64,000 nucleotides of DNA from Candidatus Shapirobacteria bacterium (GTDB taxonomy: Bacteria > Patescibacteriota > Microgenomatia > UBA12405). The notes beneath the pieces were generated by a model. The model had not been told where the DNA came from. It ran no database searches and was given only the letters and a program-made list of their open reading frames with translations. Shown piece after piece: positions 1-64,000 of the stretch. The DNA lies in NCBI GenBank assembly GCA_041659325.1, contig JBAZYN010000002.1, positions 513 to 64,512 on the forward strand. Reading direction: 5' to 3'. Position 1 is the stretch's first letter. Each line of letters begins with the position of its first letter. Made by a program: the position numbers and the translations under genes.

Positions 1-99
1 TGAATACAGGAATTTTAAAGTACCAGATGAATCGACTTGATTCATAGTAGGGATATTATATAGTAGATTGCTAAAAAATACAGTAGGGAAAAGTTGGAA

Positions 100-534
100 T
101 TAGCCCTGATATCTTTTTAAATAGACAAGATGTTTTTTGGTAACGTACCCGTGAGGGAGGAGCTGTTTTAGAGAGGTGATTTTATGGACCCCATGAATAT
201 CGGAAATCACTACGTCAATATCTTTGTTGCTGATTTGATAGAACTGGGTTAAATATTGTAAACAAGCTCCGCAGGGATGGACCTGTTTAAAGTCCACGAC
301 ACAAATAGCTTTAATTTGATATTTACCATGAATAACGGCATGGTCGATTGCCGATCTTTCGGCACAAACTCCTAAACCGGTTATAACCGACTCGATAAGA
401 CAGCCCCCGAAGTATTCCCCATCGACCGTAAGTACCGAGGCACCAATTTTATGTTTTGATCTGACAGTGAATGATTTCGGACGCGATTCGGTTGCTACTT
501 TTATAAGAGTTGATATTTCGTCTTTTGTAAGCAC
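100..534 (-). CDS. cdd: cytidine deaminase
   Basis: Zinc-binding deaminase motifs CAERSAI and HPCGACLQ. A GTG at 534 gives ~144 aa whose N-terminus aligns with short bacterial Cdd proteins, and it lies 8 nt downstream of the recF stop. The ORF track extends to a TTG at 636 that overlaps recF. Confidence 0.8.
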   Translation of the reverse strand: MLTKDEISTLIKVATESRPKSFTVRSKHKIGASVLTVDGEYFGGCLIESVITGLGVCAERSAIDHAVIHGKYQIKAICVVDFKQVHPCGACLQYLTQFYQISNKDIDVVISDIHGVHKITSLKQLLPHGYVTKKHLVYLKRYQG

Positions 535-541
535 TGGATTA

Positions 542-1603
542 TTATAACTGAATAATTTTGGCGGAAGGAAGGATAGAGACTGATTCCGGCTCGGAAGAAG
601 TGAATATTGTTTGATACCTTTGGCAAATTTTGCCAATGAGCTTTTGGTGGTTTTCGTCTAATTCCGAAAAGATATCGTCCAGAAGTAATATGGGTGATTC
701 CTGGTATTTGGTTTCAAGATAGTCTATTTGTCCTAGTCTAACGGTAAATGTGGCTAATCTTTGCTGGCCACGGCTGCCCCAACTGGCTAAATTCTTGTCG
801 GCAGAGTGAAAAACCGAATTATCAAAACTAAAATCATCGCGGTGAAGTCCGGATTGAGTGTAGCCACACTCAAGCTCCCGAGAATAATTTTGATCGATTT
901 TTTCTTGAGTAAGAAAAGAGGGGTAATAGTTTATGGAAATTGTGTTTATTTCCAGGTCGGGGTGATTTTGAAAAAAATTGTTGAGATGTTTTATGAAAGA
1001 TAGTCTAAAATCGTGGACTATTTTGTCATTTTTTGTCAGGGATTGATCCCAATAATAGAGTTCGGATTTATTATTTTTGCCACATCTGATTAGGTCTAAT
1101 AATTCGTTACGGTGTTTTAGGGCCCGATTGTATTGCGATAAGGCGGAGGAATAGCGCCATTCTGATTGCATAAATATTTCATCAAGGAAGTCGCGTCGAC
1201 GGCCGGGGGAGCCGGCTACTAGCCGAATATCGTCGGGGTGAAAAATTACAGTTTTAATCTGGCCGATAAACTCCTTCCGAAGTTTTTCGGCCCTATTGAT
1301 TAATAACTTACGGGTAACGGCAGTTTTGGCGGGATCGTTTGTTAGCTGAATCTCCAGTTCGCTGAGTTCATTGTTTGTAGACAGTTTACCCCTAACCGAG
1401 GAATACGACGAATCCCACATAATAAGTTTTGAGAGGGAGGTTGAGCGAAAACTCTTGCCGTGAGATAGGAGATAAATTGATTCCAGGATATTGGTTTTTC
1501 CGGAACCATTCGGACCAATAATGAGATTGGTTTTTGGATCGAATTCAAAAAGTGTTTTTTGATGAGACCGGAAATTTTCCAGGAGTAACTTGGTGAGAAA
1601 CAT
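542..1603 (-). CDS. recF: DNA replication and repair protein RecF
   Basis: N-terminal Walker A IIGPNGSGKTNILESI, C-terminal LLLDDIFSELD motif, and 353 aa length are typical of RecF. Confidence 0.9.
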   Translation of the reverse strand: MFLTKLLLENFRSHQKTLFEFDPKTNLIIGPNGSGKTNILESIYLLSHGKSFRSTSLSKLIMWDSSYSSVRGKLSTNNELSELEIQLTNDPAKTAVTRKLLINRAEKLRKEFIGQIKTVIFHPDDIRLVAGSPGRRRDFLDEIFMQSEWRYSSALSQYNRALKHRNELLDLIRCGKNNKSELYYWDQSLTKNDKIVHDFRLSFIKHLNNFFQNHPDLEINTISINYYPSFLTQEKIDQNYSRELECGYTQSGLHRDDFSFDNSVFHSADKNLASWGSRGQQRLATFTVRLGQIDYLETKYQESPILLLDDIFSELDENHQKLIGKICQRYQTIFTSSEPESVSILPSAKIIQL

Positions 1604-1671
1604 TAAGGCAATTATACCTGCTTCGATGTTGTGGATGGTTTACATAACTTTGATTGTTCTATAATTACGAC

Positions 1672-2625
1672 ATGATAGACGTATTAAAAACAACAAAATA
1701 TGTAGCTGATAATTCAAAGTTGGTAAAAATCTCTACAAGAGCAATTGAAAAGCTGGTAAATAGTGTGCAGGAGAGTGAATTGGATTCGTTTGACTTGGGA
1801 TATTTTGGCTATAATTGGCCTTTTGATCTTCAGATGGAATTGGTTTTTATATTTAACGCTGTAAATTTTTGTTATTGGTCGGGAAAAGGCGAACAAAAAT
1901 GGACGGTTGAAATTGGAGGCAAGAAATTAGATGGGGCAATTGCTCTATTTAAATGCTTGGAGGAGGAGGCTAATAGAAATGACTCGTTTTTCCGACCGGA
2001 AACTCTGGCCAATTTAAATGAAAATGATTTAAAAAGAATTCTCAGGGGAAATGCAGAGATTCCATTGTTTGATGAGAGATTGGAATGTTTAAGAGAGTTG
2101 GGGCAAGTAACAAAAGACAGGTATGGCGACTATTTGAAAATTATTGAAAATAGCGAACATGACGCTATGAAACTAGTAGAAACAATAACTATTAATTTTC
2201 CGAGATTTAACGATGTTTCTGAATATAGTGGCAAAAGCATAGGGTTTTACAAGCGGGCACAACTGAATGTCAATATGATAAACAGTATCTTGGTATCTGT
2301 AGGACAAGCCCCAATGTTAAACATTGATAAGTTGACGGCATTTGCGGATTATAAAGTGCCACAGATACTTAGAGGGATGGGCATTGTCAAGTATTCAAAT
2401 ACATTGTCGAAAAAAATAGATGATTACGAGTTAATTCCCGTAAATTCAAGAGAAGAAGTCGAAATAAGGGCAAATACAGTTTGGGCGGTTGAGCTCATCA
2501 GAGAAGAATTAAGTAAGACGTTCCCCGTGACATCGCCTGAAGTTGACACTGTTCTTTGGACGAGATCGCAGAAAAAGGAACCCGGCGAAAAACCATATCA
2601 CCGGACACTAACAACGGCTTACTAG
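1672..2625 (+). CDS. QNG1-like queuosine salvage protein (DUF2419; queuosine 5'-phosphate N-glycosylase/hydrolase family)
   Basis: Several blocks align with human QNG1/C9orf64: AVNFCYWSGKGEQKW, FYKRAQL, AFADYKVPQIL, EVEIRANTVWAVELIR. The track start at 1654 is TTG; the ATG at 1672 is more likely. Confidence 0.8.
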   Translation: MIDVLKTTKYVADNSKLVKISTRAIEKLVNSVQESELDSFDLGYFGYNWPFDLQMELVFIFNAVNFCYWSGKGEQKWTVEIGGKKLDGAIALFKCLEEEANRNDSFFRPETLANLNENDLKRILRGNAEIPLFDERLECLRELGQVTKDRYGDYLKIIENSEHDAMKLVETITINFPRFNDVSEYSGKSIGFYKRAQLNVNMINSILVSVGQAPMLNIDKLTAFADYKVPQILRGMGIVKYSNTLSKKIDDYELIPVNSREEVEIRANTVWAVELIREELSKTFPVTSPEVDTVLWTRSQKKEPGEKPYHRTLTTAY

Positions 2626-2802
2626 AATTTTGGTCCGGAGAGTATCGGTAGCGTGGAACGAATTATTTGCTAACCTAATTTCCATCTACGAAACTCTTAA
2701 GCCTATTATACCTGAAGAAAAATTAGCTTTGGATTATTCCTATTAGGGATTACCAGTATAGTAATAGAACTATAATATAAAGAAGTGTTAATAGGACTGT
2801 TA

Positions 2803-3111
2803 TCAATAATTTTCAAATACGTCATACCAAGGGTAGGTAAGCCGAAGCATTCTTAAGCGCCGGAGAGGTCTAAGTGGTCGGAGAGGTCTAAGTGGTCGGA
2901 GAGGTCTAAGTGGTCTTAGCTTGAAAGGTTCCCCATAACGTTTTACAATCCTGTCATCTGAACTAACGTAACCAATAAATGACATGTCATTTGCACTGTA
3001 AACTTCATTACCGTTCAAGATAAAACCAATCCAATTGCATTCGGTATCAAACAGATAGTTTCCGTTAATAAAAGCAATATAGTTACCTGATGTATTAAAG
3101 ATATATCTCAT
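2803..3111 (-). CDS. hypothetical beta-rich protein with N-terminal Gly/Asn/Tyr-rich repeats and an internal RPLRPL tandem repeat
   Basis: ORF of 102 aa with periodic G-N-Y/I-x-F motifs. It is co-oriented with the downstream ORF and overlaps it by 4 nt. Confidence 0.4.
   Translation of the reverse strand: MRYIFNTSGNYIAFINGNYLFDTECNWIGFILNGNEVYSANDMSFIGYVSSDDRIVKRYGEPFKLRPLRPLRPLRPLRPLRPLRRLRMLRLTYPWYDVFENY
2861..2914. repeat. perfect 18-bp tandem repeat x3 (cggagaggtctaagtggt), in frame within the ORF 2803..3111
   Basis: Three identical head-to-tail copies are visible directly. They encode (RPL)n on the minus strand. Confidence 0.95.
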
Positions 3112-3563
3112 TGTCTATCTCTTAATAAAGTAACCTGTGAATACAGATACAAAATACCCCCTATTACCATCATTACAATAGCACCCACAACCTGATAATC
3201 AGTCTTACCAATCGGAACACTGTGTTCAGAAGTTATAAAGTTAATTCCTATACCTATTAATATGGTTGCAAATAAATTTAAGACAACCGAATTGAGTGCT
3301 TTGTATTTATTAAGTTGGTAGTCGTTAGCGTATGTTTTTAAAGTCTCGTTCTCTGTTTCCAGTTGAGTAATTTTTGATTCGCAGTTTTTGGTATAAGTTA
3401 GAATTGTACTAGCTAATGGTCTATTGCCAGTTAAATCTTTAGCCTTAATCGTTCCTAAACTGGTTGGGTCAATACCTAAAGGACCGTTACTATTAGCCAA
3501 GGGAGGTGTGTTTGTTGTTTGAGGAGGAGTTACGGGGGGAATAATTGTTTTAGGTTTAGCCAT
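3108..3563 (-). CDS. hypothetical membrane protein (Pro/Thr-rich N-terminus, coiled-coil, two C-terminal TM helices)
   Basis: The two C-terminal hydrophobic helices and central coiled-coil suggest a holin- or phage-like architecture. No recognisable family. Confidence 0.4.
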   Translation of the reverse strand: MAKPKTIIPPVTPPQTTNTPPLANSNGPLGIDPTSLGTIKAKDLTGNRPLASTILTYTKNCESKITQLETENETLKTYANDYQLNKYKALNSVVLNLFATILIGIGINFITSEHSVPIGKTDYQVVGAIVMMVIGGILYLYSQVTLLRDRQ

Positions 3564-3686
3564 TGTAATTATTTTACTCCATAATGGATATTTTTCTGGT
3601 TAGTAGGACTAATAGCATAAAGTATTAATAGCTATTAATACTCTATGGATTACGTAGGATTTGAGTTTTTGTGATATAAATGGCGT

Positions 3687-3869
3687 ATGGATGACGTATC
3701 AGGTTTTTTATCTTTACTTTTCATATTGGCTTTGTATTTACTGCCAACCATTATTGCTTTTTCAAAGCGGAAAAAGAATAAAGTAGCCATTTTCTTAACT
3801 AACTTTTTATTGGGCTGGACGGTATTAGGCTGGATAATTTCTCTAATCTGGTCGGTAACAAACGATTAG
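3687..3869 (+). CDS. superinfection immunity protein (T4 Imm-like, two-TM)
   Basis: YLLPTIIAFSKRKKN...FLTNFLLGWTVLGWIISLIWSV matches the Imm superinfection-immunity family signature (LPxIIA, LGWT, GWIxxLIW). 60 aa. Confidence 0.7.
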   Translation: MDDVSGFLSLLFILALYLLPTIIAFSKRKKNKVAIFLTNFLLGWTVLGWIISLIWSVTND

Positions 3870-3958
3870 AGCTGGACTACTAAATTAAGTAGATGAGGGG
3901 AAATTGGTAGATAATGTATATAATCAGAACTAGAGTTAAGGGTTAAAAAAATAATAAT

Positions 3959-5881
3959 ATGGACACCTATCAGGTATTACAAAAAATCTTTAAAAACCCC
4001 GAACAGGACCTTTTCATGTTTGATGACCTTTCCCAAATAAATATATATGAAAAAGGTGAAGGGATGTTTTATGTAAAAGCAATTTCAAAACTAGATGAAG
4101 AGAAATTGGTCTACAACGCCAAGACTGGAAAATCCGCACCTGAAGAAATTGTTAGACAACTATATTTAGTGCAACTTACAAAGCATTATAAATACCCTAA
4201 AAGTCTTATTGAGCTTGAGAAGCAAGTAAATTTTGGACGTGAGCAAAAACGAGCAGATATAGTGGTTTACAGGCCTGACGGCATTACCCCGAAAATAATA
4301 ATTGAGGTAAAAGCTCCAAGTGAGGACAATGATGTCCAGCAGTTAAAATCATATTTGAATGCTGAAGGGGCACCCGTAGGGGTTGCGTTGAATGGTAAAA
4401 CACGCCTTATCCTATACAGACCATATCCAAAAGATTTTGATGACACACTTGACGATATTCCTGCCTCTGATGAAGGGATAGAAGATGTTTTAGCAAAACG
4501 AAAAACTCTTAAAGATTTGAGAGATATTGAGCTAAAAGAAGTAATTGAAGAATTGCAAGAGCTGGTATTGGCTAACTCCGGAGCTGATGTATTTGACGAG
4601 ATTTTTAAACTGATATACGCAAAACTATATGATGAAAAAGAAGCTTTAACACGACCCAATCAAGAACTGTTTTTTAGAAAAAGCCCGACAGGAAACCCAT
4701 TAGAAACAAAGCGAATTATTGATGACCTTTTTGAAGGAGCTAAGAATGAATGGCCCGATATTTTTTCTAAGGATGACAATATTAAACTACGGCCAGAACA
4801 TCTTTCAGTTTGCATAGGAAGACTTCAGGAGGCAAGACTATTTGGTTCTAACCTCCGTATCATTGATGAAGCATTTGAATATTTACTGCCTGATGTTGCC
4901 AAGGGAAAGAAAGGTCAATACTTTACACCTCGTGTGGTGATTGATATGTGTGTTCAGATGCTTAATCCGCAGAAAAAGGAGTATGTGGTTGATACCGCCT
5001 GTGGGAGTGCAGGCTTCTTGGTCCATACAATGCAGTATGTTTGGAAAAACTTGCCAACCCCTGAAACTCATAGAGAATATGCTAGCAGGTATCTCTTTGG
5101 GATAGATTTTGATGAGAAGTCAACCAAAATTAGCCGAGCAATTATGCTTATTGCAGGAGATGGTAAAAGCCATATCTACAAGACAACCTCACTTGACTCT
5201 AGAGAATGGCCTGAACGGCTTAAAAGCGACCTGAATGACTTAGGTTTGGTCAGACATTTTGATAATTACGATACAGATAGAAACAATAGAGAAACTTTCC
5301 AGCAATTAGGCTTTGATGTACTGCTAGCCAATCCCCCTTTTGCTGGCGAAATAAAAGAAAAGAATTTGTTGGCTCAATATGTTCTAGGTAAGAACAGTAA
5401 AGGAAAACTCCAAAACAAAGTTGAACGCCATTATCTGTTTATTGAGAGGAATCTTGATTTTGTAAAGGCTGGCGGTCGTCTGGCGGTTGTTTTACCGCAA
5501 GGTATTTTTAACAATACGGGTGATGAATACGTCAGAAAATATATAATGCAAAAAGCTCGTATATTGGCGGTTGTAGGCCTGCATGGAAATTCATTTAAAC
5601 CTCATACAGGTACTAAAACGTCAATCATTTTCTTACAAAAATGGCGTGATGATGAGCTAGACCAAGGGGGTAACCCCACTACTCAAGATTACCCGATTTT
5701 CTTTGCCACACAAAAACAGTCATTCAAAGATAATAGTGGTGATTATATTTATGAAAAAGATAATGATGGTCAGTTAATAAAAGATGAGAGTGGTAATCCG
5801 AAATATCTAAGCGACCTTGATGAAATTGCTGATGCTTTTGTTGCTTGGGGTAAGGAGCAAAGTTTAAGTTTCTTTAAATAA
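3959..5881 (+). CDS. hsdM: Type I-like restriction-modification N6-adenine DNA methyltransferase (HsdM) with N-terminal HSDR_N-like PD-(D/E)xK domain
   Basis: MTase motifs: GQYFTPRVVIDMCVQML, motif I VVDTACGSAGFL, motif IV LLANPPFAG. The N-terminal ~160 aa match the HSDR_N_2 pattern (RADIVVY...IIIEVKAP...GVALNGKTRLILY). Confidence 0.85.
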   Translation: MDTYQVLQKIFKNPEQDLFMFDDLSQINIYEKGEGMFYVKAISKLDEEKLVYNAKTGKSAPEEIVRQLYLVQLTKHYKYPKSLIELEKQVNFGREQKRADIVVYRPDGITPKIIIEVKAPSEDNDVQQLKSYLNAEGAPVGVALNGKTRLILYRPYPKDFDDTLDDIPASDEGIEDVLAKRKTLKDLRDIELKEVIEELQELVLANSGADVFDEIFKLIYAKLYDEKEALTRPNQELFFRKSPTGNPLETKRIIDDLFEGAKNEWPDIFSKDDNIKLRPEHLSVCIGRLQEARLFGSNLRIIDEAFEYLLPDVAKGKKGQYFTPRVVIDMCVQMLNPQKKEYVVDTACGSAGFLVHTMQYVWKNLPTPETHREYASRYLFGIDFDEKSTKISRAIMLIAGDGKSHIYKTTSLDSREWPERLKSDLNDLGLVRHFDNYDTDRNNRETFQQLGFDVLLANPPFAGEIKEKNLLAQYVLGKNSKGKLQNKVERHYLFIERNLDFVKAGGRLAVVLPQGIFNNTGDEYVRKYIMQKARILAVVGLHGNSFKPHTGTKTSIIFLQKWRDDELDQGGNPTTQDYPIFFATQKQSFKDNSGDYIYEKDNDGQLIKDESGNPKYLSDLDEIADAFVAWGKEQSLSFFK

Positions 5882-5882
5882 T

Positions 5883-7310
5883 ATGGACTGGCAAACTATT
5901 GTCAAAGATAACAATTTAGATGTATCGGTTATAAATAGCTCTGATTTAAACGAGGACATTAGATTTGAAGCTGAATTTTATCGTCCAGAATTTATTCAAA
6001 TTGAAAACTTACTTAAGAAGAGAGGGGTTGAAAGCTATGGTTCTTTTATTAAAAATATACAATGTGGCCCTTTTGGCTCAACAATTCTTTCTGATTCTTA
6101 TGTTGAAAGTGGGGCGTATTTAGCTAGGCCATTTAATTTAAGAAATTGCGTAATTACTGATGATAATAGAGTGTATATTAGTGAAGAAGATTTGAAGAAT
6201 AAAAAGTTAAATGAATATAATAATGGTGATATATTTTTTTCAAGGGTGGGAGAGATAGCTTGTAGTTTAGTTTGGGGATTTGGAGAAAAAGATAAAGTAA
6301 CAATAAGCCCTAATATAATCGCGGTTAAAACTGACACAAAAAAATTGTCTCCATTTTACACAGTAATATTTTTTGAAACAAAATATGGTAAAGGGCAGAT
6401 GCTTAGGGCTCAAATAGTAGTTGCTCAACCGACCATATCTACCCAGCTTATTAAATCTTTGCTTATACCAATACCCTCAATTAATTTACAAAATTCTATA
6501 GAAAAAATATACAGAGCTTATGTTGTGGCATTAAAAAAATCTGCAGATAATTATAGGGAAGCGGAGAAGCTATTCCTAAAAGAAATTGGCCTTTTTGATT
6601 ATGAAGTAGGTGGAAAAAATATCTCTATCCGAAACTTTATAGATTGTTTAATTGAAGACCGTTTTGATGCCGAATATTGGCAACCAAAATATGACGAAAT
6701 GTTTTGTAAGATACGAGAAAAACCTTATAAGAAAATTGGTGATATTGCGAATGTTGAGACTGGTCAATATATAAGCGAATATGTTGAGAAAGGAGCTGAT
6801 ACCAAATCTTTTATCAGGGGTACGGATGTTTCTCAATACGAGATTGATACTAATAGCTTGCTGTTTGTCCGCGTATCTGACCAAAAGAAAAAACATGTTG
6901 CCAAAAAAGATGATGTAGTAGTCGCCAGAGTAGGTTCTATAGGCTTATGCGCACGCATACAAGATAACCTAGTAGGCTCTACCATTAGTGATAATCTTAT
7001 TGCTATTAGAACCAAGGCAGATATTGAGATGAGCTCATATTATCTTACGGTATATCTTAATAGCTTCGTGGGCCAAGAGTTTATGAAGCGCTTAAGTAGG
7101 GGTAGTGTTCAACAGCGTTTAAATCAAGAAACTCTAAAAGAATTACCTGTCCCGATTCTTGATATTGATATTCAATACAAAATAGAGAAAATGGTAATTG
7201 ATGGTCATTTAGCGAAAAATGAAGCTAAGGACCTTTTTGAAAAAGCTAAGCGAGCAGTAGAAATATTTATTGAACAAGATGAAGAAAAGGCCTTGAGTTT
7301 TATTCAATAA
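5883..7310 (+). CDS. hsdS: Type I restriction-modification specificity subunit (HsdS), two target-recognition domains
   Basis: 475 aa with duplicated TRD architecture and conserved spacer/C-terminal helices (LPVPILDIDIQYKIEKMV...). Starts 2 nt after the hsdM stop. Confidence 0.8.
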   Translation: MDWQTIVKDNNLDVSVINSSDLNEDIRFEAEFYRPEFIQIENLLKKRGVESYGSFIKNIQCGPFGSTILSDSYVESGAYLARPFNLRNCVITDDNRVYISEEDLKNKKLNEYNNGDIFFSRVGEIACSLVWGFGEKDKVTISPNIIAVKTDTKKLSPFYTVIFFETKYGKGQMLRAQIVVAQPTISTQLIKSLLIPIPSINLQNSIEKIYRAYVVALKKSADNYREAEKLFLKEIGLFDYEVGGKNISIRNFIDCLIEDRFDAEYWQPKYDEMFCKIREKPYKKIGDIANVETGQYISEYVEKGADTKSFIRGTDVSQYEIDTNSLLFVRVSDQKKKHVAKKDDVVVARVGSIGLCARIQDNLVGSTISDNLIAIRTKADIEMSSYYLTVYLNSFVGQEFMKRLSRGSVQQRLNQETLKELPVPILDIDIQYKIEKMVIDGHLAKNEAKDLFEKAKRAVEIFIEQDEEKALSFIQ

Positions 7311-7360
7311 ATCACCAAAAAAGTTGGATTTCTGAAAAAACATGACTTTCCCCAATATAC

Positions 7361-7410
7361 TTGACACGCAAGATACTGGTTGGTAATATATGAATTAGAC
7401 AGTGGTGTCT
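7361..7410 (+). promoter_or_regulatory. sigma70-like promoter (TTGACA-17 nt-TAATAT) followed by inverted repeat AGACA-gtgg-TGTCT upstream of the MerR-like gene
   Basis: Consensus -35 and -10 hexamers with 17-nt spacing at 7361-7389. Palindrome at 7397-7410, then ATG at 7416. Confidence 0.4.
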
Positions 7411-7415
7411 AATTT

Positions 7416-8000
7416 ATGCTTTTTATTACTGATAATCTTCTAGCCAAGGCTTCGGAAACAATCAAGAAATGTAATCTTGGTGATATTTTCAATCAAAAAA
7501 AATACACGATAGCTGATACTCCCCTGTCATACAGGCAAGCTAATACTTTAGACAAGGACAAGTTACTAAATGATAATAGGACGGGTGGTAAAGGTTGGAG
7601 AAAATTTAGCTTTAAAGAATTGGTTTATATTGATATTGTCTTGGACCTTAAGAAATTTGGGGTTAAACATGAGCAATTAAAACAATTATGGCAATCATTC
7701 TTTAAAGAGCCTGATGGTTTATTGGTCCCTAGTTTAGTACCAAATAGAGGAGAATCGGAAATAGCAATTTCTAGCGTGTTTGGTGGTGTTGAAATGGTTC
7801 TTTGTATAGATAGTGATGGAGAAATATTATATTTTGACCCTCAATTTTCTACTAAGTATAGTCAAAGCTCCAAGCCACTGATACGGGTTAGTTTAAATGT
7901 GGTAATTAATAAAATTATTAAACTAATAATTAAAGAGGAATTACCGGTGGAGGATTCAATCAAAAAATTAATAGTTGAGTACAAACTGATAGAAAAATAA
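7416..8000 (+). CDS. MerR-family-like HTH regulator fused to an uncharacterised C-terminal domain
   Basis: YTIADTPLSYRQANTLDKDKLL...GWRKFSFKELVYIDIVLDLKKFGVKHEQLKQL follows the MerR HTH and dimerisation-helix pattern. Confidence 0.45.
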   Translation: MLFITDNLLAKASETIKKCNLGDIFNQKKYTIADTPLSYRQANTLDKDKLLNDNRTGGKGWRKFSFKELVYIDIVLDLKKFGVKHEQLKQLWQSFFKEPDGLLVPSLVPNRGESEIAISSVFGGVEMVLCIDSDGEILYFDPQFSTKYSQSSKPLIRVSLNVVINKIIKLIIKEELPVEDSIKKLIVEYKLIEK

Positions 8001-8220
8001 TATGAATCCCAAAAAAATATTAAATATTGAAAATTTACATTCAATAATTAATGGACATTTTACGCCACTATTTAAGCTCAGTTTACAAATTTTAGTCTAA
8101 AAATAATAAGTAAGAATAAATAAATAATTATCAATTTAGGCCAAGATTGTAACTCCTTTACTTAGGCAAGGCCGGCTGACAGCTACTAGTTCTTTTTGAA
8201 AGAATTGAGAAGGAACCAAT

Positions 8221-8239
8221 CAACACATAATTTGTGTTG
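8221..8239. promoter_or_regulatory. perfect palindrome CAACACA-taatt-TGTGTTG upstream of small ORF and recombinase
   Basis: 7-bp arms with a 5-nt spacer, seen directly. It lies in a 230-bp AT-rich intergenic region. Confidence 0.3.
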
Positions 8240-8287
8240 GTTGGCGAGTCATTTCTTAACCACACACAGATAGTGAGGTTTAAGAAT

Positions 8288-8458
8288 ATGACAGTTAATA
8301 GAGCAAGAAAAATACTAGGAAATATGGCAAAAGACTACTCTGACGAGCAGGTCATGAACTTGGTTAAGCAAGTCAAAGCTCTAACTGATATTTGTGCAGA
8401 AAATATAAATAAAAGGATGAAAAACGAAGGAGTTAGTTTTTTATATAAAGTAAAATAA
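8288..8458 (+). CDS. small hypothetical protein immediately upstream of serine recombinase (possible directionality or regulatory factor)
   Basis: 56 aa from an internal ATG (the track ORF is 8234..8458). Its stop is 5 nt before the recombinase start. Confidence 0.3.
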   Translation: MTVNRARKILGNMAKDYSDEQVMNLVKQVKALTDICAENINKRMKNEGVSFLYKVK

Positions 8459-8463
8459 AAGAA

Positions 8464-10212
8464 ATGATAAGAGCAATTATATTGGCAAGAGCATCTGACC
8501 CAAAACAAATTATCATGGGTGATACGTTGGACGACCAACTTTATCTCTGTAAGAAGCTCATAGTTGCAAGAGGGTGGGATTTAGCTGAAGTGTTTCCCTG
8601 TGTAGAAAGTGGCCGAAAGAAGGAAAAAGAATACTTTTGGAAAATCTATAAATATTGCGAAGAGAGACAAAATACTCCAAAAAAGATTGACTACTTGGTT
8701 GTGAAAAATTTGAGTAGATTTACGAGAGGTGGCGGTGCCGAGTATCTTTATCTTAAAAAACTTTTAGCTGAAGTTGGAGTAAAGGTTCAGGATACACTTG
8801 GAACCGTAGGAGATGAAATAAATACTTTGGGTGACTTAGGATTTAAATACGAGTGGAGCATTCAATCCCCCACAGAGGCCATTGAAGTGAGTCAAGCCGA
8901 GGGAAATTTGCAATACGTGAGAAATCAACTAACACAGATGATTAGTGGATGTATTCGCTATATCCAAAAAGGATATTGGAATGGTCCGGCACCTTTTGGG
9001 TTAAAAAACAAAAAGGTGGAAACTCAAGAAGATGGAATAAGGAACATTCTTGCTGAAAATACTATTGAAAGTCATTTTGTTAAGCGAATTTATGAGATGA
9101 GAGCTAGTGGAGTATCTGACAAGGAAATTGCTGAAAAAATAAATTTGATGGGATTTAAGACTAGGTTAATGGCAAAAAGAGACCCAATAACTAGGATGAA
9201 GATTGGAACAAGAGGGGGAGTTCCGCTTACCGTTAAGAAAATCCAAGAGTGGGTAGTTAATCCTATTTATTGCGGAGTCATTGTTGCTTTGTGGACAAAG
9301 TATCAACCTATCAAGGCAGTTATGTTTGACGGATTGGTTGATATAGAGACTTTCAACTCTGCTAATAAAGGTAAAATTTTTATATCAAAGAATGTTGATG
9401 GTACTTATTTGATTAAACGAAATATTAAATGGGCGAATATAAATCAACCCGATAAAAGAATGAGGTATAACCCGTTTTACCCGTACAAAGGCATTCTACT
9501 GTGCCCTGTATGCAAAAAAGAGGTCAAGGCGAGTGCTTCAACTGGCCATTTGGGAACTAAATATCCTGCTTATCACTGTGACAGGAATCACCATAAAAGA
9601 TGGCACGAAAAGCGAGAGGATGTTCATAAAATAGTTGAGAACTTTACAGAGAACCTAAAATTTTCTGAAGAATTTACAAAACTGTTTCAAGAAGTGTTTG
9701 TGGAGTCTTGGCAGGAAAAAAGACAAGTTGCCATGGTTGACAGTGAAAGGGCCGAAAACTACGTTTTAGAGCTTGTAGTGAAGCGAAAAAGCATATTGGA
9801 GACAATCAAAACAACTGATAGCTTGCCTGTCAAGAAGGCATTAGAAGAAGAATTTGAGGCAATTGATAGTGAAATAGAAAAAGCAAGAAGCGGGAGAAAT
9901 GGGGTGGAGAGAAAAGAGGTGGATATTAAGCATATTTTGAAATATGCGGGATATTTAGTGGAACACCCAAAGGAACTACTGATAGATACGGACAACATGA
10001 TAAATCAGAGGTATCTTTTCGGATTGGTATTTGACACCCTTCCAACAGTTGATGAATTAGTTAGTGGAACCGCCAAATTACAGCCAATATTCCAATTAAA
10101 GGGAAATGAAAATATGTCAAAAAGAGACTTAGTCCAGCGGGCAGGAGTCGAACCTGCTCAAAATGGTTTTACAGACCATCACCTAACCGTTCGGTCACCG
10201 CTGGTTATTTAA
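8464..10212 (+). CDS. large serine recombinase (phage-type integrase)
   Basis: Resolvase catalytic N-terminus IILARASDPKQ, recombinase domain, and zinc-ribbon CPVCKK...YHCDRNHH. The C-terminal 24 codons are antisense to tRNA-Tyr. Confidence 0.85.
   Translation: MIRAIILARASDPKQIIMGDTLDDQLYLCKKLIVARGWDLAEVFPCVESGRKKEKEYFWKIYKYCEERQNTPKKIDYLVVKNLSRFTRGGGAEYLYLKKLLAEVGVKVQDTLGTVGDEINTLGDLGFKYEWSIQSPTEAIEVSQAEGNLQYVRNQLTQMISGCIRYIQKGYWNGPAPFGLKNKKVETQEDGIRNILAENTIESHFVKRIYEMRASGVSDKEIAEKINLMGFKTRLMAKRDPITRMKIGTRGGVPLTVKKIQEWVVNPIYCGVIVALWTKYQPIKAVMFDGLVDIETFNSANKGKIFISKNVDGTYLIKRNIKWANINQPDKRMRYNPFYPYKGILLCPVCKKEVKASASTGHLGTKYPAYHCDRNHHKRWHEKREDVHKIVENFTENLKFSEEFTKLFQEVFVESWQEKRQVAMVDSERAENYVLELVVKRKSILETIKTTDSLPVKKALEEEFEAIDSEIEKARSGRNGVERKEVDIKHILKYAGYLVEHPKELLIDTDNMINQRYLFGLVFDTLPTVDELVSGTAKLQPIFQLKGNENMSKRDLVQRAGVEPAQNGFTDHHLTVRSPLVI
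10133..10204 (-). tRNA. tRNA-Tyr(GTA), class I (short variable arm), C1-G72
   Basis: Manual fold: acceptor CCAGCGG/CCGCTGG, anticodon stem ATGGT/ACCAT, loop CTGTAAA (anticodon GTA), T-arm GCAGG-TTCGACT-CCTGC, discriminator A73. D-stem is only 3 bp. Confidence 0.55.
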
Positions 10213-10588
10213 CTAAATATTTTTTATATTTTGGCCCCAGAACTAAATTGTATTTTGCAACAAGTTCCAGGCTAGGAATAAAATATTTTTCGAGATTTTG
10301 GGTAACGACAAAAAGATAGTCACAGTTTGCCGTGTCAAATTTTTTAATTTTTCCAACACTGGTTCTATTGCCACCTTTTACCGACAAATTGACTTCGTAA
10401 CTTTTTCTTTTATAGCTACAAGTTTTAACCTGGACTCTCCCCAAATGGCTTCCGTCATCAATGATTAAATCATAGTCTTGACTATCGGTGAGAGGGATAC
10501 CAACTGTGTATCCTACGCTTGTAAAATAGCCAATAGCTACACCCAATCCCATATCTCCTTGTTTTTTAGAGTTTTTAAAGAGCCCCAT
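10205..10588 (-). CDS. small PD-(D/E)xK / Mrr-cat-like restriction-endonuclease-fold protein
   Basis: GDMGLGVAIGYF...DYDLIIDDGSHLGRVQVKT resembles the Mrr catalytic core (D...Q-x-K). 127 aa, abutting the tRNA-Tyr 5' end. Confidence 0.4.
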   Translation of the reverse strand: MGLFKNSKKQGDMGLGVAIGYFTSVGYTVGIPLTDSQDYDLIIDDGSHLGRVQVKTCSYKRKSYEVNLSVKGGNRTSVGKIKKFDTANCDYLFVVTQNLEKYFIPSLELVAKYNLVLGPKYKKYLVK

Positions 10589-10669
10589 TAACAGTATGAT
10601 ACACCGTTAATGACCACTGGTAAAATGTAGATGATTATAGCAGATTTTGTTAACTGGTAGAATAATAAT

Positions 10670-11440
10670 ATGCGTAACATCAGAATAATTTCTTGGAATG
10701 TGGCCGGAATGAGGGCGGCGATAAAAAAGGGATTGTGGGATTTTGTAAAAACAGACAACGCAGAAATATATTGTCTTCAAGAGGTGAAAGCATATCCTTC
10801 GCAAGTGCCAATGATAGAGTGCCCCGGGGATTATATCCCCTATTGGAACCCGGCTAAAAAAGCCGGCTATTCCGGGGTAATGACATTGACGAAGATGGAA
10901 CCAAAAAAAGTAATTGTGGGAGACAGGGATAGCGATTGGGACGACGAAGGAAGGGTTTTGATAACTAAATTTGATGAATTTACCCTGCTAAATGTTTATT
11001 TTCCGAACGGCAAAAAGGATAAAGGAAGACTGCAATATAAAATGGATTTTTATGAAAATTTTTTGAAATATATAATCGAATTGAGAGAGCGGGGTGAAAA
11101 GGTTATATTTTGCGGTGACGTAAATACCGCCCATAATGAGATTGATTTGGCGAGACCAAAAGAAAACGAGTTGGTTTCCGGATTTTTGGAGATTGAGAGA
11201 AAATGGATGGATAAATTAGTAAAAAATGGTTTTGTTGATACCTACAGAATATTTAATAAGGACAGAATCGGATATAGCTGGTGGAGTCAAAGGGGCGGGG
11301 CCAGAAAAAGAAACGTCGGGTGGAGGATTGACTATTTCTTTGTCTCAGAAGAACTAAAAGATAATGTAGTTGGCGCTTTTATATTGCCGGAGGTGGTGGG
11401 GAGTGATCATTGTCCAGTTGGGATGGAGTATCGGATTTGA
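10670..11440 (+). CDS. xth: exodeoxyribonuclease III (AP endonuclease)
   Basis: IISWNVAG, CLQEVK, GDVNTAHNEIDL, WRIDYFFVS, GSDHCPV are ExoIII/APE family motifs. Confidence 0.9.
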   Translation: MRNIRIISWNVAGMRAAIKKGLWDFVKTDNAEIYCLQEVKAYPSQVPMIECPGDYIPYWNPAKKAGYSGVMTLTKMEPKKVIVGDRDSDWDDEGRVLITKFDEFTLLNVYFPNGKKDKGRLQYKMDFYENFLKYIIELRERGEKVIFCGDVNTAHNEIDLARPKENELVSGFLEIERKWMDKLVKNGFVDTYRIFNKDRIGYSWWSQRGGARKRNVGWRIDYFFVSEELKDNVVGAFILPEVVGSDHCPVGMEYRI

Positions 11441-12212
11441 GCATAAGTGAAGTACCAATACCGATAACCAAAGAATTGAAGAAAGGAAATGAGAGGTGGA
11501 TATTTTGTTTCAAAATGTAATTTAAAAGTAGGCCAATTATTACCCAATCCACGAACAAGATGATGGTGTAGATAAAAAGAGAGGTACCGTAGATTTCTAA
11601 TTTTTTATCGTTTGGGTGAAGTTTGAATATCTTTATAATGGTTTTGGCGACCCAAGAGTACCAGAGGTTTTGGCTGAGGAAAATGATAAGCAATAGTGGA
11701 GTGGCCATGAAGGGAACAAAATAATATAAATTACGTCCGCTTCGGAGGATTAAGGGCAGATACTGATTAACAAAATTAACAATTTGGTTTTTGTCCAAAT
11801 TGTAATTGACGGTGGCCGGAATTGTTTCTACCTTGTAGGTGTTTTCCTTGTCAGGATAGACGTAATAGTTGGTCCCGACCAGAGCAATCGGTTTGCAAAG
11901 GGAGGAGTAGGTTTCGTCAGTAAGAGATAGAACTCTAGGGTCCCGGTCGCCAGTAAAAACAATTCCCGATTGGCTTTTGTCGTCTAAAACAAGGCAATAT
12001 GGGGTTTCACGATTGACAGACACTTGGCCGCTTTTTACGGAGATAATCAGGTCGTCGGGGTAACGGGAAACCAGATTCGTGTCTACCCAGGTTGAAGCGT
12101 TAGACAAAATATCATTTAGGGTAGAAAGGGGCAAAATGAGATAGAACCAGCCAATGATGGATGACAAGAGAAGAAAGATAGTGAGGTAAAGGACCGATTT
12201 TTGGGTTTTCAT
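11379..12212 (-). CDS. hypothetical polytopic membrane protein (possibly DUF1189-like)
   Basis: N-terminal TM, extracytoplasmic domain, and four C-terminal TM helices. Its 3' end overlaps xth convergently. Confidence 0.4.
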   Translation of the reverse strand: MKTQKSVLYLTIFLLLSSIIGWFYLILPLSTLNDILSNASTWVDTNLVSRYPDDLIISVKSGQVSVNRETPYCLVLDDKSQSGIVFTGDRDPRVLSLTDETYSSLCKPIALVGTNYYVYPDKENTYKVETIPATVNYNLDKNQIVNFVNQYLPLILRSGRNLYYFVPFMATPLLLIIFLSQNLWYSWVAKTIIKIFKLHPNDKKLEIYGTSLFIYTIILFVDWVIIGLLLNYILKQNIHLSFPFFNSLVIGIGTSLMLKSDTPSQLDNDHSPPPPAI

Positions 12213-12231
12213 ATGTAGATTGTAACTTATT

Positions 12232-12930
12232 TTATGGTTTGATAATGAAATTCTTGGTCCCCTCTTTTTTTAACCAAAGATTGTTGGCTTTCCAATTTGG
12301 ATCGTATTTCCCGAAGGTCTCCCAATAGTGACGGCTGTGATTTTTAACCTCTAAGTGAATTAACTCATGCAGGAGAATATGGCGAAATTTATCTTTTGGA
12401 AAGAAAATAATTTGCCAGTTGAAATTTAAGTTGTTTCTGCCCGAGCAGGAACCAAAAAGAGATTTTTGGTTTTTCAAAGAAAGACGGAAATATTTGAAAT
12501 GATATAAGAGACAGAGATTGTCTAATTCCTGCCGGATTAAGGGTAGGGCTAAGCGACGAAGACGGGGTTCAAGGATTTTTTTGAGGTGGGGGCTGGTTTT
12601 TGTTTTGGCATTAATATCAATAATATGTTCATCGGGGAAAATAATAACCGAATCGTGTTTGGCCGGATGAATGTTTAGGGCGTATTTTTGATCGAGGATG
12701 GTAAGGGAAGAAAGACGAAGGAGGGAGCGGGGAGACTTAAATTTGGTTGAATTTTTAATAATCCAATCGGCATGCTGATTGATGAATTTTTTAATAAAGA
12801 AATCGGGGGTAAGATGAGGGCAGGAAACGGTAAAAGAAGAGCGTGATTTTAGGCGCAAGCTAAGGGAACGGACTAGTTTACGAAAGACAGAATATGTAAA
12901 GACTTTATTAGATAGCGTGATCTCGGGCAT
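12232..12930 (-). CDS. YgjP-like metal-dependent hydrolase (DUF45/WLM-type, HExxH)
   Basis: The C-terminal HELIHLEVKNHSRHYWE motif is typical of the DUF45 family. Confidence 0.7.
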   Translation of the reverse strand: MPEITLSNKVFTYSVFRKLVRSLSLRLKSRSSFTVSCPHLTPDFFIKKFINQHADWIIKNSTKFKSPRSLLRLSSLTILDQKYALNIHPAKHDSVIIFPDEHIIDINAKTKTSPHLKKILEPRLRRLALPLIRQELDNLCLLYHFKYFRLSLKNQKSLFGSCSGRNNLNFNWQIIFFPKDKFRHILLHELIHLEVKNHSRHYWETFGKYDPNWKANNLWLKKEGTKNFIIKP

Positions 12931-12995
12931 GGTATATAATTATATTTGATTAGGAATTATATATTTTAAACTGGATTAAAAAAGATTAGTGATAA

Positions 12996-13439
12996 ATGAT
13001 ATATATCGGGGCGGACCATAAAGGGCATAGATTAAAAAGCAGGATTGTGGATTGGATGAGGGGCTCGGGGATTGACTGTACTGATCTGGGGAATAAGGAA
13101 TATGACAGTGGCGATGATTACACAGATATTTCGATATTACTGGCAGAAAAGGTGGTATCTGAGAGGGCGAAAGGGATATTAATTTGCGGCTCGGGGGTGG
13201 GGGTATGTGTGGCGGCAAATAAGGTTAAGGGGGCGAGGGCGGCTTTGGTTACAAACGATAAACAAGCCCGATTGGCCAGAGAAGACGATGACGCCAACAT
13301 ATTATGTCTGTCGACTGACGTGGTGGGCGATGAAGATAATATCGGGATTGTTAAAACTTTTTTAGAGACAACTTTTTCATCTGAAGAAAGACATATCAAA
13401 AGGATTAATAAAATAAAGGAATATGAAAATAAATCTTAG
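12996..13439 (+). CDS. rpiB: ribose-5-phosphate isomerase B
   Basis: RpiB/LacAB pattern IGADHKG...LICGSGVGVCVAANKVKGARAAL. 147 aa. Confidence 0.85.
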   Translation: MIYIGADHKGHRLKSRIVDWMRGSGIDCTDLGNKEYDSGDDYTDISILLAEKVVSERAKGILICGSGVGVCVAANKVKGARAALVTNDKQARLAREDDDANILCLSTDVVGDEDNIGIVKTFLETTFSSEERHIKRINKIKEYENKS

Positions 13440-14475
13440 TCCTGTTTCTGAGGTAGATCCTAACTTAAGAGTCTTGTTGAGAATGGACACTGATCTTCCC
13501 ATGGATGACGGACAGATATTGGACAACAGCAGGTTGGTCAAGACTATCCCCACAATAAAGTTACTCCTGGAGAAGAATTGCAAAATTGTAATTATTGGCC
13601 ATCGAGGACGGCCGGAGGGAAAAATTGCCCCTGAAATGTCTTTGAAACAGATTTATCTGGAACTGATGGATTTACTGGAAAATGACGGACAGAGTTTAGT
13701 TGAGAGTGTGTTTGTAGAAAACTTTACCGATCAGGAAAAAATAAAACAGGCACTGGAAACAAATCAGATAGTTTTTTTGGAAAATCTGAGATTCCACCCC
13801 GGAGAAGAGGCCAATGACCCCCTTTTCCTGAAAGGATTGGTGGATCTATGCTCGGTGTTTGTAAATGATGCCTTTGCGGTAGCCCACAGGAAATGCGCCT
13901 CGATAATGCTTCATAACACCATGCCTGCTTTTTATGGGATAAGTTTTGTTGAGGAGGCAGAAAAAATTGCTAAGTTACTGGATCCGGAACGACCGTTGAC
14001 AATAATTCTGGGGGGGGCAAAAAAAGATAAACTGGATTATTTGCCGGAGTTAGAAAAGATAGCAGACAGAATTTTGATTGGAGGAAAATTACCAAAATTA
14101 ATGCAAAACCCCTCCCCCGCTTCGCGGGACCTCCCCTTGACAGAGGAGGCTAAAGTTGTGGTGGCAAAATTAAGGGAAGACGGATTGGATTTGAGCGATG
14201 AGGATATCGAAAAATTTAAAGAAATAATAAATAGCTCTAACACAGTTATTTGGGCCGGAGCAATGGGTTTTTACGAGTCTCCGGAGAGTAAAAAAGGGAC
14301 CGATGAAATAGCTAGCGCAATTGCGGAGGCAAATGCATATAAGGTAATTGCCGGTGGGGATACATCGGCTTCGGTGAGTAATTTGGGGGTGAGAGAAAAA
14401 ATTGATTATGTGTGTTCCGGGGGCGGGGTAATGCTTGAATTTTTAGCTAAGGGAACTTTACCGGCTTGGGGATAA
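13423..14475 (+). CDS. pgk: phosphoglycerate kinase
   Basis: FLENLRFHPGEE, IILGGAKKDKL, CSGGGVMLEFL. A compact 350-aa form. Confidence 0.9.
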   Translation: MKINLSPVSEVDPNLRVLLRMDTDLPMDDGQILDNSRLVKTIPTIKLLLEKNCKIVIIGHRGRPEGKIAPEMSLKQIYLELMDLLENDGQSLVESVFVENFTDQEKIKQALETNQIVFLENLRFHPGEEANDPLFLKGLVDLCSVFVNDAFAVAHRKCASIMLHNTMPAFYGISFVEEAEKIAKLLDPERPLTIILGGAKKDKLDYLPELEKIADRILIGGKLPKLMQNPSPASRDLPLTEEAKVVVAKLREDGLDLSDEDIEKFKEIINSSNTVIWAGAMGFYESPESKKGTDEIASAIAEANAYKVIAGGDTSASVSNLGVREKIDYVCSGGGVMLEFLAKGTLPAWG

Positions 14476-14512
14476 TGAGGTGAATTGAGGAAAAATGGTT
14501 TATGATTAAGAT

Positions 14513-15556
14513 ATGGATAACATTAAACCAAAAATAAAAATCGGCATAAACGGTTTCGGGAGGATTGGGACGGTGGTGTTGAGAGCTATTCTAATGGAAA
14601 AATATGACGTTGAGGTGGCGGCAATAAACACAACCGGAGCTTTTGGGGTTGATACTTACGCACAACAATTCAAATATGACTCGGTATACGGAAGAATTCC
14701 GTTAAAAGTAGAGGCCAGAGATCCCGAGAAAGGTGCGGAGTTGGGGAGGCTCATGGTTGGAGACTTAAGTATTCCGGTTTTGGGGGAAATGGATCCAAAT
14801 CGGATTAACTGGAGGGGGTACGGGGTAGATGTTGTTTTGGAATGTACCGGAGCCTTTACCGATAATAAGGCCCTGGCTCATATTAAAGCAGGAGCCAAAA
14901 AGGTGGTGATTTCAGCTCCGGCAAAAGATCCGAAAATTCCGGTGTTTATCCTGGGAGTGAACGAGGAAAAATATAAAGGAGAGGCTTTGATTTCAAACGG
15001 CTCATGCACGACTAATTGTGTCGCTCCAATTGTAAAAATTATTGATCAGGCTATTGGCTTTCAGGAGGGTATTCTGACGACAATTCACGCTTATACGACT
15101 AATCAAAATATTGTTGACGGAGCCGGTAAGGATCCGCGAAGGGCCAGGGCAGCGGCAATAAACATTGTTCCGACTTCCACGGGGGCGGCCGAGGCAGTAA
15201 TCGCTGCTTATCCGGAGTGCAAAGGGCGGTTTGCCGGGACAGCCATAAGAGTACCGGTGGTATGCGGCAGCTATTCTGATCTTACATTTAAGCTAACCCG
15301 GAGGACAACAGTGGAAGAAATTAATTCAATATTGGAAACGGCTAGTGTTTCTCCCATATTGGTGGGAAAATTAAAAGTTTCCTATGAACCACTAGTTTCT
15401 TCTGACATCATTGGAAATAACGCATCGTGCGTCATTGATACAATGATGACTAAGGTGGTTTCCGACGACATGGTGTCAATCGGGGCGTGGTATGATAACG
15501 AATATGGGTACAGTTGCAGGCTAGCAGAAATGGCGATGTATGTCGGCCAAAAGTAA
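14513..15556 (+). CDS. gap: glyceraldehyde-3-phosphate dehydrogenase
   Basis: IGINGFGRIGT NAD-binding motif and SNGSCTTNCVAP active site. Confidence 0.9.
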   Translation: MDNIKPKIKIGINGFGRIGTVVLRAILMEKYDVEVAAINTTGAFGVDTYAQQFKYDSVYGRIPLKVEARDPEKGAELGRLMVGDLSIPVLGEMDPNRINWRGYGVDVVLECTGAFTDNKALAHIKAGAKKVVISAPAKDPKIPVFILGVNEEKYKGEALISNGSCTTNCVAPIVKIIDQAIGFQEGILTTIHAYTTNQNIVDGAGKDPRRARAAAINIVPTSTGAAEAVIAAYPECKGRFAGTAIRVPVVCGSYSDLTFKLTRRTTVEEINSILETASVSPILVGKLKVSYEPLVSSDIIGNNASCVIDTMMTKVVSDDMVSIGAWYDNEYGYSCRLAEMAMYVGQK

Positions 15557-16202
15557 AATGACGATAATTCCCACTATTTTTGATAAAGATTACAGAGAGG
15601 CGGAAAGAAAACTGGGGCTAGTTTCCGGATTGACTAAGTGGGTTCAGATTGATGTTACAGATGATATGTTCACCCCAGGGAAAACTTTTGAGCTGGAACT
15701 ACTGAATAAGTTTGAGACAAACGGGATTAATTTTTTGTACGACATACACTTAATGGTTAAAGATCCGATTAAATGGTTGGAAAAGTGTTTGTTTGTCAAT
15801 GCGACCAGAGTTATCGGGCAGGTGGAAATGATGAGTAGCGTCGAGGCATTTGTCGAAAAATCAAAAGATATCGGTTTCGAAGCAGGAATTGCCTACGATT
15901 GGGGAACAGAGATTGGGAAAATCCCCAAGGAAACTGATGAAATACTTTTAATGGGAAGAAAGGCAGGGTTTGGTGATTTTGAACTGGAGAAGGGTATATT
16001 TATAAAAATTGAGGCTTTAAAACAGAGGAGGGTTGATGATAATTTGGATTTTATGATCGGAGTTGATGGAGCAGTGACTTTGGGAAATGTGGCAAAAATC
16101 AAAACGGCGGGGGCGGATTGGGTGTATTGCGGAGAAGCTGTTTTTCATGGTAACGTCAATGACAACTTAGACTTGTTAAGAAAGGAGATAAAGAGTGATT
16201 GA
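15540..16202 (+). CDS. rpe: ribulose-phosphate 3-epimerase
   Basis: IDVTDDMFTPGKTFE, HLMVKDP, GVDGAVTLGNV...AGADWVY match the Rpe barrel pattern. Confidence 0.75.
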   Translation: MSAKSKMTIIPTIFDKDYREAERKLGLVSGLTKWVQIDVTDDMFTPGKTFELELLNKFETNGINFLYDIHLMVKDPIKWLEKCLFVNATRVIGQVEMMSSVEAFVEKSKDIGFEAGIAYDWGTEIGKIPKETDEILLMGRKAGFGDFELEKGIFIKIEALKQRRVDDNLDFMIGVDGAVTLGNVAKIKTAGADWVYCGEAVFHGNVNDNLDLLRKEIKSD

Positions 16203-16773
16203 CAAAACCAGTAAAAAAATAAAAAGAATAACATTTTTTGGCGATGGAGATAGGCGGTGTGAGGATAAAAAATATTACAGGCAAGCCTTTGAGTTGGCGA
16301 AACTATTAGCAGAAAACGGATATATTGTAGTAAACGGCGGTGGCCCCGGGGTGATGAAGGCAGCAACTTTGGGGGCAAAAGCAGGGGGAGGGAAGGTTGA
16401 GATAGCGATTTTGGATCCAAAGAACCAACCGGCAAATTATGAGGGGGTCAATAAAGATAATTACGCGTTGGCAGATAAGATATTCATGATGTCTTCGTAT
16501 GAGACTAGGCTGAAAAAACTGATGAACCGAGGAGATGCCTTTGTAATTTTTAGCGGAGGGACGGGAACGATATCGGAAATCGGGATGACATGGAACAGAG
16601 CAAAGTATGAGTATGGGCATCATGAACCGCTAATTTTTTTCGGTAAATTCTGGAGGAGGATTGTGGCGGATTTAATTGCCGGCCTGGGCCTGGAAGAGAA
16701 AGAAAAAAAGGTGGTAGAGATGGTGGAAAGTCCAAACGAGGTGCTGAAATTACTGAAAAGAATCAGCGGATGA
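16195..16773 (+). CDS. LOG family protein (cytokinin riboside 5'-monophosphate phosphoribohydrolase-like)
   Basis: GGGPGVMKAA and FVIFSGGTGTISEI (PGGxGTxxE) motifs. GTG start with an AAAGGAG Shine-Dalgarno. Confidence 0.75.
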   Translation: MIDKTSKKIKRITFFGDGDRRCEDKKYYRQAFELAKLLAENGYIVVNGGGPGVMKAATLGAKAGGGKVEIAILDPKNQPANYEGVNKDNYALADKIFMMSSYETRLKKLMNRGDAFVIFSGGTGTISEIGMTWNRAKYEYGHHEPLIFFGKFWRRIVADLIAGLGLEEKEKKVVEMVESPNEVLKLLKRISG

Positions 16774-17709
16774 GGTCTTGAGGACAGGGCGGGAATTTTG
16801 TTGGATTTCGATGGGAAAGACTTCTTGTCTTAGAATCTCATTTTTGGTGAGAGTGAGACGGACTATATTTGAATGGGAGGTGGCGTACGACCAACTTTGA
16901 TCAAAGATAAAATTACCATAAGAATAAAAAATCGGTTTCCCCCGGTAATACTCTTCCGGCTGCCAGACATGAGGGTGATGGCCGTGAATTATGTCGGCGC
17001 CAGCATCAACCAGATCTTTTCCAAATTTTTGCCGCCAGGCTTCTGGCTTGGGAAGATATTCGTTTCCCCAATGGAGAGAAACAATGAGCCAGTCGACTTG
17101 TCCGTCTGAGTTTTTAACAGTTTCGATGATTTTGTTTTTATCGTAATTGGGGTAGGTAATAAAGTCATAACTTAAAAAACCAAATTTAATATCATTGACG
17201 GTTTTGGTGACAAATTCTTTGTCAGGATCGTGACCGTAGATGTAGACGAGACTGTTTTGATCCAACATATCCTCTGTTTGGACTAGCCCATCCCGGCCAT
17301 AATTTAAAATATGATTATTGGCCAGTGATAAGACGAATTTATTTTCGACCAGTTGGGGCAGAAAACGAGTGTCTCCGCAAAAGGTAAATGTGCCGGTAAA
17401 ACCGGTCGGGCAGTCGTTGATAATCGGACTTTCAAGATTAGCCAGATTGAAATCATTTTCTTTTAACCAATCTCCTACTCCAGAAAAGCTCCATGAAAAA
17501 TCATTCCTAGACCTGGCTGTGGAAGTGATGTGGCGTCCTAAACCAAGATCCCCTACTAATCCGAGAACCACTGGCGGAATGAGGGTAGGAGAGGGTTGGA
17601 CCGTGGGGGGAAAAGCTGAGGGGGATGATTCTTTGACGGAAATTGATTTGGGGTTGGGAGAAAAAAGGGAAAGAAAAAAGGCGGTTATTAATGCGATAAC
17701 AGAAGACAT
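16750..17709 (-). CDS. CapA/PGA_cap family metallophosphoesterase-like protein (poly-gamma-glutamate capsule synthesis family)
   Basis: LIVSLHWGNEY and GADIIHGHHPHVWQ motifs. N-terminal signal/TM. Confidence 0.75.
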   Translation of the reverse strand: MSSVIALITAFFLSLFSPNPKSISVKESSPSAFPPTVQPSPTLIPPVVLGLVGDLGLGRHITSTARSRNDFSWSFSGVGDWLKENDFNLANLESPIINDCPTGFTGTFTFCGDTRFLPQLVENKFVLSLANNHILNYGRDGLVQTEDMLDQNSLVYIYGHDPDKEFVTKTVNDIKFGFLSYDFITYPNYDKNKIIETVKNSDGQVDWLIVSLHWGNEYLPKPEAWRQKFGKDLVDAGADIIHGHHPHVWQPEEYYRGKPIFYSYGNFIFDQSWSYATSHSNIVRLTLTKNEILRQEVFPIEIQQNSRPVLKTSSADSFQ

Positions 17710-17736
17710 ATAATTGTTTAGTATACTTGATATTGT

Positions 17737-18534
17737 ATGTTCAAAAAAATAATTTTACTAGGTTGCTTATTAATGTTGGGGGGTTGCGGCATTATACCAA
17801 GGAAATCCGGAGTGGAAATCGTTTCCACCCCGCCGACAAAGGTATATATCGATGAAAAGGAAGCAGGAATGACGCCTTATAAAAATAACTCTCTTGTGCC
17901 CGGGGAAATCGACTTGAGATTGGTAGCACCGGAGGGGGTGGAATGGAAAAAAAAGATCAAGATGTTTAACGGGGTTAACACGGTCGTAAACTGGAAACTA
18001 TCCGATACCGAGAGCGAAAATGGGGGTTATATTTTGTATCTGGAAAAAACGGGCGATAAAAATAAGGCCGGGTTATTGGTTAATGCATCGCCGGATCAAT
18101 CGGTTGTTTATATCGACGGGGAAATAAAAGGATTTACCCCCATGAGGCTTGATAGTATCGGCGAGGGTGACAGAGAAATATCTGTTTCCTTCCCGGGTAG
18201 GAAAAGTACAAATATTATTGTAAAGGCTCTAAATGGTTTTCTATTGGTGCTAGACACTACTCTTCCGGAGGAAGAACCGTTAGCAACGCCGACGCAAGAA
18301 CCGGTAGCCCAACCGTCTTTAATAAGCTCCGGGCAAAAGATAATGATAAAGGAAACAGAGACAGGCTGGTTGAGAGTAAGAGATCTGCCCGGCAATACGG
18401 CAACAGAAATTGACAGAGTTAAACCACTTTCGATTTATACCATGCTTTCGGAAAATAACGGATGGTTCCAAATCGATTTGGGGAATGGAGAATCGGGCTG
18501 GGTTTCGACTAAGTACGCCGAGAAAGTTGAATAA
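17737..18534 (+). CDS. lipoprotein with two PEGA domains and a C-terminal SH3b domain
   Basis: Lipobox LLMLGGCG; PEGA-like VYIDEKEAGMTPY / VYIDGEIKGFTP; C-terminal GWLRVRDLPG...GWVSTKY SH3_3-like. Confidence 0.55.
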   Translation: MFKKIILLGCLLMLGGCGIIPRKSGVEIVSTPPTKVYIDEKEAGMTPYKNNSLVPGEIDLRLVAPEGVEWKKKIKMFNGVNTVVNWKLSDTESENGGYILYLEKTGDKNKAGLLVNASPDQSVVYIDGEIKGFTPMRLDSIGEGDREISVSFPGRKSTNIIVKALNGFLLVLDTTLPEEEPLATPTQEPVAQPSLISSGQKIMIKETETGWLRVRDLPGNTATEIDRVKPLSIYTMLSENNGWFQIDLGNGESGWVSTKYAEKVE

Positions 18535-19564
18535 GTGATCCAAAAAAAAGTAGGGCGACCCCGACAAAGACGTACATCTTTTGTTGGCTGTTTAGAAACA
18601 AAGAAATAATTCCCAACAAAAGGCTGATGGCCCAGTAAAAAACCGATATTTTTCGTCGGCTCCAGCCAAGACGCAGCAACCGATGATGAAAGTGGCTACC
18701 ATCGGAAACAAAAATCGGACGGTGGTCGATTATCCTTTTGGTCAAAACATAGAGACCATCTAGCATCGGGATACCCAAAAGAAAAATAAGCGTTGCCAAC
18801 TTTGCTCCCGAGAGGATTGAAAGAACTGCCAACAAGAGCCCGGCAAGACTTTTTCCACTGTATCCGGGCATGATACTTTGGGGATAAAAATTATAGGGGA
18901 GAAAACCAAGATAGGCACCGGCGACAGCCCCGGCTAAAATAATTACCGGCCATTGAGTGACGTCAGTGGCATATCTTAGACCAAGAATTCCAATAAAAAT
19001 AGCGGAAATACCCGCAAAGCCAGGTAGCTGACCTTCGACCCCCGCCGCCCACCCCACTGAATTCATACACCAAACAATCCAAAAAACGGCCAGTAAATCG
19101 GAAATAACCCAAATTGAGTGAGGGCCAAGAAGATCAAAATTAATTTTTAGGGTGGATAAGTCGATAATCCCGCCAAGAGGATTGGAGATATAGGCGATAC
19201 CTATGCCGGAAGATACAACCAACAGCGCCGCGACAATATTAGTCAGGAGTCTGGTTTTGGGGTTGACGTCTTTGATATCGTCAAATACTCCGACAATAAG
19301 GGTAAGAATTGAGGACAAAAGGATAAAGACCAAATGTTTGTCCGGGGGCAGGAAAAGCAGAGCCGAGAAGGTAATTCCAAAAAAAATCGGTATCCCCCCG
19401 CCCCGAGGAACAGAGGCGGTGGCAGTGGCGTTGTGGGTTTTGAGCTGTTTTTTCTCAGGATTTTCTACCCAACCTTTGGCAATAAAAAAATTCCTGGTAA
19501 TCGGAGTGAGAACCCAGGATACAAAAAAGGAGGAAAAGATGGCCGTAACGAATTTCAGGATCAT
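18509..19564 (-). CDS. polyprenyl-phosphate N-acetylhexosamine-1-phosphate transferase (WecA/MraY family, GT4)
   Basis: Ten-TM protein with the VGVFDDIKDV aspartate-rich motif and VPRGGGIPIF (WecA-type rather than MraY TPTMGG). Confidence 0.7.
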   Translation of the reverse strand: MILKFVTAIFSSFFVSWVLTPITRNFFIAKGWVENPEKKQLKTHNATATASVPRGGGIPIFFGITFSALLFLPPDKHLVFILLSSILTLIVGVFDDIKDVNPKTRLLTNIVAALLVVSSGIGIAYISNPLGGIIDLSTLKINFDLLGPHSIWVISDLLAVFWIVWCMNSVGWAAGVEGQLPGFAGISAIFIGILGLRYATDVTQWPVIILAGAVAGAYLGFLPYNFYPQSIMPGYSGKSLAGLLLAVLSILSGAKLATLIFLLGIPMLDGLYVLTKRIIDHRPIFVSDGSHFHHRLLRLGWSRRKISVFYWAISLLLGIISLFLNSQQKMYVFVGVALLFFGSLIQLSRRT

Positions 19565-19944
19565 CAGGAGACCAGATAAACTATATGGATTAGGGTAATC
19601 AAAGACAATATGGAATAAATAAGGGAGAAGACAACGAGAAGTCTGGAAATCACTTGAATGGAGTGTAAGGTGAAGGCCGACAGAACATTATTGATCAGAG
19701 AAAAAAATATTGAAAACGAGGGCAGAAGAAAAAGTGACGAGGCCGAAGCTAGCCTTTGGCTTCCCCAGGGCAGTGAGTAGTATAACGGGACCTGTTTGGG
19801 GAGACTGTCGAATTTAAAAAAAATAAAGGCTAGCTGAATTAGAATGGTCAGGGCATTCCATCTGAAGATTGTACCGTTTATTTTTTCCTGCCAAAACTTC
19901 CCTAAAACTGACAATTTGACAAAAATAGTTTTTGCAAAGGCCAT
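19564..19944 (-). CDS. small hypothetical membrane protein
   Basis: 126-aa hydrophobic ORF between the WecA-like and GT-C genes, same strand. Confidence 0.3.
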   Translation of the reverse strand: MAFAKTIFVKLSVLGKFWQEKINGTIFRWNALTILIQLAFIFFKFDSLPKQVPLYYSLPWGSQRLASASSLFLLPSFSIFFSLINNVLSAFTLHSIQVISRLLVVFSLIYSILSLITLIHIVYLVS

Positions 19945-19949
19945 AAGAG

Positions 19950-21413
19950 TTATCTTGACCGATAGATCAGGGCGTCGCCTATTTTGACTGCAAGATAGTA
20001 ATATTTTTTAATAAACAAGTCCAGTTGAGGGAAATCCCTTCCCGGCATATTATAGTAGATTATTACTTTTGGAAGATCGATTTTGAATTTTTCGATGGTC
20101 TCATCGTAACCATTGAAATCGACAATGTGATAGGCAGTTGTAAACCTGGCCTGCGGCGGACGGTTTGACAGAGCATAAATCGAAGCGCGATCCCCCCAGA
20201 TAAATATTTTATCATCAGGAACGGTATTATTTTTTAAAAATTCTGATATTTGATAATTTTCCGGTACATGCCAGCCAAAATAATTGTTGAATTCGTCTTT
20301 GGACTTGAACCCCAAAACATATGAATAAAAGTTGGCGTAATAGGAGACGGTGCGATAAAAATAAAATTTGTATTTGACTATTGCACCGGCAAAAACCGCA
20401 AAATACAAAACGATTATCAATTTGGTGAAAGTTTTGTATTTGCCAAAAAGATGGACGACCAAAATGGAAAGAGGGGGAATAATTTCAATAAGGTAGTGAG
20501 GATAGGGACGACCGGAAAGGAGAGAGCCAAAGAGGGAAAAGGCAAACCAGGAGGTAATCATAAAAGTTTTGGCATCAATTTTTTTCGATACTTTTGAAAT
20601 ATAGCCGACCGCCAGAAGAACAAACAATACCAATAGACGAAGAGCCAATCCGCCACTAAGAGCTGATCCGGAGTGAGTGCCGATGCTCCACGAGGATAGA
20701 TATCCAAAATTTTGAAGAAGGGAAGCGTAGATAAAATAGTTGAAACCCCCGTTAGCGAGGAAATATAGAGAGCACAAAACAAGAGGAACAAAAAAACCCC
20801 CTAAAAGAAGAGCGACCCTTTTGGCAAAGGGAATAATTTCTCTTTTAAAGGCTTTTTGATCGAGCAGGCAAGATGTTTCCCAAAAAATGATGGTGCCAAC
20901 TTCAAGAGCGGCCGGGGCTTTGATCATAAATGACAATCCCAGGAGCAAGCCGGAGACCAAATAGTGGAGAGGTTTGGCGGCGGTGATGTATATGGTAAAG
21001 GCAGCCAGGGTAGGGAGAAGCATGAAAATTTCGGCATTGGCAATATTGCCCTCGAGCAAGGGGATACAAGAAAGAATAATGAAAACGAAAGTGGCGATTT
21101 TTTGCAGTCCTCCTGATACAAATTTTTTGGCTAGTTTGTGGAAAAAATAAACAGTCGGGATCATTACGAAAAACAAAAGTAGGCGAAAGCCAAAAACGGT
21201 TTTGGAAAAAGCGGCCATAAGATAAAGAAGCGGAGGTTTATTGTCGTGAATTTGACTGTAAAGCTTGACCCCCCGGTTGAGTGCCTGACCAATAGTTAGG
21301 TAGATGCCTTCGTCATCATACCAATATGGCTCAAAAAGTGAAGGCAGGCGAAGAAAGATAAATAAAACAGCGATAACCAACAAGAAGTTTGATTTGAGGA
21401 ACTTCTTTAACAT
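19950..21413 (-). CDS. GT-C fold membrane glycosyltransferase (ArnT/PMT, GT39/83-like)
   Basis: Polytopic membrane protein with an N-terminal-loop EPYWYDDEGIY DE motif and a C-terminal soluble domain. Confidence 0.6.
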   Translation of the reverse strand: MLKKFLKSNFLLVIAVLFIFLRLPSLFEPYWYDDEGIYLTIGQALNRGVKLYSQIHDNKPPLLYLMAAFSKTVFGFRLLLFFVMIPTVYFFHKLAKKFVSGGLQKIATFVFIILSCIPLLEGNIANAEIFMLLPTLAAFTIYITAAKPLHYLVSGLLLGLSFMIKAPAALEVGTIIFWETSCLLDQKAFKREIIPFAKRVALLLGGFFVPLVLCSLYFLANGGFNYFIYASLLQNFGYLSSWSIGTHSGSALSGGLALRLLVLFVLLAVGYISKVSKKIDAKTFMITSWFAFSLFGSLLSGRPYPHYLIEIIPPLSILVVHLFGKYKTFTKLIIVLYFAVFAGAIVKYKFYFYRTVSYYANFYSYVLGFKSKDEFNNYFGWHVPENYQISEFLKNNTVPDDKIFIWGDRASIYALSNRPPQARFTTAYHIVDFNGYDETIEKFKIDLPKVIIYYNMPGRDFPQLDLFIKKYYYLAVKIGDALIYRSR

Positions 21414-21422
21414 TAATCTATT

Positions 21423-22967
21423 TTAACTAATTTTTTTAATTGGTGTTTTGTTGGTGGTTTTGTAATCCAGGCGCTTACCCAAGAGAAGACGGGTGTGAGA
21501 GTGAAGCCCGGGTAAAACAGACATGGTGAGGGTGGCGATGGGCATAAACGGCCATTGGAGCAGATTCTTGAGAATGTTTACGAAACCCTTTTTTTGATTG
21601 TCCGGCCGAAGAATCCAATCAAGGATGATGATAACAATGAGAGGAATTAGGCAGATGGTGAGGATAATATTGGAAATACGGGGAAGGTTAAAACCAATGG
21701 CTGTCTGGAAAAACCTGGGATTTAGGATAACCGGCAGAGAGGTACCAAGGGTAAGGATAAACCAATTGCTAGACCAGATAAGATGGGTTTGAATAAGCTT
21801 GAAGATGCGAAGACATCGGGTGATGAGGGGAATCTCTTTGTGAATTTTTGCCTGTTCTATGGCATAGGGGATGTCAATTGCCCCCCAGGCATGACGTACA
21901 CTTTGGTTATAACGATTCTTAAGAGCGGAAAGGTAGTTTTTGCCGCTAGGGGCATCGACGACGGTCGGTAGGAAAATTGGTTCGACCTGGGCTAAACCCC
22001 GGGTACTAAAAAAGGATTGGAGAAAAATATGCCAATCTTCTGGGATCATATCAAGATCCCAATATCCAACCGAATCAATGAGTTTGTATGATGAGGAATA
22101 GCAGGAATAGTTGAAAAAAAGGCCGTCCGGTTCCTGAATATTGGCGATGTGAATAACGTTGCCCAAAACTCCGATTATGCGGATGGGGGCAGGAACATCA
22201 TTGATATTGTGATGCCAAAAAATCGGTGATTGCCAAAAACGGAGATATCGATTCGGAGAAGAGGCAAAGCGGTAGGTGAGAGCGGAAAAATATTTTGGAT
22301 TAAAAATGGTATCAACATCGCAACTGGTTAGGGTGAGGTGGCTGATATCAAATATGCCTTTGTCGATATACTCTTTTTTTACAAATTTAGCAGCCCAGGC
22401 CTCGTTGCTATGCTTACCGATGGTTTCTCCAGGTTTACACTTGGCCGGATGTTCAGAAAAAATCAAATGACCAAATACACCTTTGTATTTGGCAGAGAAA
22501 TAATCGATTGTTTTTTGGTTGTTCTCTTTGCCGGCCCTCTCTTCCTGAGCAATAACAACATTGATTTTTTTTAAATTAATATCAATTTGGGCGGCAAGAG
22601 AGCCAACCGCCATTTCGATAACATCAAGAGGTTCTTTATAGGAAGAAATTATTATGATGTGATTAATTTTGTCGTAACTGGGCCAGTTTTTATCGTAGTT
22701 TTTTTTAAATAGTTCAAGCCAGTCGATTTTTTTTGATGCGCGAATTTTATAATAACCAATTACGGCCAGAATTGACGATTTAAAAGATTGATACAGCCAA
22801 TAGACCAAAAAGGCGATGACGAAGTAAGTTACAAGTTTCGGTACCAGAATAGCACCCCAAACCGGAAATAAAATAAAAGTCCAGGCAAAAAAGCCAGGGA
22901 TCATTTCCCAGAGACGGTATTTTTTGGTGGTTTTGTTGATTTGTGTAGATTCGGATTTGGCCATAAT
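21423..22967 (-). CDS. family 2 glycosyltransferase, membrane-embedded (processive synthase-like)
   Basis: N-terminal TMs, GT-A domain (SSYKEP, CDVDT D-x-D, RFWQSP ~ QxxRW) and C-terminal TMs. The track ORF runs to 23108 but overlaps a divergent gene, so the start is likely at MAKSES (~22967). Confidence 0.65.
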   Translation of the reverse strand: MMAKSESTQINKTTKKYRLWEMIPGFFAWTFILFPVWGAILVPKLVTYFVIAFLVYWLYQSFKSSILAVIGYYKIRASKKIDWLELFKKNYDKNWPSYDKINHIIIISSYKEPLDVIEMAVGSLAAQIDINLKKINVVIAQEERAGKENNQKTIDYFSAKYKGVFGHLIFSEHPAKCKPGETIGKHSNEAWAAKFVKKEYIDKGIFDISHLTLTSCDVDTIFNPKYFSALTYRFASSPNRYLRFWQSPIFWHHNINDVPAPIRIIGVLGNVIHIANIQEPDGLFFNYSCYSSSYKLIDSVGYWDLDMIPEDWHIFLQSFFSTRGLAQVEPIFLPTVVDAPSGKNYLSALKNRYNQSVRHAWGAIDIPYAIEQAKIHKEIPLITRCLRIFKLIQTHLIWSSNWFILTLGTSLPVILNPRFFQTAIGFNLPRISNIILTICLIPLIVIIILDWILRPDNQKKGFVNILKNLLQWPFMPIATLTMSVLPGLHSHTRLLLGKRLDYKTTNKTPIKKIS

Positions 22968-23033
22968 CTTTGGAAGAATCCAAGAATGATAAATTATACC
23001 AAATAGAGGGTCGGTTTGGGATAAAATAGAGAA

Positions 23034-23804
23034 ATGGAAATTAGTGAGGCGATACAAAAGACAATTGATTACGCCGGGAAATTTGGGATGAAGCTGAGTC
23101 GGGAGCAACTATGGTCAAGATTGATGGGGGAAAGAGTATTTTCCGAAAAAGAATTTGAGAAAGAAATTGGAGGGGGTAGCCTTAGTACAAAAAAGAAGAT
23201 CGAAGGGGAAGCAAGAAAAAAAAAGTTGGTGGCGAAGCGTTTGGGAAAAATGGTGGCGGAAAATGACAACAATATCCTTATGGTGGCAGTTACCGGATCG
23301 GTAGCGGCTGAAAACTGTAAGAAGGGTGACGACATTGATATCCTGATTGTGACTAGGGAAAACAGATTGTGGTGGAGCAGATTAAAACTACTATTTTTTT
23401 TGATCAACAAAAAATACAAATTCCGAAGATATGGAAAAAGAGAAATAAGAAATGAGCTTTGTTTTAATATGTGGCTCGAAGAAAAATCATTAAAACTACC
23501 AAGTGAAAAACGGGATGAGAGGAGCGCGGTTGACCTGATATTGTTGAAAGTAGTGGTAGATAAAGACAATATTTACCATAAATTGTTAAGGGAAAACGAT
23601 TGGGCCAAAAATTGGGTAGCAACGGGATATAGCTTAAAGTCTAAAAGTCAAAAGTCTAAAAGTCGAAAGATTGGAAAGAATAAGAAAAATATAGCCGGAG
23701 ATTTGATTAATTTATTGGCCTTCGTGGGGCAATATTTGCATATGTGGCCAAAAAAAACGAAGGAAAATGTCGGTCTAAAGGCAGCATTTTTCCATCTTTC
23801 TTAG
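23034..23804 (+). CDS. nucleotidyltransferase-domain protein (Pol beta superfamily)
   Basis: VAVTGSVAAENCKKGDDIDILIV is the GS...DxD NTase motif. Confidence 0.5.
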   Translation: MEISEAIQKTIDYAGKFGMKLSREQLWSRLMGERVFSEKEFEKEIGGGSLSTKKKIEGEARKKKLVAKRLGKMVAENDNNILMVAVTGSVAAENCKKGDDIDILIVTRENRLWWSRLKLLFFLINKKYKFRRYGKREIRNELCFNMWLEEKSLKLPSEKRDERSAVDLILLKVVVDKDNIYHKLLRENDWAKNWVATGYSLKSKSQKSKSRKIGKNKKNIAGDLINLLAFVGQYLHMWPKKTKENVGLKAAFFHLS

Positions 23805-23826
23805 CAGGGAGTGGTAGAATGGAGTA

Positions 23827-24447
23827 ATGAAACTGAGCCGAATGGCGTATATGGTGGTTTCCCTGCTACTGGGGGTGGTAATCTTGGTGGTATCGATGGC
23901 AAGGGCCGGATTGGAAATTATGGCGGTTGAGGGAAATGAAGAAACCCTACGTAATGATCCGATTAAGTTTGTGATTGTCAACGATGAGTTTGAAAAGGAG
24001 GAATACTTTTATAAGTTACCCGAGGCCGGAATGCTACCGACAAACCCATTTTATGGATTCAAAAAAGTCAGAGATTTTCTTTGGGTAAAATTTAGTTCAG
24101 GAAGTATTAAAAAAGCAAAAGTGCAATTACTGGTGGCCGACAAAAGAATGGCCGAGGCCAAGATACTTTTGGAAGACAATAGAAGCAAAGTCGGTTTGGA
24201 GGCTTCACAAGAAGCCTTTGACGCTTTAAAATTAGCCGAAATATCAATTTCCGGGGTTCAAGAAGAAACTGATGATTCAAGGCAGATGCAATCGCGGATT
24301 TTTAAAGCCGGATTTGCTTATATGCAAATACTGAAAACTTCAGAAAATTCTTTTGAGCTAGATACTAGTAAATATAACCAATTAATTAAAGAGCTGGATG
24401 AGTGGAACCAAAAACAAAAAAGCCAAGAGAAAGAAGACGAAGGGTAA
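23827..24447 (+). CDS. DUF5667-like membrane-anchored helical protein
   Basis: N-terminal TM, LPTNPFYGFKKVRDFLW motif, helical remainder. This family is common in CPR genomes. Confidence 0.5.
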   Translation: MKLSRMAYMVVSLLLGVVILVVSMARAGLEIMAVEGNEETLRNDPIKFVIVNDEFEKEEYFYKLPEAGMLPTNPFYGFKKVRDFLWVKFSSGSIKKAKVQLLVADKRMAEAKILLEDNRSKVGLEASQEAFDALKLAEISISGVQEETDDSRQMQSRIFKAGFAYMQILKTSENSFELDTSKYNQLIKELDEWNQKQKSQEKEDEG

Positions 24448-26575
24448 AAAACTGCGGTTGGCTTTGTTTTTGGGAATATTTTTACTTTTGACAGGGATAG
24501 TAGTTTTGGCTGTGGCGGTGTCTCAGGATTTGCCCAATCCCAAAAAGTTGATGACGTATGAATATCCGGAATCATCTCAAATTTTTGATAATAAGGGAAA
24601 ACTTTTATATGAAATGTATTCTGAAAAAAGAAGGCTGCCGGTAGAACTTGGGGAAGTCCCGGAGAGCCTGAAAAAGGCGACTCTGGCAATCGAGGATTCA
24701 GGTTTTTACAGTCATTTCGGATTTGATCTAAGGGGTATTGTCCGCGGACTATATCGGACAATTGTAGAAAGAAGACTTCAGGGCGGCTCAACTCTAACGC
24801 AGCAGCTAGTCAAAAACGCTCTATTGACTCCGGAAAGGACGGTGTCCCGAAAGATAAAAGAGGCAGTACTGACAGTTGTCACGGAGATTTATTATTCAAA
24901 AGATCAGATTTTAGAAATGTACTTTAACCAAACCCCTTATGGAGGAACATTGTGGGGAGTCCAAGCAGCTTCAAAAGGGATTTTTAATAAAAACGTGGGT
25001 GAATTAACTTTAGCAGAATCGGCACTGATTGCGGGGCTTCCAGGATCACCTTCCAAATACTCCCCTTTTAAAAATCCGGTAGCGGCCATTAACAGACGAA
25101 ATATGGTGTTGGCGAGAATGAGAGAGTTGGAATATATAACAGCGGAGCAGGAGGAACAGTCCAAAAATGAGGAACCCAATTTTTATATTAATAAGGGGAA
25201 TCTGGTGGCGCCTCATTTTGTCTTTTATGTCAGACAGCAATTAATAGATAAATACGGAATTAAAAAGGTGAATGAAGGCGGCCTGAAAATAAAAACAACC
25301 CTTGACTCTGACCTACAAAATTTTGCTGAAACGGCAATAGCGTCTGAAATGGCAAAACTAGTTAGATATAAGGTTTCGAACGGAGCAGCCCTGATTACCG
25401 AACCAAAGAGCGGAAAAATTCTGGCCATGGTAGGGTCAAAGGACTATTTCTCGATAGACATAGATGGCGAATATAATGTGACGACGGCTTTGCGACAACC
25501 CGGGTCGTCGATAAAACCACTTAATTATGCGGTGGCAATAGAAAATGGAAAAATTACGGCGGCATCGGTAATCAATGACGGGCCGACTTGTTTTAATGTG
25601 ACGGGATTGAAATCATACTGTCCGACGAATTACGGGAATAGGTACTTTGGGCTGCAAACGGTACGGAATTCGTTGGCGAGCTCTTTGAATATCGCGGCGG
25701 TAAAAGTATTAAAGCTGAACGGATTGGAAGCATTTGTTGCTTCGGCCTCGGCGATGGGAATATCAACCTTTAACAACGCTTCTGACTTTGGATTGTCACT
25801 AACTTTAGGAGGAGGAGAGGTAAAAATGACCGATATGAACGTGGCATTTGGAGTGTTGGCAAATATGGGGTCGAAACAACCATTAAATCCGATATTGGAA
25901 GTCAGAGACAGAAACGACGAGGTTATCGATGAGTATAAATATGTTCCGGGAGATAGGGTGTTGTCACGAGAGACATCTTTTATTATCCAACAAATTTTGT
26001 CTGATGACGGAGCCAGGGCAATGGTTTTCGGGAGAGGATCAATGTTAAACATTAAAGGTCATTCGGAGGTGGCGGTAAAGACAGGGACAACAAACGATCT
26101 AAGAGATAACTGGACAATCGGATATACTCCCGATGTAGTAGTAACGACATGGGTGGGAAATAATGATAATTCAAAAATGAGCGGAGTGGTTTCCGGAACG
26201 ACCGGGGCGGCACCGATATGGAATAAAATTATGACCTATTATCTACAAGACAGGCCGATAAAAAAGCCGGTGATGCCATCAAATGTAGTGGGTATGTATG
26301 TTTGTAATGTTACGGGGGGTCTGGTACCGGACGAGGGCTGTGACAGTCACTACGAATACTTTAAAAACGAATATAAACCAACCAGCAAGATACCTCTCCG
26401 GGCTAATGTATTGATCGACAAAGATACCGGGAGAGTGGTCAGTGATGGTGATAATAAACCTAATACGGAATGGCAGGATCACGCGGTGATAAAAGATATA
26501 AGCGGAGTAACGGTGTGTCTGGACTGCCCGCTAACCAATCCTGAGGCAGAAAAAGTGGTTACGACAATAAATTAA
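24398..26575 (+). CDS. class A penicillin-binding protein (PBP1A; transglycosylase + transpeptidase)
   Basis: GT51 motifs IEDSGFYSHFG and GGSTLTQQLVKN; TP domain with KILAMVGS and SIKP (SxxK). Confidence 0.9.
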   Translation: MSGTKNKKAKRKKTKGKKLRLALFLGIFLLLTGIVVLAVAVSQDLPNPKKLMTYEYPESSQIFDNKGKLLYEMYSEKRRLPVELGEVPESLKKATLAIEDSGFYSHFGFDLRGIVRGLYRTIVERRLQGGSTLTQQLVKNALLTPERTVSRKIKEAVLTVVTEIYYSKDQILEMYFNQTPYGGTLWGVQAASKGIFNKNVGELTLAESALIAGLPGSPSKYSPFKNPVAAINRRNMVLARMRELEYITAEQEEQSKNEEPNFYINKGNLVAPHFVFYVRQQLIDKYGIKKVNEGGLKIKTTLDSDLQNFAETAIASEMAKLVRYKVSNGAALITEPKSGKILAMVGSKDYFSIDIDGEYNVTTALRQPGSSIKPLNYAVAIENGKITAASVINDGPTCFNVTGLKSYCPTNYGNRYFGLQTVRNSLASSLNIAAVKVLKLNGLEAFVASASAMGISTFNNASDFGLSLTLGGGEVKMTDMNVAFGVLANMGSKQPLNPILEVRDRNDEVIDEYKYVPGDRVLSRETSFIIQQILSDDGARAMVFGRGSMLNIKGHSEVAVKTGTTNDLRDNWTIGYTPDVVVTTWVGNNDNSKMSGVVSGTTGAAPIWNKIMTYYLQDRPIKKPVMPSNVVGMYVCNVTGGLVPDEGCDSHYEYFKNEYKPTSKIPLRANVLIDKDTGRVVSDGDNKPNTEWQDHAVIKDISGVTVCLDCPLTNPEAEKVVTTIN

Positions 26576-28602
26576 TGGGGCGAAAGAAAAGGGTGGAAGG
26601 GATAAAACGATTTTTAATTTTAGCCGGTCGGCCATTGGTAAGGACGGTGAAACGAATTTCGTGGGGTTATTTTATGGGAACAATATTGATGGTGGCGATG
26701 ACGGTGGGAATGGTGTGGCTTTATAAACAATTTTTGGTTGATTTGCCAAATATTAACGAAATTTATAATCCTCCAAGATTGTCAACAAGAATATTGGACC
26801 GGAGGGGGAAACTGCTATATAAATTTTACGACGAGGAAAACCGAAGCTGGACTTCAATAGACAGAATCCCAGAGTCACTGATAAATGCAACTATTGCAAT
26901 AGAAGATAAAGAGTTTTACCAACATCATGGAATATCGATAAAAGGGATAATTCAGGCAGTCTTATATAACTTCAGAAAAAACGGCCAACAGGGGCCGAGA
27001 GGCGGGTCAACCATTACACAGCAGTTGGTAAAAAATGTTTATTTCACCCGGGAAAAAACCTGGCAAAGAAAAATAAAAGAGGCAATTTTGGCGGTGGTGT
27101 TGGAAACAAAATTAACTAAAAAGGAAATATTGGAAAGGTATTTTAATCAGGTTGCTTATGGCGGAGAAACGTATGGGGCACAGGAAGCGGCAATTAAATA
27201 TTTTGGCAAAAATGTATGGGAAATAACGGCGGCTGAGTCAACCTTTTTGGCCGGTTTGCCGGCAGCGCCAAGCTCCTACTCCCCTTTCGGCAGCAGCCCG
27301 GAATATGCCCACATCAGACAACTACAAGTAATCGACCAGATGGTGAATGCCGGCTATATTGACGAGAGGCGGGCTCTTCAGCTAAAAAACGAGAAGATTG
27401 TAATTGCTGAAGAAAACAGAATAATCAGAGCACCTCATTTTGTGTTTTATGTAAAAGATATTTTGGAAAAAAAATATGGATTTGTAAATTTTGGCCGGTT
27501 GGGGCTGACGGTTACTACGAGCCTTGATAGCGATATTCAAACGATGGCCGAAGAAAAAGTGAAAAGCGAAACGGAAAAGGTGAAAAGGCTTCGAATTAGT
27601 AACGGGGCGGCAGTGGTAATTGACGTTAAGACAGGTGAGATATTGGCTATGGTTGGGTCTAAAGACTATTATTCAAAGGAGATTGACGGTAAATATAATG
27701 TGACGACAGCGCTGAGGCAACCGGGGTCGTCGATAAAACCGATAAATTATCTTCTGGCGTTAAAAAACGGAATGACTCTAATGTCGACAATTGAGGACAG
27801 CCCGATTACCTATTATGTGAAAGGGCAAAAACCGTATAGTCCGAATAATTATAATGGTAAATATATGGGACAGGTGACACTAAGAACTGCTCTGGCGAAT
27901 TCCCTAAACGTGCCCTCGGTAAAGTTACTGGAAAAAAACGGAGTGAATAATATGATTGATCTGGCTGAAAGCATGGGGATTACCACATGGACAGACAGAT
28001 CGAGATTTGGACTGGCCCTGGCGCTGGGTGGCGCAGAGGTGAGAATGACAGAACTGGCTCAAGCTTATTCAGTTTTTGCCAATATGGGTAAAAAGATAGA
28101 TTTAAGTCCGGTATTAAGAATTAACAACTATCTGGGGGAAACAATTTTTGAAAAGAGGCAGGAAAGTGATGAAATATTTGAGCCCAGATATGCTTTTTTG
28201 ATAAATAATGTGTTGTCGGATAATCAGGCCAGAACTACGATCTTCGGGCCAAATTCACTGCTAAGAATTGAGGGGAAAAATGTGGCAGTAAAAACCGGAA
28301 CGACTAACAATCTTAAGGATAATTGGTGTATCGGTTGGACACCGAGTTACCTGGTGGCGGCATGGGTGGGAAACAACGACAGCTCGCCCATGAGCTGGGT
28401 GGCGTCGGGAATTTCCGGGGCGACGCCGATTTGGAATCAAATAATGAAGGAAATGCTTGCGCAAAAAACAGATGAAAGTTGGGAGGTGCCATATGATGTG
28501 ATAAAAGTTAATGTCTGCGGGAGGGAGGAATATTTTTCGGTGGGGACTGAAAAAGATGTAAAATGCTCACTACATATAACGCCCACACCTGCTCAAAAAT
28601 AA
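26575..28602 (+). CDS. class A penicillin-binding protein, second paralog
   Basis: IEDKEFYQHHGI, GGSTITQQLVKN, ILAMVGSKDY, SIKP. Same order of blocks as the upstream paralog. Confidence 0.9.
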   Translation: MGRKKRVEGIKRFLILAGRPLVRTVKRISWGYFMGTILMVAMTVGMVWLYKQFLVDLPNINEIYNPPRLSTRILDRRGKLLYKFYDEENRSWTSIDRIPESLINATIAIEDKEFYQHHGISIKGIIQAVLYNFRKNGQQGPRGGSTITQQLVKNVYFTREKTWQRKIKEAILAVVLETKLTKKEILERYFNQVAYGGETYGAQEAAIKYFGKNVWEITAAESTFLAGLPAAPSSYSPFGSSPEYAHIRQLQVIDQMVNAGYIDERRALQLKNEKIVIAEENRIIRAPHFVFYVKDILEKKYGFVNFGRLGLTVTTSLDSDIQTMAEEKVKSETEKVKRLRISNGAAVVIDVKTGEILAMVGSKDYYSKEIDGKYNVTTALRQPGSSIKPINYLLALKNGMTLMSTIEDSPITYYVKGQKPYSPNNYNGKYMGQVTLRTALANSLNVPSVKLLEKNGVNNMIDLAESMGITTWTDRSRFGLALALGGAEVRMTELAQAYSVFANMGKKIDLSPVLRINNYLGETIFEKRQESDEIFEPRYAFLINNVLSDNQARTTIFGPNSLLRIEGKNVAVKTGTTNNLKDNWCIGWTPSYLVAAWVGNNDSSPMSWVASGISGATPIWNQIMKEMLAQKTDESWEVPYDVIKVNVCGREEYFSVGTEKDVKCSLHITPTPAQK

Positions 28603-28611
28603 GGGAAGGGC

Positions 28612-29262
28612 CTAAATTTTGATGACACTCCAATAGATTTTTTCCACGAGAAGCGGAATAAGCGACTTAGATTTTTCGAGATTGGTGCCACCGGAGGTTT
28701 TGATAACAATAAAGATTTGTTTTCCGGGAACGGTGACGATTGATTGATATTCAAAATAATTATCTTTGGCAATTTGGTTTTCTTTGATTTGGGCACCTTC
28801 AGGGAGATTGTTTTTTGCCAGACTATCGACGGCATTTTCTTTTTTTAAGAGCTGAGAAACTGTATTAACAGGATTGCTCTCGAGAAACATTTGATCACGG
28901 TTTCTTGACCAGGAAAATGATTGGCTAGTGGCCGGGAGAGTTTCCACATAAAAGGACCAAAGGCTGTCATTGTCTTGAATCAGAGGATTGATACTGGCAT
29001 CCAAGTCAACTCGGTTGGAGGAGTTAATTTTTAGATCCGGTAGGTCTAAATTTATTTTAATTTTTTGATATTTTTTTTCGCTAATGATTCGATTTATGGT
29101 TCGATAGGCAGCAAAAATGGTGCTCAGGCCAATACAAAGAAAAAGAGCAATCATCAGAGTAGTTTTTTTCTTTTTGGCCTTGGCAGCACTTTCAAGCGGC
29201 TCAACCAAACTGAGCTGTTGACTGGGAAATATTTTTTTTGTTTTGTCTAATTTGGAGCTCAT
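28612..29262 (-). CDS. hypothetical membrane-anchored protein
   Basis: Lys-rich N-terminus, single TM, Asn/Ser-rich ectodomain. Confidence 0.4.
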   Translation of the reverse strand: MSSKLDKTKKIFPSQQLSLVEPLESAAKAKKKKTTLMIALFLCIGLSTIFAAYRTINRIISEKKYQKIKINLDLPDLKINSSNRVDLDASINPLIQDNDSLWSFYVETLPATSQSFSWSRNRDQMFLESNPVNTVSQLLKKENAVDSLAKNNLPEGAQIKENQIAKDNYFEYQSIVTVPGKQIFIVIKTSGGTNLEKSKSLIPLLVEKIYWSVIKI

Positions 29263-29265
29263 AGA

Positions 29266-30183
29266 CTACTTGATTTGCTTTAGAGTTAACAGAGCGGTTT
29301 TTGCTCCCATGGCGGAAACAACAGAGGCTGAGTTTTTTATACCCCAGGACAGGGCTTCCCCGGGATCTTTTCCGTAAATCAGAGCCGCTACAAAAGCCGA
29401 ACCAAAGGAATCTCCGGCCCCGGTTTCATCGACCGGTTTGATATTGATAATGGGTGAAAAAAGATGCTGACCACAGGTGAAAACGTGAGCGCCCTGCCGG
29501 CCATTGGTTACCGCAGTAATAAGTGATTTAAGGGCGGCAACCTTTGACCAGAAACCAGAATCATCGTTTTGGGAATCCATTAGATTTTCGGATTCTGTTT
29601 TGTTGAGAAGGAAAAAGTCGATATATTTTAGGAGCGGAATTATTTGTCTTTTTTTTGATAGTTCCCTATTGCCGGGATTCAAGGCTACTTTGATTTTGTG
29701 ATCAAAGGCAAAACCAATTAATTTTTCTAAAAGATCAAGGTTGCCTTCGAGGGAAGCGATATAAAACCACTTGGTTTTTTCAATTTTTGACCAAGCAAGA
29801 TGTTTTTCTTCGAGTCGATTTTTACCGCGATAGGTCATAATCGAGCGACTACCATCGTGAGCAACCAGAATTACAGAAAAATCGGTAAGCTCATCGGGGG
29901 GACGGCTCAGAAGGGAAGTATCCACTTTTTCTGTGGCAAAATCTGACATAACATAACGACTAAGGGTGTCGCTGCCGAGAAGCGAAACGCAGGCAGTTTT
30001 CAGACCGAGACGGGAAAAAGCAACCGAAGAATTACTGCCCCCACCACCCGAACAAATTAAACTCTGAGAAATTTCATTTTTGGAAGAAACAGGCAGACCT
30101 AAAATCCCGTTTTTTTGAACTAATTGTTCAGATTTGACAAGAATATCGACAGTTGAGGCACCAAAAGATATAATATCGTACAT
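29266..30183 (-). CDS. PfkB-family carbohydrate kinase (ribokinase-like)
   Basis: SGGGGSNSSVAFSRLG and DETGAGDSFGSAFV motifs. Confidence 0.8.
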   Translation of the reverse strand: MYDIISFGASTVDILVKSEQLVQKNGILGLPVSSKNEISQSLICSGGGGSNSSVAFSRLGLKTACVSLLGSDTLSRYVMSDFATEKVDTSLLSRPPDELTDFSVILVAHDGSRSIMTYRGKNRLEEKHLAWSKIEKTKWFYIASLEGNLDLLEKLIGFAFDHKIKVALNPGNRELSKKRQIIPLLKYIDFFLLNKTESENLMDSQNDDSGFWSKVAALKSLITAVTNGRQGAHVFTCGQHLFSPIINIKPVDETGAGDSFGSAFVAALIYGKDPGEALSWGIKNSASVVSAMGAKTALLTLKQIK

Positions 30184-30222
30184 AAACTATGTTAGACCGT
30201 TTATTGGGTTAAAACAAGAAAG

Positions 30223-31623
30223 ATGGGTAGTGAAAGCGGTGGAGGGTGGAGACCAGTAGTAGCGGGAATGCTAGTCATCGCGGCAGCTACACTGGGGACG
30301 GGGCTCAATGGAAATAACGAGAATGGGGTTCAAGCAAAAAATAAGGTGACTGAAGTGTCTCCAAGCAAAACACTAAAACCCACGTATACCGCGATACCGA
30401 CAGCTACTCCGACGGTGACTTCGACCCCGACACAGACGCCTGAACCAGTACCGTCTGCAAAACCAACGGAGGTATTTCAAAGCACCATTGAAATGGGGGG
30501 AATAACGATGTTTTACGGTTCGAGCGGGTCAATTGCCTATCAAATCGGGGACGAGCCAAAAATGTTTATTGACAAACAAGAGATTGTAAAAGCACGAAAC
30601 GTGGCAAGAAAAGAACACGAATACCAAGTTATCGCATTAATTGAGGCTCCGGAGCCGGGGCCGGATACATATAAACCAAGTGAAGACAGACCACTGTTCA
30701 ACGAATTACCGCCTGATGTGGTCAGTCCGGAAGATTTAGAAAGAAGAGGGATAAAAGTAATAAATGGGGCAGTTGAGCTACATATAAGAGAAATGGCTTT
30801 TGACGCCGACGGCCCGTTGGCGGAATATCAACCGGGTGGCCAAAAAAAACTTATTGTGGCAATGGTTGATGAACCGACTTTTTCGCCAGATTCTTTAAAT
30901 GACCAACGTTATGAGGAAATCCGGGAACTAGCGGGACCGGCTTATAAAAGCATAGGAGGTGAAGAATCAGCCGGGATAGAAGAATACAGACAGCAGGAAC
31001 TAACAGCCATGGAATTTCAACTGTCACAGGCAAGAGGAGAGAAGATGGATGATACAACACTCCAAAGTATAAAAGTAAGCCAGAGGTTTCTTCAGGACGC
31101 AAGCGAGGGCCAGCTAAGGGAGTGGATGAGTAAAGAAACGAACTTCGGAGGTGTCATGGTTCCGGCTTCAATGGTCGAAGAAATTATTGGGCTAAAAAAC
31201 ACTGATGTTATCGTAATCTGTACCGGAAAAAGCAGGATTGGGAACTATTGGGCAGTCGGAGTAGACGGTCGTGGAAAATATAGTACTCAGTTGGTACCAT
31301 TGGGGGCCCGGCGCAATGTAAATGGACGCCCTAAGATAAGTCAATCCAGACCGAGAGCGAGTGATTTTAGTATCTCCGACGAGGGCACAGGGAAGACATA
31401 TGCAACAGACGACAGAACTCTGCCTTTAAATTTATGGCATGAACTTGTACATCTCTTAAAACCGGGTATCGGGGAAAGAGCCACAGATGTGGAGGCAATT
31501 AACCATTGGATCCAGGAATATTTTGAACGCGGGGAATCTCCATTTTTATTTTCAGTACCTGATAGGGGCGGTTATATTCAGGCTAAGAATGAGAAAGGGA
31601 AAGCTGCACAATTCTTTGCTTGA
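30223..31623 (+). CDS. hypothetical secreted/anchored protein with Thr/Pro-rich linker and HExxH motif
   Basis: N-terminal hydrophobic segment, TPT-rich linker, C-terminal WHELVHLL. GC-rich relative to neighbours. Confidence 0.4.
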   Translation: MGSESGGGWRPVVAGMLVIAAATLGTGLNGNNENGVQAKNKVTEVSPSKTLKPTYTAIPTATPTVTSTPTQTPEPVPSAKPTEVFQSTIEMGGITMFYGSSGSIAYQIGDEPKMFIDKQEIVKARNVARKEHEYQVIALIEAPEPGPDTYKPSEDRPLFNELPPDVVSPEDLERRGIKVINGAVELHIREMAFDADGPLAEYQPGGQKKLIVAMVDEPTFSPDSLNDQRYEEIRELAGPAYKSIGGEESAGIEEYRQQELTAMEFQLSQARGEKMDDTTLQSIKVSQRFLQDASEGQLREWMSKETNFGGVMVPASMVEEIIGLKNTDVIVICTGKSRIGNYWAVGVDGRGKYSTQLVPLGARRNVNGRPKISQSRPRASDFSISDEGTGKTYATDDRTLPLNLWHELVHLLKPGIGERATDVEAINHWIQEYFERGESPFLFSVPDRGGYIQAKNEKGKAAQFFA

Positions 31624-32422
31624 CAATTTCTTTCACTTCGTCGATGGCGGGGGCAAGGTATTCGTAGATTTTTTCTGAATTTATCGCCGATAAGCTGTGG
31701 CGAAGGGAGGAGAGATATTTCAAACGAAGATCGGTGTTGATATTGATCTTGACAATCCCCGTTTGAATGGCCCGATCGATTTGCTCGGGGCTGATACCTG
31801 AACCACCGTGGAGGGTAAGAAAATTTTCGGGAATGGATGCAGCTATTTGGGAAAGAAGATCAAGGTCAATATTTTCGGGATAGGTAGTGTTGACACCATG
31901 GAGATTGCCAATGGATACAGCCAAAAGATCGGCGCCAGTGGCAGACATAAATTCGGAAGCTTGGAGGGGTTTGGTGAAACTTTCTGCGGAAAATCCGTTT
32001 TCGATCAGATTAATTTTGTTAAATTCGACTTCTATAAGAGAATCGGGGTTTGAATGGCGTATTTCGGAGATAAAATTTTTGGAAATTTCTAAATTTTCCT
32101 GATAACTGAAGGCAGAACCATCAAAATGGACCATGTCAAAACCAAGAGTGAGCAACCGTTTAAGGCGGGAAATATCTTTTCCATGATCCATGTTGAGAAA
32201 AATCGGCAGACCTTCAATTCTGGCTTTTTTAACCAACATCAATAATCTTTCTGCTCGGACGAAAATATCTTCGCCAGTTGATAGTTGAACAATGCAGGGT
32301 AAGTTTGTCTCGGAGACAGCACTTTCGACGGCCTGATAGATTTCAAAACAGTCTATGTTGAAGGCAGGCAGAGAAAGATGGTTTGATTTATATTGATCAA
32401 AATATTGGCGAAGGGTGTTCAT
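31583..32422 (-). CDS. fba: class II fructose-bisphosphate aldolase family protein
   Basis: PIFLNMDHGKD and LTLHGGSGISPEQ motifs. Confidence 0.8.
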   Translation of the reverse strand: MNTLRQYFDQYKSNHLSLPAFNIDCFEIYQAVESAVSETNLPCIVQLSTGEDIFVRAERLLMLVKKARIEGLPIFLNMDHGKDISRLKRLLTLGFDMVHFDGSAFSYQENLEISKNFISEIRHSNPDSLIEVEFNKINLIENGFSAESFTKPLQASEFMSATGADLLAVSIGNLHGVNTTYPENIDLDLLSQIAASIPENFLTLHGGSGISPEQIDRAIQTGIVKININTDLRLKYLSSLRHSLSAINSEKIYEYLAPAIDEVKEIVKQRIVQLSLSHS

Positions 32423-33345
32423 CTAGATGACATGATAACATTTACGGCTTCGCGTAAATAATCGACACCGATACCATAGTGTTTATAAAGTTCCCGAAAG
32501 TCTTTGGCTGATTGGCCAAAACGGTTGTCGACGGCAAGATGAATAAATTTCGGGGAGAGACCGGCAGATAGTACCAGGGAAGCGACAGCTTCCCCCAATC
32601 CGCCATTTTTTTGATGGTCTTCGAGAACGATCAGGCGGCCGGTTTTTTCAACACTTTTTAAAATGGTCTCGGAATCTAGCGGTTTTATAGAAGAGCAATT
32701 TATAATTTCAACACTGGTGGAGCCAATGTTGAAAGCCTGAATCAGGGTTGGGCCATAACCCAAAACCGTGACACTGTGCCCTCTTTTTAAAACATAAGAT
32801 TTTCCGATGGTAAAGCTGTTTTTGGGATTATAAATTGAGGGAGTGTGAGGGCGGATCAGGCGAAGATATGAAGGCAGGGGGCTTCGGGCAATTACGGAGA
32901 CTATTTTTTCGGTTTCAATGGCGTCAAGCGGAGCAAAAACCTGCATATTTGGTAAGGAGCGCATAAGGGCGACGTCTTCGAGCATCTGATGGGTGGCGCC
33001 AAGGTCGGTACTGAAAAGACCGGAGTGAGAACCAACGATAGTGACATTGGCATGGTTATAACAGATGGATTGCTTAATGGTATTCCAGTTTATGGATGGG
33101 GAAAAACAGGAAAATGAAGTAAGAAAAACTTTTTTGCCGGTTTTGGCTAAGCCGGCGGCAACGCCGGCGGCATTGGCTTCGGCGACACCACACTCAATGA
33201 AGCGGGAAGGGAATAATTTGGCGAACTTATTTAAAGAAAGCGATGATTTTAAGTCGGCATTGACGACATAAATACTTCTATCATGCCTGGCAAGTTTGGT
33301 AAGAGTTTCTCCAAAAGCCTGGCGGATGGATAGGTCTTTAACCAT
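32419..33345 (-). CDS. transketolase, C-terminal (pyrimidine-binding) subunit
   Basis: Internal ATG at 33345 gives MVKDLSIRQAFGETL, ECGVAEANAAGVAAGLA. The track's TTG start at 33462 adds an implausible poly-Thr extension. Overlaps the upstream subunit by 8 nt. Confidence 0.85.
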   Translation of the reverse strand: MVKDLSIRQAFGETLTKLARHDRSIYVVNADLKSSLSLNKFAKLFPSRFIECGVAEANAAGVAAGLAKTGKKVFLTSFSCFSPSINWNTIKQSICYNHANVTIVGSHSGLFSTDLGATHQMLEDVALMRSLPNMQVFAPLDAIETEKIVSVIARSPLPSYLRLIRPHTPSIYNPKNSFTIGKSYVLKRGHSVTVLGYGPTLIQAFNIGSTSVEIINCSSIKPLDSETILKSVEKTGRLIVLEDHQKNGGLGEAVASLVLSAGLSPKFIHLAVDNRFGQSAKDFRELYKHYGIGVDYLREAVNVIMSSR

Positions 33346-34132
33346 GGTTGTCGATTTCTTTTCTGGCCCTTTGATGTAGATTTTCGGGCAAATTTTTAAT
33401 GTCGTGGTAGTGGTAGTCGTGCTGCATGAAAGAAACGCCCTTGCCAATAATGGTTTTGGCAATTATACAATTGGGAAAATCGGAGTCTTGGGCGTCCTTT
33501 ATGGCCTTGGTAATTTTTTTAAAATCGTGACCATCGACAGTGGTAACAGTCCAGCCGAATTGAACATACTTGCCGGCAAGATTACCCAGGGGCATTATGT
33601 CGTCGGTAGCCCCATCGATTTGATAGTGGTTGTAGTCGACAATATTTATCAGGTTGCCGAGATGATATTTGCTGGCAAACATGGCGGCTTCCCAGGTTTG
33701 CCCTTCCTGGTGCTCCCCATCGGAGGTGAGACATATGGTGGTATTCTTTTTATCGCCAAGTGCCAGTCCACAGGAAAACGACAGTCCCTGGCCCAGGGAG
33801 CCGGCGGAATATTCAACTCCGGGAACATCGGTGGAAACATGCCCCTGGAGAATGGAGCCAAAGGAAGAATAGGAAGAAAGAAGCTCTCTGGAAAAAAGCC
33901 CTAATTTCGCCAGGACTACATACAAGGCCGGGCAAAGATGGCCGGCAGACAGGACAAAATGATCTTTTTTGTGGTTAAAAACATCGGAAAAATAGACAGC
34001 AATCATTAGGTCCAGAGAAGAAAGCGAACCTCCGATATGGCCTCCACCTGATTGGTAAATCATATCCAGCAGATCAAGACGAAGTTCACGGCTGATTGTC
34101 TTTAGGTTGTTAACCCGGGGGGCAAGAAGCAT
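33338..34132 (-). CDS. transketolase, N-terminal (TPP-binding) subunit
   Basis: GGHIGGSLSSLDLM, GSLGQGLSFSCGLAL, DGEHQEGQTWEA. Confidence 0.85.
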   Translation of the reverse strand: MLLAPRVNNLKTISRELRLDLLDMIYQSGGGHIGGSLSSLDLMIAVYFSDVFNHKKDHFVLSAGHLCPALYVVLAKLGLFSRELLSSYSSFGSILQGHVSTDVPGVEYSAGSLGQGLSFSCGLALGDKKNTTICLTSDGEHQEGQTWEAAMFASKYHLGNLINIVDYNHYQIDGATDDIMPLGNLAGKYVQFGWTVTTVDGHDFKKITKAIKDAQDSDFPNCIIAKTIIGKGVSFMQHDYHYHDIKNLPENLHQRARKEIDNHG

Positions 34133-34193
34133 AAAATAGTATAGGTGGTTTTGGTGTTAAAATAAAGGGAAAATTGTGATAAATTAGAGGGCA

Positions 34194-34694
34194 GTGGACA
34201 TTTTTTATAACAAATACTATCAAAGCGTCCGGGGCTTTGTGGCAAAAAGGATTGATGATGAAGGGTTGGCTGAGGAGCTGACAAACGACATATTGATGGC
34301 AGCGATTAAGTCGCTACCTAATTACGACAATAAGTGCTCTGAATTCAGTTGGATTTGCAGTATTGCCAAGCATAAAATAATTGACTATTACCGAAAGAAA
34401 AAAATAAAGACGGTGCTGTTTTCGGTTTCGGAAGTGTTTGAAGATGTGGCCGATAAAGCCCTCAGCCCGGAGCGAGAAAGTATAGAGGCCGAGCTAAAGG
34501 GTGAAATTAAAAAAACACTAAGGGAGCTAAAAGCAGGATACGGCAGCCTTTTACGACTAAAGTATGTAGACGGAATGAAGATCAGACAAATCGCCGGTAT
34601 TTTGAAATTGAGTGTAAAAGCGGTTGAATCCCGGCTAATAAGGGCCAAAAAACAGTTCCGTCTGGCGTGGAACTATGATCAAAAAAAGAGTTGA
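34194..34694 (+). CDS. ECF-type RNA polymerase sigma factor (sigma-70 family, regions 2 and 4)
   Basis: Region 2 FSWICSIAKHKIIDYYRKKK; region 4 MKIRQIAGILKLSVKAVESRLIRAKKQFR. Confidence 0.8.
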   Translation: MDIFYNKYYQSVRGFVAKRIDDEGLAEELTNDILMAAIKSLPNYDNKCSEFSWICSIAKHKIIDYYRKKKIKTVLFSVSEVFEDVADKALSPERESIEAELKGEIKKTLRELKAGYGSLLRLKYVDGMKIRQIAGILKLSVKAVESRLIRAKKQFRLAWNYDQKKS

Positions 34695-35031
34695 AAAAAT
34701 TGCTAAGTTGTCAATTTTGGTCGGGGCCAAACAGGCGTGGAAATTGCTTTGTAACTTATATCTTTTGAGCTACCAGCCATTTTTGACCCTGAGAACCATT
34801 AAGGAAAGTGATGATAAGCTGCAATTAATATTGCTACTTTTGGCAGTTGTTTCCCCGGCGGTTTTTTATGTTACAACCCGAGTGGTTTGGGATAACTATA
34901 AATACGGGCGGGTATTAAATTCGGTGGGGCAGGTGTTTTTGGTGGTTTTCGTTGTGGAGGTTTTGATATTTTCGTATCTTTTGTATTGGTCGATTAAAGT
35001 AATCAGGAGTTGTCCGAAAAAAACAAATTAA
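34675..35031 (+). CDS. membrane protein, possible anti-sigma factor
   Basis: Overlaps the sigma-gene stop; three hydrophobic helices. Assigned by position only. Confidence 0.35.
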   Translation: MIKKRVEKIAKLSILVGAKQAWKLLCNLYLLSYQPFLTLRTIKESDDKLQLILLLLAVVSPAVFYVTTRVVWDNYKYGRVLNSVGQVFLVVFVVEVLIFSYLLYWSIKVIRSCPKKTN

Positions 35032-35109
35032 TGGAATTAGTTGACAAAATGGTTGATTTGAAATATTATTCGGGTGTCGTTTCGTGTTATTGATTTAAGG
35101 AGATTTTTT

Positions 35110-35652
35110 ATGGGAAGAGAGCATGGTCCAGTTAGAATTGTGGTATTGAGTCGAAAAGAAAGAGAGGTGGTAAGCGATCCGAGGTGGAGAGATAGATTTG
35201 GAAGGTTGAACCAACTCTTGGGTGAATTGGGGCCGGAGGCAAATACGGTTGTTGATGATTCTTTGGCAATGGTTGACCTACGGCTTGAGACTGAAGGACT
35301 TAATGCTTTAGAATTAAACGCCGAAAGGAGAGCGAGAGGACAGGAGTTATTAAAATTGAGAAGGGAAAGGGCGACTGGTATTGTCAGGGCCGCAACAACA
35401 TTGAATCCTAACGTGACTATGGCACGTGGCTTGGAGTTATTTGATGATGATAAAGATTCTGTTGGTGATTATGAGGTCGCCTCATTGGTTGAAAGAGCGT
35501 TTCTAGAGGCGGCTGATAGAGGTACACCAATGATAAATTCGAATGTAATCAAGGCCTGGGCTAATATTTTGAGGATGGGGTACGATATGCAATCCAGTAT
35601 TGATCCCTCTAGGATAACTACCGTGATGAGATCGGCGATAGTTAGACGTTGA
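35110..35652 (+). CDS. hypothetical protein (GC-rich, first gene of accessory cassette)
   Basis: ATG at 35110 preceded by an AAGGAG Shine-Dalgarno (the track starts at GTG 35074). No recognisable motif. Confidence 0.4.
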   Translation: MGREHGPVRIVVLSRKEREVVSDPRWRDRFGRLNQLLGELGPEANTVVDDSLAMVDLRLETEGLNALELNAERRARGQELLKLRRERATGIVRAATTLNPNVTMARGLELFDDDKDSVGDYEVASLVERAFLEAADRGTPMINSNVIKAWANILRMGYDMQSSIDPSRITTVMRSAIVRR

Positions 35653-35729
35653 GGATATGAAAATTAACCAAATTGACAGTTGAGGTTGCAATTTGGGATG
35701 AAAGACAGAAAAACGTATATAATGGGCGG

Positions 35730-36341
35730 ATGAGGAAAATAATCGTAGTATCGGGTTTGGGAGACAGCAAACGCGAGCTTGGCCTTGGGTCGGCCTGGTG
35801 GAAAAATGAGGGATTAAGGCCGTTTATATTTCTACCAAATTGGGGAAACGGTAAAGGAGTAAAGCCAAAGCTCGTCAGATTATTAAAAATGATTGATAAA
35901 GAAAGTGGAAAAGAGACAATTTTTTTGATGGGAATCAGCGCCGGAGCTAGCTTGGCGATGAATGCTTTTTTACAAAGGCTTGATCGGGTAGAAAAAATGG
36001 TGAGTCTGTGCGGCAGATTAAGGTTTGGGTATTCCCCGGATAAAATCAGGAGAAAAATGCAAAAAGAGACATTGGCCTATCGGGCGTTTAGGGAATCGGT
36101 AAAATTGCTGGAATCCAATGTCAAAAACCTGGAAAAAAAAGATAGAAAAAGAGTCCTGACGGTTAGCGCCAAATTCGGCGATGAGCTAATTCCGATCGAA
36201 ACGTCACGGTTGGAGGGGGCAAAAAACATTTTGATACCGACGGCGGAGCATATTTTGTCAATTTTTGGCGGAATGACGGTCCATTTTAAACCGATAAGAG
36301 AGTTTTTGCTGGGAAAACAGGGTGGGAGTAAAATATACTAG
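35730..36341 (+). CDS. small alpha/beta-hydrolase (paralog A; RBBP9/YdeN-like serine hydrolase fold)
   Basis: Nucleophile elbow GISAGAS and later D (GDELIP) and H (TAEHIL). Clear paralog of 42674..43351 and 62304..62870. The track starts at TTG 35673. Confidence 0.6.
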   Translation: MRKIIVVSGLGDSKRELGLGSAWWKNEGLRPFIFLPNWGNGKGVKPKLVRLLKMIDKESGKETIFLMGISAGASLAMNAFLQRLDRVEKMVSLCGRLRFGYSPDKIRRKMQKETLAYRAFRESVKLLESNVKNLEKKDRKRVLTVSAKFGDELIPIETSRLEGAKNILIPTAEHILSIFGGMTVHFKPIREFLLGKQGGSKIY

Positions 36342-36343
36342 TG

Positions 36344-37087
36344 ATGACAAACGTGGTAATGAGTGATGAGGCAGAAGGGGCGCTTCAAAATATCTTTGAA
36401 ATTACAAAACCGATTTCTATTTTTGTTTATGGCTCTCGAGCCAGAACAGATTTTAAACCAACCAGTGATTATGAGGTCGGGGCAATTTATTTAAAAGAAA
36501 ATAAACCAAGAAGGGCTGAAATTGCGGCGTTACATAATGTCGAGGGGTTGAATGTTTATCCTTTTGCGGCTGAGGGGCTGAAACAATATAACCTGGATAC
36601 GCCATTTCCCAGGGCAATATATCTTAGGGAACTTATTGGCAGTAGCAGGACAGTATTTGGGCAGGAGATTTTGGAGAAAATGGAGCTGCCGGTGATTAGA
36701 TTAACAGATTTATTGGAGAGTGCGGCTTTTGAAGTGGCTACAGCGTTTGCGGCAGTTAGGTCGTTTAGAACAAATGATTTAATAACTACTTCGATAAACT
36801 TTAAATCAGCGCTCTTTGGGGCCAGGATTTTGGAAATTTTAGAACTAAAGAAATTTCCTTTAACTTATGATGGAATCTTTGAAACGACAAAACAGTTAGA
36901 CCTAAGTCCTGAATATTTGCCCTTACTTGATCATGCCATGAGAGTAAGGCGGGGAGAAAAAATTCAGGAACAATTTTTATTTACGAACATTACTTTTTTA
37001 AACCAAGAAGTTCTTAAAAAGGTAAAACATGAATTATCGGCAAGTGGCGATAGAACGGTTTTACCGGGGAAGAAAATTGAGTGGTAG
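36344..37087 (+). CDS. Pol-beta superfamily nucleotidyltransferase with helical C-terminal domain (KNTase/ANT-like architecture)
   Basis: IFVYGSRARTDFKPTSDYEVGAIY (hG[GS]...DxE), followed by ~150 aa of helical domain. Confidence 0.55.
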   Translation: MTNVVMSDEAEGALQNIFEITKPISIFVYGSRARTDFKPTSDYEVGAIYLKENKPRRAEIAALHNVEGLNVYPFAAEGLKQYNLDTPFPRAIYLRELIGSSRTVFGQEILEKMELPVIRLTDLLESAAFEVATAFAAVRSFRTNDLITTSINFKSALFGARILEILELKKFPLTYDGIFETTKQLDLSPEYLPLLDHAMRVRRGEKIQEQFLFTNITFLNQEVLKKVKHELSASGDRTVLPGKKIEW

Positions 37088-37177
37088 GAGCTTGGGGCTT
37101 TTTCCCAAACAGAATTGGCTGATGAAACCCCGAAATAAAAAAAGTTATAATGAGGGGTGGGAATAGAAGAGGGATAA

Positions 37178-38056
37178 ATGGTTGCAAGTCAAAGACCGAT
37201 AAAATGTGAGGAGAGACCTGAGTTGGTATCAGCAGTTTCCCAAAAATTAGGACATGCATATAAGTTGTTGGGGATTCCCGAGCCTAAGCTGCTGCCGGTA
37301 TCAATAGATTTTGAAGAAATTCCATATCTTGCAAAAGTAGATGTTACGAAAATCGGGGTAAGGGTAGCCTGTGACGAGAGATTTAGAACAAAAGAACAAG
37401 AGGATACTGCTTTGGTGGAATTTAGGTTAGAGGGAAACAACTTCCCCGGGACAGAGATAGTGTTGGCCCATGAGCTAGCGCACATCGGTCTTTGGGCTCT
37501 GACCGGGCAAGAAAGGCAACCGCCAACGAGGTTATTTGATGAAGGATTTGCGAATATTATCGAGAATGCGGCTGAGGCTGAAGATATTGAAGACTTAGAG
37601 CTAAGGGCAAGAGAGGAAACACGGGAAATGATGGCTTCTCACCCGGATGCATATGCAAGATGCCTGGAAATAGACCGGCCGGTTACCCAGACAGAGGCAC
37701 CACAGTTAAACGGGGTGGATGCAGTAGTGGGGAGGGCATTTTTGTTGTGGGCACGGCAAAAGGGCGGAAACCAGGCAATGATTGACTTGCTATCTCATTC
37801 ACCATCGGCAACTAAAAGAAATGACGAGGAGTTTGAGCCGGTGGCCTTGAAAGATGAGTGGGCAAATAATGAGGAGTACAATGAGTTGGTTGAAAAGATG
37901 ATATCAGGGGAAATACAACCTGAAGATTTTCCCCAAGAGGCCTATGAGTGGGAAAGAAAACAGCTAAAATGGGCGATATTAAAAATAACCGGAGCGGGAA
38001 ATATGGATGAAGTTAAACGAAAATTTTCCGAATGGGTTGAAGAAGGAAGAAAATAG
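37178..38056 (+). CDS. hypothetical HExxH protein (putative zinc-dependent hydrolase/peptidase)
   Basis: EIVLAHELAHIGLW motif. GC-rich, acidic C-terminus. Confidence 0.4.
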   Translation: MVASQRPIKCEERPELVSAVSQKLGHAYKLLGIPEPKLLPVSIDFEEIPYLAKVDVTKIGVRVACDERFRTKEQEDTALVEFRLEGNNFPGTEIVLAHELAHIGLWALTGQERQPPTRLFDEGFANIIENAAEAEDIEDLELRAREETREMMASHPDAYARCLEIDRPVTQTEAPQLNGVDAVVGRAFLLWARQKGGNQAMIDLLSHSPSATKRNDEEFEPVALKDEWANNEEYNELVEKMISGEIQPEDFPQEAYEWERKQLKWAILKITGAGNMDEVKRKFSEWVEEGRK

Positions 38057-38137
38057 GTAGCAAGATGGATATGTTTGTGGGAAGCAAAGAAGTAGTCTAA
38101 TGATGATTTATTTGAGGTTGATAAGAAGTAAAGAGGA

Positions 38138-38971
38138 TTGCGGTATAATAGCCTGATGGATATTTTGTGCTGGAACATAATGAGCGGAGGGTTTAATGGC
38201 TACGACAGTATGGCCAGTAAACCCGAAAGGTTAGATTTGTTGGTAGAAGCAATAAAGGGAGTTAACGCCGATTTTGTCAGTTTGGTTGACACACACAGAT
38301 GGACTGAGGTGTTTACGCCTGATGATTTGAGAGGATTATTTGGATATGAAAATGTCTATTTTGTGGGGCTTAATGACCAGAGGCTTAAGGTAAAAGGGCA
38401 TGATAATGGTATTGCTGTTTTAACACGATTGCCGATTACAAGATTTGAGACGGTGAGATTGGCAACGAGAAATGCAATTAGATCTGTGATTATGAATGGA
38501 GGAAAAGAATTGGAGATATTTTCAGTATATTTGGATGACTTAAGTGAGGATACGAGACTAAGGCAGGTAATGGCACTTTTGGGGCTAATTGATTTTGCTA
38601 AACCGACGGTATTTGCCGGAGACTTAAATACCATAAGTGCAAGTGAGGTACCGGAAGCGAGGGAAAATATAGAGAAGTTATTTTCTAGATACCCGCAAGC
38701 CCGGGTGATGGAGCCGTCTTTGAGGGAAATGATGCGGGGAGAGGTGATCAAAAAAATCGAAGAAAGGGGTTTTGTTGATATGGGAAAAGGGGCGGGAAAT
38801 ACAATACCGAGTAAACTGTCGCCTATTCCAATAGATAGACCTTTATTAAGGTTAGATTACGGCTTTTGCACCAAAGGGGTGGTAGTGGAAGGTTTTGAGG
38901 TATTAAGGGAAGAGATATTTGACAAGGTGTCGGATCATTATCCTATTAGGATGAAGGTTTCCTTGGGATGA
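38138..38971 (+). CDS. endonuclease/exonuclease/phosphatase (EEP) family protein
   Basis: ILCWNIMSGG, FAGDLNTI, SDHYPIRMKV are the EEP catalytic motifs. Confidence 0.75.
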   Translation: MRYNSLMDILCWNIMSGGFNGYDSMASKPERLDLLVEAIKGVNADFVSLVDTHRWTEVFTPDDLRGLFGYENVYFVGLNDQRLKVKGHDNGIAVLTRLPITRFETVRLATRNAIRSVIMNGGKELEIFSVYLDDLSEDTRLRQVMALLGLIDFAKPTVFAGDLNTISASEVPEARENIEKLFSRYPQARVMEPSLREMMRGEVIKKIEERGFVDMGKGAGNTIPSKLSPIPIDRPLLRLDYGFCTKGVVVEGFEVLREEIFDKVSDHYPIRMKVSLG

Positions 38972-39076
38972 ACGTCGGGTAAAATGATTGGGGAGTAATA
39001 AAAGAAAAACGCAACCTAACGTTTGCCTGTTTTGTATTGAATAAGAAGATAAATAGGATTGGGGTAAAATGTAATA

Positions 39077-39598
39077 ATGAAGTTAAATATTAACCCACCA
39101 GACTTTATTTATTGTCCATTTTGCGGTAATAAATTAGAAATAAAGTTTGACGGTGAAAAAGAAAGAAAATATTGTCTCACCGACAATTGGACTTATTATC
39201 CGTTTGTGGCCAACGCAGTCGGTGCCGTGATTCGGAACGGCGATAAAGTACTACTGGTTAAACGGAACAAAGAACCGTATAAAAATACATGGATGTTCCC
39301 TGCTGGGTTTGTAGATTATGGGGAGCACCCGGAAGATTCATTGGCCAGAGAGGTAAAAGAAGAGACGGGATTGGATGTAATAAGTTCTAGTTTAATGGGA
39401 ATATTTCAGGTTGACGATGATCCCCGGAGTCCAGGCCATTTTGATTTTTTTTACGAGGTAAAAGTTGGGTTGAAGAATGAGATTAAAACCGATAAAGACG
39501 AGAATAACGATATTAATTGGTTTGACTTAATAAATTTACCGGAAATAGGATGGCATACTCATCAGAAGGTTGTAGATATTGTTAGAAAAGAAGTCTAA
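39077..39598 (+). CDS. NUDIX hydrolase with N-terminal zinc ribbon (NudC-like)
   Basis: CPFCGNKL...KYC ribbon plus Nudix box GFVDYGEHPEDSLAREVKEETGL. Confidence 0.8.
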   Translation: MKLNINPPDFIYCPFCGNKLEIKFDGEKERKYCLTDNWTYYPFVANAVGAVIRNGDKVLLVKRNKEPYKNTWMFPAGFVDYGEHPEDSLAREVKEETGLDVISSSLMGIFQVDDDPRSPGHFDFFYEVKVGLKNEIKTDKDENNDINWFDLINLPEIGWHTHQKVVDIVRKEV

Positions 39599-39705
39599 AG
39601 TGAGCGTCAGACAAAATGATGTGGAGTAATAAAAGAAAAATATAACTTAACCATTGCCTGGTTTGAGATTGGCAAGAAAAAGCGGAATTGGAGTAAAATC
39701 AGATC

Positions 39706-40383
39706 ATGAAAAGTGACCACTTAATAAGTTCTTCTGAGGCAGGATTTGGAAAAAGGCTTAGAGATATTGAGCTGTGGGGGGATAAAGAAGGACAAATCGT
39801 GACGAACTATCAGGAAATATCCGAATATATCGCAAGAAGGATTTTTTCTAAAACCGGGGATAAAAGTATATTGGAAATTTGTTGCGGGATAGGATCTCTT
39901 ACTGTGTTTTTGGCTAAAGTTTTTAGCCGGGTAATTGCGGTTGATATTAATCCAATTCGAATTGTAGCGGCAAATAAAAATCTACAATTAAACAATTTAA
40001 TAAACAGAGTCGATTTAATAACCGGAGATATTGAAAACGAAAAGGTTATTAACAAAATTTGTAATAAATACAAGATTGGGGCTGTTTGTACGGATGTCAC
40101 ATGGTCTGAAACCGGTATCTACGGACAAGATCATACGGATGACTTGGATAAAACTACACCAGCTACGGATAAATTATTTAAGTTATTGACTGATAGAGAT
40201 TGGAAAAATATCTGTATGAGACTACCAAAAACGATTGACTATAAACAATTAATGGGTTTGGGGTCGGTAGAAATTGAAGAAATTTCCATAAATGGAGAAT
40301 TAAAGTTTATTTACGCTTATTTTGGCATGCTAGTTAAGGATATCGGAATAACAAAGAAGAACTTTCGGATAGACAGAAAATAA
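39706..40383 (+). CDS. class I SAM-dependent methyltransferase resembling RNA cap guanine-N2 methyltransferase (Tgs1/Methyltransf_15-like)
   Basis: ILEICCGIGSLTVFLA...VIAVDINPIRIVAANKN...VDLITGDI parallels the Tgs1 pattern DAFCGVGGN...VIAIDIDP...FICGD. Confidence 0.55.
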   Translation: MKSDHLISSSEAGFGKRLRDIELWGDKEGQIVTNYQEISEYIARRIFSKTGDKSILEICCGIGSLTVFLAKVFSRVIAVDINPIRIVAANKNLQLNNLINRVDLITGDIENEKVINKICNKYKIGAVCTDVTWSETGIYGQDHTDDLDKTTPATDKLFKLLTDRDWKNICMRLPKTIDYKQLMGLGSVEIEEISINGELKFIYAYFGMLVKDIGITKKNFRIDRK

Positions 40384-40461
40384 AGATTACAGCTGAACAA
40401 TGACCTTGTTTTGGACTGATAAAGAGATTAGGAGGATAGGAACAGGGTGTAAAATCTGACA

Positions 40462-41208
40462 GTGAAAGACAATTTATTAGTCAAATGCAAAGAACTAATT
40501 CGGGCATATAAAAACGGTTTGTTAGGTATCTGCACTATGCCGGAAGACAGCAACCCTGGGTTTGACGAAGATGATGGAGAACTAAGACTTGCCTATTTTA
40601 CTTTGCCAATGAGTCTTAACTACCAGCGAGACAGTTACAAATTATGGGAAGCCGCACTTAAGGCGTACAAGGATAAGGCAGTTCAAAACATATTTGATGT
40701 AAAATCGGTATCGGAGATGTCCTCGGAAGAATTAAGAAGTAAGTTACTGAAATATAAAGTTGCTCTTCAACCAAATAAACACATCAATACTTGGAAAACC
40801 ATTTCGGAGACAATTTTGAATAACTGGGGTAGTTTCAAAAACTTGTTTGAATCAACGAATTTTGATTTGGAGATTATCAAGGAATTGATTCAAAAAAAAT
40901 ATAAAAGAGGCTTTCCTTATTTATCCGGACCTAAGATATTTAATTACTGGAGTTTTATTATAGGCACTTACGGAAGGATACCCCTTAAGAATAGACAATT
41001 AATTGAGATTGCCCCAGATACTCATGTGATTAAATGTTCAGTGGCTTTGGGATTAATTAGCATCGCGGAAGCAGAAAGACTAAGTAGGGACGAAATATCA
41101 AAACGATGGAGAGATGCTTTGGAGGGCTCAGGAATTAGTCCAATTGAGATGCATCCCCCTTTGTGGTTTTGGAGCCGGAATGGGTTTGTTTATAAACTTC
41201 GAAACTGA
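40462..41208 (+). CDS. HhH-GPD superfamily glycosylase-like protein
   Basis: FPYLSGPKIFNYWSFIIGTYGRIPL...IAPDTHVIK fits the helix-hairpin-helix Gly/Pro loop plus catalytic Asp pattern. Confidence 0.5.
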   Translation: MKDNLLVKCKELIRAYKNGLLGICTMPEDSNPGFDEDDGELRLAYFTLPMSLNYQRDSYKLWEAALKAYKDKAVQNIFDVKSVSEMSSEELRSKLLKYKVALQPNKHINTWKTISETILNNWGSFKNLFESTNFDLEIIKELIQKKYKRGFPYLSGPKIFNYWSFIIGTYGRIPLKNRQLIEIAPDTHVIKCSVALGLISIAEAERLSRDEISKRWRDALEGSGISPIEMHPPLWFWSRNGFVYKLRN

Positions 41209-41283
41209 ATATTGCGGGTACCTCGAAGATTGTAGAACCGGGATAGGTGGACCAATTTTTGAACTTTCGGAGTAAAATACGAT

Positions 41284-41760
41284 ATGGGTGGAGATTTTAA
41301 GTGGGTGTCTACAACAAATATGTTTGTAATGGATGGGAGTAAAGTGCTAGTGATTAAAAGAGGAGAGGAAGAGAAAGATTTTCCCGGTTGGTATATGCTG
41401 CCCGGAGGGAAGCAAGAAGCGAATGAAACACCGATACAGACTGCAATTAGAGAAACTTTTGAAGAGACGGGAATAAAGGTAACAAATCCAAAATTAAGAG
41501 TTTTGGCGACACACAATCACGAATACCGGGAAAGAATGTATCTGGTATACATATTCTCATCTACCGAATTCTTGGGACAAATTGTCCAGTCAGATGAAGG
41601 AACCGCGATGTGGATGCCGATTGATGAACTTATAAATAACCCAAAGTTATACCCGGACTTAAAGAGACATATTAGAATGATTATAGGGGACGAAGAGCAT
41701 GAAGTATTGTTTACGTATCATAAGTTTGACGATAACTTGAATATCATCGAGGAAGCCTGA
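41284..41760 (+). CDS. NUDIX hydrolase
   Basis: Nudix box GGKQEANETPIQTAIRETFEETGI. Confidence 0.8.
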   Translation: MGGDFKWVSTTNMFVMDGSKVLVIKRGEEEKDFPGWYMLPGGKQEANETPIQTAIRETFEETGIKVTNPKLRVLATHNHEYRERMYLVYIFSSTEFLGQIVQSDEGTAMWMPIDELINNPKLYPDLKRHIRMIIGDEEHEVLFTYHKFDDNLNIIEEA

Positions 41761-41763
41761 GCT

Positions 41764-42555
41764 ATGGATCGGGAGAGTATAGGAGAAGAAATTGAGAAGG
41801 AAAGAAGAGGCCCTAAAATCATTGGAGTAATCGGGCCTCACAGAATAGGAAAGGATACTGTAATTGATGGACTGGTTTCAAGCTTATCGGGCAAAGATGT
41901 GAGAAAGTTTTCAATCGGTGAATATATCAGGGATAGGCTTTATGAAACGGATGATCCTGCCGGAGCAGAGGTACTTTTTGCCAGAGAATTGGAAGAAGCG
42001 AAGGTTGAGAGCGAAGATACTCGTTTGAATAAACTGTCGGGGAGACAACTGGTGGGGGAAATTAAACATAATTATGACAATAGATTACCCATTCCGGAGG
42101 AAGTGGCCGACTGGATATTTAAAGGATTTCTCGAGAGTTGTTCTGAGGATACTATAGTGCTGATGTCTGGAGGGCCTTATTCTGTAATTGATCTGAAGTT
42201 CATGGAGAAACATTCTCCTCCAATGGGGTTGATTTTGCTAGCCCCGACCTCTAGGGATTGGATGGAAGAAATTCCCAGAAGGGCGGCGTTTGGGGAGAGG
42301 GAGAGTATGCGTGACCCAGAAGAAGAGTGGAACAAATGGAGAGGAAGGGTGGCGGAAGTGATGCGACACGCTTATTCGATGGGATACCCGGTACTACATG
42401 TGAATATGAGAAACCCCGGGTTGTCTATAGAAAATGTTAATAGTCAAATACAAGGTGCCCTTGGTGAGTTTGTGGAGGGGGTAGCAGAGGGGCGAACACT
42501 CTCGAAATTGAAAAAAATTGATATTGGTGGGGATGAGAGGTTAGGACGAAATTAA
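41764..42555 (+). CDS. P-loop NTPase, predicted nucleotide/nucleoside kinase-like
   Basis: Walker A-like IGVIGPHRIGKDTV near the N-terminus. 263 aa; no other clear family signature. Confidence 0.45.
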   Translation: MDRESIGEEIEKERRGPKIIGVIGPHRIGKDTVIDGLVSSLSGKDVRKFSIGEYIRDRLYETDDPAGAEVLFARELEEAKVESEDTRLNKLSGRQLVGEIKHNYDNRLPIPEEVADWIFKGFLESCSEDTIVLMSGGPYSVIDLKFMEKHSPPMGLILLAPTSRDWMEEIPRRAAFGERESMRDPEEEWNKWRGRVAEVMRHAYSMGYPVLHVNMRNPGLSIENVNSQIQGALGEFVEGVAEGRTLSKLKKIDIGGDERLGRN

Positions 42556-42673
42556 GGTGGTTCTAAAATCGAAGAGATGGACTATGGAATTGCCAGATAG
42601 TAGTGCAATGGCTTAATAATTAATTGCTTTGGGGTTGATAATAAAGTCAGGAGAATTGGAGTAAGATCTTAGT

Positions 42674-43351
42674 ATGAATTATGTGGTTGGTGGTGTGGCG
42701 GTGGCGATATTATTCTGTTTAGTGTTTACCCTTAGTATTGTGATAAATAATAACTCTTTGGGAAAAACTAATCATACGGCGATAATCGTATTGGGTTTGG
42801 GAGAAAACCGGGAATCTAAAACCGTGGAATATCTATGGAAAAGGCAAGGAGTAAAAGTGATATTTTTTCAACCTAACTGGAAAAGTGAAGAAAAACTACA
42901 GGATAAACTAAAAAGATTGTCAGATTTAATTGATAAAGAAGCAATGGGGAATAAGGTTTCTCTAGTAGGTGTGAGTGCCGGAGGAAGTCTGGTAATCAAT
43001 GCTTTCGTCGAAAATAAAAATAAAGTTGATAAAGTAATCACTTTATGTGCCCGCTTAAGAAAGGGTGAAATGACAGGCTTCCGAGGTTTTGAAGAAAGAA
43101 CAAAAGGTTATCCGGCTTTTCGGGATTCAGTTATCTTGGCAGAAAAAGTAGAAAAGTTATTTGATGAAAATGATAGAAAAAAAATTATGACCGTTCATGC
43201 ATTGTTAGGTGACGAATTGGTACCTCAAAATACGACAACGATTGAAGGAGCAAAGAATATAACCGTGCCGACGGGAGAACATGTAATTAGTAGTGCGGCC
43301 AGTTTGACGATATTTTCTAAACCTTTAGTTAAATTTATTTTAGAAAAATAG
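42674..43351 (+). CDS. small alpha/beta-hydrolase (paralog B, N-terminal TM anchor)
   Basis: GVSAGGS elbow; LCARLRKGE; GDELVP; TGEHVI. Collinear with paralog A throughout. Confidence 0.6.
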   Translation: MNYVVGGVAVAILFCLVFTLSIVINNNSLGKTNHTAIIVLGLGENRESKTVEYLWKRQGVKVIFFQPNWKSEEKLQDKLKRLSDLIDKEAMGNKVSLVGVSAGGSLVINAFVENKNKVDKVITLCARLRKGEMTGFRGFEERTKGYPAFRDSVILAEKVEKLFDENDRKKIMTVHALLGDELVPQNTTTIEGAKNITVPTGEHVISSAASLTIFSKPLVKFILEK

Positions 43352-43477
43352 GCTTGAGACCTGACGGTTGAATCCGTATGTTTGTAACAAATTACCAATA
43401 GTTCTGCAATATTTCTAATTGATTTTGTATTTTTTATAGGTTACACTATCGTTGTTTATTAGAATTCATTAATAAAA

Positions 43478-44368
43478 ATGGGTATAGAACGGGGAGTACA
43501 AACAAAAGAATTTCCCACTGCCACAAGGTATCAATTTTCCGAATGGGATGAAAAAAAACAGGAATATGTCTGGACTGACGGAAAAGAAACTTTGGCTGGC
43601 GAAAAAGGACAACTTTCAGTGGGACACTACGAAGGGGAAGGGTTAAGAGAAGCGTTAAGGGTAAATACCGGCATGGCCAGATTTGTTTTGGTTGATAACG
43701 GAACAGCATCTCTGGAAGGCCAGATTGTTGATTCAAAAAGTTTGGTTTACATCCCTGCCGGAGCATCTGTGAATCTTGGGGAAGTCCAGGGCGGGGCTTG
43801 GATTGTGGAAGTAACGGCAACTCTTTCTGAAGAAAATACTAAGGCAACTATTCTTCCGGTTTCGGTTAATCCAACTAGTCATGCTGCCTGGTTTGGTTCT
43901 TGGACTTCGGTTGGTGGCCAAAACCTTGGTATCCCTCCTTCGATTCATTTCGGAATTGAAGAGGGATCGGTTACGGAAATTATCACCGCCGGATTGGGCA
44001 CAGAATATACTCCATGGAGCCTTCGGAATTTATCAGAAGAAAAACAAACAAAAGCTAGAGCAGCAGTGGCCGATAATAAAAATGCAGAACTTCTCCATGG
44101 ACATAATGATACGACTGAAATTTACGTTTGTGTTGAAAATCGAACAGTAGTTGATATTCAACCTAACAACGCTCCTCCTACAAATGAAATAGATCACCAA
44201 CAATCGGTACCTTTAGGGCCAGGAATGATGGTAGTCGTTGGACCCAGTACAGGATACTCTCACCGCGAACCTTCTCCAATAATCAGTGGCAAAATGTTTG
44301 TTATTAAATGGAATGGAGGGGAAATCGTCGATAGGAACGATAAACACCCCCATCCTTTGGCGGGATAG
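43478..44368 (+). CDS. hypothetical protein (possibly cupin-like beta-rich)
   Basis: 296-aa ORF with no recognisable catalytic motifs. Lies between the cassette and tRNA-Cys. Confidence 0.35.
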   Translation: MGIERGVQTKEFPTATRYQFSEWDEKKQEYVWTDGKETLAGEKGQLSVGHYEGEGLREALRVNTGMARFVLVDNGTASLEGQIVDSKSLVYIPAGASVNLGEVQGGAWIVEVTATLSEENTKATILPVSVNPTSHAAWFGSWTSVGGQNLGIPPSIHFGIEEGSVTEIITAGLGTEYTPWSLRNLSEEKQTKARAAVADNKNAELLHGHNDTTEIYVCVENRTVVDIQPNNAPPTNEIDHQQSVPLGPGMMVVVGPSTGYSHREPSPIISGKMFVIKWNGGEIVDRNDKHPHPLAG

Positions 44369-44377
44369 CACGACTTG

Positions 44378-44448
44378 AGACCCGGGTGGGAGTTGAACCC
44401 ACCTAAACGGTTTTGCAGACCGCTGTATAACCGCTTTACTACCGGGTC
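44378..44448 (-). tRNA. tRNA-Cys(GCA)
   Basis: Manual fold: acceptor GACCCGG/CCGGGTC, anticodon stem GCGGT/ACCGT, loop CTGCAAA, T-arm GTGGG-TTCAACT-CCCAC, discriminator U73 (the CysRS identity element). Confidence 0.7.
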
Positions 44449-44515
44449 ATAGACTTAAAAGAGCATACCGGCCCTCCTACGCCAAGGCTACGGCGGGTAA
44501 GATAGCTGTATTGTA

Positions 44516-45496
44516 TCAAAATAGGTGGTTTTCGACCAGATGAGCGCCGGCGCAGGGATGATTTTCGATAATGTCTTTAACATAATCCAGAGATCGAAGT
44601 TTTTTTGTAATTTCGGCGACAGTATTTTGCTCGCAAATCAGATGGACATCCTGACCGGTGTTAAGAGTGAAATAAACCGGTATCCCCTCTTTGCGCCATG
44701 ACTGAACTTGTTTCATAAGCCGGATACTTTCGGGGGTCAGATAAATCAGGGAGGGGGTGGAGGTGATCATGATTGCGTGAAGCTCGAGGGCTTCGGACTC
44801 GACTAATTCACCAAATTTTTCAAAATTTTTGGTTTTGATAAATTCGTTAATTTGGGCAATTTTTGCGGGGAGATTTTTTAGCCTGGTTTTTAAAAATGGA
44901 CTGGTGTGGGCAATCTTGTGGCCATCAGTGGAACCAATGTCTTTTCTAAAATTGGAAACCAGAACCACCACATCGACAATTTTCCAATAGGAGGATGGAT
45001 AAACGGAAACAGCAAAACTTTTATGGTCGGTGCACCCGGCAAGCCACCTGGTAAAACCCGAGGGAATAGAGCGGCAGGCAGAACCAGAGCCGCGGCGGGC
45101 CAAAATTGATAACTCTTTTTCGGATAATTTCAAACCGGCGGCGGCAGAGGCGGCGAGCGCCAGAGCAGCAAAGGCTGAGGCGGATGAAGAAAGACCAGTG
45201 CCGATGGGAAAGGAATTTTTGGAGGCTACTTTGGCAAAATGGGAAATATTATTTTTTTTTCTGATAAGATCCAAAACGTTAACTACTCTGGCAAGTTCGG
45301 TGGCGGCGACCTGATTGCCGGCAATTTCCAGGGAATCGTTTTTGAATTCGCCCGAAAACTCGACGGTGGTAGTGGTCAACATGTTACTTAAATTCATGGA
45401 GATATTGTCGTTCCAGCACAAACGGAGATCGTGGTGGCGGTTGCCCCAGTATTTAATAAAGGCAATGTTTGACGGAGAGGTAGCGGTGGCTTTCAC
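44516..45496 (-). CDS. mvaD: diphosphomevalonate (or phosphomevalonate) decarboxylase, GHMP kinase family
   Basis: N-terminus SPSNIAFIKYWGNR and GHMP motif PIGTGLSSSASAFAALALA. Confidence 0.8.
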   Translation of the reverse strand: MKATATSPSNIAFIKYWGNRHHDLRLCWNDNISMNLSNMLTTTTVEFSGEFKNDSLEIAGNQVAATELARVVNVLDLIRKKNNISHFAKVASKNSFPIGTGLSSSASAFAALALAASAAAGLKLSEKELSILARRGSGSACRSIPSGFTRWLAGCTDHKSFAVSVYPSSYWKIVDVVVLVSNFRKDIGSTDGHKIAHTSPFLKTRLKNLPAKIAQINEFIKTKNFEKFGELVESEALELHAIMITSTPSLIYLTPESIRLMKQVQSWRKEGIPVYFTLNTGQDVHLICEQNTVAEITKKLRSLDYVKDIIENHPCAGAHLVENHLF

Positions 45497-45498
45497 TC

Positions 45499-46299
45499 TT
45501 ATTTAGTCGTGATTAAAGTAGATTTACTGCAATCGTCTGAGACGATGGCGGAGAATAAATTATCAGGGTGAGTGCCGTTGATGATAAAAACATCGGTGCC
45601 GGTTTTGGCCATATTTAAACTCTCCTCGATCTTGTGTAGCATACCGCCGGTAACATCAGCGACGGTTGAGCTTTTAAGGGCAGATCTTAGAGAAGGAAAA
45701 TTTTGGGGGGTGATTATTGGAATTGTGGTTCCGTTTTCGTCGTAGACACCATCGGTGGTACCGGCCTGGATGACTTTGGAAATTGAAAAACCATTTGATT
45801 GAAGCGGCGGGATAAGATTATCAAGGTTGGCCTCCCCGGAATAAATACAACTGCCGATTTTTTTGTCCAAAATTATATCGCCAAAAACAAGGGGAATTAT
45901 CCCAAGTTTCAGAGCGATTACAATCGGATCGATGTAGAGGGAATTTAAGTCTTTGTTATCCGAAGTAGTAAAGGATGAAGGGACAAAAGACAAAACATTT
46001 AGCCCCTCGTCTAAAAAAATACGATTAACGATACGATTGATTTCGATGGCCACTTGTTGGACCTGACATAGGCCCTTGATCTGGTCTTCTGTTTTTGCAC
46101 CGTCGGCAGTGCCATATTGACTAGCCAGAGTGTGGGCGAAAGAACCCGATCCGTGAGAAATGAGGAGTTGATATTTTGAAGATTTGGATTTTTTTATTTC
46201 TATGGCTAAACGGCGAATCACATCGTCGCGGGCAGTATAGGGCTTTGACTTGTCTGTAATTAAGCTGCCACCTAATTTTAAAAGAATTAGATTTTTCAT
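45499..46299 (-). CDS. isopentenyl phosphate kinase (amino-acid-kinase fold)
   Basis: ILLKLGGSLITDK N-terminal motif and AAK-fold length. Adjacent to the MVD gene. Confidence 0.75.
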   Translation of the reverse strand: MKNLILLKLGGSLITDKSKPYTARDDVIRRLAIEIKKSKSSKYQLLISHGSGSFAHTLASQYGTADGAKTEDQIKGLCQVQQVAIEINRIVNRIFLDEGLNVLSFVPSSFTTSDNKDLNSLYIDPIVIALKLGIIPLVFGDIILDKKIGSCIYSGEANLDNLIPPLQSNGFSISKVIQAGTTDGVYDENGTTIPIITPQNFPSLRSALKSSTVADVTGGMLHKIEESLNMAKTGTDVFIINGTHPDNLFSAIVSDDCSKSTLITTK

Positions 46300-46940
46300 T
46301 TGGAAAATAAAACTGCTTTTAACTGTTTTTGGAGCCGGCCGTGATGACGAATCAAGACAAGGATGGTACCGACTAGAACCGGTAAAAACATAGTCGGGTT
46401 TATTAAAAATATTGGGACGAGGGCAAATATTTCCCCTATCAGGCGACCCAAAATTTGGTCAGAGATGATGTGTGAAAAAGAAGGGAAACGACCTTTGAAT
46501 TTCTTTTTGATAAAGAAAACGAACTCAGTTAAATACATAAAAATAACAAGGGTGAGAAGCCAGACAATAAGCATTATCGGCTGATAGTAGAAAATTATCC
46601 CCATAAGAGTGGCGGCTCCCCGGCCACCATAAAATTTCAGAAAAACCGGATAATTGTGACCAAGGATGACAAAAAAGGTGGCTAAAACGGGACTATCGGG
46701 GAAAAGGTTTAGGACCAAAATTCCTTTAAAAATATCCGTCAGAGCGACAATCAAAAAAGCGACGGCAGCAAGAAGGATACTTCTTTTTTCTTTCTTGACG
46801 GTTCTTAGGGTATTTAGGGCGCCCATGTTGCCCGAGCCCCCGGAGCGGACATCTTGGCCGGTAAAAAGATAGACAATAATCAGGGCAGTGGGGAAACAAC
46901 CGATGAGATAAGAAATAACAATGGGGTTAATTATCGACAT
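46296..46940 (-). CDS. PlsY-family glycerol-3-phosphate acyltransferase paralog
   Basis: GSGNMGALNTLRT and GHNYPVFLKFYGGRGAAT motifs. Confidence 0.7.
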   Translation of the reverse strand: MSIINPIVISYLIGCFPTALIIVYLFTGQDVRSGGSGNMGALNTLRTVKKEKRSILLAAVAFLIVALTDIFKGILVLNLFPDSPVLATFFVILGHNYPVFLKFYGGRGAATLMGIIFYYQPIMLIVWLLTLVIFMYLTEFVFFIKKKFKGRFPSFSHIISDQILGRLIGEIFALVPIFLINPTMFLPVLVGTILVLIRHHGRLQKQLKAVLFSK

Positions 46941-48615
46941 ATGAACAAACTATTGAACCGGGGCCTAAGTGGACACTTAAAACAGGAGAAGTGACAGTGG
47001 AAAAAATTACTTTTATCCCATAATTCTCGAGTAATTGTTGTAGGTTTTTTACGAGCTTTTGGTTTGCGGTATGGGTGATAATTATTTGGAGGCGATAGTT
47101 TGGTTTATCATATTTTTTTAGACGGTCAAACATAACCCGGGCGAGATCCCCGCCCCCAAAACCCAGACCGGCATTTTTCATAACACCGTCTTTTATCTGA
47201 AGAAAAGGGTTGAGCTTTAATTTTTTTAAAACCCGAACTATATTGGCTTTGGTATGACTTAGGCGGCCACCCATTTCGGCCCACTTTGGATCATCAATCA
47301 GGGCGATGGTGTGTATTTTTGGAATCTGGCTTTTGATTTTTTTGACAATTATTTTGGCTTTTTGTTTTTTAGCAATCAGCTCTAAAATTTGGAGAGCCAA
47401 AATGGCCTCTCCCCCGCTGACGCAAAAAGAGTCGATGATGTGAACTCTTCTTTGGTCGTATAGGCTAAGTAAACTTCTGGCTTGAAGGGCGCTGTTGTAT
47501 GATCCGGATAAAAGAGAGGAAATAGTAAGACAAATGATTTTTTGGTATTTTTTTAAATGCGACTGAAAAAGCTGATGGTAAATTTTTGGTGACGGCTGGG
47601 AAGTGGTTGATACTTTGCCTGATTTAATAATCCTGAAGGGCGCAACGGGGATATCGTATTGGAAAAGTAAGTTCTTTGGCAAATCAGCGGCACCATCTAC
47701 AATCAGGCCAATACCACCCAGACGGGCGGAGACGGAGATTTGTTCTAAAAGATCCTGTTTTTCTATTTTTAGGACTTTGCCTAGGGATTTGATCTTTTTG
47801 ATAACAGGATCAGGATGGTTGGTATGAATATGAATTTTAGTTTTTTGATTGACAGTAATAATATCCAGAGAATCGCCCAAATTTTTCAGACAATCAAAAT
47901 TGTTTACAGAGGGCTTGAGGAGACAAATAATTTCAAAACGTCCGGAGTCGGAGATGGCGACAACCGGAGAGTCGGCGAATTTTTGCTTTTGAACGACATG
48001 GACATCTTGGTGATTTAGGGCTTCCAAAAAACCTTCCAGAGCAATTAAAAAACCTAAACCGCCGGCATCAACGGAAGAGGTTTTACCGGAAATCCCGACA
48101 TGTGACCTGGTGGCATCGACCGCTTTGGAGGCAGATTTGATTGAGTTTTGAAAAGCGAGAATTATGTTTTTGTTTTTCCTGCTCTCTACGGCAAAAGAGA
48201 GAGAGACGGCTTTTATAACATCGAGAACAGTGCCGGTTTTGGGATTTTGAATAGAAGTATGGGCTTTCTTGAAACCGTTTTGAAAAGCGGTGGCTAAATT
48301 GCTAATTTCGATGGGAATTTGCTGAAATGTTTGTAAAAATCCTACCAAAAATCCGGTATAAATTATACCGATGTTGCCGGAGGCAGAGTCGAGCGCCCCT
48401 TCCAGAGCAAGAGATCGAAAATCATTAATGTCGGTAAAATTTTTTGAAATTAGAGCCCTTTTGATGCCATTTAGGGTTTGGCTTAAATTGTTGCCGGTGT
48501 CTTTGTCGGGGACGGGGAAAAAATTGGTAAGGTTAATCTGGTGTTTATTTTCATCGACTTTTTCGGCGGCACGGAAAAACATTTGGGATAAATTTTCAAG
48601 GTTGAGAGAATTCAT
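46927..48615 (-). CDS. fakA: fatty acid kinase FakA-like (DAK2 + DegV-like domains)
   Basis: N-terminal Dak2-like DKDTGNNLSQTLNGI; C-terminal DegV-like ICLTISSLLSGSYNSA. 562 aa. Confidence 0.65.
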   Translation of the reverse strand: MNSLNLENLSQMFFRAAEKVDENKHQINLTNFFPVPDKDTGNNLSQTLNGIKRALISKNFTDINDFRSLALEGALDSASGNIGIIYTGFLVGFLQTFQQIPIEISNLATAFQNGFKKAHTSIQNPKTGTVLDVIKAVSLSFAVESRKNKNIILAFQNSIKSASKAVDATRSHVGISGKTSSVDAGGLGFLIALEGFLEALNHQDVHVVQKQKFADSPVVAISDSGRFEIICLLKPSVNNFDCLKNLGDSLDIITVNQKTKIHIHTNHPDPVIKKIKSLGKVLKIEKQDLLEQISVSARLGGIGLIVDGAADLPKNLLFQYDIPVAPFRIIKSGKVSTTSQPSPKIYHQLFQSHLKKYQKIICLTISSLLSGSYNSALQARSLLSLYDQRRVHIIDSFCVSGGEAILALQILELIAKKQKAKIIVKKIKSQIPKIHTIALIDDPKWAEMGGRLSHTKANIVRVLKKLKLNPFLQIKDGVMKNAGLGFGGGDLARVMFDRLKKYDKPNYRLQIIITHTANQKLVKNLQQLLENYGIKVIFSTVTSPVLSVHLGPGSIVCSYVDN

Positions 48616-49208
48616 GGACGGTTAAAAAGTGGGGGTTCCTGACCGGAGATAAGCCGGGTGATATTTTTTCGGTGAGAATACCAAATAATTAAAATCATAA
48701 TAAAACCAACGAGTGAAAGTCTAAAACCATGGAGACTATACAGTAGATATGGGGCGAAAAGTATAAGCAGGAGGTTTGTAAGACTCATGAGGTTGATGAG
48801 ATACAGAAGAGCAATCCAAACAAGAAGGCAAATTAGGCCTAAACGCCACCCGAGCAACACGGACAAAACACCAAAAGTGGTGCTGACCCCTTTGCCGCCT
48901 TTGAAACCAAGCCAAGGGTTAAAAACATTGCCAAGAACTGGGAAGAGACAAACGGCTACAAGTTGCCAATCGGAAAACCCCAGACGTTTGGCGACATAGA
49001 CAGGGATGGCCCCTTTTAAAACGTCGAAAAGCCCGACGAGGATTGCCCATTTAATACCAAATACACGAGAGATATTGGTGGCACCGATATTTCCACTCCC
49101 TTTTTTGGTAATATCAACACCTTTGACTTTACTCAAAATATAACCAAAAGGGATAGAGCCGGATAAAAAGGATAGAATTGCAACCAAAAAATACCCGGTG
49201 TCCATCAT
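48612..49208 (-). CDS. plsY: glycerol-3-phosphate acyltransferase PlsY
   Basis: GSGNIGATNISRVFG and NPWLGFKGGKGVST canonical motifs. Confidence 0.85.
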   Translation of the reverse strand: MMDTGYFLVAILSFLSGSIPFGYILSKVKGVDITKKGSGNIGATNISRVFGIKWAILVGLFDVLKGAIPVYVAKRLGFSDWQLVAVCLFPVLGNVFNPWLGFKGGKGVSTTFGVLSVLLGWRLGLICLLVWIALLYLINLMSLTNLLLILFAPYLLYSLHGFRLSLVGFIMILIIWYSHRKNITRLISGQEPPLFNRP

Positions 49209-49573
49209 GAAGATAAAACCCTTATTTCGGCCTCACCGCGGCGTTTTTCTAAATTATTGCCCACTTTCCAATTTCCTTTAGATTTAATTTTTTTGGTTTT
49301 ACCATTTGTAAGCTTAATATAGGCATAGTCAACATCATAGACTTCACCCTGGCCGTCATCATCGGCTTGATATTTCTTTTCGGTTTTAATTTCGGTAATT
49401 GTGCCGAACCACTGATCATTTAGTGACTTGAAAATAAAAAATAAACTAACCACAGCGGCAATACCTAAACCCCCCAGAGTATTTTCTTTTTCGGCGGGGT
49501 CAGGAACCAGAGTATTAATTAAAATAGCCATAACCAGAAGACCACCGGCCCACCAAGTTAAAAATTTCTTCAT
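49205..49573 (-). CDS. hypothetical membrane protein
   Basis: Two TM helices followed by a soluble domain. No motif. Confidence 0.35.
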   Translation of the reverse strand: MKKFLTWWAGGLLVMAILINTLVPDPAEKENTLGGLGIAAVVSLFFIFKSLNDQWFGTITEIKTEKKYQADDDGQGEVYDVDYAYIKLTNGKTKKIKSKGNWKVGNNLEKRRGEAEIRVLSS

Positions 49574-49646
49574 GGCTTATTTTAACAAAAACCCCGTCAG
49601 GACGACGGGGTTTTGAAATTGTTCGACGTTCTTTGAATGACATTCG

Positions 49647-51651
<2,005 letters not shown>

Positions 51652-51676
51652 ATTTTTTTGTTTGGTAAACTTATAA

Positions 51677-51703
51677 TTATCAGTGACTAAGCGAGACTGC
51701 TAA
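51677..51703 (-). promoter_or_regulatory. degenerate CIRCE-like inverted repeat (TTATCAGTG-N9-GACTGCTAA) upstream of groES
   Basis: Resembles the HrcA operator TTAGCACTC-N9-GAGTGCTAA in 14 of 18 positions and lies ~30 nt upstream of the groES start. Confidence 0.35.
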
Positions 51704-51765
51704 TATTATAACCTGGCTTTGCATTTTAGCAAGAGGGATTTAAAAAGTTTACTAGGATAAAATAG

Positions 51766-52197
51766 GTGATGAAGAAAGAAGAGCTGATAACTATATTTGA
51801 AAAAAGGCTAAAACAATCGGAGCGGGAGCGGGAAAAGTATAGCCTGGAAATAGGATTAGCAGATGGGCCGATGGAATCGGCGGGAATTTCGGTTAGCCGG
51901 TGGATAATCGAGGACAGAGCTGAAATGGCAGGGAAAGAAGTTGAGAGATGGAAAAAGGCTATAAAAGAAATTTCCCAAATAGAAATAAAAACTGATTTTG
52001 AGAAGATTGAAGTAGGAGCAAATTTGGTCTTGGTTTGGCCAAACAGGAAAAAAGAAATTCTGGTAACAAAAGAAATTGAAGATTTTGAACTCGGACTGCT
52101 ACCATCAACAAATCCGCTGGTAAAAGAGATAATAAACCAAAAAGTGGGGTTTGAATTTCAAAACCAGGGAGAAAAAATCAGGATAGAGGGTTTATAA
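51766..52197 (+). CDS. hypothetical protein
   Basis: 143-aa Lys/Glu-rich ORF. No motif. Confidence 0.35.
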   Translation: MMKKEELITIFEKRLKQSEREREKYSLEIGLADGPMESAGISVSRWIIEDRAEMAGKEVERWKKAIKEISQIEIKTDFEKIEVGANLVLVWPNRKKEILVTKEIEDFELGLLPSTNPLVKEIINQKVGFEFQNQGEKIRIEGL

Positions 52198-52235
52198 TAA
52201 CCTACATATTTGTTACAAATTTATAAAATTTTTAC

Positions 52236-53546
52236 ATGTCAAAAATAAAAAGCATTTATGCCCGGGAAATATTAGCCAGTGGCGGAGAACCAACTCTGGA
52301 AGCAACGGTTATTCTGGAAAGCGGAGCAATCGGGGAAGCATCGGTACCATATGGGGCCTCGGCCGGAAGTCACGAGGCGACGGTACTTTTGGATGGAGAT
52401 AAAAGTCGGTATAACGGTAAAGGAATGTTGAAGGCGGTGGCGAATATCAATGAAATTTTGGTTAAAGAATTAACAGGGATGGAGGCGGATGATCAGAGAA
52501 AGATTGATGAAAAGATGCTTTTGATTGACGGAACGGAATATAAATCAAAAATCGGGGGAAATGCAATGCTGGGAGTATCGATGGCGGTGGCCAGAGCGGC
52601 GGCTGAGGAAACAAAATTGCCTTTGTATTTGTATTTGAGAAAAAATTTTGGAATAGAGCAGGGGGAAATAAGACTGCCAAGACCAATGATTGTAATGATC
52701 GAAGGTGGAAAACACGCCGATAATTCAACCGATTTGCAGGAATATATGGTATCGATGCAGTTGGATGATAGCGCCCGAGAAAATGTGAGAAGAGAAATGG
52801 AAATTTATGGGAAATTAAAAAGCATTTTTAAAGAATTAAAAATTAACACTAATGTCGGCAATGAGGGGGCTTTTGCTTTTGCGGGAATTAAACAGCCCGA
52901 TGTAACAATTACCGGCGCTTTTGCCCCTTTGGCAATGAAATCAAATGAAGAGCCGTTGGGATTATTATTGAGAGCAATAGAAATGGCGGGGTATAAACCG
53001 GAAACAGAGGCGGCGTTGTCAATCGACGCGGCCGCGTCTGAATTTTATGAAAACGGAAAATATAATTTAAAAACTGAAAACCGAGTGGTGACAGCCGAAG
53101 AATTAATTGAATATTACGATTCATGGTTAAACAAGTATCCAATCGCGACAATGGAAGATATGCTTCATGAGGACGATTGGGATAATTGGGTAAAATTAGT
53201 CGAAAAAATTAACGGTAAGATACCACTGATTGCTGATGATCTGACAGTAACTAATACCAAAAGGTGGCAGAAAGCAATTGAGATGAAGGCGGCAACGGCG
53301 ATTTTGATCAAATTAAATCAGGCGGGCACATTGACGGAAACGGTGGACTGTTGTTTGTTGGCCAATAAGCATGGATTGATGACGGTGCCGTCACACCGCG
53401 GAGGAGGAGAAACAAATGATACATTTATGGTTGATTTGGCGGTGGCCGTGGGAAGCACCTATATTAAAGTCGGACCAACCAGGGGCGAGAGGGTTTGCAA
53501 GTATAATAGGTTAATGAGGATTGAGGAGGAAATAAGTGGAAAGTAA
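52236..53546 (+). CDS. eno: enolase
   Basis: SKIKSIYAREILASGGEPTLEATV, IKLNQAGTLTE, SHRGGGETND. Confidence 0.9.
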   Translation: MSKIKSIYAREILASGGEPTLEATVILESGAIGEASVPYGASAGSHEATVLLDGDKSRYNGKGMLKAVANINEILVKELTGMEADDQRKIDEKMLLIDGTEYKSKIGGNAMLGVSMAVARAAAEETKLPLYLYLRKNFGIEQGEIRLPRPMIVMIEGGKHADNSTDLQEYMVSMQLDDSARENVRREMEIYGKLKSIFKELKINTNVGNEGAFAFAGIKQPDVTITGAFAPLAMKSNEEPLGLLLRAIEMAGYKPETEAALSIDAAASEFYENGKYNLKTENRVVTAEELIEYYDSWLNKYPIATMEDMLHEDDWDNWVKLVEKINGKIPLIADDLTVTNTKRWQKAIEMKAATAILIKLNQAGTLTETVDCCLLANKHGLMTVPSHRGGGETNDTFMVDLAVAVGSTYIKVGPTRGERVCKYNRLMRIEEEISGK

Positions 53547-53850
53547 GAATTTGATACAGGAACCTCCGGTAGGAGAAAGCTTATTTGTTCGCGTTAATGA
53601 TGAAGTAGTCTTTGTTCCAAGTTTAGATATGCCTTATCAAAGGATGCTAAAAGAAAAAGGGTGGCCAACAGACCGCGCTTTTGTAAGAACAAATCAAGTG
53701 GATTTGGGAGTGGCAGTAAGGGGAGACAACGATGTAGCTTTGGGAGGCCGATCTGTAATATATGACTGGCCTCCCCGGGATGATACAGAAATCAGGCCAG
53801 CAACAGAAAATATACTAAGGAGAAAATTCCCCGAGTTAGACCTGGGATGA
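53536..53850 (+). CDS. hypothetical small protein
   Basis: 104-aa ORF overlapping the eno stop. No motif. Confidence 0.3.
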   Translation: MESKNLIQEPPVGESLFVRVNDEVVFVPSLDMPYQRMLKEKGWPTDRAFVRTNQVDLGVAVRGDNDVALGGRSVIYDWPPRDDTEIRPATENILRRKFPELDLG

Positions 53851-53927
53851 ACCAGGATAGGAGTTTGGCAGAAAATAAACAAAGGATAAAAACTGATAAT
53901 TATTAATAAACAACCCACAAGAAAGAA

Positions 53928-55511
53928 ATGAAAAAACCGGTAGTCTATATAATCCTTGACGGCTGGGGAATAGCACCGGCGGGGGCAGGGAACGCCATAA
54001 GCGTGGCTAAAACGCCATACATGGATTACCTCAAGGCGAATTACCCGTATACAGAAATCGGGGCGGGGGGTGAGGCAATCGGGCTTTGGAAGGGGCATCA
54101 GGGGGCATCGGAAATCGGACATTTTATAATCGGGGCGGGAAGAAATGTGTTTTTGCCACAAAATAAAATCGCCAATGCAGTCAGCAGCGGGGAAATTATG
54201 GAAAACAAGGTATTTTTGGAAACGATGGAGTATGTAAAAAAAAATAAATCGACGCTACACATTGCCGGACTAATGTCTAACTCTGGAGTACACAGTTATG
54301 ATGTGTTTATGCATGCTTTAATTGAGATGGCGGCAAAAAACGGGGTTTCTGATGTGGTGGTTCATTTCTTTAGCGATGGGCGGGATACTCCCCCATTTGA
54401 GGCAAAAGTTTATCTTGACCGGCTAAATAAAGTTTTTGAAAAAACCGGAGTTGGGAGAGTAGGAACAGTGATGGGCAGATACTGGATTATGGACCGGGAC
54501 CATAGATGGGATAGGGTGGCAATAGGTTACAGGGCAATGGCGGAGGGCAAAGCGGAATATTTTGCCAAGAGTGCTCAGGAAGCAATTGAGACGGCGTATA
54601 AGCGAGCCCAAGAAGCCAAAGACAGAGGGGAAAATTTGGTTGAAAGCGATGAGTTTATAAAACCAACGGTAATAGTTGACGAAAAACAAGAGCCGGTGGG
54701 AAAAATAAAAGACGGGGATGCCCTGATTTGGGCAAATGCCAGAACCGACCGGGCGATAGAAATTACTCAAGCTTTTACTGAAGATAACTTTGTTGACTTT
54801 GACCGGGGCAAAAAATTAAATATTAAATTTGTGGGGACTTTCAAGTATTACGACGGGATGAAGGTACCTTATGCCTATGAAAAGGACTATCCGACCAATA
54901 CTTTTGGAGAGATTATAAGTAAAGCAGGGCTGAAACAATTCAGGGTAACGGAAACGGAAAAATGGATCTATGTAACAACAATGTTTTCGGGAATGAGAGA
55001 GGAGCCATTTGAGGGGGAAGACCGAATGCTAATTCCCTCCGATAAGATTGAGACTTATGATCTGCAGCCAAAAATGCATACGATGGATATAGCCAAAGGG
55101 GCGGTGGAGGCCATAAACAGCGACAAGTATGCCCTTATTATGATGAATTTTAACAATCCGGATATCATCGGACACACAGGGAATATCCCGGCGGCGATTG
55201 TCGGAATTGAGGAATGTGACAGGGCGGTGGAAATGGTAACAAAGGCGACACTGCAAAAGGGCGGATTAGTGGTGGTGTCAGCTGATCATGGCAATGCGGA
55301 AATAATGATGAACAAGGACGGGACTCCGGAAACGGCTCACTCGGCCAATAAGGTGCCGTTTATTGTCGTGGACGACGATCCCAAATTTAAAAATATAAAA
55401 TTAAAAAGCGGTGGAGCATTAAAAGACGTAACACCGACGATTTTGGAGATTTTGGAAATCCCTAAACCGCCGGAAATGACCGGAGTAAGCTTGATTGAAC
55501 CTGGAAGATAA
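53928..55511 (+). CDS. gpmI: 2,3-bisphosphoglycerate-independent phosphoglycerate mutase
   Basis: VVYIILDGWGIA N-terminus; SADHGNAE; 527 aa. Confidence 0.9.
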   Translation: MKKPVVYIILDGWGIAPAGAGNAISVAKTPYMDYLKANYPYTEIGAGGEAIGLWKGHQGASEIGHFIIGAGRNVFLPQNKIANAVSSGEIMENKVFLETMEYVKKNKSTLHIAGLMSNSGVHSYDVFMHALIEMAAKNGVSDVVVHFFSDGRDTPPFEAKVYLDRLNKVFEKTGVGRVGTVMGRYWIMDRDHRWDRVAIGYRAMAEGKAEYFAKSAQEAIETAYKRAQEAKDRGENLVESDEFIKPTVIVDEKQEPVGKIKDGDALIWANARTDRAIEITQAFTEDNFVDFDRGKKLNIKFVGTFKYYDGMKVPYAYEKDYPTNTFGEIISKAGLKQFRVTETEKWIYVTTMFSGMREEPFEGEDRMLIPSDKIETYDLQPKMHTMDIAKGAVEAINSDKYALIMMNFNNPDIIGHTGNIPAAIVGIEECDRAVEMVTKATLQKGGLVVVSADHGNAEIMMNKDGTPETAHSANKVPFIVVDDDPKFKNIKLKSGGALKDVTPTILEILEIPKPPEMTGVSLIEPGR

Positions 55512-55533
55512 AGATGAGTTTCTTGGAATTGTT

Positions 55534-57762
55534 TTAAATTCTCTCTTTTACTTCAAATTTTCCATATATTTTTGTTGTTCGATAGTTATTTAGAATATAG
55601 TTATTAATCAATTCCAATTTGAGAGGTGATAAGTCCGCAAAATTCATGTTTGGATTATAAATTATTATGGCTTTTTGATTATTATCTAAATCGGTTATCA
55701 TTTGAATCTGGTGGGCCAGAGTAAAGAACCCATAGGGGGTATCATTTTTGGTAGCATTTTCTTTTCCGCTTAGAAAATATATTTCCGGCATCCAAGGATA
55801 GGCGAAAATTTTTTGATTGGAGGGAGTTTGGGAAAGAAAATCTATTAAATCATCGATGGCGGCAGTATCGGTTCCCTGGTCGACGGCAATTCCAAATTTT
55901 GAATTTTTATAATTTTTAAAAGTTCCGGGTATTTTTCCGTAAGATTGGATTTTTTCCACCTGGCTATATATAAAAAAATCGTTGAAGGAACTTCGGTTTA
56001 AAATAAGGGTAAAAACTATAAGGCTGATGCCAAAAATCATGGATATTTTTTTACATAAGTTTTCAACCAGGAAACCAAACAAAATCAGAGCAATAATCAG
56101 GGGAAAGAGCAGATGCCACCAATCCGATCGACCTAAAGCACTTCTAAATAGAAATAAACCGATTAGACAAAGGGTTATAACAATTCCGGTATTCGGATTT
56201 TCTTTTTTTTCTTTAATCGATTTGCTTATCCCCCAAAAAAGGGAGCCGATAATTGTAAGCTGGCTGAACTGCCACCACATTTCTATTGATCCCAAATAAT
56301 TGTTGACAATTCTCCAATCTAATAACTGCAAAAGGTTGCTTCTTTCTACCGCCAAATTAAAAAAACCATTCGAGAATGCATTTGAATAATAGGCTAATTG
56401 TCCGACCATGTCGAGAAAAGCCCCGTGATAAAAAAGAAAAAAGGAGATGGGGGTAACTATTGTCAGCAGTCCGCATAGGTAATAAAAGAAAGGTTTTATT
56501 ATCTTGGTTTTTTGGGTGGTTATTAAATAGATACTGACTGATAAAAATGACACAATACCTACTTCTAGACTAATAAAAATTGACAAGGCGTTGGCAATCC
56601 CTGCCCAAATCAGCCACCAATTTTTTTTGGAATTTATGTAATTAAACAATGGAATTAAGGGTAATAAACCCATGGCTAATCTGATTTCTACGTTGTTTTT
56701 TGTTAATCCGTTGCTTATACCCATTATCATAGTAAGAATTGTTATCCGAGCGACTTTGTTGTTGATAATGGTTTTTATTAACGAATAGAAAATAAAATAG
56801 GCAACTATCTGAAGAAGGTGAAAGAAAAGCTTCACGTTGGCAACGGTGGCTCCTGTCAATAATACAAAATACTTTAGAGTCCAAGCCAATAAAGGAGGTT
56901 GGTGGGCCATAAAATCCCTATAGATGATTTGATTGTTTAAAAGACGCTGTAACCACCCCAACCAAAAACCTTCTTCGACAGAATCCAAATCTGACCGATA
57001 ATAGAGAGGATTAAAGGCCACAATAGTAATCAGCGCAAAAGGATATATTTTAAAAATAAAATTAAATATCTTTTCCTTATTTTTTGATTTCATTATTTCT
57101 GTAATAACCACAAAAATGGCGGTTATTATCAATAAAAACAGAAGCCAATAAAAATTTCCGGGTTTTATTACCAAAAAAATTAACAGTAGATGACTGGGAT
57201 TTTGTAAAAAACGAAAAGGCAATAAATGATAAAGTAAGGGCATAAAGCCCAGGACAAATAGCGGCAAGATCAGTGAGTAGTTGAATTTTTGAATCACCTG
57301 CATCATAACCAGACCAAGAAAAATGCCATTGGTGAATAACTTGGGATTAAATACGATTTCTTTGTCCTCCCCTTTTGACATTAGCATCGTCCAAAACATA
57401 AATTGAAATAGGACAAAGAAAGCCAGGACCAAGGTTCCGGAAAAATCCACAAAATTCACCTGGGCAAAAAATAAAAGAGAAACCCCAAAATATAACCAAT
57501 CATAAAGGCGTGCTTTTCTCTGGCGATGTTTAATAAAAATTAGAGTAAAGGCAAACAAAATGGCAATTACCAGAACAAGTAAGCCGTATTCAATTATGTC
57601 GATTGACTTGGCCTGAGCTAATTGCCGGGAAAACGAAGGAATCGCCTCCCAAGATGACTTTGAAAATATGTTGACTGAGCTGAATTTGTTTAGTAGATAC
57701 AAAAATATTTTATCCAAGCCGAGGGAAAAGAAAAGTGTTCCCAAAAAAAGACCGATAGTCAT
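55534..57762 (-). CDS. large polytopic membrane protein with C-terminal soluble domain (putative GT-C-like glycosyltransferase)
   Basis: ~16 predicted TM helices. The C-terminal domain shares the ...IF(A/I)..W....IY.LS.....IIYYN pattern with 19950..21413. Confidence 0.45.
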   Translation of the reverse strand: MTIGLFLGTLFFSLGLDKIFLYLLNKFSSVNIFSKSSWEAIPSFSRQLAQAKSIDIIEYGLLVLVIAILFAFTLIFIKHRQRKARLYDWLYFGVSLLFFAQVNFVDFSGTLVLAFFVLFQFMFWTMLMSKGEDKEIVFNPKLFTNGIFLGLVMMQVIQKFNYSLILPLFVLGFMPLLYHLLPFRFLQNPSHLLLIFLVIKPGNFYWLLFLLIITAIFVVITEIMKSKNKEKIFNFIFKIYPFALITIVAFNPLYYRSDLDSVEEGFWLGWLQRLLNNQIIYRDFMAHQPPLLAWTLKYFVLLTGATVANVKLFFHLLQIVAYFIFYSLIKTIINNKVARITILTMIMGISNGLTKNNVEIRLAMGLLPLIPLFNYINSKKNWWLIWAGIANALSIFISLEVGIVSFLSVSIYLITTQKTKIIKPFFYYLCGLLTIVTPISFFLFYHGAFLDMVGQLAYYSNAFSNGFFNLAVERSNLLQLLDWRIVNNYLGSIEMWWQFSQLTIIGSLFWGISKSIKEKKENPNTGIVITLCLIGLFLFRSALGRSDWWHLLFPLIIALILFGFLVENLCKKISMIFGISLIVFTLILNRSSFNDFFIYSQVEKIQSYGKIPGTFKNYKNSKFGIAVDQGTDTAAIDDLIDFLSQTPSNQKIFAYPWMPEIYFLSGKENATKNDTPYGFFTLAHQIQMITDLDNNQKAIIIYNPNMNFADLSPLKLELINNYILNNYRTTKIYGKFEVKERI

Positions 57763-57838
57763 GAGGAAGCTTAACTAATTTGAATAATTAAGTAAATATG
57801 AAGTACATTTTCGAACTTAAGAGAGAGGAGATAAGTTT

Positions 57839-60643
57839 CTATTTTTCAACCTTTTCTATTCTTAGGGTGTCACCGTTTTCAATAGAAACACCGAGAGTCT
57901 TTTTCAAGATTTGGGACTCAAAGGATTTTGGCCAGGAGGGTGAAAAAATTTTGATCCGGTCGTCAATTTTTAGAGCGGCTCCACGCCTTAATACCTGGAT
58001 TGACCTAATAAGATCACGATATTCGCCCTCGGAAATAAGCTCGGGGGTCAAAGCGGTATCCAAAACTACATTTAACAATTCCGTTTGGGGAGCAAAGATG
58101 ACTTTTTTGACATTGGTTTCCTGGGCGATGACATCTATCAGCCCCTGATCCAGTTTGAGGCTTGAGTCGACAGTAACTTTGGCAAGCGGCTGACGGAGTT
58201 TAATGTTAAACTTTTGCCTCTGGCCGTGAACCAGTTGGCAGATATTTCTGACAGACTCCATCTGTTTTTCTAAAGTGGCGTTGATTAAGTCATTTTTTGA
58301 CTCCGGCCAGTCCTGTAGGTGAACACTTTGGATGGAGGCCGCCAGGTCAAAACCGTGAAGATTTTGAAAGATAATTTCCGACAAAAATGGAACAAAGGGT
58401 GATAAAAGACGGGAAAGACTATCAAAACAGAAAAATAGGATTTCATGATTGTCGGATCTGTCGCGGCTGCGCCTGATATACCAGGTGGACAAGTCGTTGA
58501 CAAACTTCTCGATGGTTTTAGTGGCAGCCGAAGTATTGAATTTATCCAGACTTTTGGACGTTTTGGAAATGGTGGAATTTAGCCGGGACAAAAGCCAGCT
58601 GTCCATAACATTGCCGGAATTTTGGGGAGTTAACGAATTTTTATCCGGCTGCCAATTTTCCAGATTGGCATGCTGAGTGAAAAAACGATAGGAGTTCCAA
58701 AGGATTAAAATAAAATCCCTTTTGACCTGATCGGCGATGTTGTAACCAAAATTGACGTTGGTGTGGGATTTTTGCTGACAATACAGCCAGCGCATGGCGT
58801 CGGCCCCCATTTTGGTTATGGCATTTTCGTAGGGAATACCATTTTTTTTGGTTTTGCTCATCCGTTCGCCTTTTTCGTCTCTGACTTCGGTGTGAGCGAC
58901 CACGTTTAAATAAGGGGAGGTGTTTTCGAAAGCAACACTAAAGAAAAGCATGGAGTAGAACCATAAGCGGACCTGCTCGACCATTTCTAAAACCAGATCG
59001 GCCGGAAACCATTTTTGCCAATAATTTTTGTCTTCAAGATATTTTAGAGTGGAAAAAGGGACGACTCCGGCATCGAGCCAACAATCCCCAACATCGGGAA
59101 TACGAGTGACCTCTTTTTTACACTTGGGACAGATAATCTTAATCTGGTCGATCCAGGGACGGTGAAGGGAAGGAAGTTCTTCGACGCGCTTCGCTTGCTC
59201 AGAATCAACTGCGAGTTTTTTTAGCTCCTCTAGGCTGCCAACAACTGTCAACTCACCACAGGAACATTCATAAAAAGGCAGGGCCAAACCGTAAAAACGT
59301 TTACGGCTGATCATCCAATCTTCCATTGAATCCAACCAATTTTGCATGCGGCGACCGACATATTTGGGGTGCCAATTAACTTTTTTGGCGGCTTCTTTCA
59401 TGAGAGGGCGGATTTCATCGGACTTGATATACCAACTATCTTCGAGTCTAAAGAGACACTTGGTGCGACAGCGCCAGCAGTGAGGATAGCGGTGAGTGAT
59501 CGATTCAGTTTTGTAAAGTGAATTGGTTTTTTTGAGATAGTCGAAAACGATTTGGTTTACTTTGTGAGCGTAAAGGCCAGTTAAGTCCCCAAAACCTTCG
59601 ACAAAATAGCCTCTTTCGTCGAGGGGAGCGATCATGGCTGATTTCAATTTTTTACCCAAGAGATAATCTTCCTGGCCGCAACCAGGAGCAATGTGAACCA
59701 CCCCGGTTCCCTCTTTGGGGTCGACTAGGTCCCAGACGACGATGGAGTGTTTAACATTTTCCTGGGCGGGAATTTTGTAGAGTGATTCGTATTCGAGGCC
59801 GACAAGACTATTGGCATCAATAGGTTTGTAGTCGGTGATATTTAACCGATCGGCGGCCAAGCGGGCCAGGTAGACGACATCATTATCAATTTTGGCTTTG
59901 ACATATTCAAAGCCGGGATTGATGGCCAGAAGCACATTGGCAGAAAGAGTCCAGGGAGTGGTGGTCCAGGCCAAGACATATTCGTTGTCCCGATTTAACA
60001 GTTTAAATTTTAAATAGACTGAGTCGTCGGTGACTTCTTTGTAGCCGTCGGCTTCTTCATGCTGAGAAAGACCGGTTTCGCAGCGAGGACACCAGGTAGT
60101 AGCACTTTTATTTTTGGCTAGCCAGCCTTTTTGATGAATAATTTTCAAAAAATACCAGATATAAAGATTGTTGGTTTTTGAATTGGTGTAATAGGAATTT
60201 TCCCAGTCCATAAACATGCCAAGACGTTTTGACTGCTCTGTTTGCAAATTACTGAATTTATCGACTCTTTCGATACAGGAGGTGGTAAATTTATCCAGAC
60301 CAAAGTCAATGATATCTTTTTTTGAATTAAAACCGTTTTCTTTTTCGACTTCGACTTCGACCCATAAGCCCTGGCAATCAAAACCATTTTGAAAACGCTG
60401 CGCAAACCCACAGGCATTTTTATAACGCTGAAAAACATCCTTTAATGTCCGCCCCCGGGCGTGATGAACTCCCATGGGGCCATTGGCGGTGATGGGGCCG
60501 TCAATAAAACTGAAATTTTTTTCCGAAGCATCGTTTTTGTGGAGATATCGGTTGACAAAATCATGGTGATACCACCACTCTACAAGCTCTTGCTCTAAGA
60601 CCGGAAAATCAGGCAGTGACGGTAAATCTTTAAAGTAGGACAT
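57839..60643 (-). CDS. ileS: isoleucyl-tRNA synthetase
   Basis: Class I HIGH-type PITANGPMGVHHARG, KMSKS-type RMSKTKKNG, CP1 editing domain, zinc CWRC...C..C. 934 aa. Confidence 0.95.
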   Translation of the reverse strand: MSYFKDLPSLPDFPVLEQELVEWWYHHDFVNRYLHKNDASEKNFSFIDGPITANGPMGVHHARGRTLKDVFQRYKNACGFAQRFQNGFDCQGLWVEVEVEKENGFNSKKDIIDFGLDKFTTSCIERVDKFSNLQTEQSKRLGMFMDWENSYYTNSKTNNLYIWYFLKIIHQKGWLAKNKSATTWCPRCETGLSQHEEADGYKEVTDDSVYLKFKLLNRDNEYVLAWTTTPWTLSANVLLAINPGFEYVKAKIDNDVVYLARLAADRLNITDYKPIDANSLVGLEYESLYKIPAQENVKHSIVVWDLVDPKEGTGVVHIAPGCGQEDYLLGKKLKSAMIAPLDERGYFVEGFGDLTGLYAHKVNQIVFDYLKKTNSLYKTESITHRYPHCWRCRTKCLFRLEDSWYIKSDEIRPLMKEAAKKVNWHPKYVGRRMQNWLDSMEDWMISRKRFYGLALPFYECSCGELTVVGSLEELKKLAVDSEQAKRVEELPSLHRPWIDQIKIICPKCKKEVTRIPDVGDCWLDAGVVPFSTLKYLEDKNYWQKWFPADLVLEMVEQVRLWFYSMLFFSVAFENTSPYLNVVAHTEVRDEKGERMSKTKKNGIPYENAITKMGADAMRWLYCQQKSHTNVNFGYNIADQVKRDFILILWNSYRFFTQHANLENWQPDKNSLTPQNSGNVMDSWLLSRLNSTISKTSKSLDKFNTSAATKTIEKFVNDLSTWYIRRSRDRSDNHEILFFCFDSLSRLLSPFVPFLSEIIFQNLHGFDLAASIQSVHLQDWPESKNDLINATLEKQMESVRNICQLVHGQRQKFNIKLRQPLAKVTVDSSLKLDQGLIDVIAQETNVKKVIFAPQTELLNVVLDTALTPELISEGEYRDLIRSIQVLRRGAALKIDDRIKIFSPSWPKSFESQILKKTLGVSIENGDTLRIEKVEK

Positions 60644-60709
60644 AATTGGGTGAATTTTAACCTTTTTGAATCGAATTTACCAGAAATAATATGTATAATC
60701 TGAACTACT

Positions 60710-60985
60710 ATGAAATATCGCCCGTCTTATTTTAAATATTCGCCCATTCCCTACACCGGTTGTAAATATTGCCTTCCATGCCCTTTTGGGGTAAATATCC
60801 CCCGTAATTTTGAAATCTATAATGAGATGAAAATGTTTGATTGTCACGAAACCAGTGCCAAAGAGTATGGCAGTCTTGACGATTTGCAGAAAGCTTCTAA
60901 CTGCAGACAATGTGGTAAGTGTGAACCTCTCTGTCCACAAAAAATTGCTATACGTGACTGGTTGGTAAAAGTGGCAGGAATATAA
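60710..60985 (+). CDS. Cys-rich 4Fe-4S ferredoxin-like fragment (possible remnant of an AKR-FeS oxidoreductase C-terminus)
   Basis: CKYCLPCPFGVNIPRNFEIYN and CRQCGKCEPLCP (CxxCxxCxxxCP). Only 91 aa with no upstream catalytic domain. Confidence 0.35.
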   Translation: MKYRPSYFKYSPIPYTGCKYCLPCPFGVNIPRNFEIYNEMKMFDCHETSAKEYGSLDDLQKASNCRQCGKCEPLCPQKIAIRDWLVKVAGI

Positions 60986-61446
60986 TGGTGCATATGGAAA
61001 ATCATAAAATAAATGTTCGATTGAGAATCGTTGTTATCAAAGACGGCAAGCTTTTGGTTCAGTACCGACAAAAACATGATTATTATCATTATATTGGTGG
61101 GCATTTAGAATACGGAGAAACGGTGCTGGAGGGCTGTATTAGAGAAGTGGCCGAAGAGTGCGACGGGGCCACATTTGCGTTTAATAAAATTCTTTATATC
61201 CGTGACTTTATTCTCCCCGAAGAAAACGAGCATAGTGTGGAATTGTTTATATTAGGAAATATTGATAAGTCAGAAAAATTGGAACATCTTTTTGACCCTC
61301 AACATACCGATAATTCTGTTTGGTGTACGTGGTTGGATATGGATAAGCTTCCGAATAATTTAAAGCCAAAGGATTTAACTAAAAAATTAGTGACTGATTA
61401 TAAAAATAATTTTCTAAATACCGGCGAGTACGTGGGGAGGATGTAA
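60985..61446 (+). CDS. NUDIX hydrolase
   Basis: Nudix box GGHLEYGETVLEGCIREVAEECD. Confidence 0.8.
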   Translation: MVHMENHKINVRLRIVVIKDGKLLVQYRQKHDYYHYIGGHLEYGETVLEGCIREVAEECDGATFAFNKILYIRDFILPEENEHSVELFILGNIDKSEKLEHLFDPQHTDNSVWCTWLDMDKLPNNLKPKDLTKKLVTDYKNNFLNTGEYVGRM

Positions 61447-61449
61447 AAA

Positions 61450-61944
61450 ATGAAAATTTCATCAGTCGTTGAATGGAGTAGCCAGAAGGTAACTTATACT
61501 TGGATTCCGGCGGATGATTTGAAAAAATTTCAACCAATAAAACAAGCTTATGGCGTTTGTGTAAATGACGACAAAGAAACCCTGATATACCGTGCACCAG
61601 GGAAAACAAACTGGAATTTACCCGGGGGTACACCGGAAGGAAACGAGTCCCCGATTGAAACATTAAAACGGGAGTTAATAGAAGAAGTCGATATTGAAGT
61701 TGAGCGAATTAAACCCCTGGGGGTTCAAAAAGTAGTTTTTTCCGACGGTGTTATTTTTTACCAGGCCCGATTTTATTGCAAAATAAAAAAAATATTATCT
61801 CAAACGGTTGACCCGGCAACAGGGCTTTTGAACGAACGTAAATTTGTGAAAATTGCAGAGCTTAATAAGTATTTAAAATGGGGTGAAATCGGTGAAGCGA
61901 TTGCTAAACGGGTGGTAAATATGGAAACAATCCTTAATTATTAA
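61450..61944 (+). CDS. NUDIX hydrolase
   Basis: Nudix box LPGGTPEGNESPIETLKRELIEEVDI. Confidence 0.8.
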   Translation: MKISSVVEWSSQKVTYTWIPADDLKKFQPIKQAYGVCVNDDKETLIYRAPGKTNWNLPGGTPEGNESPIETLKRELIEEVDIEVERIKPLGVQKVVFSDGVIFYQARFYCKIKKILSQTVDPATGLLNERKFVKIAELNKYLKWGEIGEAIAKRVVNMETILNY

Positions 61945-62303
61945 TGGCTACAAAACAAAATTAGAACATTCCGGTCCCAAAAATCACACAGGGTGCCAAT
62001 CCATCAACTCTAACTCCAACATAATTCCAGTGTACCTAAACTTACCAGACAAAGATTTTTGTAAAAATCCGATGAGTAGAAGAAGAATCGTTAGATTAAA
62101 GTTTGGATTTTGTAGTTTATTGTGGACTAAGAGTGGTTTCAAAATATATTATGGATTGAGTTATAATTGACCTATAAAAAACTCACGATCTTACGATCGG
62201 GGTTTTGTGTTCCGCTTTTGTCGAGCAATGCTTAGTTATTAATAGCTTCATCTCCGACCTCACGGTCGGAGATTTCGCTGTCTTGGAATAAATATGACTG
62301 AAA

Positions 62304-62870
62304 TTGAAATTCGAGGGAAATTATCAGAAAGTGAATTCTAATATGCAAATAATTTACCTGGCCGGGAATAGCCTTAATAATAAAACTTGGATTGAAAAGG
62401 TAAAATTCAACTTTGATTCGTTTTCCGAGGGTGATATTTTGTATTACGATCATTGGGAATCCGGAAAAGAATGGATAAACCTAAATAAAGAATCAGAAAA
62501 ATTAGCCAAACTCGCAAAAGATATAAAAGATTGTTTTGTTTTTGCCAAATCAATCGGATCGGTATTGGCTTTAAAAAATATTATGGAGGGAACCCTACAC
62601 ACAAAGAAAATGGTGATTTGCGGATTTCCCTATCGGGCTGGTAAAAGAGAGCTTGAAGAAATAAATGAGTGCTTAAGGACGCTTGCTGTCCCGACAATGT
62701 TTATTCAAAATGAATTCGACCCGGTTTATAGTTTTGATGAATTGACAAAAACACTGGAAGAAAATAGTCCACTTGATTGCCACCTAGTGAAAATTCCACG
62801 CAATAATACACATGACTATGAGGACTTTGAGAATTTAACAAAAACCACCAGAGAGTTTTTTGAAAAATAA
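62304..62870 (+). CDS. small alpha/beta-hydrolase (paralog C)
   Basis: IIYLAGNS..., FAKSIGS, VICGFPYRAG, DPVYS, NNTHDY are collinear with paralogs A and B. The start is probably the ATG at 62343 (MQIIYLAG). Confidence 0.5.
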   Translation: MKFEGNYQKVNSNMQIIYLAGNSLNNKTWIEKVKFNFDSFSEGDILYYDHWESGKEWINLNKESEKLAKLAKDIKDCFVFAKSIGSVLALKNIMEGTLHTKKMVICGFPYRAGKRELEEINECLRTLAVPTMFIQNEFDPVYSFDELTKTLEENSPLDCHLVKIPRNNTHDYEDFENLTKTTREFFEK

Positions 62871-63105
62871 TAATATGATTCTATCTCCTAAAATTCGAAA
62901 AGCTTTAAGATTGGCTGCTGTTCAACATGATGGCCAATACCGCAAAGATGGTGTTACTCCGTTTATCATTCATCCAATTGAAGTGGCCATGATTGTCTCA
63001 GAATATACCGATAATGAGGATATTATTAGTGCTGCTTTGCTTCATGATGTTTTGGAGGATACCCGGGGGTGTTCCATGGGGTATGAAAACTTTCCTTCCC
63101 TATAA
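62860..63105 (+). pseudogene. truncated HD-domain (RelA/SpoT-type (p)ppGpp hydrolase-like) N-terminal fragment
   Basis: LAAVQHDGQYRKDGVTPFIIHPIEVAMIV...AALLHDVLEDT is the SpoT HD signature. The ORF ends after 81 aa, where the convergent NUDIX gene begins. Confidence 0.5.
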
Positions 63106-63519
63106 CAATTCAACCTTTTTCAAAAATATTAAGTACCTCAATAATCCACCCACTATTTCGTAGTTCACTTTTCATATTTTTTATTTCTTCAAAAGAAAAC
63201 CACTTAGCGTCAAGAATTTCATCTTTTGGATAACTTAAATCTCCACTTATTATTTTTGCTTCAAAAGCGTGTATTACAGGCTCATTAGCTGAGTTATGGA
63301 TAACACAAATTTTCTTAATTAATTCAACGTTATAACCAACTTCTTCCTTTGCTTCTCTAATAGCGGCTTGTTCGATAGATTCCCCTACGTCGACATGTCC
63401 AGCAGGGAAATTCCAAAGACCATATACTTATAGCTTTTTTCTTGAATTAAAAGATATTTATTATTTTGGTTAATAACGACACCCGCGACGACTAAAACTC
63501 TTTGGTCTTCTTTTTTCAT
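63106..63519 (-). pseudogene. frameshifted NUDIX hydrolase
   Basis: N-terminal frame MKKEDQRVLVVAGVVINQNNKYLLIQEKSYKY, then a 1-nt frame change near 63410-63420 into NFPAGHVDVGESIEQAAIREAKEEVGYNV... (the Nudix box), ending at TGA 63106. Confidence 0.55.
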
Positions 63520-63660
63520 AATTTATTCTAACCAATGGTATCTTTTGTTACAATACTGCGAATATTGTGCCCCGAAGCGAGAGAAGGCGAAACGTAATAA
63601 ATTTCTTTCAGAAATTTAAATGTTTCAGCAGCGTTTGCCGACTTTGTCGGCATTACGCTG

Positions 63661-63743
63661 CGGAAGGAGAGGGAGTCGAACCCTCATGCCATTTCTGACG
63701 CGGGTTTAGCAAACCCGTGGCTTACCATTCGCCGCATCCTTCC
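63661..63743 (-). tRNA. tRNA-Ser(GCT), class II (long variable arm)
   Basis: Manual fold: acceptor GGAAGGA/TCCTTCC, anticodon stem CGGGT/ACCCG, loop TTGCTAA, 15-nt variable arm, T-arm GAGGG-TTCGACT-CCCTC, discriminator G73. Confidence 0.65.
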
Positions 63744-63806
63744 TGGATACCCACAGTGCGTTCTAGTATATCAAATTTTGGAAAAATGCTTTAGAATAAG
63801 TGTAGC

Positions 63807-64000
63807 TATGAAAGGAAAAAAGGACGACTATATTTTTACCGATCCGAGCGAAGAGAAAACTGTTTTTGAATGGGTGGCGGCCGAAAGAGCTTTTAAAAAT
63901 AGGGATAAGGATTTTTGGGTAACGGCAATTTCTATTTTGGTAATCGTGGGAATTATTCTTTTTTTAATCGGCGAAAGCATGCTGATTATTGCCTTGTGTT
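63807..64000 (+). CDS. hypothetical membrane protein (5' partial at window edge)
   Basis: ATG at 63807: MKGKKDDYIFTDPSEEKTVFEWVAAERAFKNRDKDFWVTAISILVIVGIILFLIGESMLIIALC... It runs off the window and is absent from the ORF track. Confidence 0.3.

Follow-up and report, generated by a model that had tools for sequence, protein, structure and literature searches.

Positions 2633-10135 of the analysed window, a stretch of 64,000 nucleotides from Candidatus Shapirobacteria, a member of the Candidate Phyla Radiation (CPR), very probably form a 7.5-kb integrative island that brings its own large serine recombinase (LSR) and inserts at the very 3' end of a tRNA-Tyr gene. The same high confidence covers our best explanation as a whole, in which this insertion is joined by an attP inside the recombinase gene, an exchange of the C-terminus of the enzyme, and a cargo of defence genes.

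Boundaries and host context

The island is flanked by recF (542-1603) and a queuosine-salvage gene (QNG1, 1654-2625, stop codon at 2623-2625) on the left and by xth (10670-11440) on the right, and in this our gene calls agree with a first-pass annotation of the same DNA. That annotation had placed the ends of the element at 2650 and 10212; the actual ends lie at 2633-2636 and 10132-10135, and the tRNA is host DNA. The left boundary is the attL core GTCCGG (2633-2638, plus strand), with the host B arm, the end of the queuosine-salvage gene, to its left. The right boundary is the attR core GTCCAG (10132-10137, plus strand), which is identical with nucleotides 69-74 of the tRNA (CTGGAC on the tRNA strand). 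The host tRNA-Tyr (GTA) gene (10132-10204, minus strand) was identified by ARAGORN and scored 58.9 bits with Rfam, whose scan gave this tRNA as the sole real match, plus a chance U12 match. Homology among six islands from different genomes starts precisely at GTCC(A/G)G, and the sequences left of it are unrelated. The GC content of the island (0.30-0.35) is a slight dip relative to the flanks (about 0.38-0.43). An exact-protein look-up found no match for the LSR or QNG1, and QNG1 used as query against genome contigs found only distant (32-40%), non-syntenic relatives.

Occupied and empty tRNA-Tyr sites in related genomes

Comparison with related genomes supports an integrative element, because tRNA-Tyr is unoccupied in two of them. 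In one (L018, xth 78% identical), recF, a 236-aa gene, tRNA-Tyr, tRNA-Cys and xth follow each other in order and the island is absent; in the other (L023, xth 86% identical), recombinase sequence is absent beside tRNA-Tyr. Conserved synteny of the whole interval with no indel at the tRNA, which the first-pass annotation had named as the pattern that would speak against an element, is therefore not what the genomes display. Five further relatives (L007, L008, L009, L015 and L016) carry a recombinase of 65-73% identity at the same tRNA-Tyr together with unrelated cargo. At these five loci the LSR is more conserved than the host proteins PGK (55-61%) and YgjP (41-50%), and in four of the five it also exceeds recF (43-62%); in L015, rpiB (61%) and recF (62%) nearly equal it. 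For the element of the window itself, neither the circular junction nor the B arm joined to the core gave a match in two metagenome scans, and an empty site from the same population was seen at neither read nor contig level.

An improbable reading of the same loci is a single ancient insertion that was inherited vertically, in which the recombinase is domesticated and immobile and the gap between recF and tRNA-Tyr is a hot spot of defence-gene turnover. The order recF...tRNA-Tyr-xth-YgjP-rpiB-PGK is indeed syntenic in five LSR-carrying genomes, cargo moves independently of the LSR (a Bflower/transmembrane gene pair is 75-81% identical between two islands, versus 65% for the LSR), and L009 contains a decayed inner junction. 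Vertical descent is difficult to reconcile with the two closest relatives, which have neither LSR nor island, with the L007 island, whose tRNA-Tyr has different host neighbours, and with an LSR that outconserves most host core genes. It also leaves unexplained why a detached 3' exon (see below), useless unless rejoined to the body of the gene, is under purifying coding selection.

The large serine recombinase and its small neighbour

The recombinase gene of the integrated state (8464-10212, plus strand) encodes 582 aa with Resolvase and Recombinase domains. The catalytic domain matches PF00239 (33.6 bits, cutoff 23.3) and is of the resolvase type with a serine nucleophile, R9, S11 and Q15 being invariant among 16 homologues, and the Recombinase domain (DBD1) matches PF07508 (35.8 bits). 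In the zinc-ribbon region, C347, C350 and C372 are invariant and no Pfam zinc-ribbon model matched; in the AF2 model, residues 355-383 form beta-ribbon strands and residues 402-483 long helices. Similarity to solved LSRs was below detection by sequence search. Codons 1-557 are encoded by the element and form an intact body with all recognisable domains, and codons 558-582 (QRAGVEPAQNGFTDHHLTVRSPLVI) are antisense of tRNA-Tyr. The earlier description of a recombinase abutting the tRNA was thus right about the enzyme and wrong about the junction, since the last 27 codons overlap the tRNA, running antisense through all of it.

A 56-aa two-helix protein (8288-8458, plus strand) ends 5 nt upstream of the LSR start codon. 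Its motif M..(R/K)A(R/K)KILGK.A..YTDEQ recurs upstream of the recombinase in L007, L008, L009, L015 and L016 and, in a more distant form, in L022. AF2 folds the protein as a helical hairpin (pLDDT 89), a fold search in the PDB gave no significant match, and a search for homologues yielded nothing beyond a truncated self-match. It is a candidate accessory or directionality factor.

The recombinase gene is split by its own attachment site

The missing 3' end of the gene lies 7.5 kb away, at the left end of the island (2633-2746, plus strand), as a tail exon of 37 codons (VRRVSVAWNELFANLISIYETLKPIIPEEKLALDYSY) and a TAG stop. When the island ends are joined as a circle the frame stays open, and the resulting gene encodes 593 aa with a conserved W-N tail at its end; in the integrated form the body, at the right end, reads into the tRNA-Tyr antisense and the tail is stranded at the left. 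Each of the six islands has this exon at its far end, always beginning exactly at the GTCC(A/G)G core, and the copy of the window is 81-83% identical in amino acids to the blocks of L008 and L016. The exon is homologous to the C-termini of uninterrupted full-length LSRs, with V557, W564 and N565 invariant. Synonymous divergence falls from about 0.8 to about 0.4 across codons 490-590 or so, a range that takes in the tail exon; a single contiguous unit would be expected to behave in this way. A natural uninterrupted P-P' junction occurs on the L013 contig, the only one from a close relative; its LSR lacks about 90 N-terminal residues and is therefore a decayed copy. No phage or plasmid hallmark was found in the context of L022, a homologue with an intact tail. 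Taken together, the open circular frame, the coding selection on the tail and its match to uninterrupted C-termini demonstrate, at the level of sequence, that the attP of the element is at codon 557, inside the reading frame of the LSR, and that integration swaps the tail of the protein.

Some of these observations could be read differently, with the left-end block acting only as a DNA signal (LSR binding site plus promoter or terminator) and the true C-terminus being the tRNA-antisense tail or the residues before it. The first 30 nt or so of the exon do double as the P' half of attP, a mimic of the tRNA acceptor and T arm; the W-N codons, TGGAAC, overlap a T-loop-like GAAC motif, and synonymous divergence is low around the site. 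In the AF2 model of the rebuilt 593-aa protein, residues 548-593 have pLDDT values under 50; the tail is not confidently folded, and the model sheds no light on what it does. We nevertheless give this account very little credence, because past the att site changes cluster at third positions (70:103:221 by codon position), the LSR frame has a pN/pS of 0.36, the other two frames 1.71 and 0.94, and no frame but that of the LSR is open. Five of seven tail blocks have their stop codon at nearly the same position, to within a few codons, the copy in L007 and the outer copy in L009 being about 12 codons longer, and uninterrupted proteins with homologous tails occur in the databases. The tRNA-coded tails, in contrast, range from 7 to about 65 residues, stopping wherever the host sequence dictates. 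The invariance of W-N itself may stem from DNA recognition, not from constraint on the protein.

A census of the family (201 clusters at E<=1e-30, about 106 full-length representatives) found antisense-tRNA tails in about 64% and W-N tails in about 22% of the full-length representatives. Most database entries of this LSR family carry C-termini of translated antisense tRNA, an annotation artefact. Directly after the stop of the tail exon, the alignment of the islands reveals a conserved non-coding block (2747-2785, plus strand), possibly a terminator or a regulatory site of the circular form.

With attP inside the gene, excision would restore the full LSR gene, and integration would alter its C-terminus and set it convergent to tRNA transcription. 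Both changes probably modulate the activity, stability or directionality of the recombinase. A more specific and tentative idea is that the swap serves as a state sensor for directionality: the 593-aa enzyme, made from the circular form only, would integrate, and the tail-less enzyme of the integrated state, from a gene transcribed head-on against the tRNA, would be competent for excision, or silent or unstable until induced. Under such a state sensor, the switch to excision would resemble a recombination directionality factor (RDF) effect exerted in cis, perhaps together with the conserved 56-aa protein. Serine integrases are valued for having their direction set by a separate factor. A CPR clade in which integration rewrites the C-terminus of a serine integrase offers a direct test of the influence of that C-terminus on directionality, and if the state-sensor idea is true, a whole CPR clade of serine integrases encodes directionality in the topology of its own gene. 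Full-text searches of the literature turned up no earlier account of a serine integrase whose attP is intragenic and whose target is a tRNA gene, an absence that is not proof of novelty.

Attachment sites and the tRNA target

In the six islands, attL and attR have only GTCC(A/G)G in common, a core of 4-6 nt in which the shared GTCC corresponds to tRNA nucleotides 71-74 (GGAC). The short repeats that the first-pass annotation proposed to look for at the left end and at the tRNA 3' end reduce to this core; the left end has no tRNA-derived direct repeat, and a serine recombinase would not be expected to leave one. A short core in the absence of long repeats fits an LSR. The acceptor 3' strand and T arm of tRNA-Tyr form the B' half of attB, and the sequence of the tRNA is unaltered by integration. 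The P' arm contains a copy of the T-arm motif (CGG.AGGA.T.GAAC) whose distance from the crossover exceeds that in the tRNA by 5 bp: GAAC is at +24 in P' and at +19 in B', a comparison limited to the right half-sites, as the left half-sites have no clear motif. In serine integrases the distance between crossover and distal (ZD) motif is 5 bp shorter in attB than in attP (PMC3783163), and the GAAC offset matches this canonical relation. By eye, there was no clear dyad symmetry between the P arm and P'.

These features suggest that the LSR recognises the tRNA acceptor and T arm as B' and that crossover inside GTCC would leave the tRNA intact. Serine integrases that read this part of a tRNA as attB, with a tRNA-mimic attP and a 5-bp shift rule, would provide many new predictable att pairs. 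We also considered that the tRNA-like piece at the left end might be the displaced 3' end of a host tRNA. This was rejected, given that the piece is conserved among islands of different hosts, 5-nt insertion included, and runs on into 100 nt of element-specific sequence.

Cargo genes

At the left, a gene for a Bflower-domain protein (2803-3111, minus strand; PF21784, 34.8 bits) contains an 18-nt tandem repeat in three copies (2861-2915, found by TRF) that codes for (R/P)L repeats. It overlaps (ATGA) in an operon with a gene for a coiled-coil/transmembrane protein without a family match (3108-3563, minus strand); the L015 island holds copies 81% and 75% identical, respectively. These are the two repeat and membrane proteins of the first-pass annotation, and its T4 Imm-like superinfection-immunity protein was likewise confirmed as a small membrane protein (3687-3869, plus strand) that matches Imm_superinfect (PF14373, 67.7 bits, cutoff 27.9, E 8e-19; phrog_1039, E 1.7e-23).

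The restriction-modification genes had been described as an R-less, Type I-like M and S pair. M and S are present, the latter as a specificity subunit with two target-recognition domains (5883-7310, plus strand; PF01420; PADLOC Specificity_I, E 4e-56). The methylase (3959-5881, plus strand) matches PADLOC MTase_I PDLC03034 over its full length (E 4.7e-187), and Pfam identifies it as a fusion of an N6 adenine methylase with an N-terminal HSDR_N_2 PD-(D/E)XK nuclease domain (aa 61-168, E 3e-22) in which the D...ExK residues are present. HsdR, the helicase/translocase and nuclease subunit that a Type I system requires, is absent from the island and from the whole 64-kb window. As the nuclease domain is part of the methylase polypeptide, the system is not simply R-less; by its domain composition, with nuclease and methylase in one ORF and a separate S subunit, it is classed as Type IIB-like. 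Scores for MADS components were below cutoff (MAD2 290.7 bits, cutoff 720; MAD5 146.9, cutoff 400), and other MAD genes are absent.

An open reading frame absent from the other island loci (orf194, 7416-8000, plus strand) had been called a MerR-like regulator with its own consensus promoter. The regulator label is unsupported, with no match in Pfam, NCBIfam, PADLOC or PHROGs, and the promoter-like site (7361-7389) is one of 34 in the region, compared with 29.9 +/- 5.2 in shuffled sequences.

As for the nature of the element, the first-pass annotation had offered an integrative element or a prophage remnant, and only the former stands. A temperate phage that lost its structural genes, which the Imm_superinfect match, an LSR of the PHROG 'integrase' type and weak GP3_package and LexA-like matches in L015 might evoke, is very unlikely, given six independent islands of 6.3-9.9 kb that retain intact ends, LSR and tail exon and have no structural genes, the absence of capsid, tail, portal and terminase genes from this island (where the first-pass annotation had also seen no structural genes) and the five related ones, and an IMG/VR scan with the LSR family alignment that returned a single distant match of 25%. 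The cargo of the integrative island would represent defence-type modules exchanged among islands, namely the Type IIB-like nuclease-methylase with its S subunit, Imm and the Bflower/transmembrane pair. The locus documents defence-gene movement among CPR genomes, in which mobile elements are poorly known.

Comparison with known systems

The recombinase resembles the integrases of Bxb1, phiC31, Listeria A118/LI and SPbeta (SprA) in its Resolvase domain with R9 and S11, its Recombinase domain, its Cys-rich zinc-ribbon region and its long coiled-coil insert. With the large serine integrases of phages and integrative and conjugative elements (ICEs) it shares short att sites that lack long direct repeats and have few core bases in common, as well as a distal motif that is shifted outward by 5 bp in attP relative to attB (PMC3783163). 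It differs from them in targeting a tRNA gene, as characterised LSRs mostly target protein-coding genes, in having attP inside the recombinase ORF, so that free and integrated elements encode different C-termini, in the little dyad symmetry between P and P', and in residing in CPR hosts on a cargo island of 6-10 kb rather than on a phage or ICE.

The restriction-modification system is similar to Type IIB BsaXI and BcgI, where a nuclease-type domain and a gamma-class N6-adenine methylase share one polypeptide and a two-TRD S subunit is separate. RM.BsaXI is its best sequence match in the PDB; this match, however, spans the methylase core only, and the closest profiles are labelled Type I M and, below cutoff, MADS MAD2/MAD5. 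As an island, the element is comparable with tycheposons, which are tRNA-targeting cargo islands (bioRxiv 10.1101/2020.12.28.424599), and with tyrosine-integrase genomic islands, being small, modular, located at a tRNA, patchy and mosaic, with adaptive or defence cargo. Those islands, mostly with tyrosine recombinases, rebuild the tRNA by a long duplicated segment, whereas here there is no duplication and crossover would fall at tRNA nucleotides 71-74.

In mycobacteriophages BPs, Brujita and Charlie, integration-dependent immunity relies on an attP near the 3' end of a gene, and the change of C-terminus alters stability or activity (PMC3694055). The position of attP and the change on integration are alike; there, however, the split gene is a repressor that loses a C-terminal degradation tag and the integrase is a tyrosine recombinase, and here the recombinase itself is split. 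The SSV-type 'suicidal' tyrosine integrases of archaeal viruses and plasmids likewise have attP in the integrase ORF and a tRNA target, and their gene is partitioned on integration and restored by excision (PMC7253208, PMC8371274). The present element shares the intragenic attP, the tRNA target and the partitioned gene, and would be the bacterial serine-recombinase counterpart of these archaeal enzymes, with unrelated chemistry. The SSV-type genes are cut into two inactive pseudogenes; integration here removes only the last 37 of 593 codons and keeps all recognisable catalytic and DNA-binding domains in one open frame.

Gene content of the interval

An ORF listing, a tRNA scan and family searches bore out the gene inventory that the first-pass annotation had drawn up for this interval of a Candidatus Shapirobacteria (CPR) genome. 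The left flank consists of recF (542-1603, minus strand) and a queuosine-salvage gene (1654-2625). They are followed by genes for a Bflower-domain repeat protein (2803-3111, minus strand), a coiled-coil/membrane protein (3108-3563, minus strand), an Imm_superinfect protein (3687-3869), a methylase of 640 aa (3959-5881) and an S subunit of 475 aa (5883-7310), by two ORFs without assignment (7416-8000 and 8234/8288-8458, the latter giving a 56-aa protein from its second start), and by the gene for a large serine recombinase, LSR (8464-10212, 582 aa). The tRNA-Tyr gene is located at 10132-10204 on the minus strand, and the right flank holds a PDDEXK_5 ORF (10205-10588, minus strand) and, beyond it, xth (10670-11440). 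The LSR gene had been described as abutting the tRNA; its ORF in fact crosses the whole tRNA in antisense. The label "MerR-like", given to one of the products, found no support in any of the four libraries searched.

Within the Bflower gene, a perfect 18-nt tandem repeat of 3.1 copies (2861-2915) encodes (R/P)L repeats and is possibly a contingency or length-variable region. The PDDEXK_5 ORF, which is homing-endonuclease-like (PF11645, E 2.8e-17; PADLOC HEase, 3.9e-6), lies within a 408-nt insertion (10205-10613) separating tRNA-Tyr from the xth upstream region; in the related contig L023 (xth 86% identical), the tRNA directly adjoins the same xth upstream sequence without this insertion. The stop codon of the ORF touches the 5' end of the tRNA, so that both may be co-transcribed. 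Bacterial tRNA-Tyr usually carries a long variable arm; the tRNA-Tyr in the window, like those of L007-L023, is only 73-75 nt long and has a short variable region.

Empty sites and related islands

LSR homologues at 65-78% identity were found, and the layout of the window recurs in five more lineages (L007, L008, L009-12, L015 and L016-17). The LSR reads into a tRNA-Tyr in all five, the right flank of xth, YgjP, rpiB and PGK is kept in four, and recF is found on the left side in three. The 6-10 kb of cargo between the flanks is unrelated among these lineages: L008 carries an HTH gene with a reverse transcriptase, HNH and YaaC module, L016 a reverse transcriptase with DUF4145, trypsin-like and CAP genes, L015 a LexA-like gene and small HTH genes, and L009 genes for an HTH_17 protein and an 806-aa protein. 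Identity across these loci is 65-73% for LSR, compared with 55-61% for host PGK, 41-50% for YgjP and 43-62% for recF.

Two contigs that are closer relatives of the host than the LSR-carrying lineages have an empty site. In L018 (xth 78% identical), recF, a 236-aa gene, tRNA-Tyr, tRNA-Cys and xth follow in order, and in L023 (PGK 78% identical) non-recombinase sequence adjoins tRNA-Tyr. The earlier reading of the interval as an integrative element is thus upheld by the empty-site comparison, with two relatives unoccupied and other lineages carrying different cargo. Synteny without an indel at the tRNA is not what is conserved among relatives, and the island is therefore a mobile insertion.

Several of these loci bear further traces. 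L018 contains, between tRNA-Tyr and tRNA-Cys (2078-2195), two tandem 57-nt tRNA-Cys-like pseudo-fragments made up of the 3' acceptor/T-arm start and a degenerate anticodon arm, which other tRNA-targeting elements may have left as scars. The L009 island holds two tail exons, an outer one (1818-1949) with an intact GTCCAG core and 91% amino acid identity to the L007 type, and an inner one (3566-3670) whose core has decayed to GCCTTG; the pair points to insertions that were nested or came in succession, or to replacement by recombination. In L008, a fragment resembling the anticodon arm of tRNA-Tyr (GGGGTTACAGACCC, 2783-2822) sits in the host B arm to the left of attL, hinting at an older rearranged tRNA copy.

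Cargo of the island

The methylase and S subunit had been described as an R-less restriction-modification pair. This is literally true, as no HsdR is encoded within the 64-kb window, but misleading, since the methylase carries an N-terminal PD-(D/E)XK nuclease domain (HSDR_N_2, E 3e-22, with the D...ExK residues) fused to N6_Mtase. The PADLOC "Type I MTase" profile matches it end to end (4.7e-187), the closest solved structure by sequence is that of the Type IIB enzyme BsaXI, and MADS MAD2/MAD5 matched the methylase only below cutoff. The better reading, from sequence, is a Type IIB-like nuclease-methylase with an S subunit.

The Bflower/TM gene pair (2803-3563) recurs in the L015 island (6249-6991) with 81% and 75% identity. 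LSR (65%) and host PGK (61%) of the same two contigs are less alike, and the higher similarity of the pair than of the LSRs indicates that cargo modules are exchanged among islands.

Island ends and att sites

From 2633, the left end has a non-coding stretch of 111 nt that shares 84-87% identity with counterparts at the far ends of the islands in L008 and L009. Used as a tblastn query, its translation matched the left end of each island, on the same strand as the LSR. The left homology begins precisely at GTCC(A/G)G; leftward of it lies unrelated host DNA. At the right end, the LSR coding sequence joins the tRNA at GTCCAG (10132), corresponding to tRNA nt 69-74. Four bases, GTCC (tRNA nt 71-74), are common to attR and the window attL, and the island extends from 2633/2636 to 10131/10135. 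A search for longer repeats at the island ends found none, which together with a shared core of 4-6 nt is expected for a serine recombinase. The reconstructed attP junction is ...AAAAAGAGACTTAGTCCGGAGAGTATCGG... and the reconstructed empty attB junction is ...CTAGAATTTTGGTCCAGCGGGCAGG...; integration leaves the tRNA sequence untouched and replaces only its 3' trailer. Two scans of metagenomes, for the circular junction of the element and for the B arm plus core, gave no matches, and thus no direct sign of present excision.

The P' arm (GTCCGGAGAGTATCGGTAGCGTGGAACG) is similar to the tRNA B' arm (GTCCAGCGGGCAGGAGTCGAACC), with the T-arm-like motif 5 nt farther from the core (GAAC at +24 in P' versus +19 in B'). 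For the Listeria integrase, Rutherford et al. placed the zinc-ribbon-domain motif of attB 5 bp nearer the centre than in attP (PMC3783163), a rule restated for SPbeta (PMC11722253), and the motif spacing in the window follows the same 5-bp shift. By eye, no convincing dyad partner was seen in the P or B arms.

The recombinase gene contains attP

When the right end of the island is joined to the left end, the LSR frame stays open for 37 more codons (...DLV RRVSVAWNELFANLISIYETLKPIIPEEKLALDYSY, then a stop), giving a protein of 593 aa. Four lines of evidence, all drawn from sequence comparison, show that this tail exon is the real end of the LSR gene. Only the LSR frame is open in seven copies of the tail block. 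In codons 11-35, beyond the att half-site, differences by codon position are 70:103:221, and pN/pS is 0.36 in the LSR frame versus 1.71 and 0.94 in the other two. The natural contig L013 has an uninterrupted junction (...EDLVQWVGFKWNELLQNLEDIFETLRPITPMEVNY, then a stop) collinear with the window composite, although its LSR lacks ~90 N-terminal residues and it is therefore a decayed copy. The same tail closes full-length homologues at 31-36% identity, in which V557, W564 and N565 are invariant; the constraint on the W-N pair may act on the DNA, because TGG AAC overlaps the T-arm-like motif. Synonymous divergence of the reconstructed gene is ~0.75-0.95 in codons 1-480 and 0.40-0.48 between about codon 490 and the end of the tail exon, and this continuity across the junction means that both sides behave as one unit.

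The drop itself, from ~0.8 to ~0.4 among six LSR genes over ~100 codons around attP, covers window ~9930-10135 plus 2633-2746 (LSR codons ~490-593), far wider than an att site of 50 bp. Constraint on DNA or RNA and recombination among elements are candidate causes.

In the integrated state, LSR tails are encoded by the antisense strand of the tRNA and by host DNA downstream, and are 7 to ~65 residues long. Our results show a site-specific island with an intragenic attP and tail exchange at integration, and confidence in this structural description of the island and its split LSR gene is high.

Distribution of the two tail states

An exhaustive search (E<=1e-30), clustered at 50% identity, yielded 201 clusters, from which ~106 full-length representatives were sorted by regex and inspection. 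By these approximate, pattern-based counts, ~64% end in antisense translations of the tRNA T-arm, in all three frames (G-x-E-P, x-R-T and D-S-N-P types), and ~22% carry the W-N tail intact. The split was similar among 84 word-index matches. The few names borne by matches are Pacebacteria, Microgenomates and Saccharimonadales. Most database sequences of the LSR clade (P0001-P0084, P0206-P0350) end in translated antisense tRNA and downstream host DNA. Such C-termini are an annotation artefact that would mislead alignments and domain boundaries.

Proposed mechanism

We propose that LSR would take the tRNA acceptor/T-arm as a half-site, with crossover inside GTCC. The integrated-state protein would lose the conserved tail but retain the catalytic, recombinase, zinc-ribbon and coiled-coil parts, and its gene would be transcribed head-on into the tRNA. 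Tail loss or head-on transcription could tune LSR expression, stability or directionality. In other serine integrases, a directionality factor fused to the C-terminus reverses direction (PMC11722253), which by analogy makes a C-terminal effect of the tail swap plausible; any regulatory role is speculative. An AF2 model gave no confident structure for the tail. The gene for the 56-aa two-helix protein stops 5 nt before the LSR start codon. All islands conserve this protein; family and fold searches gave no match for it, and it is a candidate for an accessory or directionality factor.

Comparison with known systems

Domain make-up and att logic place the enzyme among the large serine recombinases. 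A large survey of LSR att sites nowhere mentions tRNA (PMC10083194), and within the partial coverage of the full-text literature searched we came across no account of a serine integrase that combines an intragenic attP with a tRNA gene as target. The gene-splitting topology is the same as that of the archaeal SSV-type "suicidal" tyrosine integrases (PMC7253208), and integration-dependent immunity (PMC3694055) likewise involves a C-terminus edited on integration; unlike the window island, neither system uses a serine recombinase.

Follow-up and report, generated by a model that had tools for sequence, protein, structure and literature searches.

A probably native, chromosomal tRNA-Tyr(GUA) with the archaeal/eukaryal identity set in a Shapirobacteria-like bacterium

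The tRNA-Tyr/TyrRS system is the classic case of an identity barrier that separates the domains of life. The archaeal/eukaryal and bacterial pairs do not cross-react, and the M. jannaschii tRNA-Tyr/TyrRS pair is a workhorse of genetic code expansion for this reason. Here, the window, i.e., the whole 64,000-nt stretch of DNA that was analyzed, carries a tRNA-Tyr gene with the archaeal/eukaryal features among bacterial genes. A sequence-only reading had offered two explanations: the unusual translation apparatus of CPR lineages, or a tRNA that was borne by a mobile element or acquired horizontally. The locus thereby raises the question of whether the gene is native to its host and which enzyme would charge it. 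Judging from sequence comparison, we consider it very likely that this is a native, chromosomal, and functional tRNA-Tyr(GUA) of a Shapirobacteria-like bacterium that carries the archaeal/eukaryal identity set. The phenomenon, with the host lineage included, was already published in 2017 (PMC5370408).

The gene occupies 10133..10204 on the minus strand. The earlier reading had placed it there with a length of 72 nt, and both proved right; it had left the strand unstated. Rfam RF00005 matched the same span (10204->10133) end to end, covering model positions 1-71 of 71, with 58.9 bits and E = 3.6e-10 at a gathering score of 29. ARAGORN reported a tRNA-Tyr with anticodon gta, and no other isotype, at 10132-10204 of the minus strand. 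From 5' to 3', the acceptor strand and D arm read CCAGCGG UG ACCG AACGGUU AGGU G, followed by the anticodon arm AUGGU CUGUAAA ACCAU, the variable loop UUUGA (10158..10162), the T arm GCAGG UUCGACU CCUGC, the 3' acceptor strand CCGCUGG, and then A. C1 (10204) pairs with G72 (10134), and the discriminator A73 (10133) is included in the 72 nt. The anticodon GUA lies at 10172-10170 in the loop CUGUAAA, which has A37. The D stem has 3 bp and a G13.A22 mismatch and closes a D loop of 7 nt. The class I fold, the GUA anticodon, C1:G72, and A73, as proposed from the sequence alone, were all upheld by the Rfam alignment and ARAGORN; the alignment contains a variable loop of 5 nt and C1:G72, and neither a long variable arm nor G1:C72. 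CCA is not encoded, as A73 has just a C after it. The tRNA sequence occurs once in the window, where it is the only tRNA-Tyr gene, and was matched in 0 of 100 shuffles.

The gene thus has every element of the archaeal/eukaryal identity set (C1:G72, A73, GUA, and class I), and it lacks the canonical bacterial combination of G1:C72 and a long variable arm (class II). That this combination is the canonical bacterial form had been asserted in the sequence-only reading, and the authentic E. coli tRNA-Tyr agrees. The role of C1:G72 as an identity element for archaeal/eukaryal TyrRS is backed by Tsunoda et al. (2007, PMC1934993), in whose work C1-G72 and A73 are the strongest determinants. [quoted passage not shown] With C1:G72, A73, and GUA and no variable arm, the window tRNA should thus be accepted by an archaeal/eukaryal-type enzyme and charged poorly by a canonical bacterial TyrRS.

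The genes around this tRNA are bacterial. The window encodes two class A penicillin-binding proteins, GroEL, IleRS, a glycolytic operon, a RecF-like protein, and Xth; the bacterial host assumed in the earlier reading was confirmed by PBP1A, GroEL, and the bacterial-type neighbours. Relatives' loci were found by comparing the window PGK with one genome per GTDB species. The closest matches were Candidatus Shapirobacteria MAGs (53-66% PGK identity) and one Gottesmanbacteria, and further window proteins showed 50-81% identity to those of the relatives' loci. Gene order was also kept, as RecF ... tRNA-Tyr-(PDDEXK_5)-Xth-YgjP-RpiB-PGK-GAPDH. These PGK neighbours and the shared gene order point to a Shapirobacteria-like member of the Microgenomates (CPR/Patescibacteria) as the host. 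The first of the two explanations, an unusual CPR translation apparatus, gained support here, as the relatives belong to Shapirobacteria, which are reported to have the system (PMC5370408).

A tRNA-Tyr(GUA) was present at the same position and in the same orientation, between RecF and Xth, in four Shapirobacteria species (20-kb loci L001, L002, L003, and L005, one species each). All four have C1:G72, A73, and a 5-nt variable loop, so that C1:G72 and A73 are invariant in all five sequences. The L001 tRNA is 100% identical to that of the window; its CCA is encoded, and no recombinase lies nearby. In the cloverleaf of the window and its relatives (five sequences, four of them distinct), 6 of 21 stem pairs changed on both sides and 95.2% of cells were paired. 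The observed covariation score was reached by none of 500 shuffles, and slid-alignment controls gave 0-1 pairs changed on both sides. Compensatory substitutions occurred in all four stems, with three helices at 100% pairing, and acceptor pairs 1-5, including C1:G72, were invariant. The conserved site, the conserved features, and the covariation together argue that the tRNA-Tyr is under purifying selection for tRNA function and has been inherited vertically within the clade.

The 5' side of the gene is conserved as well. A PD-(D/E)XK ORF (PDDEXK_5 by Pfam; 10205..10588, minus strand), which lies outside the tRNA and is conserved in L001, ends with its stop codon abutting the tRNA 5' end, and the two are probably co-transcribed. 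The relatives' tRNA-Tyr genes have a TATAAT box upstream, whereas the window copy stands behind this small ORF. In a scan for promoters and terminators around the tRNA, the counts, which include promoter-like sites at 10596-10653 (minus strand), were not above those of shuffles. We assume that the tRNA-Tyr would be expressed as a bacterial gene and that CCA would be added post-transcriptionally.

We then considered the enzyme. Neither tblastn nor HMM searches found a class Ic synthetase in the window (64 kb) or the 20-kb loci of the relatives; therefore, the cognate TyrRS gene must be located elsewhere in the genome. With M. jannaschii TyrRS as the query, Methanococci alone were among the matches listed, and a metagenome scan with a broad TyrRS alignment gave only methanogen-like loci among those listed; the methanogen loci recovered contained no archaeal tRNA-Tyr genes. 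A TyrRS scan of viral sequences returned giant-virus TyrRS. L106, used as an intermediate query, reached a eukaryote-like/DPANN/CPR TyrRS family and the first CPR-labelled enzymes. Several CPR-TyrRS candidates were dropped because their gene context was archaeal or because they were eukaryote/giant-virus-like, and others were ambiguous. The matches listed in the final TyrRS profile search came mostly from Portnoybacteria and Dojkabacteria clades, and no TyrRS labelled Shapirobacteria or encoded on known Shapirobacteria contigs was among the matches listed.

Proteins labelled Portnoybacteria, Dojkabacteria, Parcubacteria, and Patescibacteria aligned with the model NF006330 (archaeal-type TyrRS) over its full length. 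These CPR-labelled archaeal-type enzymes are ~343 aa long, have no S4 domain, share an invariant QRK motif, and show 45-65% identity to DPANN-context and fungal TyrRS; the Dojkabacteria TyrRS has an additional N-terminal tRNA-binding domain. One of the Portnoybacteria genes is flanked by the bacterial genes for RsgA and bL33, on a contig of 788,852 bp, and therefore bin contamination does not explain it there.

For the type of TyrRS in the host genome and its evolutionary route, we draw partly on the literature. Mukai et al. (2017, Life 7:8; PMC5370408) described CPR bacteria that pair a C1-G72 tRNA-Tyr with an archaeal/eukaryal-type TyrRS, and the legend of their Fig. 2 names Shapirobacteria, within Microgenomates, among the major groups with this system; from this statement, we infer an archaeal-type TyrRS in Shapirobacteria. 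Many of the CPR C1-G72 tRNA-Tyr species keep the V-arm (variable arm), and some lack it, e.g., that of Ca. Roizmanbacteria GW2011_GWC2_34_23; the authors view the CPR C1-G72 tRNAs as descendants of bacterial tRNA-Tyr (PMC5370408). In our proposed mechanism, another part of the genome would encode an archaeal/eukaryal-type TyrRS of ~340 aa that has no C-terminal S4-like domain. This enzyme would charge the window tRNA and recognize C1:G72 through the Arg/Lys conserved in its 'QRK' motif. It may have been obtained by the lineage laterally from DPANN-like archaea, with displacement of the bacterial TyrRS. The tRNA would have co-evolved afterwards, by inversion of the 1:72 pair and loss of a variable arm that had become useless.

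A bolder form of this proposal, which we regard as improbable, is that Shapirobacteria represent a completed identity takeover, in which a tRNA body of bacterial origin, with its bacterial D arm and A37, was wholly converted to archaeal identity by inversion of 1:72 and deletion of the V-arm and became fixed at one conserved locus. If that were true, the clade would provide a natural stepwise series for an identity swap across the domain boundary, since other CPR lineages still have the V-arm. In a less likely variant, a remodelled bacterial-type TyrRS, rather than the published archaeal type, would charge the window tRNA.

The best surviving of the rival explanations, which we nevertheless judge quite improbable, is likewise that a bacterial-type TyrRS charges this tRNA, having relaxed or switched its requirements for the acceptor stem and the variable arm, as in mitochondria. 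For human mitochondrial TyrRS, charging is the same with G1-C72 tRNAs as with C1-G72 tRNAs, and the human mitochondrial tRNA-Tyr has no V-arm although the enzyme retains its S4-like domain (PMC5370408). The bacterial look of the window tRNA body and the lack of any TyrRS among the genes of the window or of the relatives' 20-kb loci also fit such an enzyme. However, the listing of Shapirobacteria with an archaea/eukarya-type TyrRS (PMC5370408) speaks for the other enzyme, archaeal-type TyrRS has been shown to occur widely among CPR genomes, and the invariance of C1:G72 in five diverged sequences suggests that the pair is read. An archaeal/eukaryal-type TyrRS is therefore the reading that we retain.

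The 3' side of the gene is where the genomes differ. Homology between the window and L001 ends at the RecF start (~1603-1665) and is back ~35 nt 3' of the tRNA, from where it spans this flank, the tRNA, and all genes on the 5' side. The homology breakpoints thus delimit, approximately, a variable region of ~8.4 kb (1654..10095) from RecF to the tRNA 3' flank. It contains genes for a queuosine salvage protein, a beta-flower protein, an Eco57I-like methylase carrying an HSDR_N domain, a specificity subunit, an ORF of unknown function, and a serine recombinase. The beta-flower protein gene contains an 18-bp repeat in three copies. In the relatives, this island is replaced at the same site by unrelated cargo of 0.85-2.1 kb. 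From these comparisons, the tRNA 3' flank is an insertion hot spot, with the tRNA itself on the conserved side.

The large serine recombinase ORF (8464..10212, plus strand; Pfam Resolvase and Recombinase) reads antisense through the whole tRNA and crosses the homology breakpoint. Over its last 26-38 codons, this ORF simply reads the tRNA and the native 3' flank in antisense, which explains why the 29 aa at its C-terminus match L001, and do so only across the tRNA. The recombinase had no phage match, was unrelated to the Portnoybacteria recombinase, and gave only a marginal match in PDB, to a serine-recombinase catalytic domain. No att-type repeat of the tRNA 3' end was found at the second island border. 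A 22-nt match inside the Q_salvage ORF, 82% AT-rich, was considered as an att repeat and judged to be due to chance.

These observations bear on the second explanation of the earlier reading. In the form considered here, the tRNA would be carried by a mobile element, or would have been acquired recently by horizontal transfer, and would have come in with the serine-recombinase/R-M island. The overlap of the recombinase ORF (8464-10212) with the tRNA on the opposite strand, the adjoining R-M system, the difference between genomes 3' of the tRNA, and the lower GC of positions 1-12000 than of the rest of the window could all be read in its favour. However, the tRNA stands at the same site in four Shapirobacteria species without the island, the breakpoint leaves it on the conserved side by ~35 nt, the identical tRNA in L001 has no recombinase nearby, and no tRNA-fragment repeat was found at the second island end. 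A degenerate tRNA pattern gave 0 matches in IMG/VR, and neither the 50,697 phage records nor the 72,556 plasmid records searched by blastn contained a match to the tRNA. A mobile or horizontal origin is contradicted by the synteny, the breakpoint position, and the viral, phage, and plasmid results, and we consider it very unlikely. That the gene is a decaying, non-functional tRNA-like relic, or part of an archaeal/bacterial chimeric contig, is hardly credible: the G13.A22 mismatch in the D stem, the missing CCA, and the protein ORF through the tRNA on the other strand could suggest so, but the Rfam score is high, compensatory substitutions occur in all four stems with complete pairing in three helices, functional E. 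coli tRNA-Tyr also has G13.A22, and the genes to either side are bacterial and keep their order in independent assemblies.

A native tRNA-Tyr therefore remains our preferred reading, and two points extend what was published. First, several Shapirobacteria species have the V-arm-less form fixed at a conserved locus. Second, the 3' flank of the tRNA is a hot spot where the cargo varies between genomes, with a serine-recombinase/R-M island in the window. Bacteria with the archaeal identity set imply that the identity barrier can be crossed by lateral transfer and tRNA co-evolution. New orthogonal pairs could also be drawn from such bacteria, a point made already in 2017. Annotation of CPR genomes should avoid labelling such tRNAs as contamination, pseudogenes, or mobile-element cargo.

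Compared with tRNA-flanking integrase islands, the locus shares a recombinase gene immediately 3' of a tRNA and variable cargo, including an R-M system. A Portnoybacteria genome has the same recombinase-by-tRNA layout, at tRNA-Trp. The known islands have a tyrosine integrase, whereas the window has a large serine recombinase, whose ORF runs antisense across the whole tRNA; the window showed neither an att repeat nor a second copy of a tRNA 3' fragment.

Archaeal and eukaryotic cytoplasmic tRNA-Tyr have class I structure, C1:G72, A73, and GUA in common with the window tRNA. The tRNA-Tyr of M. jannaschii has the acceptor strand CCGGCGG, a 4-bp GUUC/GAAC D stem, and G37. Against this sequence, the window acceptor CCAGCGG is similar; the D arm differs, with 3 bp, G13.A22, and a 7-nt loop in the window in place of the 4-bp GUUC/GAAC stem, and position 37 is A in the window and G in M. 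jannaschii. In contrast to archaeal tRNA-Tyr, the gene lies on a bacterial chromosome, and its relatives have a bacterial-type promoter context.

The E. coli comparator (tyrT/tyrU; 100% match, annotated tRNA-Tyr) is 85 nt long including the encoded CCA. It has G1:C72 and a 13-nt variable arm, whereas the window tRNA has C1:G72 and the 5-nt loop. The anticodon loop CUGUAAA is identical in both, and they share the D arm CCG-A-(G/A)CGG...AGG with G13.A22 and the T loop UUCGA(A/C)U. On these few characters, the tRNA body may be of bacterial descent, with the V-arm since lost. The E. coli-like D arm and anticodon loop fit the view of Mukai et al. on bacterial descent (PMC5370408).

The closest known system is that of the CPR bacteria (PMC5370408), which has in common with the window a Microgenomates host, C1-G72, A73, and GUA. 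In that system, the partner TyrRS is part of the description, whereas no TyrRS gene was found in the window. Many of the tRNAs described there have a V-arm; in the five Shapirobacteria-like genomes compared here, by contrast, the V-arm-less form is fixed.

The interval running from RecF to the tRNA-Tyr 3' end carried different cargo in all genomes compared, i.e., in the window (1654-10212) and in the loci of four other Shapirobacteria species, L001 (5177-6257), L002 (1458-3552), L003 (5864-6710) and L005 (2239-4019). The window slot holds 8.4 kb of cargo, in which a large serine recombinase (8464-10212) accompanies an Eco57I-like restriction-modification (R-M) pair (3959-7310). The ORF of this recombinase crosses the entire tRNA-Tyr in antisense, and its stop codon occupies 10210-10212. 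No att repeat was found for this window slot. Separately, a small ORF on the minus strand (2803-3111), which shows a weak match to PF21784 (beta-flower), contains a perfect tandem repeat at 2861-2915, in which an 18-bp unit (CGGAGAGGTCTAAGTGGT) occurs three times.

On the 5' side of tRNA-Tyr, the window (10205-10588) and L001 (6333-6716) each contain a PD-(D/E)XK (PDDEXK_5) ORF on the minus strand, with its stop codon directly adjoining the tRNA-Tyr 5' end; among the Shapirobacteria loci compared, only these two carry it. In its place, L002, L003 and L005 have a TATAAT box that starts 20 nt and ends 15 nt upstream of tRNA-Tyr. This difference suggests that the ORF came in between the promoter and tRNA-Tyr.

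U8 and A14 are near-universal in tRNAs. Both are kept in tRNA-Tyr of the window, L001 and L003; positions 8 and 14 are both G in L002 (3554-3625) and L005 (4021-4092), a pattern that may be due to covariation in the 8-14 tertiary pair.

GC skew across the window (1-64000) was above zero in all 4-kb bins (0.05-0.32); thus, cumulative skew climbs monotonically, with no strand switch over 64 kb despite genes on both strands. The window also encodes two tandem PBP1A-family genes (24398-28602), a fused DAK2 (YloV-like) and DegV protein of 562 aa (46927-48615), and a diphosphomevalonate decarboxylase-like gene (44516-45496) adjoining tRNA-Cys (44378-44448).

In a comparison that covered P0201 and relatives as well as L121, L125 and L127, the TyrRS of Dojkabacteria was seen to carry an N-terminal tRNA-binding domain (PheT B2-like, PF01588), as described by Mukai et al. 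(PMC5370408). Its TyrRS domain shares 55-59% identity with enzymes encoded beside aIF5B on contigs that are clearly archaeal (DPANN-like).

A tRNA and recombinase arrangement like that of the window was present in the Ca. Portnoybacteria locus L134 (10001-13872; JAQTTM010000001.1), where a large serine recombinase (12574-13872, minus strand) is convergent with tRNA-Trp (12368-12441, plus strand) and lies 133 nt past it; comparison of the window and L134 serine recombinases detected no relationship. R-M genes lie near the L134 tRNA-Trp and recombinase, and the archaeal-type TyrRS of this locus is located 1.3 kb upstream, flanked by RsgA and bL33.

What the first reader, a model, noticed from the sequence alone, without database searches (positions are those of the whole stretch)
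35730..62870. Three paralogous small alpha/beta-hydrolases, each adjacent to NUDIX hydrolase genes
Paralogs A (35730-36341), B (42674-43351) and C (62304-62870) share collinear blocks. The blocks are an N-terminal II(V/Y)xxGLG, a G-x-S-x-G-type elbow, an LCGRLR-like turn, D-E-L-(I/V)-P and a terminal H. A and B flank two NUDIX genes. C sits amid three more (60985, 61450, and the 63106-63519 pseudogene). Recurrent linkage of this hydrolase family with NUDIX enzymes in one 64 kb window suggests a functional module. One possibility is esterase plus pyrophosphatase acting on the same nucleotide-derived substrate (ADP-ribose/O-acetyl-ADP-ribose, nucleotide-sugar or capped RNA).
Basis: partly seen in the sequence, partly recalled or inferred. 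Interest (0 to 1): 0.55.

Follow-up and report, generated by a model that had tools for sequence, protein, structure and literature searches.

The report
Two esterase families beside Nudix genes
The window, from a tiny-genome Shapirobacteria bacterium, holds small serine esterases of two unrelated families lying in two changeable clusters of nucleotide-cleaning genes; only one family (C) is convincingly tied to a Nudix enzyme, so the result is a modest refinement and not a new system.

Summary
Observation partly confirmed. A (35730-36341) and B (42674-43351) are true paralogs: 42% identity, E 1e-50. C (real start 62343, end 62870) is not their paralog. Pairwise E-values are 0.011 and 0.52, and profile-profile probability is 5%. 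All three are small alpha/beta serine hydrolases with an invariant Ser-Asp-His triad.

A/B belong to a large uncharacterised family (856 or more 50%-identity clusters). Its nearest solved relative is Bacillus LipA. B carries an N-terminal membrane helix. C is Abhydrolase_11-like.

Four Nudix genes and one frameshifted Nudix pseudogene are real. However, A lies 4 genes and B 2 genes from the nearest Nudix. Only C is adjacent to one.

Across homologs, A/B has a neighbouring Nudix in 6 of 63 dereplicated loci, mostly among Shapirobacteria orthologs of A. C has one in 9 of 22 loci (9 of 25 with three extra contexts). In C, the stop codon overlaps a NudE-like Nudix by 11 nt in three genomes. A genuine C-Nudix fusion protein occurs on 7 contigs. 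Fusions of C to a TM1012-like nucleotidyltransferase domain make up 31 of 120 homologs.

Both loci are variable arrays that end at tRNA genes. They hold Nudix, HD, CYTH, Ham1, UDG and EEP genes. The C array in this window is decayed.

Verdict: ordinary families with a partly real linkage. Interest is low to moderate.

The parts
35730..36341 (+). Hydrolase A: 203-aa cytoplasmic LipA-like small alpha/beta serine hydrolase (triad S70/D151/H174)
   Evidence: invariant S, D, H in 40 homologs. PDB profile hit to B. subtilis LipA, E 2e-7, with Ser, Asp and His aligned. AF2 pLDDT 93.9, alpha/beta-hydrolase fold.
42674..43351 (+). Hydrolase B: 225-aa paralog of A with an N-terminal hydrophobic (transmembrane) helix
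   Evidence: 42% identity to A; 69% identity to the ortholog in L001. Kyte-Doolittle 19-residue hydropathy 2.69 at residues 6-24. Similar N-terminal hydrophobic helices occur in 7 of the other aligned extended homologs.
62343..62870 (+). Hydrolase C: 175-aa Abhydrolase_11-like small alpha/beta serine hydrolase (triad S70/D126/H157). It belongs to a different family from A/B.
   Evidence: PF20408 at 24.7 bits against a cutoff of 27. PF20408 is precomputed for the identical protein P0054; invariant residues; not related to A/B. AF2 pLDDT 94.7, alpha/beta-hydrolase fold.
39077..39598 (+). Nudix hydrolase with an N-terminal Zn ribbon, NudC/NAD-diphosphatase-like
   Evidence: NUDIX 78.5 bits plus Zn_ribbon_Nudix. 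NF001299 at 57 bits, below threshold.
41284..41760 (+). Nudix hydrolase, MutT-like
60985..61446 (+). Nudix hydrolase (cluster 17 of the C-array survey)
61450..61944 (+). Nudix hydrolase (cluster 3). The same family lies directly downstream of C in L014 and L021 (same strand), in L016 (opposite strand), and downstream of the C-Nudix fusion gene in L011.
63106..63519 (-). Nudix pseudogene with a canonical Nudix box and one frameshift near 63420
62875..63105 (+). Truncated HD_4 (RelA/SpoT-hydrolase-like) gene. Only residues 1-67 of the 169-aa family remain.
62294..62341 (+). 15-codon remnant (MTEIEIRGKLSESEF*) of the 192-aa gene that precedes C in relatives. That gene looks CYTH-like by eye only.
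   Evidence: No Pfam hit was found.
36341..37087 (+). Pol-beta/MntA-like nucleotidyltransferase-fold protein (weak match). Its start overlaps the stop codon of A.
   Evidence: The same family lies two genes after an A ortholog in L039.
38138..38971 (+). Endonuclease/exonuclease/phosphatase (EEP) family protein
   Evidence: An EEP homolog lies next to the A ortholog in L008.
39706..40383 (+). Methyltransf_15 (cap guanine-N2 methyltransferase-like) SAM methyltransferase
   Evidence: 58.7 bits.
40462..41208 (+). AGOG/HhH-glycosylase-like protein (weak match). A homolog lies next to the A ortholog in L032.
34194..35031 (+). ECF sigma factor plus a small membrane protein. Together they form the conserved left landmark of array 1 in Shapirobacteria.
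44377..44448 (-). tRNA-Cys, the conserved landmark at the right end of array 1
63660..63743 (-). tRNA-Ser(gct), the conserved landmark (together with the DUF5673 gene starting near 63778) at the right end of array 2

Best explanation
The window comes from a Candidatus Shapirobacteria (CPR/Patescibacteria) genome. It holds two separate variable gene arrays, each ending at a tRNA gene.
- Array 1 runs from about 35.0 to 44.4 kb, between the ECF sigma gene and tRNA-Cys.
- Array 2 runs from about 60.7 to 63.7 kb and ends at tRNA-Ser.

Both arrays are filled with small enzymes that act on nucleotides or nucleic acids: Nudix, HD, NTase-fold, EEP and HhH-glycosylase-like genes, and in relatives also Ham1, UDG, CYTH-like and His-phosphatase genes. 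Gene content and order are reshuffled between related genomes.

Each array also holds a small catalytically intact serine alpha/beta-hydrolase, but of two different families.
- A and B are members of a widespread, unnamed, LipA-like carboxylesterase family. A is soluble and B is membrane-anchored. They most likely act as stand-alone esterases or lipases, and their closeness to Nudix genes reflects where they sit rather than a shared substrate (inferred).
- C is an Abhydrolase_11-like esterase. In part of the Shapirobacteria it is translationally coupled or fused to a NudE/ADP-ribose-pyrophosphatase-like Nudix, and it is often fused to a TM1012-like nucleotidyltransferase-fold domain. C therefore probably removes an ester-linked group from a nucleotide-linked compound that the partner then cleaves or makes. 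The coupling is shown; the substrate is inferred.

In this window, the C array is a decayed remnant that lacks those partners.
For: Organism and synteny.

A/B:
- Paralogy and an invariant Ser/Asp/His triad.
- LipA is the best solved relative, with all three catalytic residues aligned.
- Confident alpha/beta-hydrolase model with esterase and lipase structural neighbours.
- 856 family representatives at E<=1e-10.
- No conserved neighbour: the commonest neighbour cluster occurs near only 5 of 63 members.
- Nudix adjacency is 6/63 and concentrated in A orthologs.
- B and its orthologs carry an N-terminal hydrophobic helix.

Array 1 fluidity:
- Relatives show A-UDG-HD-tRNA-B (L001), HD-A-Nudix-Ham1 (L005), A-EEP (L008) and HD-A (L009).
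- The window's NTase, EEP, HhH-like and Nudix families each recur beside A orthologs elsewhere.
- Genes of array 1 are spaced 75-125 nt apart. Most of them carry a -10-like box just before the start codon, which suggests separate transcription.

C:
- Distinct family, invariant triad, confident model.
- 9 of 22 loci have an adjacent Nudix against 11.5% of controls, p 8e-4.
- 11-nt stop/start overlap with a NudE-like Nudix in L010, L022 and L028.
- A 350-aa C-Nudix fusion on 7 contigs from 4 sources.
- 31 of 120 homologs carry a C-terminal TM1012-like NTase-fold domain.
- Other tightly spaced same-strand downstream partners are HD_4 and a CYTH-like gene.

Decay in the window: CYTH-like remnant, truncated HD_4 and frameshifted Nudix. 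The NudE-like Nudix and the TM1012 domain are absent.
Against: - No biochemical evidence exists for any substrate.
- Fold searches return only generic esterases and lipases.
- A/B Nudix adjacency, though rare, still exceeds local controls: 9.5% against 2.0%, p 0.005. It reaches 3 of 11 in the A-ortholog clade, so weak functional linkage for A cannot be excluded.
- C's Nudix partners belong to at least three Nudix subfamilies, and two thirds of C loci have none. This fits a Nudix-rich neighbourhood (8% of genes are Nudix) as well as it fits a specific pathway.
- Loci are phylogenetically non-independent, so the Fisher p-values are optimistic.
- Gene calls and the Nudix detector were home-made.
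- No integrase or att repeats support the tRNA-island idea.
- The membrane topology of B is ambiguous.
Confidence: 0.55

Rival explanations
1. One reading: A, B and C are one esterase family. Each works with neighbouring Nudix pyrophosphatases on a common nucleotide-derived substrate such as O-acetyl-ADP-ribose, nucleotide sugars or capped RNA.
For: - In-window proximity has p = 0.011.
- Adjacency exceeds local controls in both families.
- C-Nudix coupling and fusion.
- A orthologs have a Nudix 9-27 nt downstream in L034, L039 and L005.
Against: - C is not homologous to A/B beyond the superfamily level.
- 57 of 63 A/B loci have no adjacent Nudix, and no partner gene is conserved.
- In this window A and B are not adjacent to a Nudix, and most genes of the array appear to carry their own promoter-like box.
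- B is membrane-anchored.
- The five Nudix genes are 23-36% identical to each other, so they are different subfamilies with presumably different substrates.
Confidence: 0.1
2. There is no functional coupling at all, even for C. Small accessory genes simply pile up in a few permissive, tRNA-flanked variable regions of a streamlined genome. Overlaps and fusions are by-products of extreme gene packing.
For: - Content and order are shuffled between close relatives.
- Pseudogenes and remnants occur in the window.
- Nudix density is 8% of genes around C.
- C's downstream partner varies: NudE-like Nudix, another Nudix, HD_4, a CYTH-like gene, GNAT, or convergent His-phosphatase.
- Rare A/B fusions to unrelated APH kinase and 5-FTHF cyclo-ligase domains show that chance fusions happen.
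Against: - The same C to NudE-like Nudix junction (ATGACAAATAA) is kept in C lineages only 55-73% identical to the window's C.
- The fusion recurs in independent assemblies.
- One quarter of C homologs are fused to an NTase-fold domain.
- Nearly all tight partners act on nucleotides. That is more coherent than random accessory genes would be.
Confidence: 0.25
3. The arrays are mobile or conflict-related islands, for defence or counter-defence, that degrade nucleotide immune signals.
For: - Both arrays abut the 3' ends of tRNA genes.
- Content is variable.
- The enzyme types present (Nudix, HD, NTase) also occur in defence and anti-defence systems.
Against: - PADLOC gives only generic domain-level hits and no system.
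- No integrase or recombinase was seen among the genes scanned against Pfam in or beside the arrays, and no att-like repeat of the tRNA end.
- The flanking landmarks and the hydrolases themselves are vertically conserved in Shapirobacteria.
Confidence: 0.07

Closest known systems
Bacillus subtilis lipase A / EstA (family I.4 'minimal' lipases; PDB 1i6w, 3qmm)
   Same: - About 180-200 aa alpha/beta hydrolase.
- A profile of the A/B family matches LipA chains at E 2e-7 to 2e-4.
- The nucleophile Ser, the acid Asp (GDELVP against SADMIV) and the His (EH against GH) all align.
   Different: - A/B have a canonical G-x-S-A-G elbow, whereas LipA has A-H-S-M-G.
- The model shows an extra roughly 40-residue two-helix insertion (residues 105-139) and a conserved C-G-R-L-R loop.
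- A has no signal peptide, and B has a membrane helix rather than a cleaved secretion signal.
- No Pfam family reaches threshold.
- Activity is untested.
Pfam Abhydrolase_11 (PF20408; KANSL3/TEX30-type alpha/beta-hydrolase domain and bacterial relatives), and YdeN-like or XCC1541-like small hydrolases (PDB 3bdv, 2qjw, 5f2h)
   Same: - C scores 24.7 bits on PF20408, and the identical database protein carries a precomputed PF20408 hit.
- C is a compact alpha/beta fold of about 175 aa.
- Foldseek TM-scores to 5f2h, 3bdv and 2qjw are 0.65-0.78.
   Different: - The score is just under Pfam's gathering cutoff in my scan.
- The elbow is A-K-S-I-G.
- No characterised member offers a substrate.
- The fusions to Nudix and to a TM1012-like domain were not found in the literature searched here.
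ADP-ribose/ADP-compound Nudix pyrophosphatases (NudE/NudF family), and macrodomain O-acetyl-ADP-ribose deacetylases as the known esterase partner in that chemistry
   Same: The Nudix coupled or fused to C is most similar to NudE (45.7 bits) and to the YffH/AdpP subfamily. JGI names close homologs ADP-ribose pyrophosphatase. An esterase followed by an ADP-ribose pyrophosphatase would mirror OAADPr deacetylation followed by ADPR cleavage (established knowledge).
   Different: - The NudE match is far below the equivalog cutoff of 169 bits.
- The esterase here is an alpha/beta hydrolase, not a macrodomain.
- No sirtuin or macrodomain was seen in the arrays.
- This Nudix is absent from the window.
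TM1012 putative nucleotidyltransferase (PDB 2ewr/4hx0), the closest template for the fukutin/FKRP NTase domains
   Same: The C-terminal domain of the 313-aa C homologs matches TM1012 at E 2.4e-5, including the G-[AS]-x...D-x-D active-site region. TM1012's status as a putative NTase and as a template for fukutin is stated in PMC2794190.
   Different: The function of TM1012 itself is unknown. The domain is absent from the window's C and unrelated to the window's NTase-like gene 36341-37087.

Membership tests
alpha/beta-hydrolase fold serine hydrolases (A, B, C) | Strand, nucleophile elbow (small-x-Ser-x-small), then helix | tested here: met
   The elbows are GISAG (A), GVSAG (B) and AKSIG (C). 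In both AF2 models, Ser70 sits between strand 64-69 and helix 71-82.
alpha/beta-hydrolase fold serine hydrolases (A, B, C) | Ser-Asp-His catalytic triad conserved across homologs | tested here: met
   S70, D151 and H174 are invariant in 40 A/B sequences. S70, D126 and H157 are invariant in 33 C sequences.
alpha/beta-hydrolase fold serine hydrolases (A, B, C) | Overall fold | tested here: met
   AF2 pLDDT is 93.9 and 94.7. Foldseek probability is 1.00 to many esterases and lipases, with TMq 0.6-0.78.
One paralogous family comprising A, B and C | Significant sequence or profile similarity among all three | tested here: not met
   A-B E 1e-50. A-C E 0.011 and B-C E 0.52. hhalign probability 5%.
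Bacillus LipA-type minimal lipases (Pfam Lipase_2) | Sequence-profile match covering the catalytic Ser, Asp and His | tested here: met
   The A/B profile against PDB gives LipA/EstA chains at E 2e-7 to 2e-4, with two aligned stretches containing Ser, Asp and His.
Bacillus LipA-type minimal lipases (Pfam Lipase_2) | Reaches a curated family threshold | tested here: not met
   The Pfam scan of A and B at E<=1 lists only sub-threshold generic Abhydrolase/Hydrolase_4 hits and no Lipase_2. NCBIfam gives nothing meaningful.
Bacillus LipA-type minimal lipases (Pfam Lipase_2) | Secreted, lid-less enzyme with lipase or esterase activity | not testable with these tools
   A lacks any N-terminal extension. 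B has a hydrophobic helix of ambiguous topology. The model has a two-helix insertion at 105-139. Activity is unknown.
   No PF06821 hit at E<=1 for A, B or C. The YdeN-like structure 3bdv appears only at E 0.48 for the A/B profile and as a fold neighbour of C with TM 0.67.
Abhydrolase_11 (PF20408), for C | Pfam gathering score | tested here: inconclusive
   24.7 bits against a cutoff of 27 for the 188-aa ORF. PF20408 is precomputed for the identical 175-aa P0054 and for many homologs.
NUDIX hydrolases | Pfam PF00293 above threshold, and a Nudix box | tested here: met
   Four genes score 38-78 bits against a cutoff of 21.1. A strict Nudix-box pattern matched 39077, 41284 and the minus-strand pseudogene.
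Conserved esterase-Nudix gene module | Adjacency conserved across homologs of the esterase | tested here: inconclusive
   A/B: 6 of 63 against 2.0% of controls. C: 9 of 22 against 11.5% of controls, and 0 of 3 additional distant contexts. The result is enriched but in the minority, and it is not corrected for phylogeny.
Conserved esterase-Nudix gene module | Gene fusion or translational coupling between the two | tested here: met
   Met for C only: an 11-nt overlap in L010, L022 and L028, and the fused 350-aa P0322 on 7 contigs. None was found for A/B, whose rare fusions are to APH and 5-FTHF cyclo-ligase.
tRNA-integrated genomic island | tRNA at the boundary plus an integrase and a direct repeat of the tRNA 3' end | tested here: not met
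   tRNA-Cys and tRNA-Ser are at the boundaries. No integrase domain turned up among the genes scanned against Pfam in or beside the arrays and no att-like repeat was found.
Known anti-phage defence systems (PADLOC) | Match to system-specific protein models | tested here: not met
   Only generic Nudix, MTase and NTase domain-level hits were found.

The most novel reading that the evidence does not exclude
In Shapirobacteria, the Abhydrolase_11-like esterase C, a TM1012-like nucleotidyltransferase-fold domain and a NudE-like Nudix form a previously undescribed three-activity pathway. The pathway would make, de-esterify and cleave an ADP-ribose-like or other nucleotide-linked ester. This would be an alpha/beta-hydrolase counterpart of macrodomain OAADPr deacetylases, used for nucleotide scavenging or signal turnover in an organism that cannot make nucleotides de novo.
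Probability: 0.2. Interest if true: 0.5.

Novelty: new member of a known kind. Interest (0 to 1): 0.3.

Why it matters
CPR bacteria have tiny genomes full of unannotated genes and depend on scavenged lipids and nucleotides. That CPR bacteria are thought unable to make membrane lipids is stated in the abstract of bioRxiv 10.1101/465690.

Three results are useful here.
1. A/B is a large, unnamed LipA-like esterase family with no curated model: 856 representatives at E<=1e-10. This is a useful annotation result and a candidate for lipid scavenging.
2. The fusion of C with an ADP-ribose-pyrophosphatase-like Nudix is a concrete 'Rosetta stone' that gives a testable substrate hypothesis for an otherwise uncharacterised esterase.
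3. Some A/B and C homologs carry automated (JGI) names such as 'pimeloyl-ACP methyl ester carboxylesterase' and 'dienelactone hydrolase'. No support for those specific names came up in this analysis.

None of this overturns current understanding.

Tried and rejected
- Three-way paralogy: rejected.
- Ser_hydrolase/YdeN membership: rejected.
- A conserved neighbour for A/B: none found.
- Domain fusions of A/B as functional hints: only single APH-kinase and 5-FTHF cyclo-ligase fusions, which are uninformative.
- Relationship between the TM1012-like domain fused to C homologs and the NTase-like gene next to A: none.
- Defence-system reading: PADLOC negative.
- tRNA-island reading: no att repeat or integrase.
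- A shared intergenic 'cassette' element in array 1: its conserved core (GGAGTAAAAT about 6 nt before the ATG) also occurs before unrelated genes across the window. It looks like this organism's general promoter for leaderless mRNAs, not an array-specific signal.
- Rfam: only three tRNAs in the window.
- Literature searches on Nudix in CPR, on Abhydrolase_11 and on TM1012 gave nothing on these proteins.

Full report
ORIGIN AND GENE MAP

The window matches a 335-kb contig of a Candidatus Shapirobacteria MAG (CPR/Patescibacteria). B is identical to WC841_03370, and C is identical to WC841_03470.

From 34 to 44.5 kb the plus strand carries, in order:
- an ECF sigma factor (34194-34694) and a small membrane protein (34675-35031)
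- an unknown gene (35074-35652)
- hydrolase A (35730-36341)
- a weak Pol-beta/MntA-like NTase-fold gene (36341-37087)
- an unknown gene with an HELAH motif (37178-38056)
- an EEP nuclease/phosphatase (38138-38971)
- a Zn-ribbon NudC-like Nudix (39077-39598)
- a Methyltransf_15 methyltransferase (39706-40383)
- a weak AGOG/HhH-like gene (40462-41208)
- a MutT-like Nudix (41284-41760)
- an unknown gene with a P-loop-like motif seen by eye; it has no Pfam or NCBIfam hit (41764-42555)
- hydrolase B (42674-43351)
- an unknown gene (43478-44368)
- tRNA-Cys (44377-44448, minus strand)

The second site, from 60.7 to 64 kb, carries:
- a 91-aa Fer4 fragment
- two Nudix genes (60985-61446 and 61450-61944)
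- a 398-nt spacer
- hydrolase C
- a truncated HD_4 gene
- an inverted, frameshifted Nudix
- tRNA-Ser(gct)
- the start of a DUF5673 membrane protein

CHECKING THE OBSERVATION

A and B are clear paralogs: 42% identity and E 1e-50. C is not part of that family.
- A vs C gives E 0.011, and B vs C gives E 0.52.
- A profile-profile comparison of a 40-sequence A/B alignment with a 33-sequence C alignment gives 5% probability. It covers only the N-terminal half.
- Pfam places C nearest Abhydrolase_11 (24.7 bits, cutoff 27). A and B get only sub-threshold generic hits.

All three proteins look catalytically competent.
- Ser70, Asp151 and His174 are invariant in the A/B family.
- Ser70, Asp126 and His157 are invariant in the C family.
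- In both high-confidence models (pLDDT 93.9 and 94.7), the serine sits at the strand-helix elbow.

The Nudix genes are real, and so is the pseudogene. It has an N-terminal 30 codons in one frame, then a canonical Nudix box and the rest of the gene in another frame. The five Nudix sequences are only 23-36% identical to one another, so they are different subfamilies.

'Adjacent' is an overstatement for A (nearest Nudix is the 4th gene away) and for B (the 2nd gene away). It is literally true only for C. A permutation of three genes among the window's 69 called genes gives p = 0.011 for the observed closeness. This test was chosen after seeing the data.

WHAT A AND B ARE

A full HMMER scan of 1.8 billion cluster representatives finds 856 with E<=1e-10. 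Almost all are single-domain proteins of about 195-200 aa. The few named ones come from Microgenomates-group CPR bacteria.

The best solved relative is the minimal lipase LipA/EstA of Bacillus subtilis (E 2e-7). Its nucleophile, acid and histidine segments all align. Structural neighbours are generic esterases and monoglyceride lipases.

B and a set of its orthologs have an N-terminal hydrophobic helix. A and its orthologs do not. Which side of the membrane B's catalytic domain faces is ambiguous.

DO A AND B TRAVEL WITH NUDIX GENES?

I collected 80 metagenomic loci plus 9 contexts of named homologs. I called ORFs, built a Nudix HMM from the window's four genes and iterated it. Targets were dereplicated at 90% identity.
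- A Nudix is the immediate neighbour in 6 of 63 loci, against 2.0% for control genes more than two positions away (Fisher p 0.005).
- The signal is concentrated in orthologs of A (3 of 11). It is weaker in the B clade (2 of 16) and in the remaining members (1 of 36).
- No neighbour family is conserved. The commonest neighbour cluster, an HD protein, occurs near 5 of 63 targets.

Within Shapirobacteria, A sits in a fixed slot after transketolase, the ECF sigma gene and a small membrane protein. What follows differs from genome to genome:
- L001: UDG, HD, tRNA-Cys, B
- L005: HD, A, Nudix, Ham1
- L008: A, EEP
- L009: HD, A
- L032: Nudix, HhH-like, A, Ham1, HD
- L039: A, Nudix, NTase

So the families found between A and B in the window recur next to A elsewhere, but in shuffled order. 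Array 1 is a fluid collection of nucleotide and DNA 'sanitation' genes anchored by A and tRNA-Cys.

The genes of array 1 are separated by 75-125 nt. Most of them carry a TAAAAT-type box ending 5-8 nt before the start codon (39077, 39706, 40462, 41284 and 42674, and A itself with a TATAAT). The same arrangement occurs before many unrelated genes in the window. I take this to mean individually transcribed, probably leaderless, genes rather than an operon. This is an inference.

WHAT C IS, AND ITS LINKAGE

The word-indexed homolog search found 148 C homologs. All those that carry a taxon name are Shapirobacteria, and many have a precomputed PF20408 hit.

Of the 120 listed, 31 are about 313 aa long because of a C-terminal domain. 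That domain matches the putative nucleotidyltransferase TM1012 at E 2.4e-5. TM1012 is described as a putative NTase, and as the closest template for the fukutin NTase domain, in PMC2794190.

In 22 GTDB species-representative loci:
- A Nudix is the immediate neighbour in 9, against 11.5% for controls (p 8e-4).
- Three further, more distant contexts have none.
- In L010, L022 and L028, the stop codon of C (or of C-NTase) overlaps by 11 nt the start of a 178-aa Nudix. That Nudix is most similar to NudE and the YffH/AdpP ADP-sugar pyrophosphatases, at sub-threshold scores.
- In L011 a small length difference at the junction (TTTTATG against TTTATATG in L010) fuses the two genes. The fused 350-aa protein is recorded on 7 contigs from four sources, so it is not a single assembly error.
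- Other tightly spaced same-strand downstream partners are a second Nudix family, the HD_4 (RelA/SpoT-hydrolase-like) gene and a 192-aa gene that looks CYTH-like only by eye.
- The surrounding 10 kb is unusually rich in Nudix genes (8% of called genes). It also holds HD, His-phosphatase, GNAT and glyoxalase-fold genes.

THE WINDOW'S C ARRAY IS A DECAYED VERSION
- The gene that normally precedes C is reduced to 15 codons (62294-62341).
- HD_4 keeps residues 1-67 of 169.
- The Nudix after it is inverted and frameshifted.
- The NudE-like Nudix and the TM1012-like domain are absent from the whole window.

The spacer before C carries a promoter-like match and terminator-like hairpins. C is therefore probably not co-transcribed with the two upstream Nudix genes. 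This rests on weak evidence from consensus scans only.

INTERPRETATION

The best-supported picture is of two different esterase families living in two variable, tRNA-bounded arrays of small nucleotide-directed hydrolases.

For A/B, family-wide context, the LipA relationship and B's membrane anchor point to stand-alone carboxylesterase or lipase roles. Lipid scavenging is plausible. CPR bacteria are thought unable to make membrane lipids (bioRxiv 10.1101/465690 abstract). The window also encodes a FakA-DegV fusion and two PlsY copies. This link is speculative.

For C, the overlap, the fusion and the NTase-domain fusions are classic indicators of functional association with nucleotide chemistry.

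Rivals that remain open:
- pure neighbourhood effects in Nudix-rich junk-tolerant regions
- a weak real linkage for A orthologs
- conflict-island readings, for which I found no support

CAVEATS
- Gene calls and Nudix detection in the surveys were my own simple procedures.
- Loci are phylogenetically related, so the p-values are optimistic.
- Only +/-10 kb around each homolog was visible.
- No substrate is established for any protein discussed.

Noticed in passing
window, many genes; e.g. upstream of 3563(-), 8464, 21413(-), 39077, 39706, 40462, 41284, 42674, 60643(-): A TAAAAT/TATAAT-like box ends 5-8 nt before the start codon of many genes, often as GGAGTAAAAT. This suggests widespread leaderless transcripts in this organism.
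   Followed up: partly
window 38972-39076 and 39599-39705: The two spacers flanking Nudix 39077-39598 are copies of one roughly 105-nt element. The core 38989-39034 vs 39620-39665 is 83% identical. Partial copies lie before 38138, 40462 and 42674.
   Followed up: partly
window 39077-40383: A NudC-like Zn-ribbon Nudix is followed by a Methyltransf_15 (RNA cap guanine-N2 methyltransferase-like, 58.7 bits) gene. This is an unusual pairing for a bacterium and hints at NAD-cap or cap-like RNA chemistry.
   Followed up: no
window 46296-49208 (minus strand): A FakA-like (Dak2) plus DegV fusion protein of 562 aa is flanked by two PlsY (G3P acyltransferase) paralogs. Next to them lie mevalonate-diphosphate decarboxylase-like and amino-acid-kinase-family genes. 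Together this is a kit for using exogenous fatty acids.
   Followed up: no
window 60710-60985: A 91-aa ORF holds only a 4Fe-4S dicluster domain and lies directly before the Nudix pair. It looks like a gene fragment.
   Followed up: no
window 62176-62290: Two short GC-rich hairpins (CGATCTTACGATCG and TCTCCGACCTCACGGTCGGAGA) and a 10/12 promoter-like match lie in the 398-nt spacer before C.
   Followed up: no
window 37178-38056: A 292-aa protein with an HELAH (HExxH-like) motif has no Pfam, NCBIfam or PADLOC match.
   Followed up: no
L005 8412-9311, L005 20142-20582 and neighbours: Relatives carry an HMUDK_hel (5-hmdU DNA kinase helical domain) protein and a metallo-beta-lactamase-fold protein with an Anti-Pycsar_Apyc1 hit near the A slot.
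   Followed up: no
P0179 and P0306 (A/B family representatives): Single A/B-family proteins are fused to an APH-type phosphotransferase domain (462 aa) and to 5-formyltetrahydrofolate cyclo-ligase (386 aa).
   Followed up: partly
whole window: GC skew is positive in every 4-kb bin (0.05-0.32) and most genes lie on the plus strand. This is consistent with a single replichore arm.
   Followed up: no
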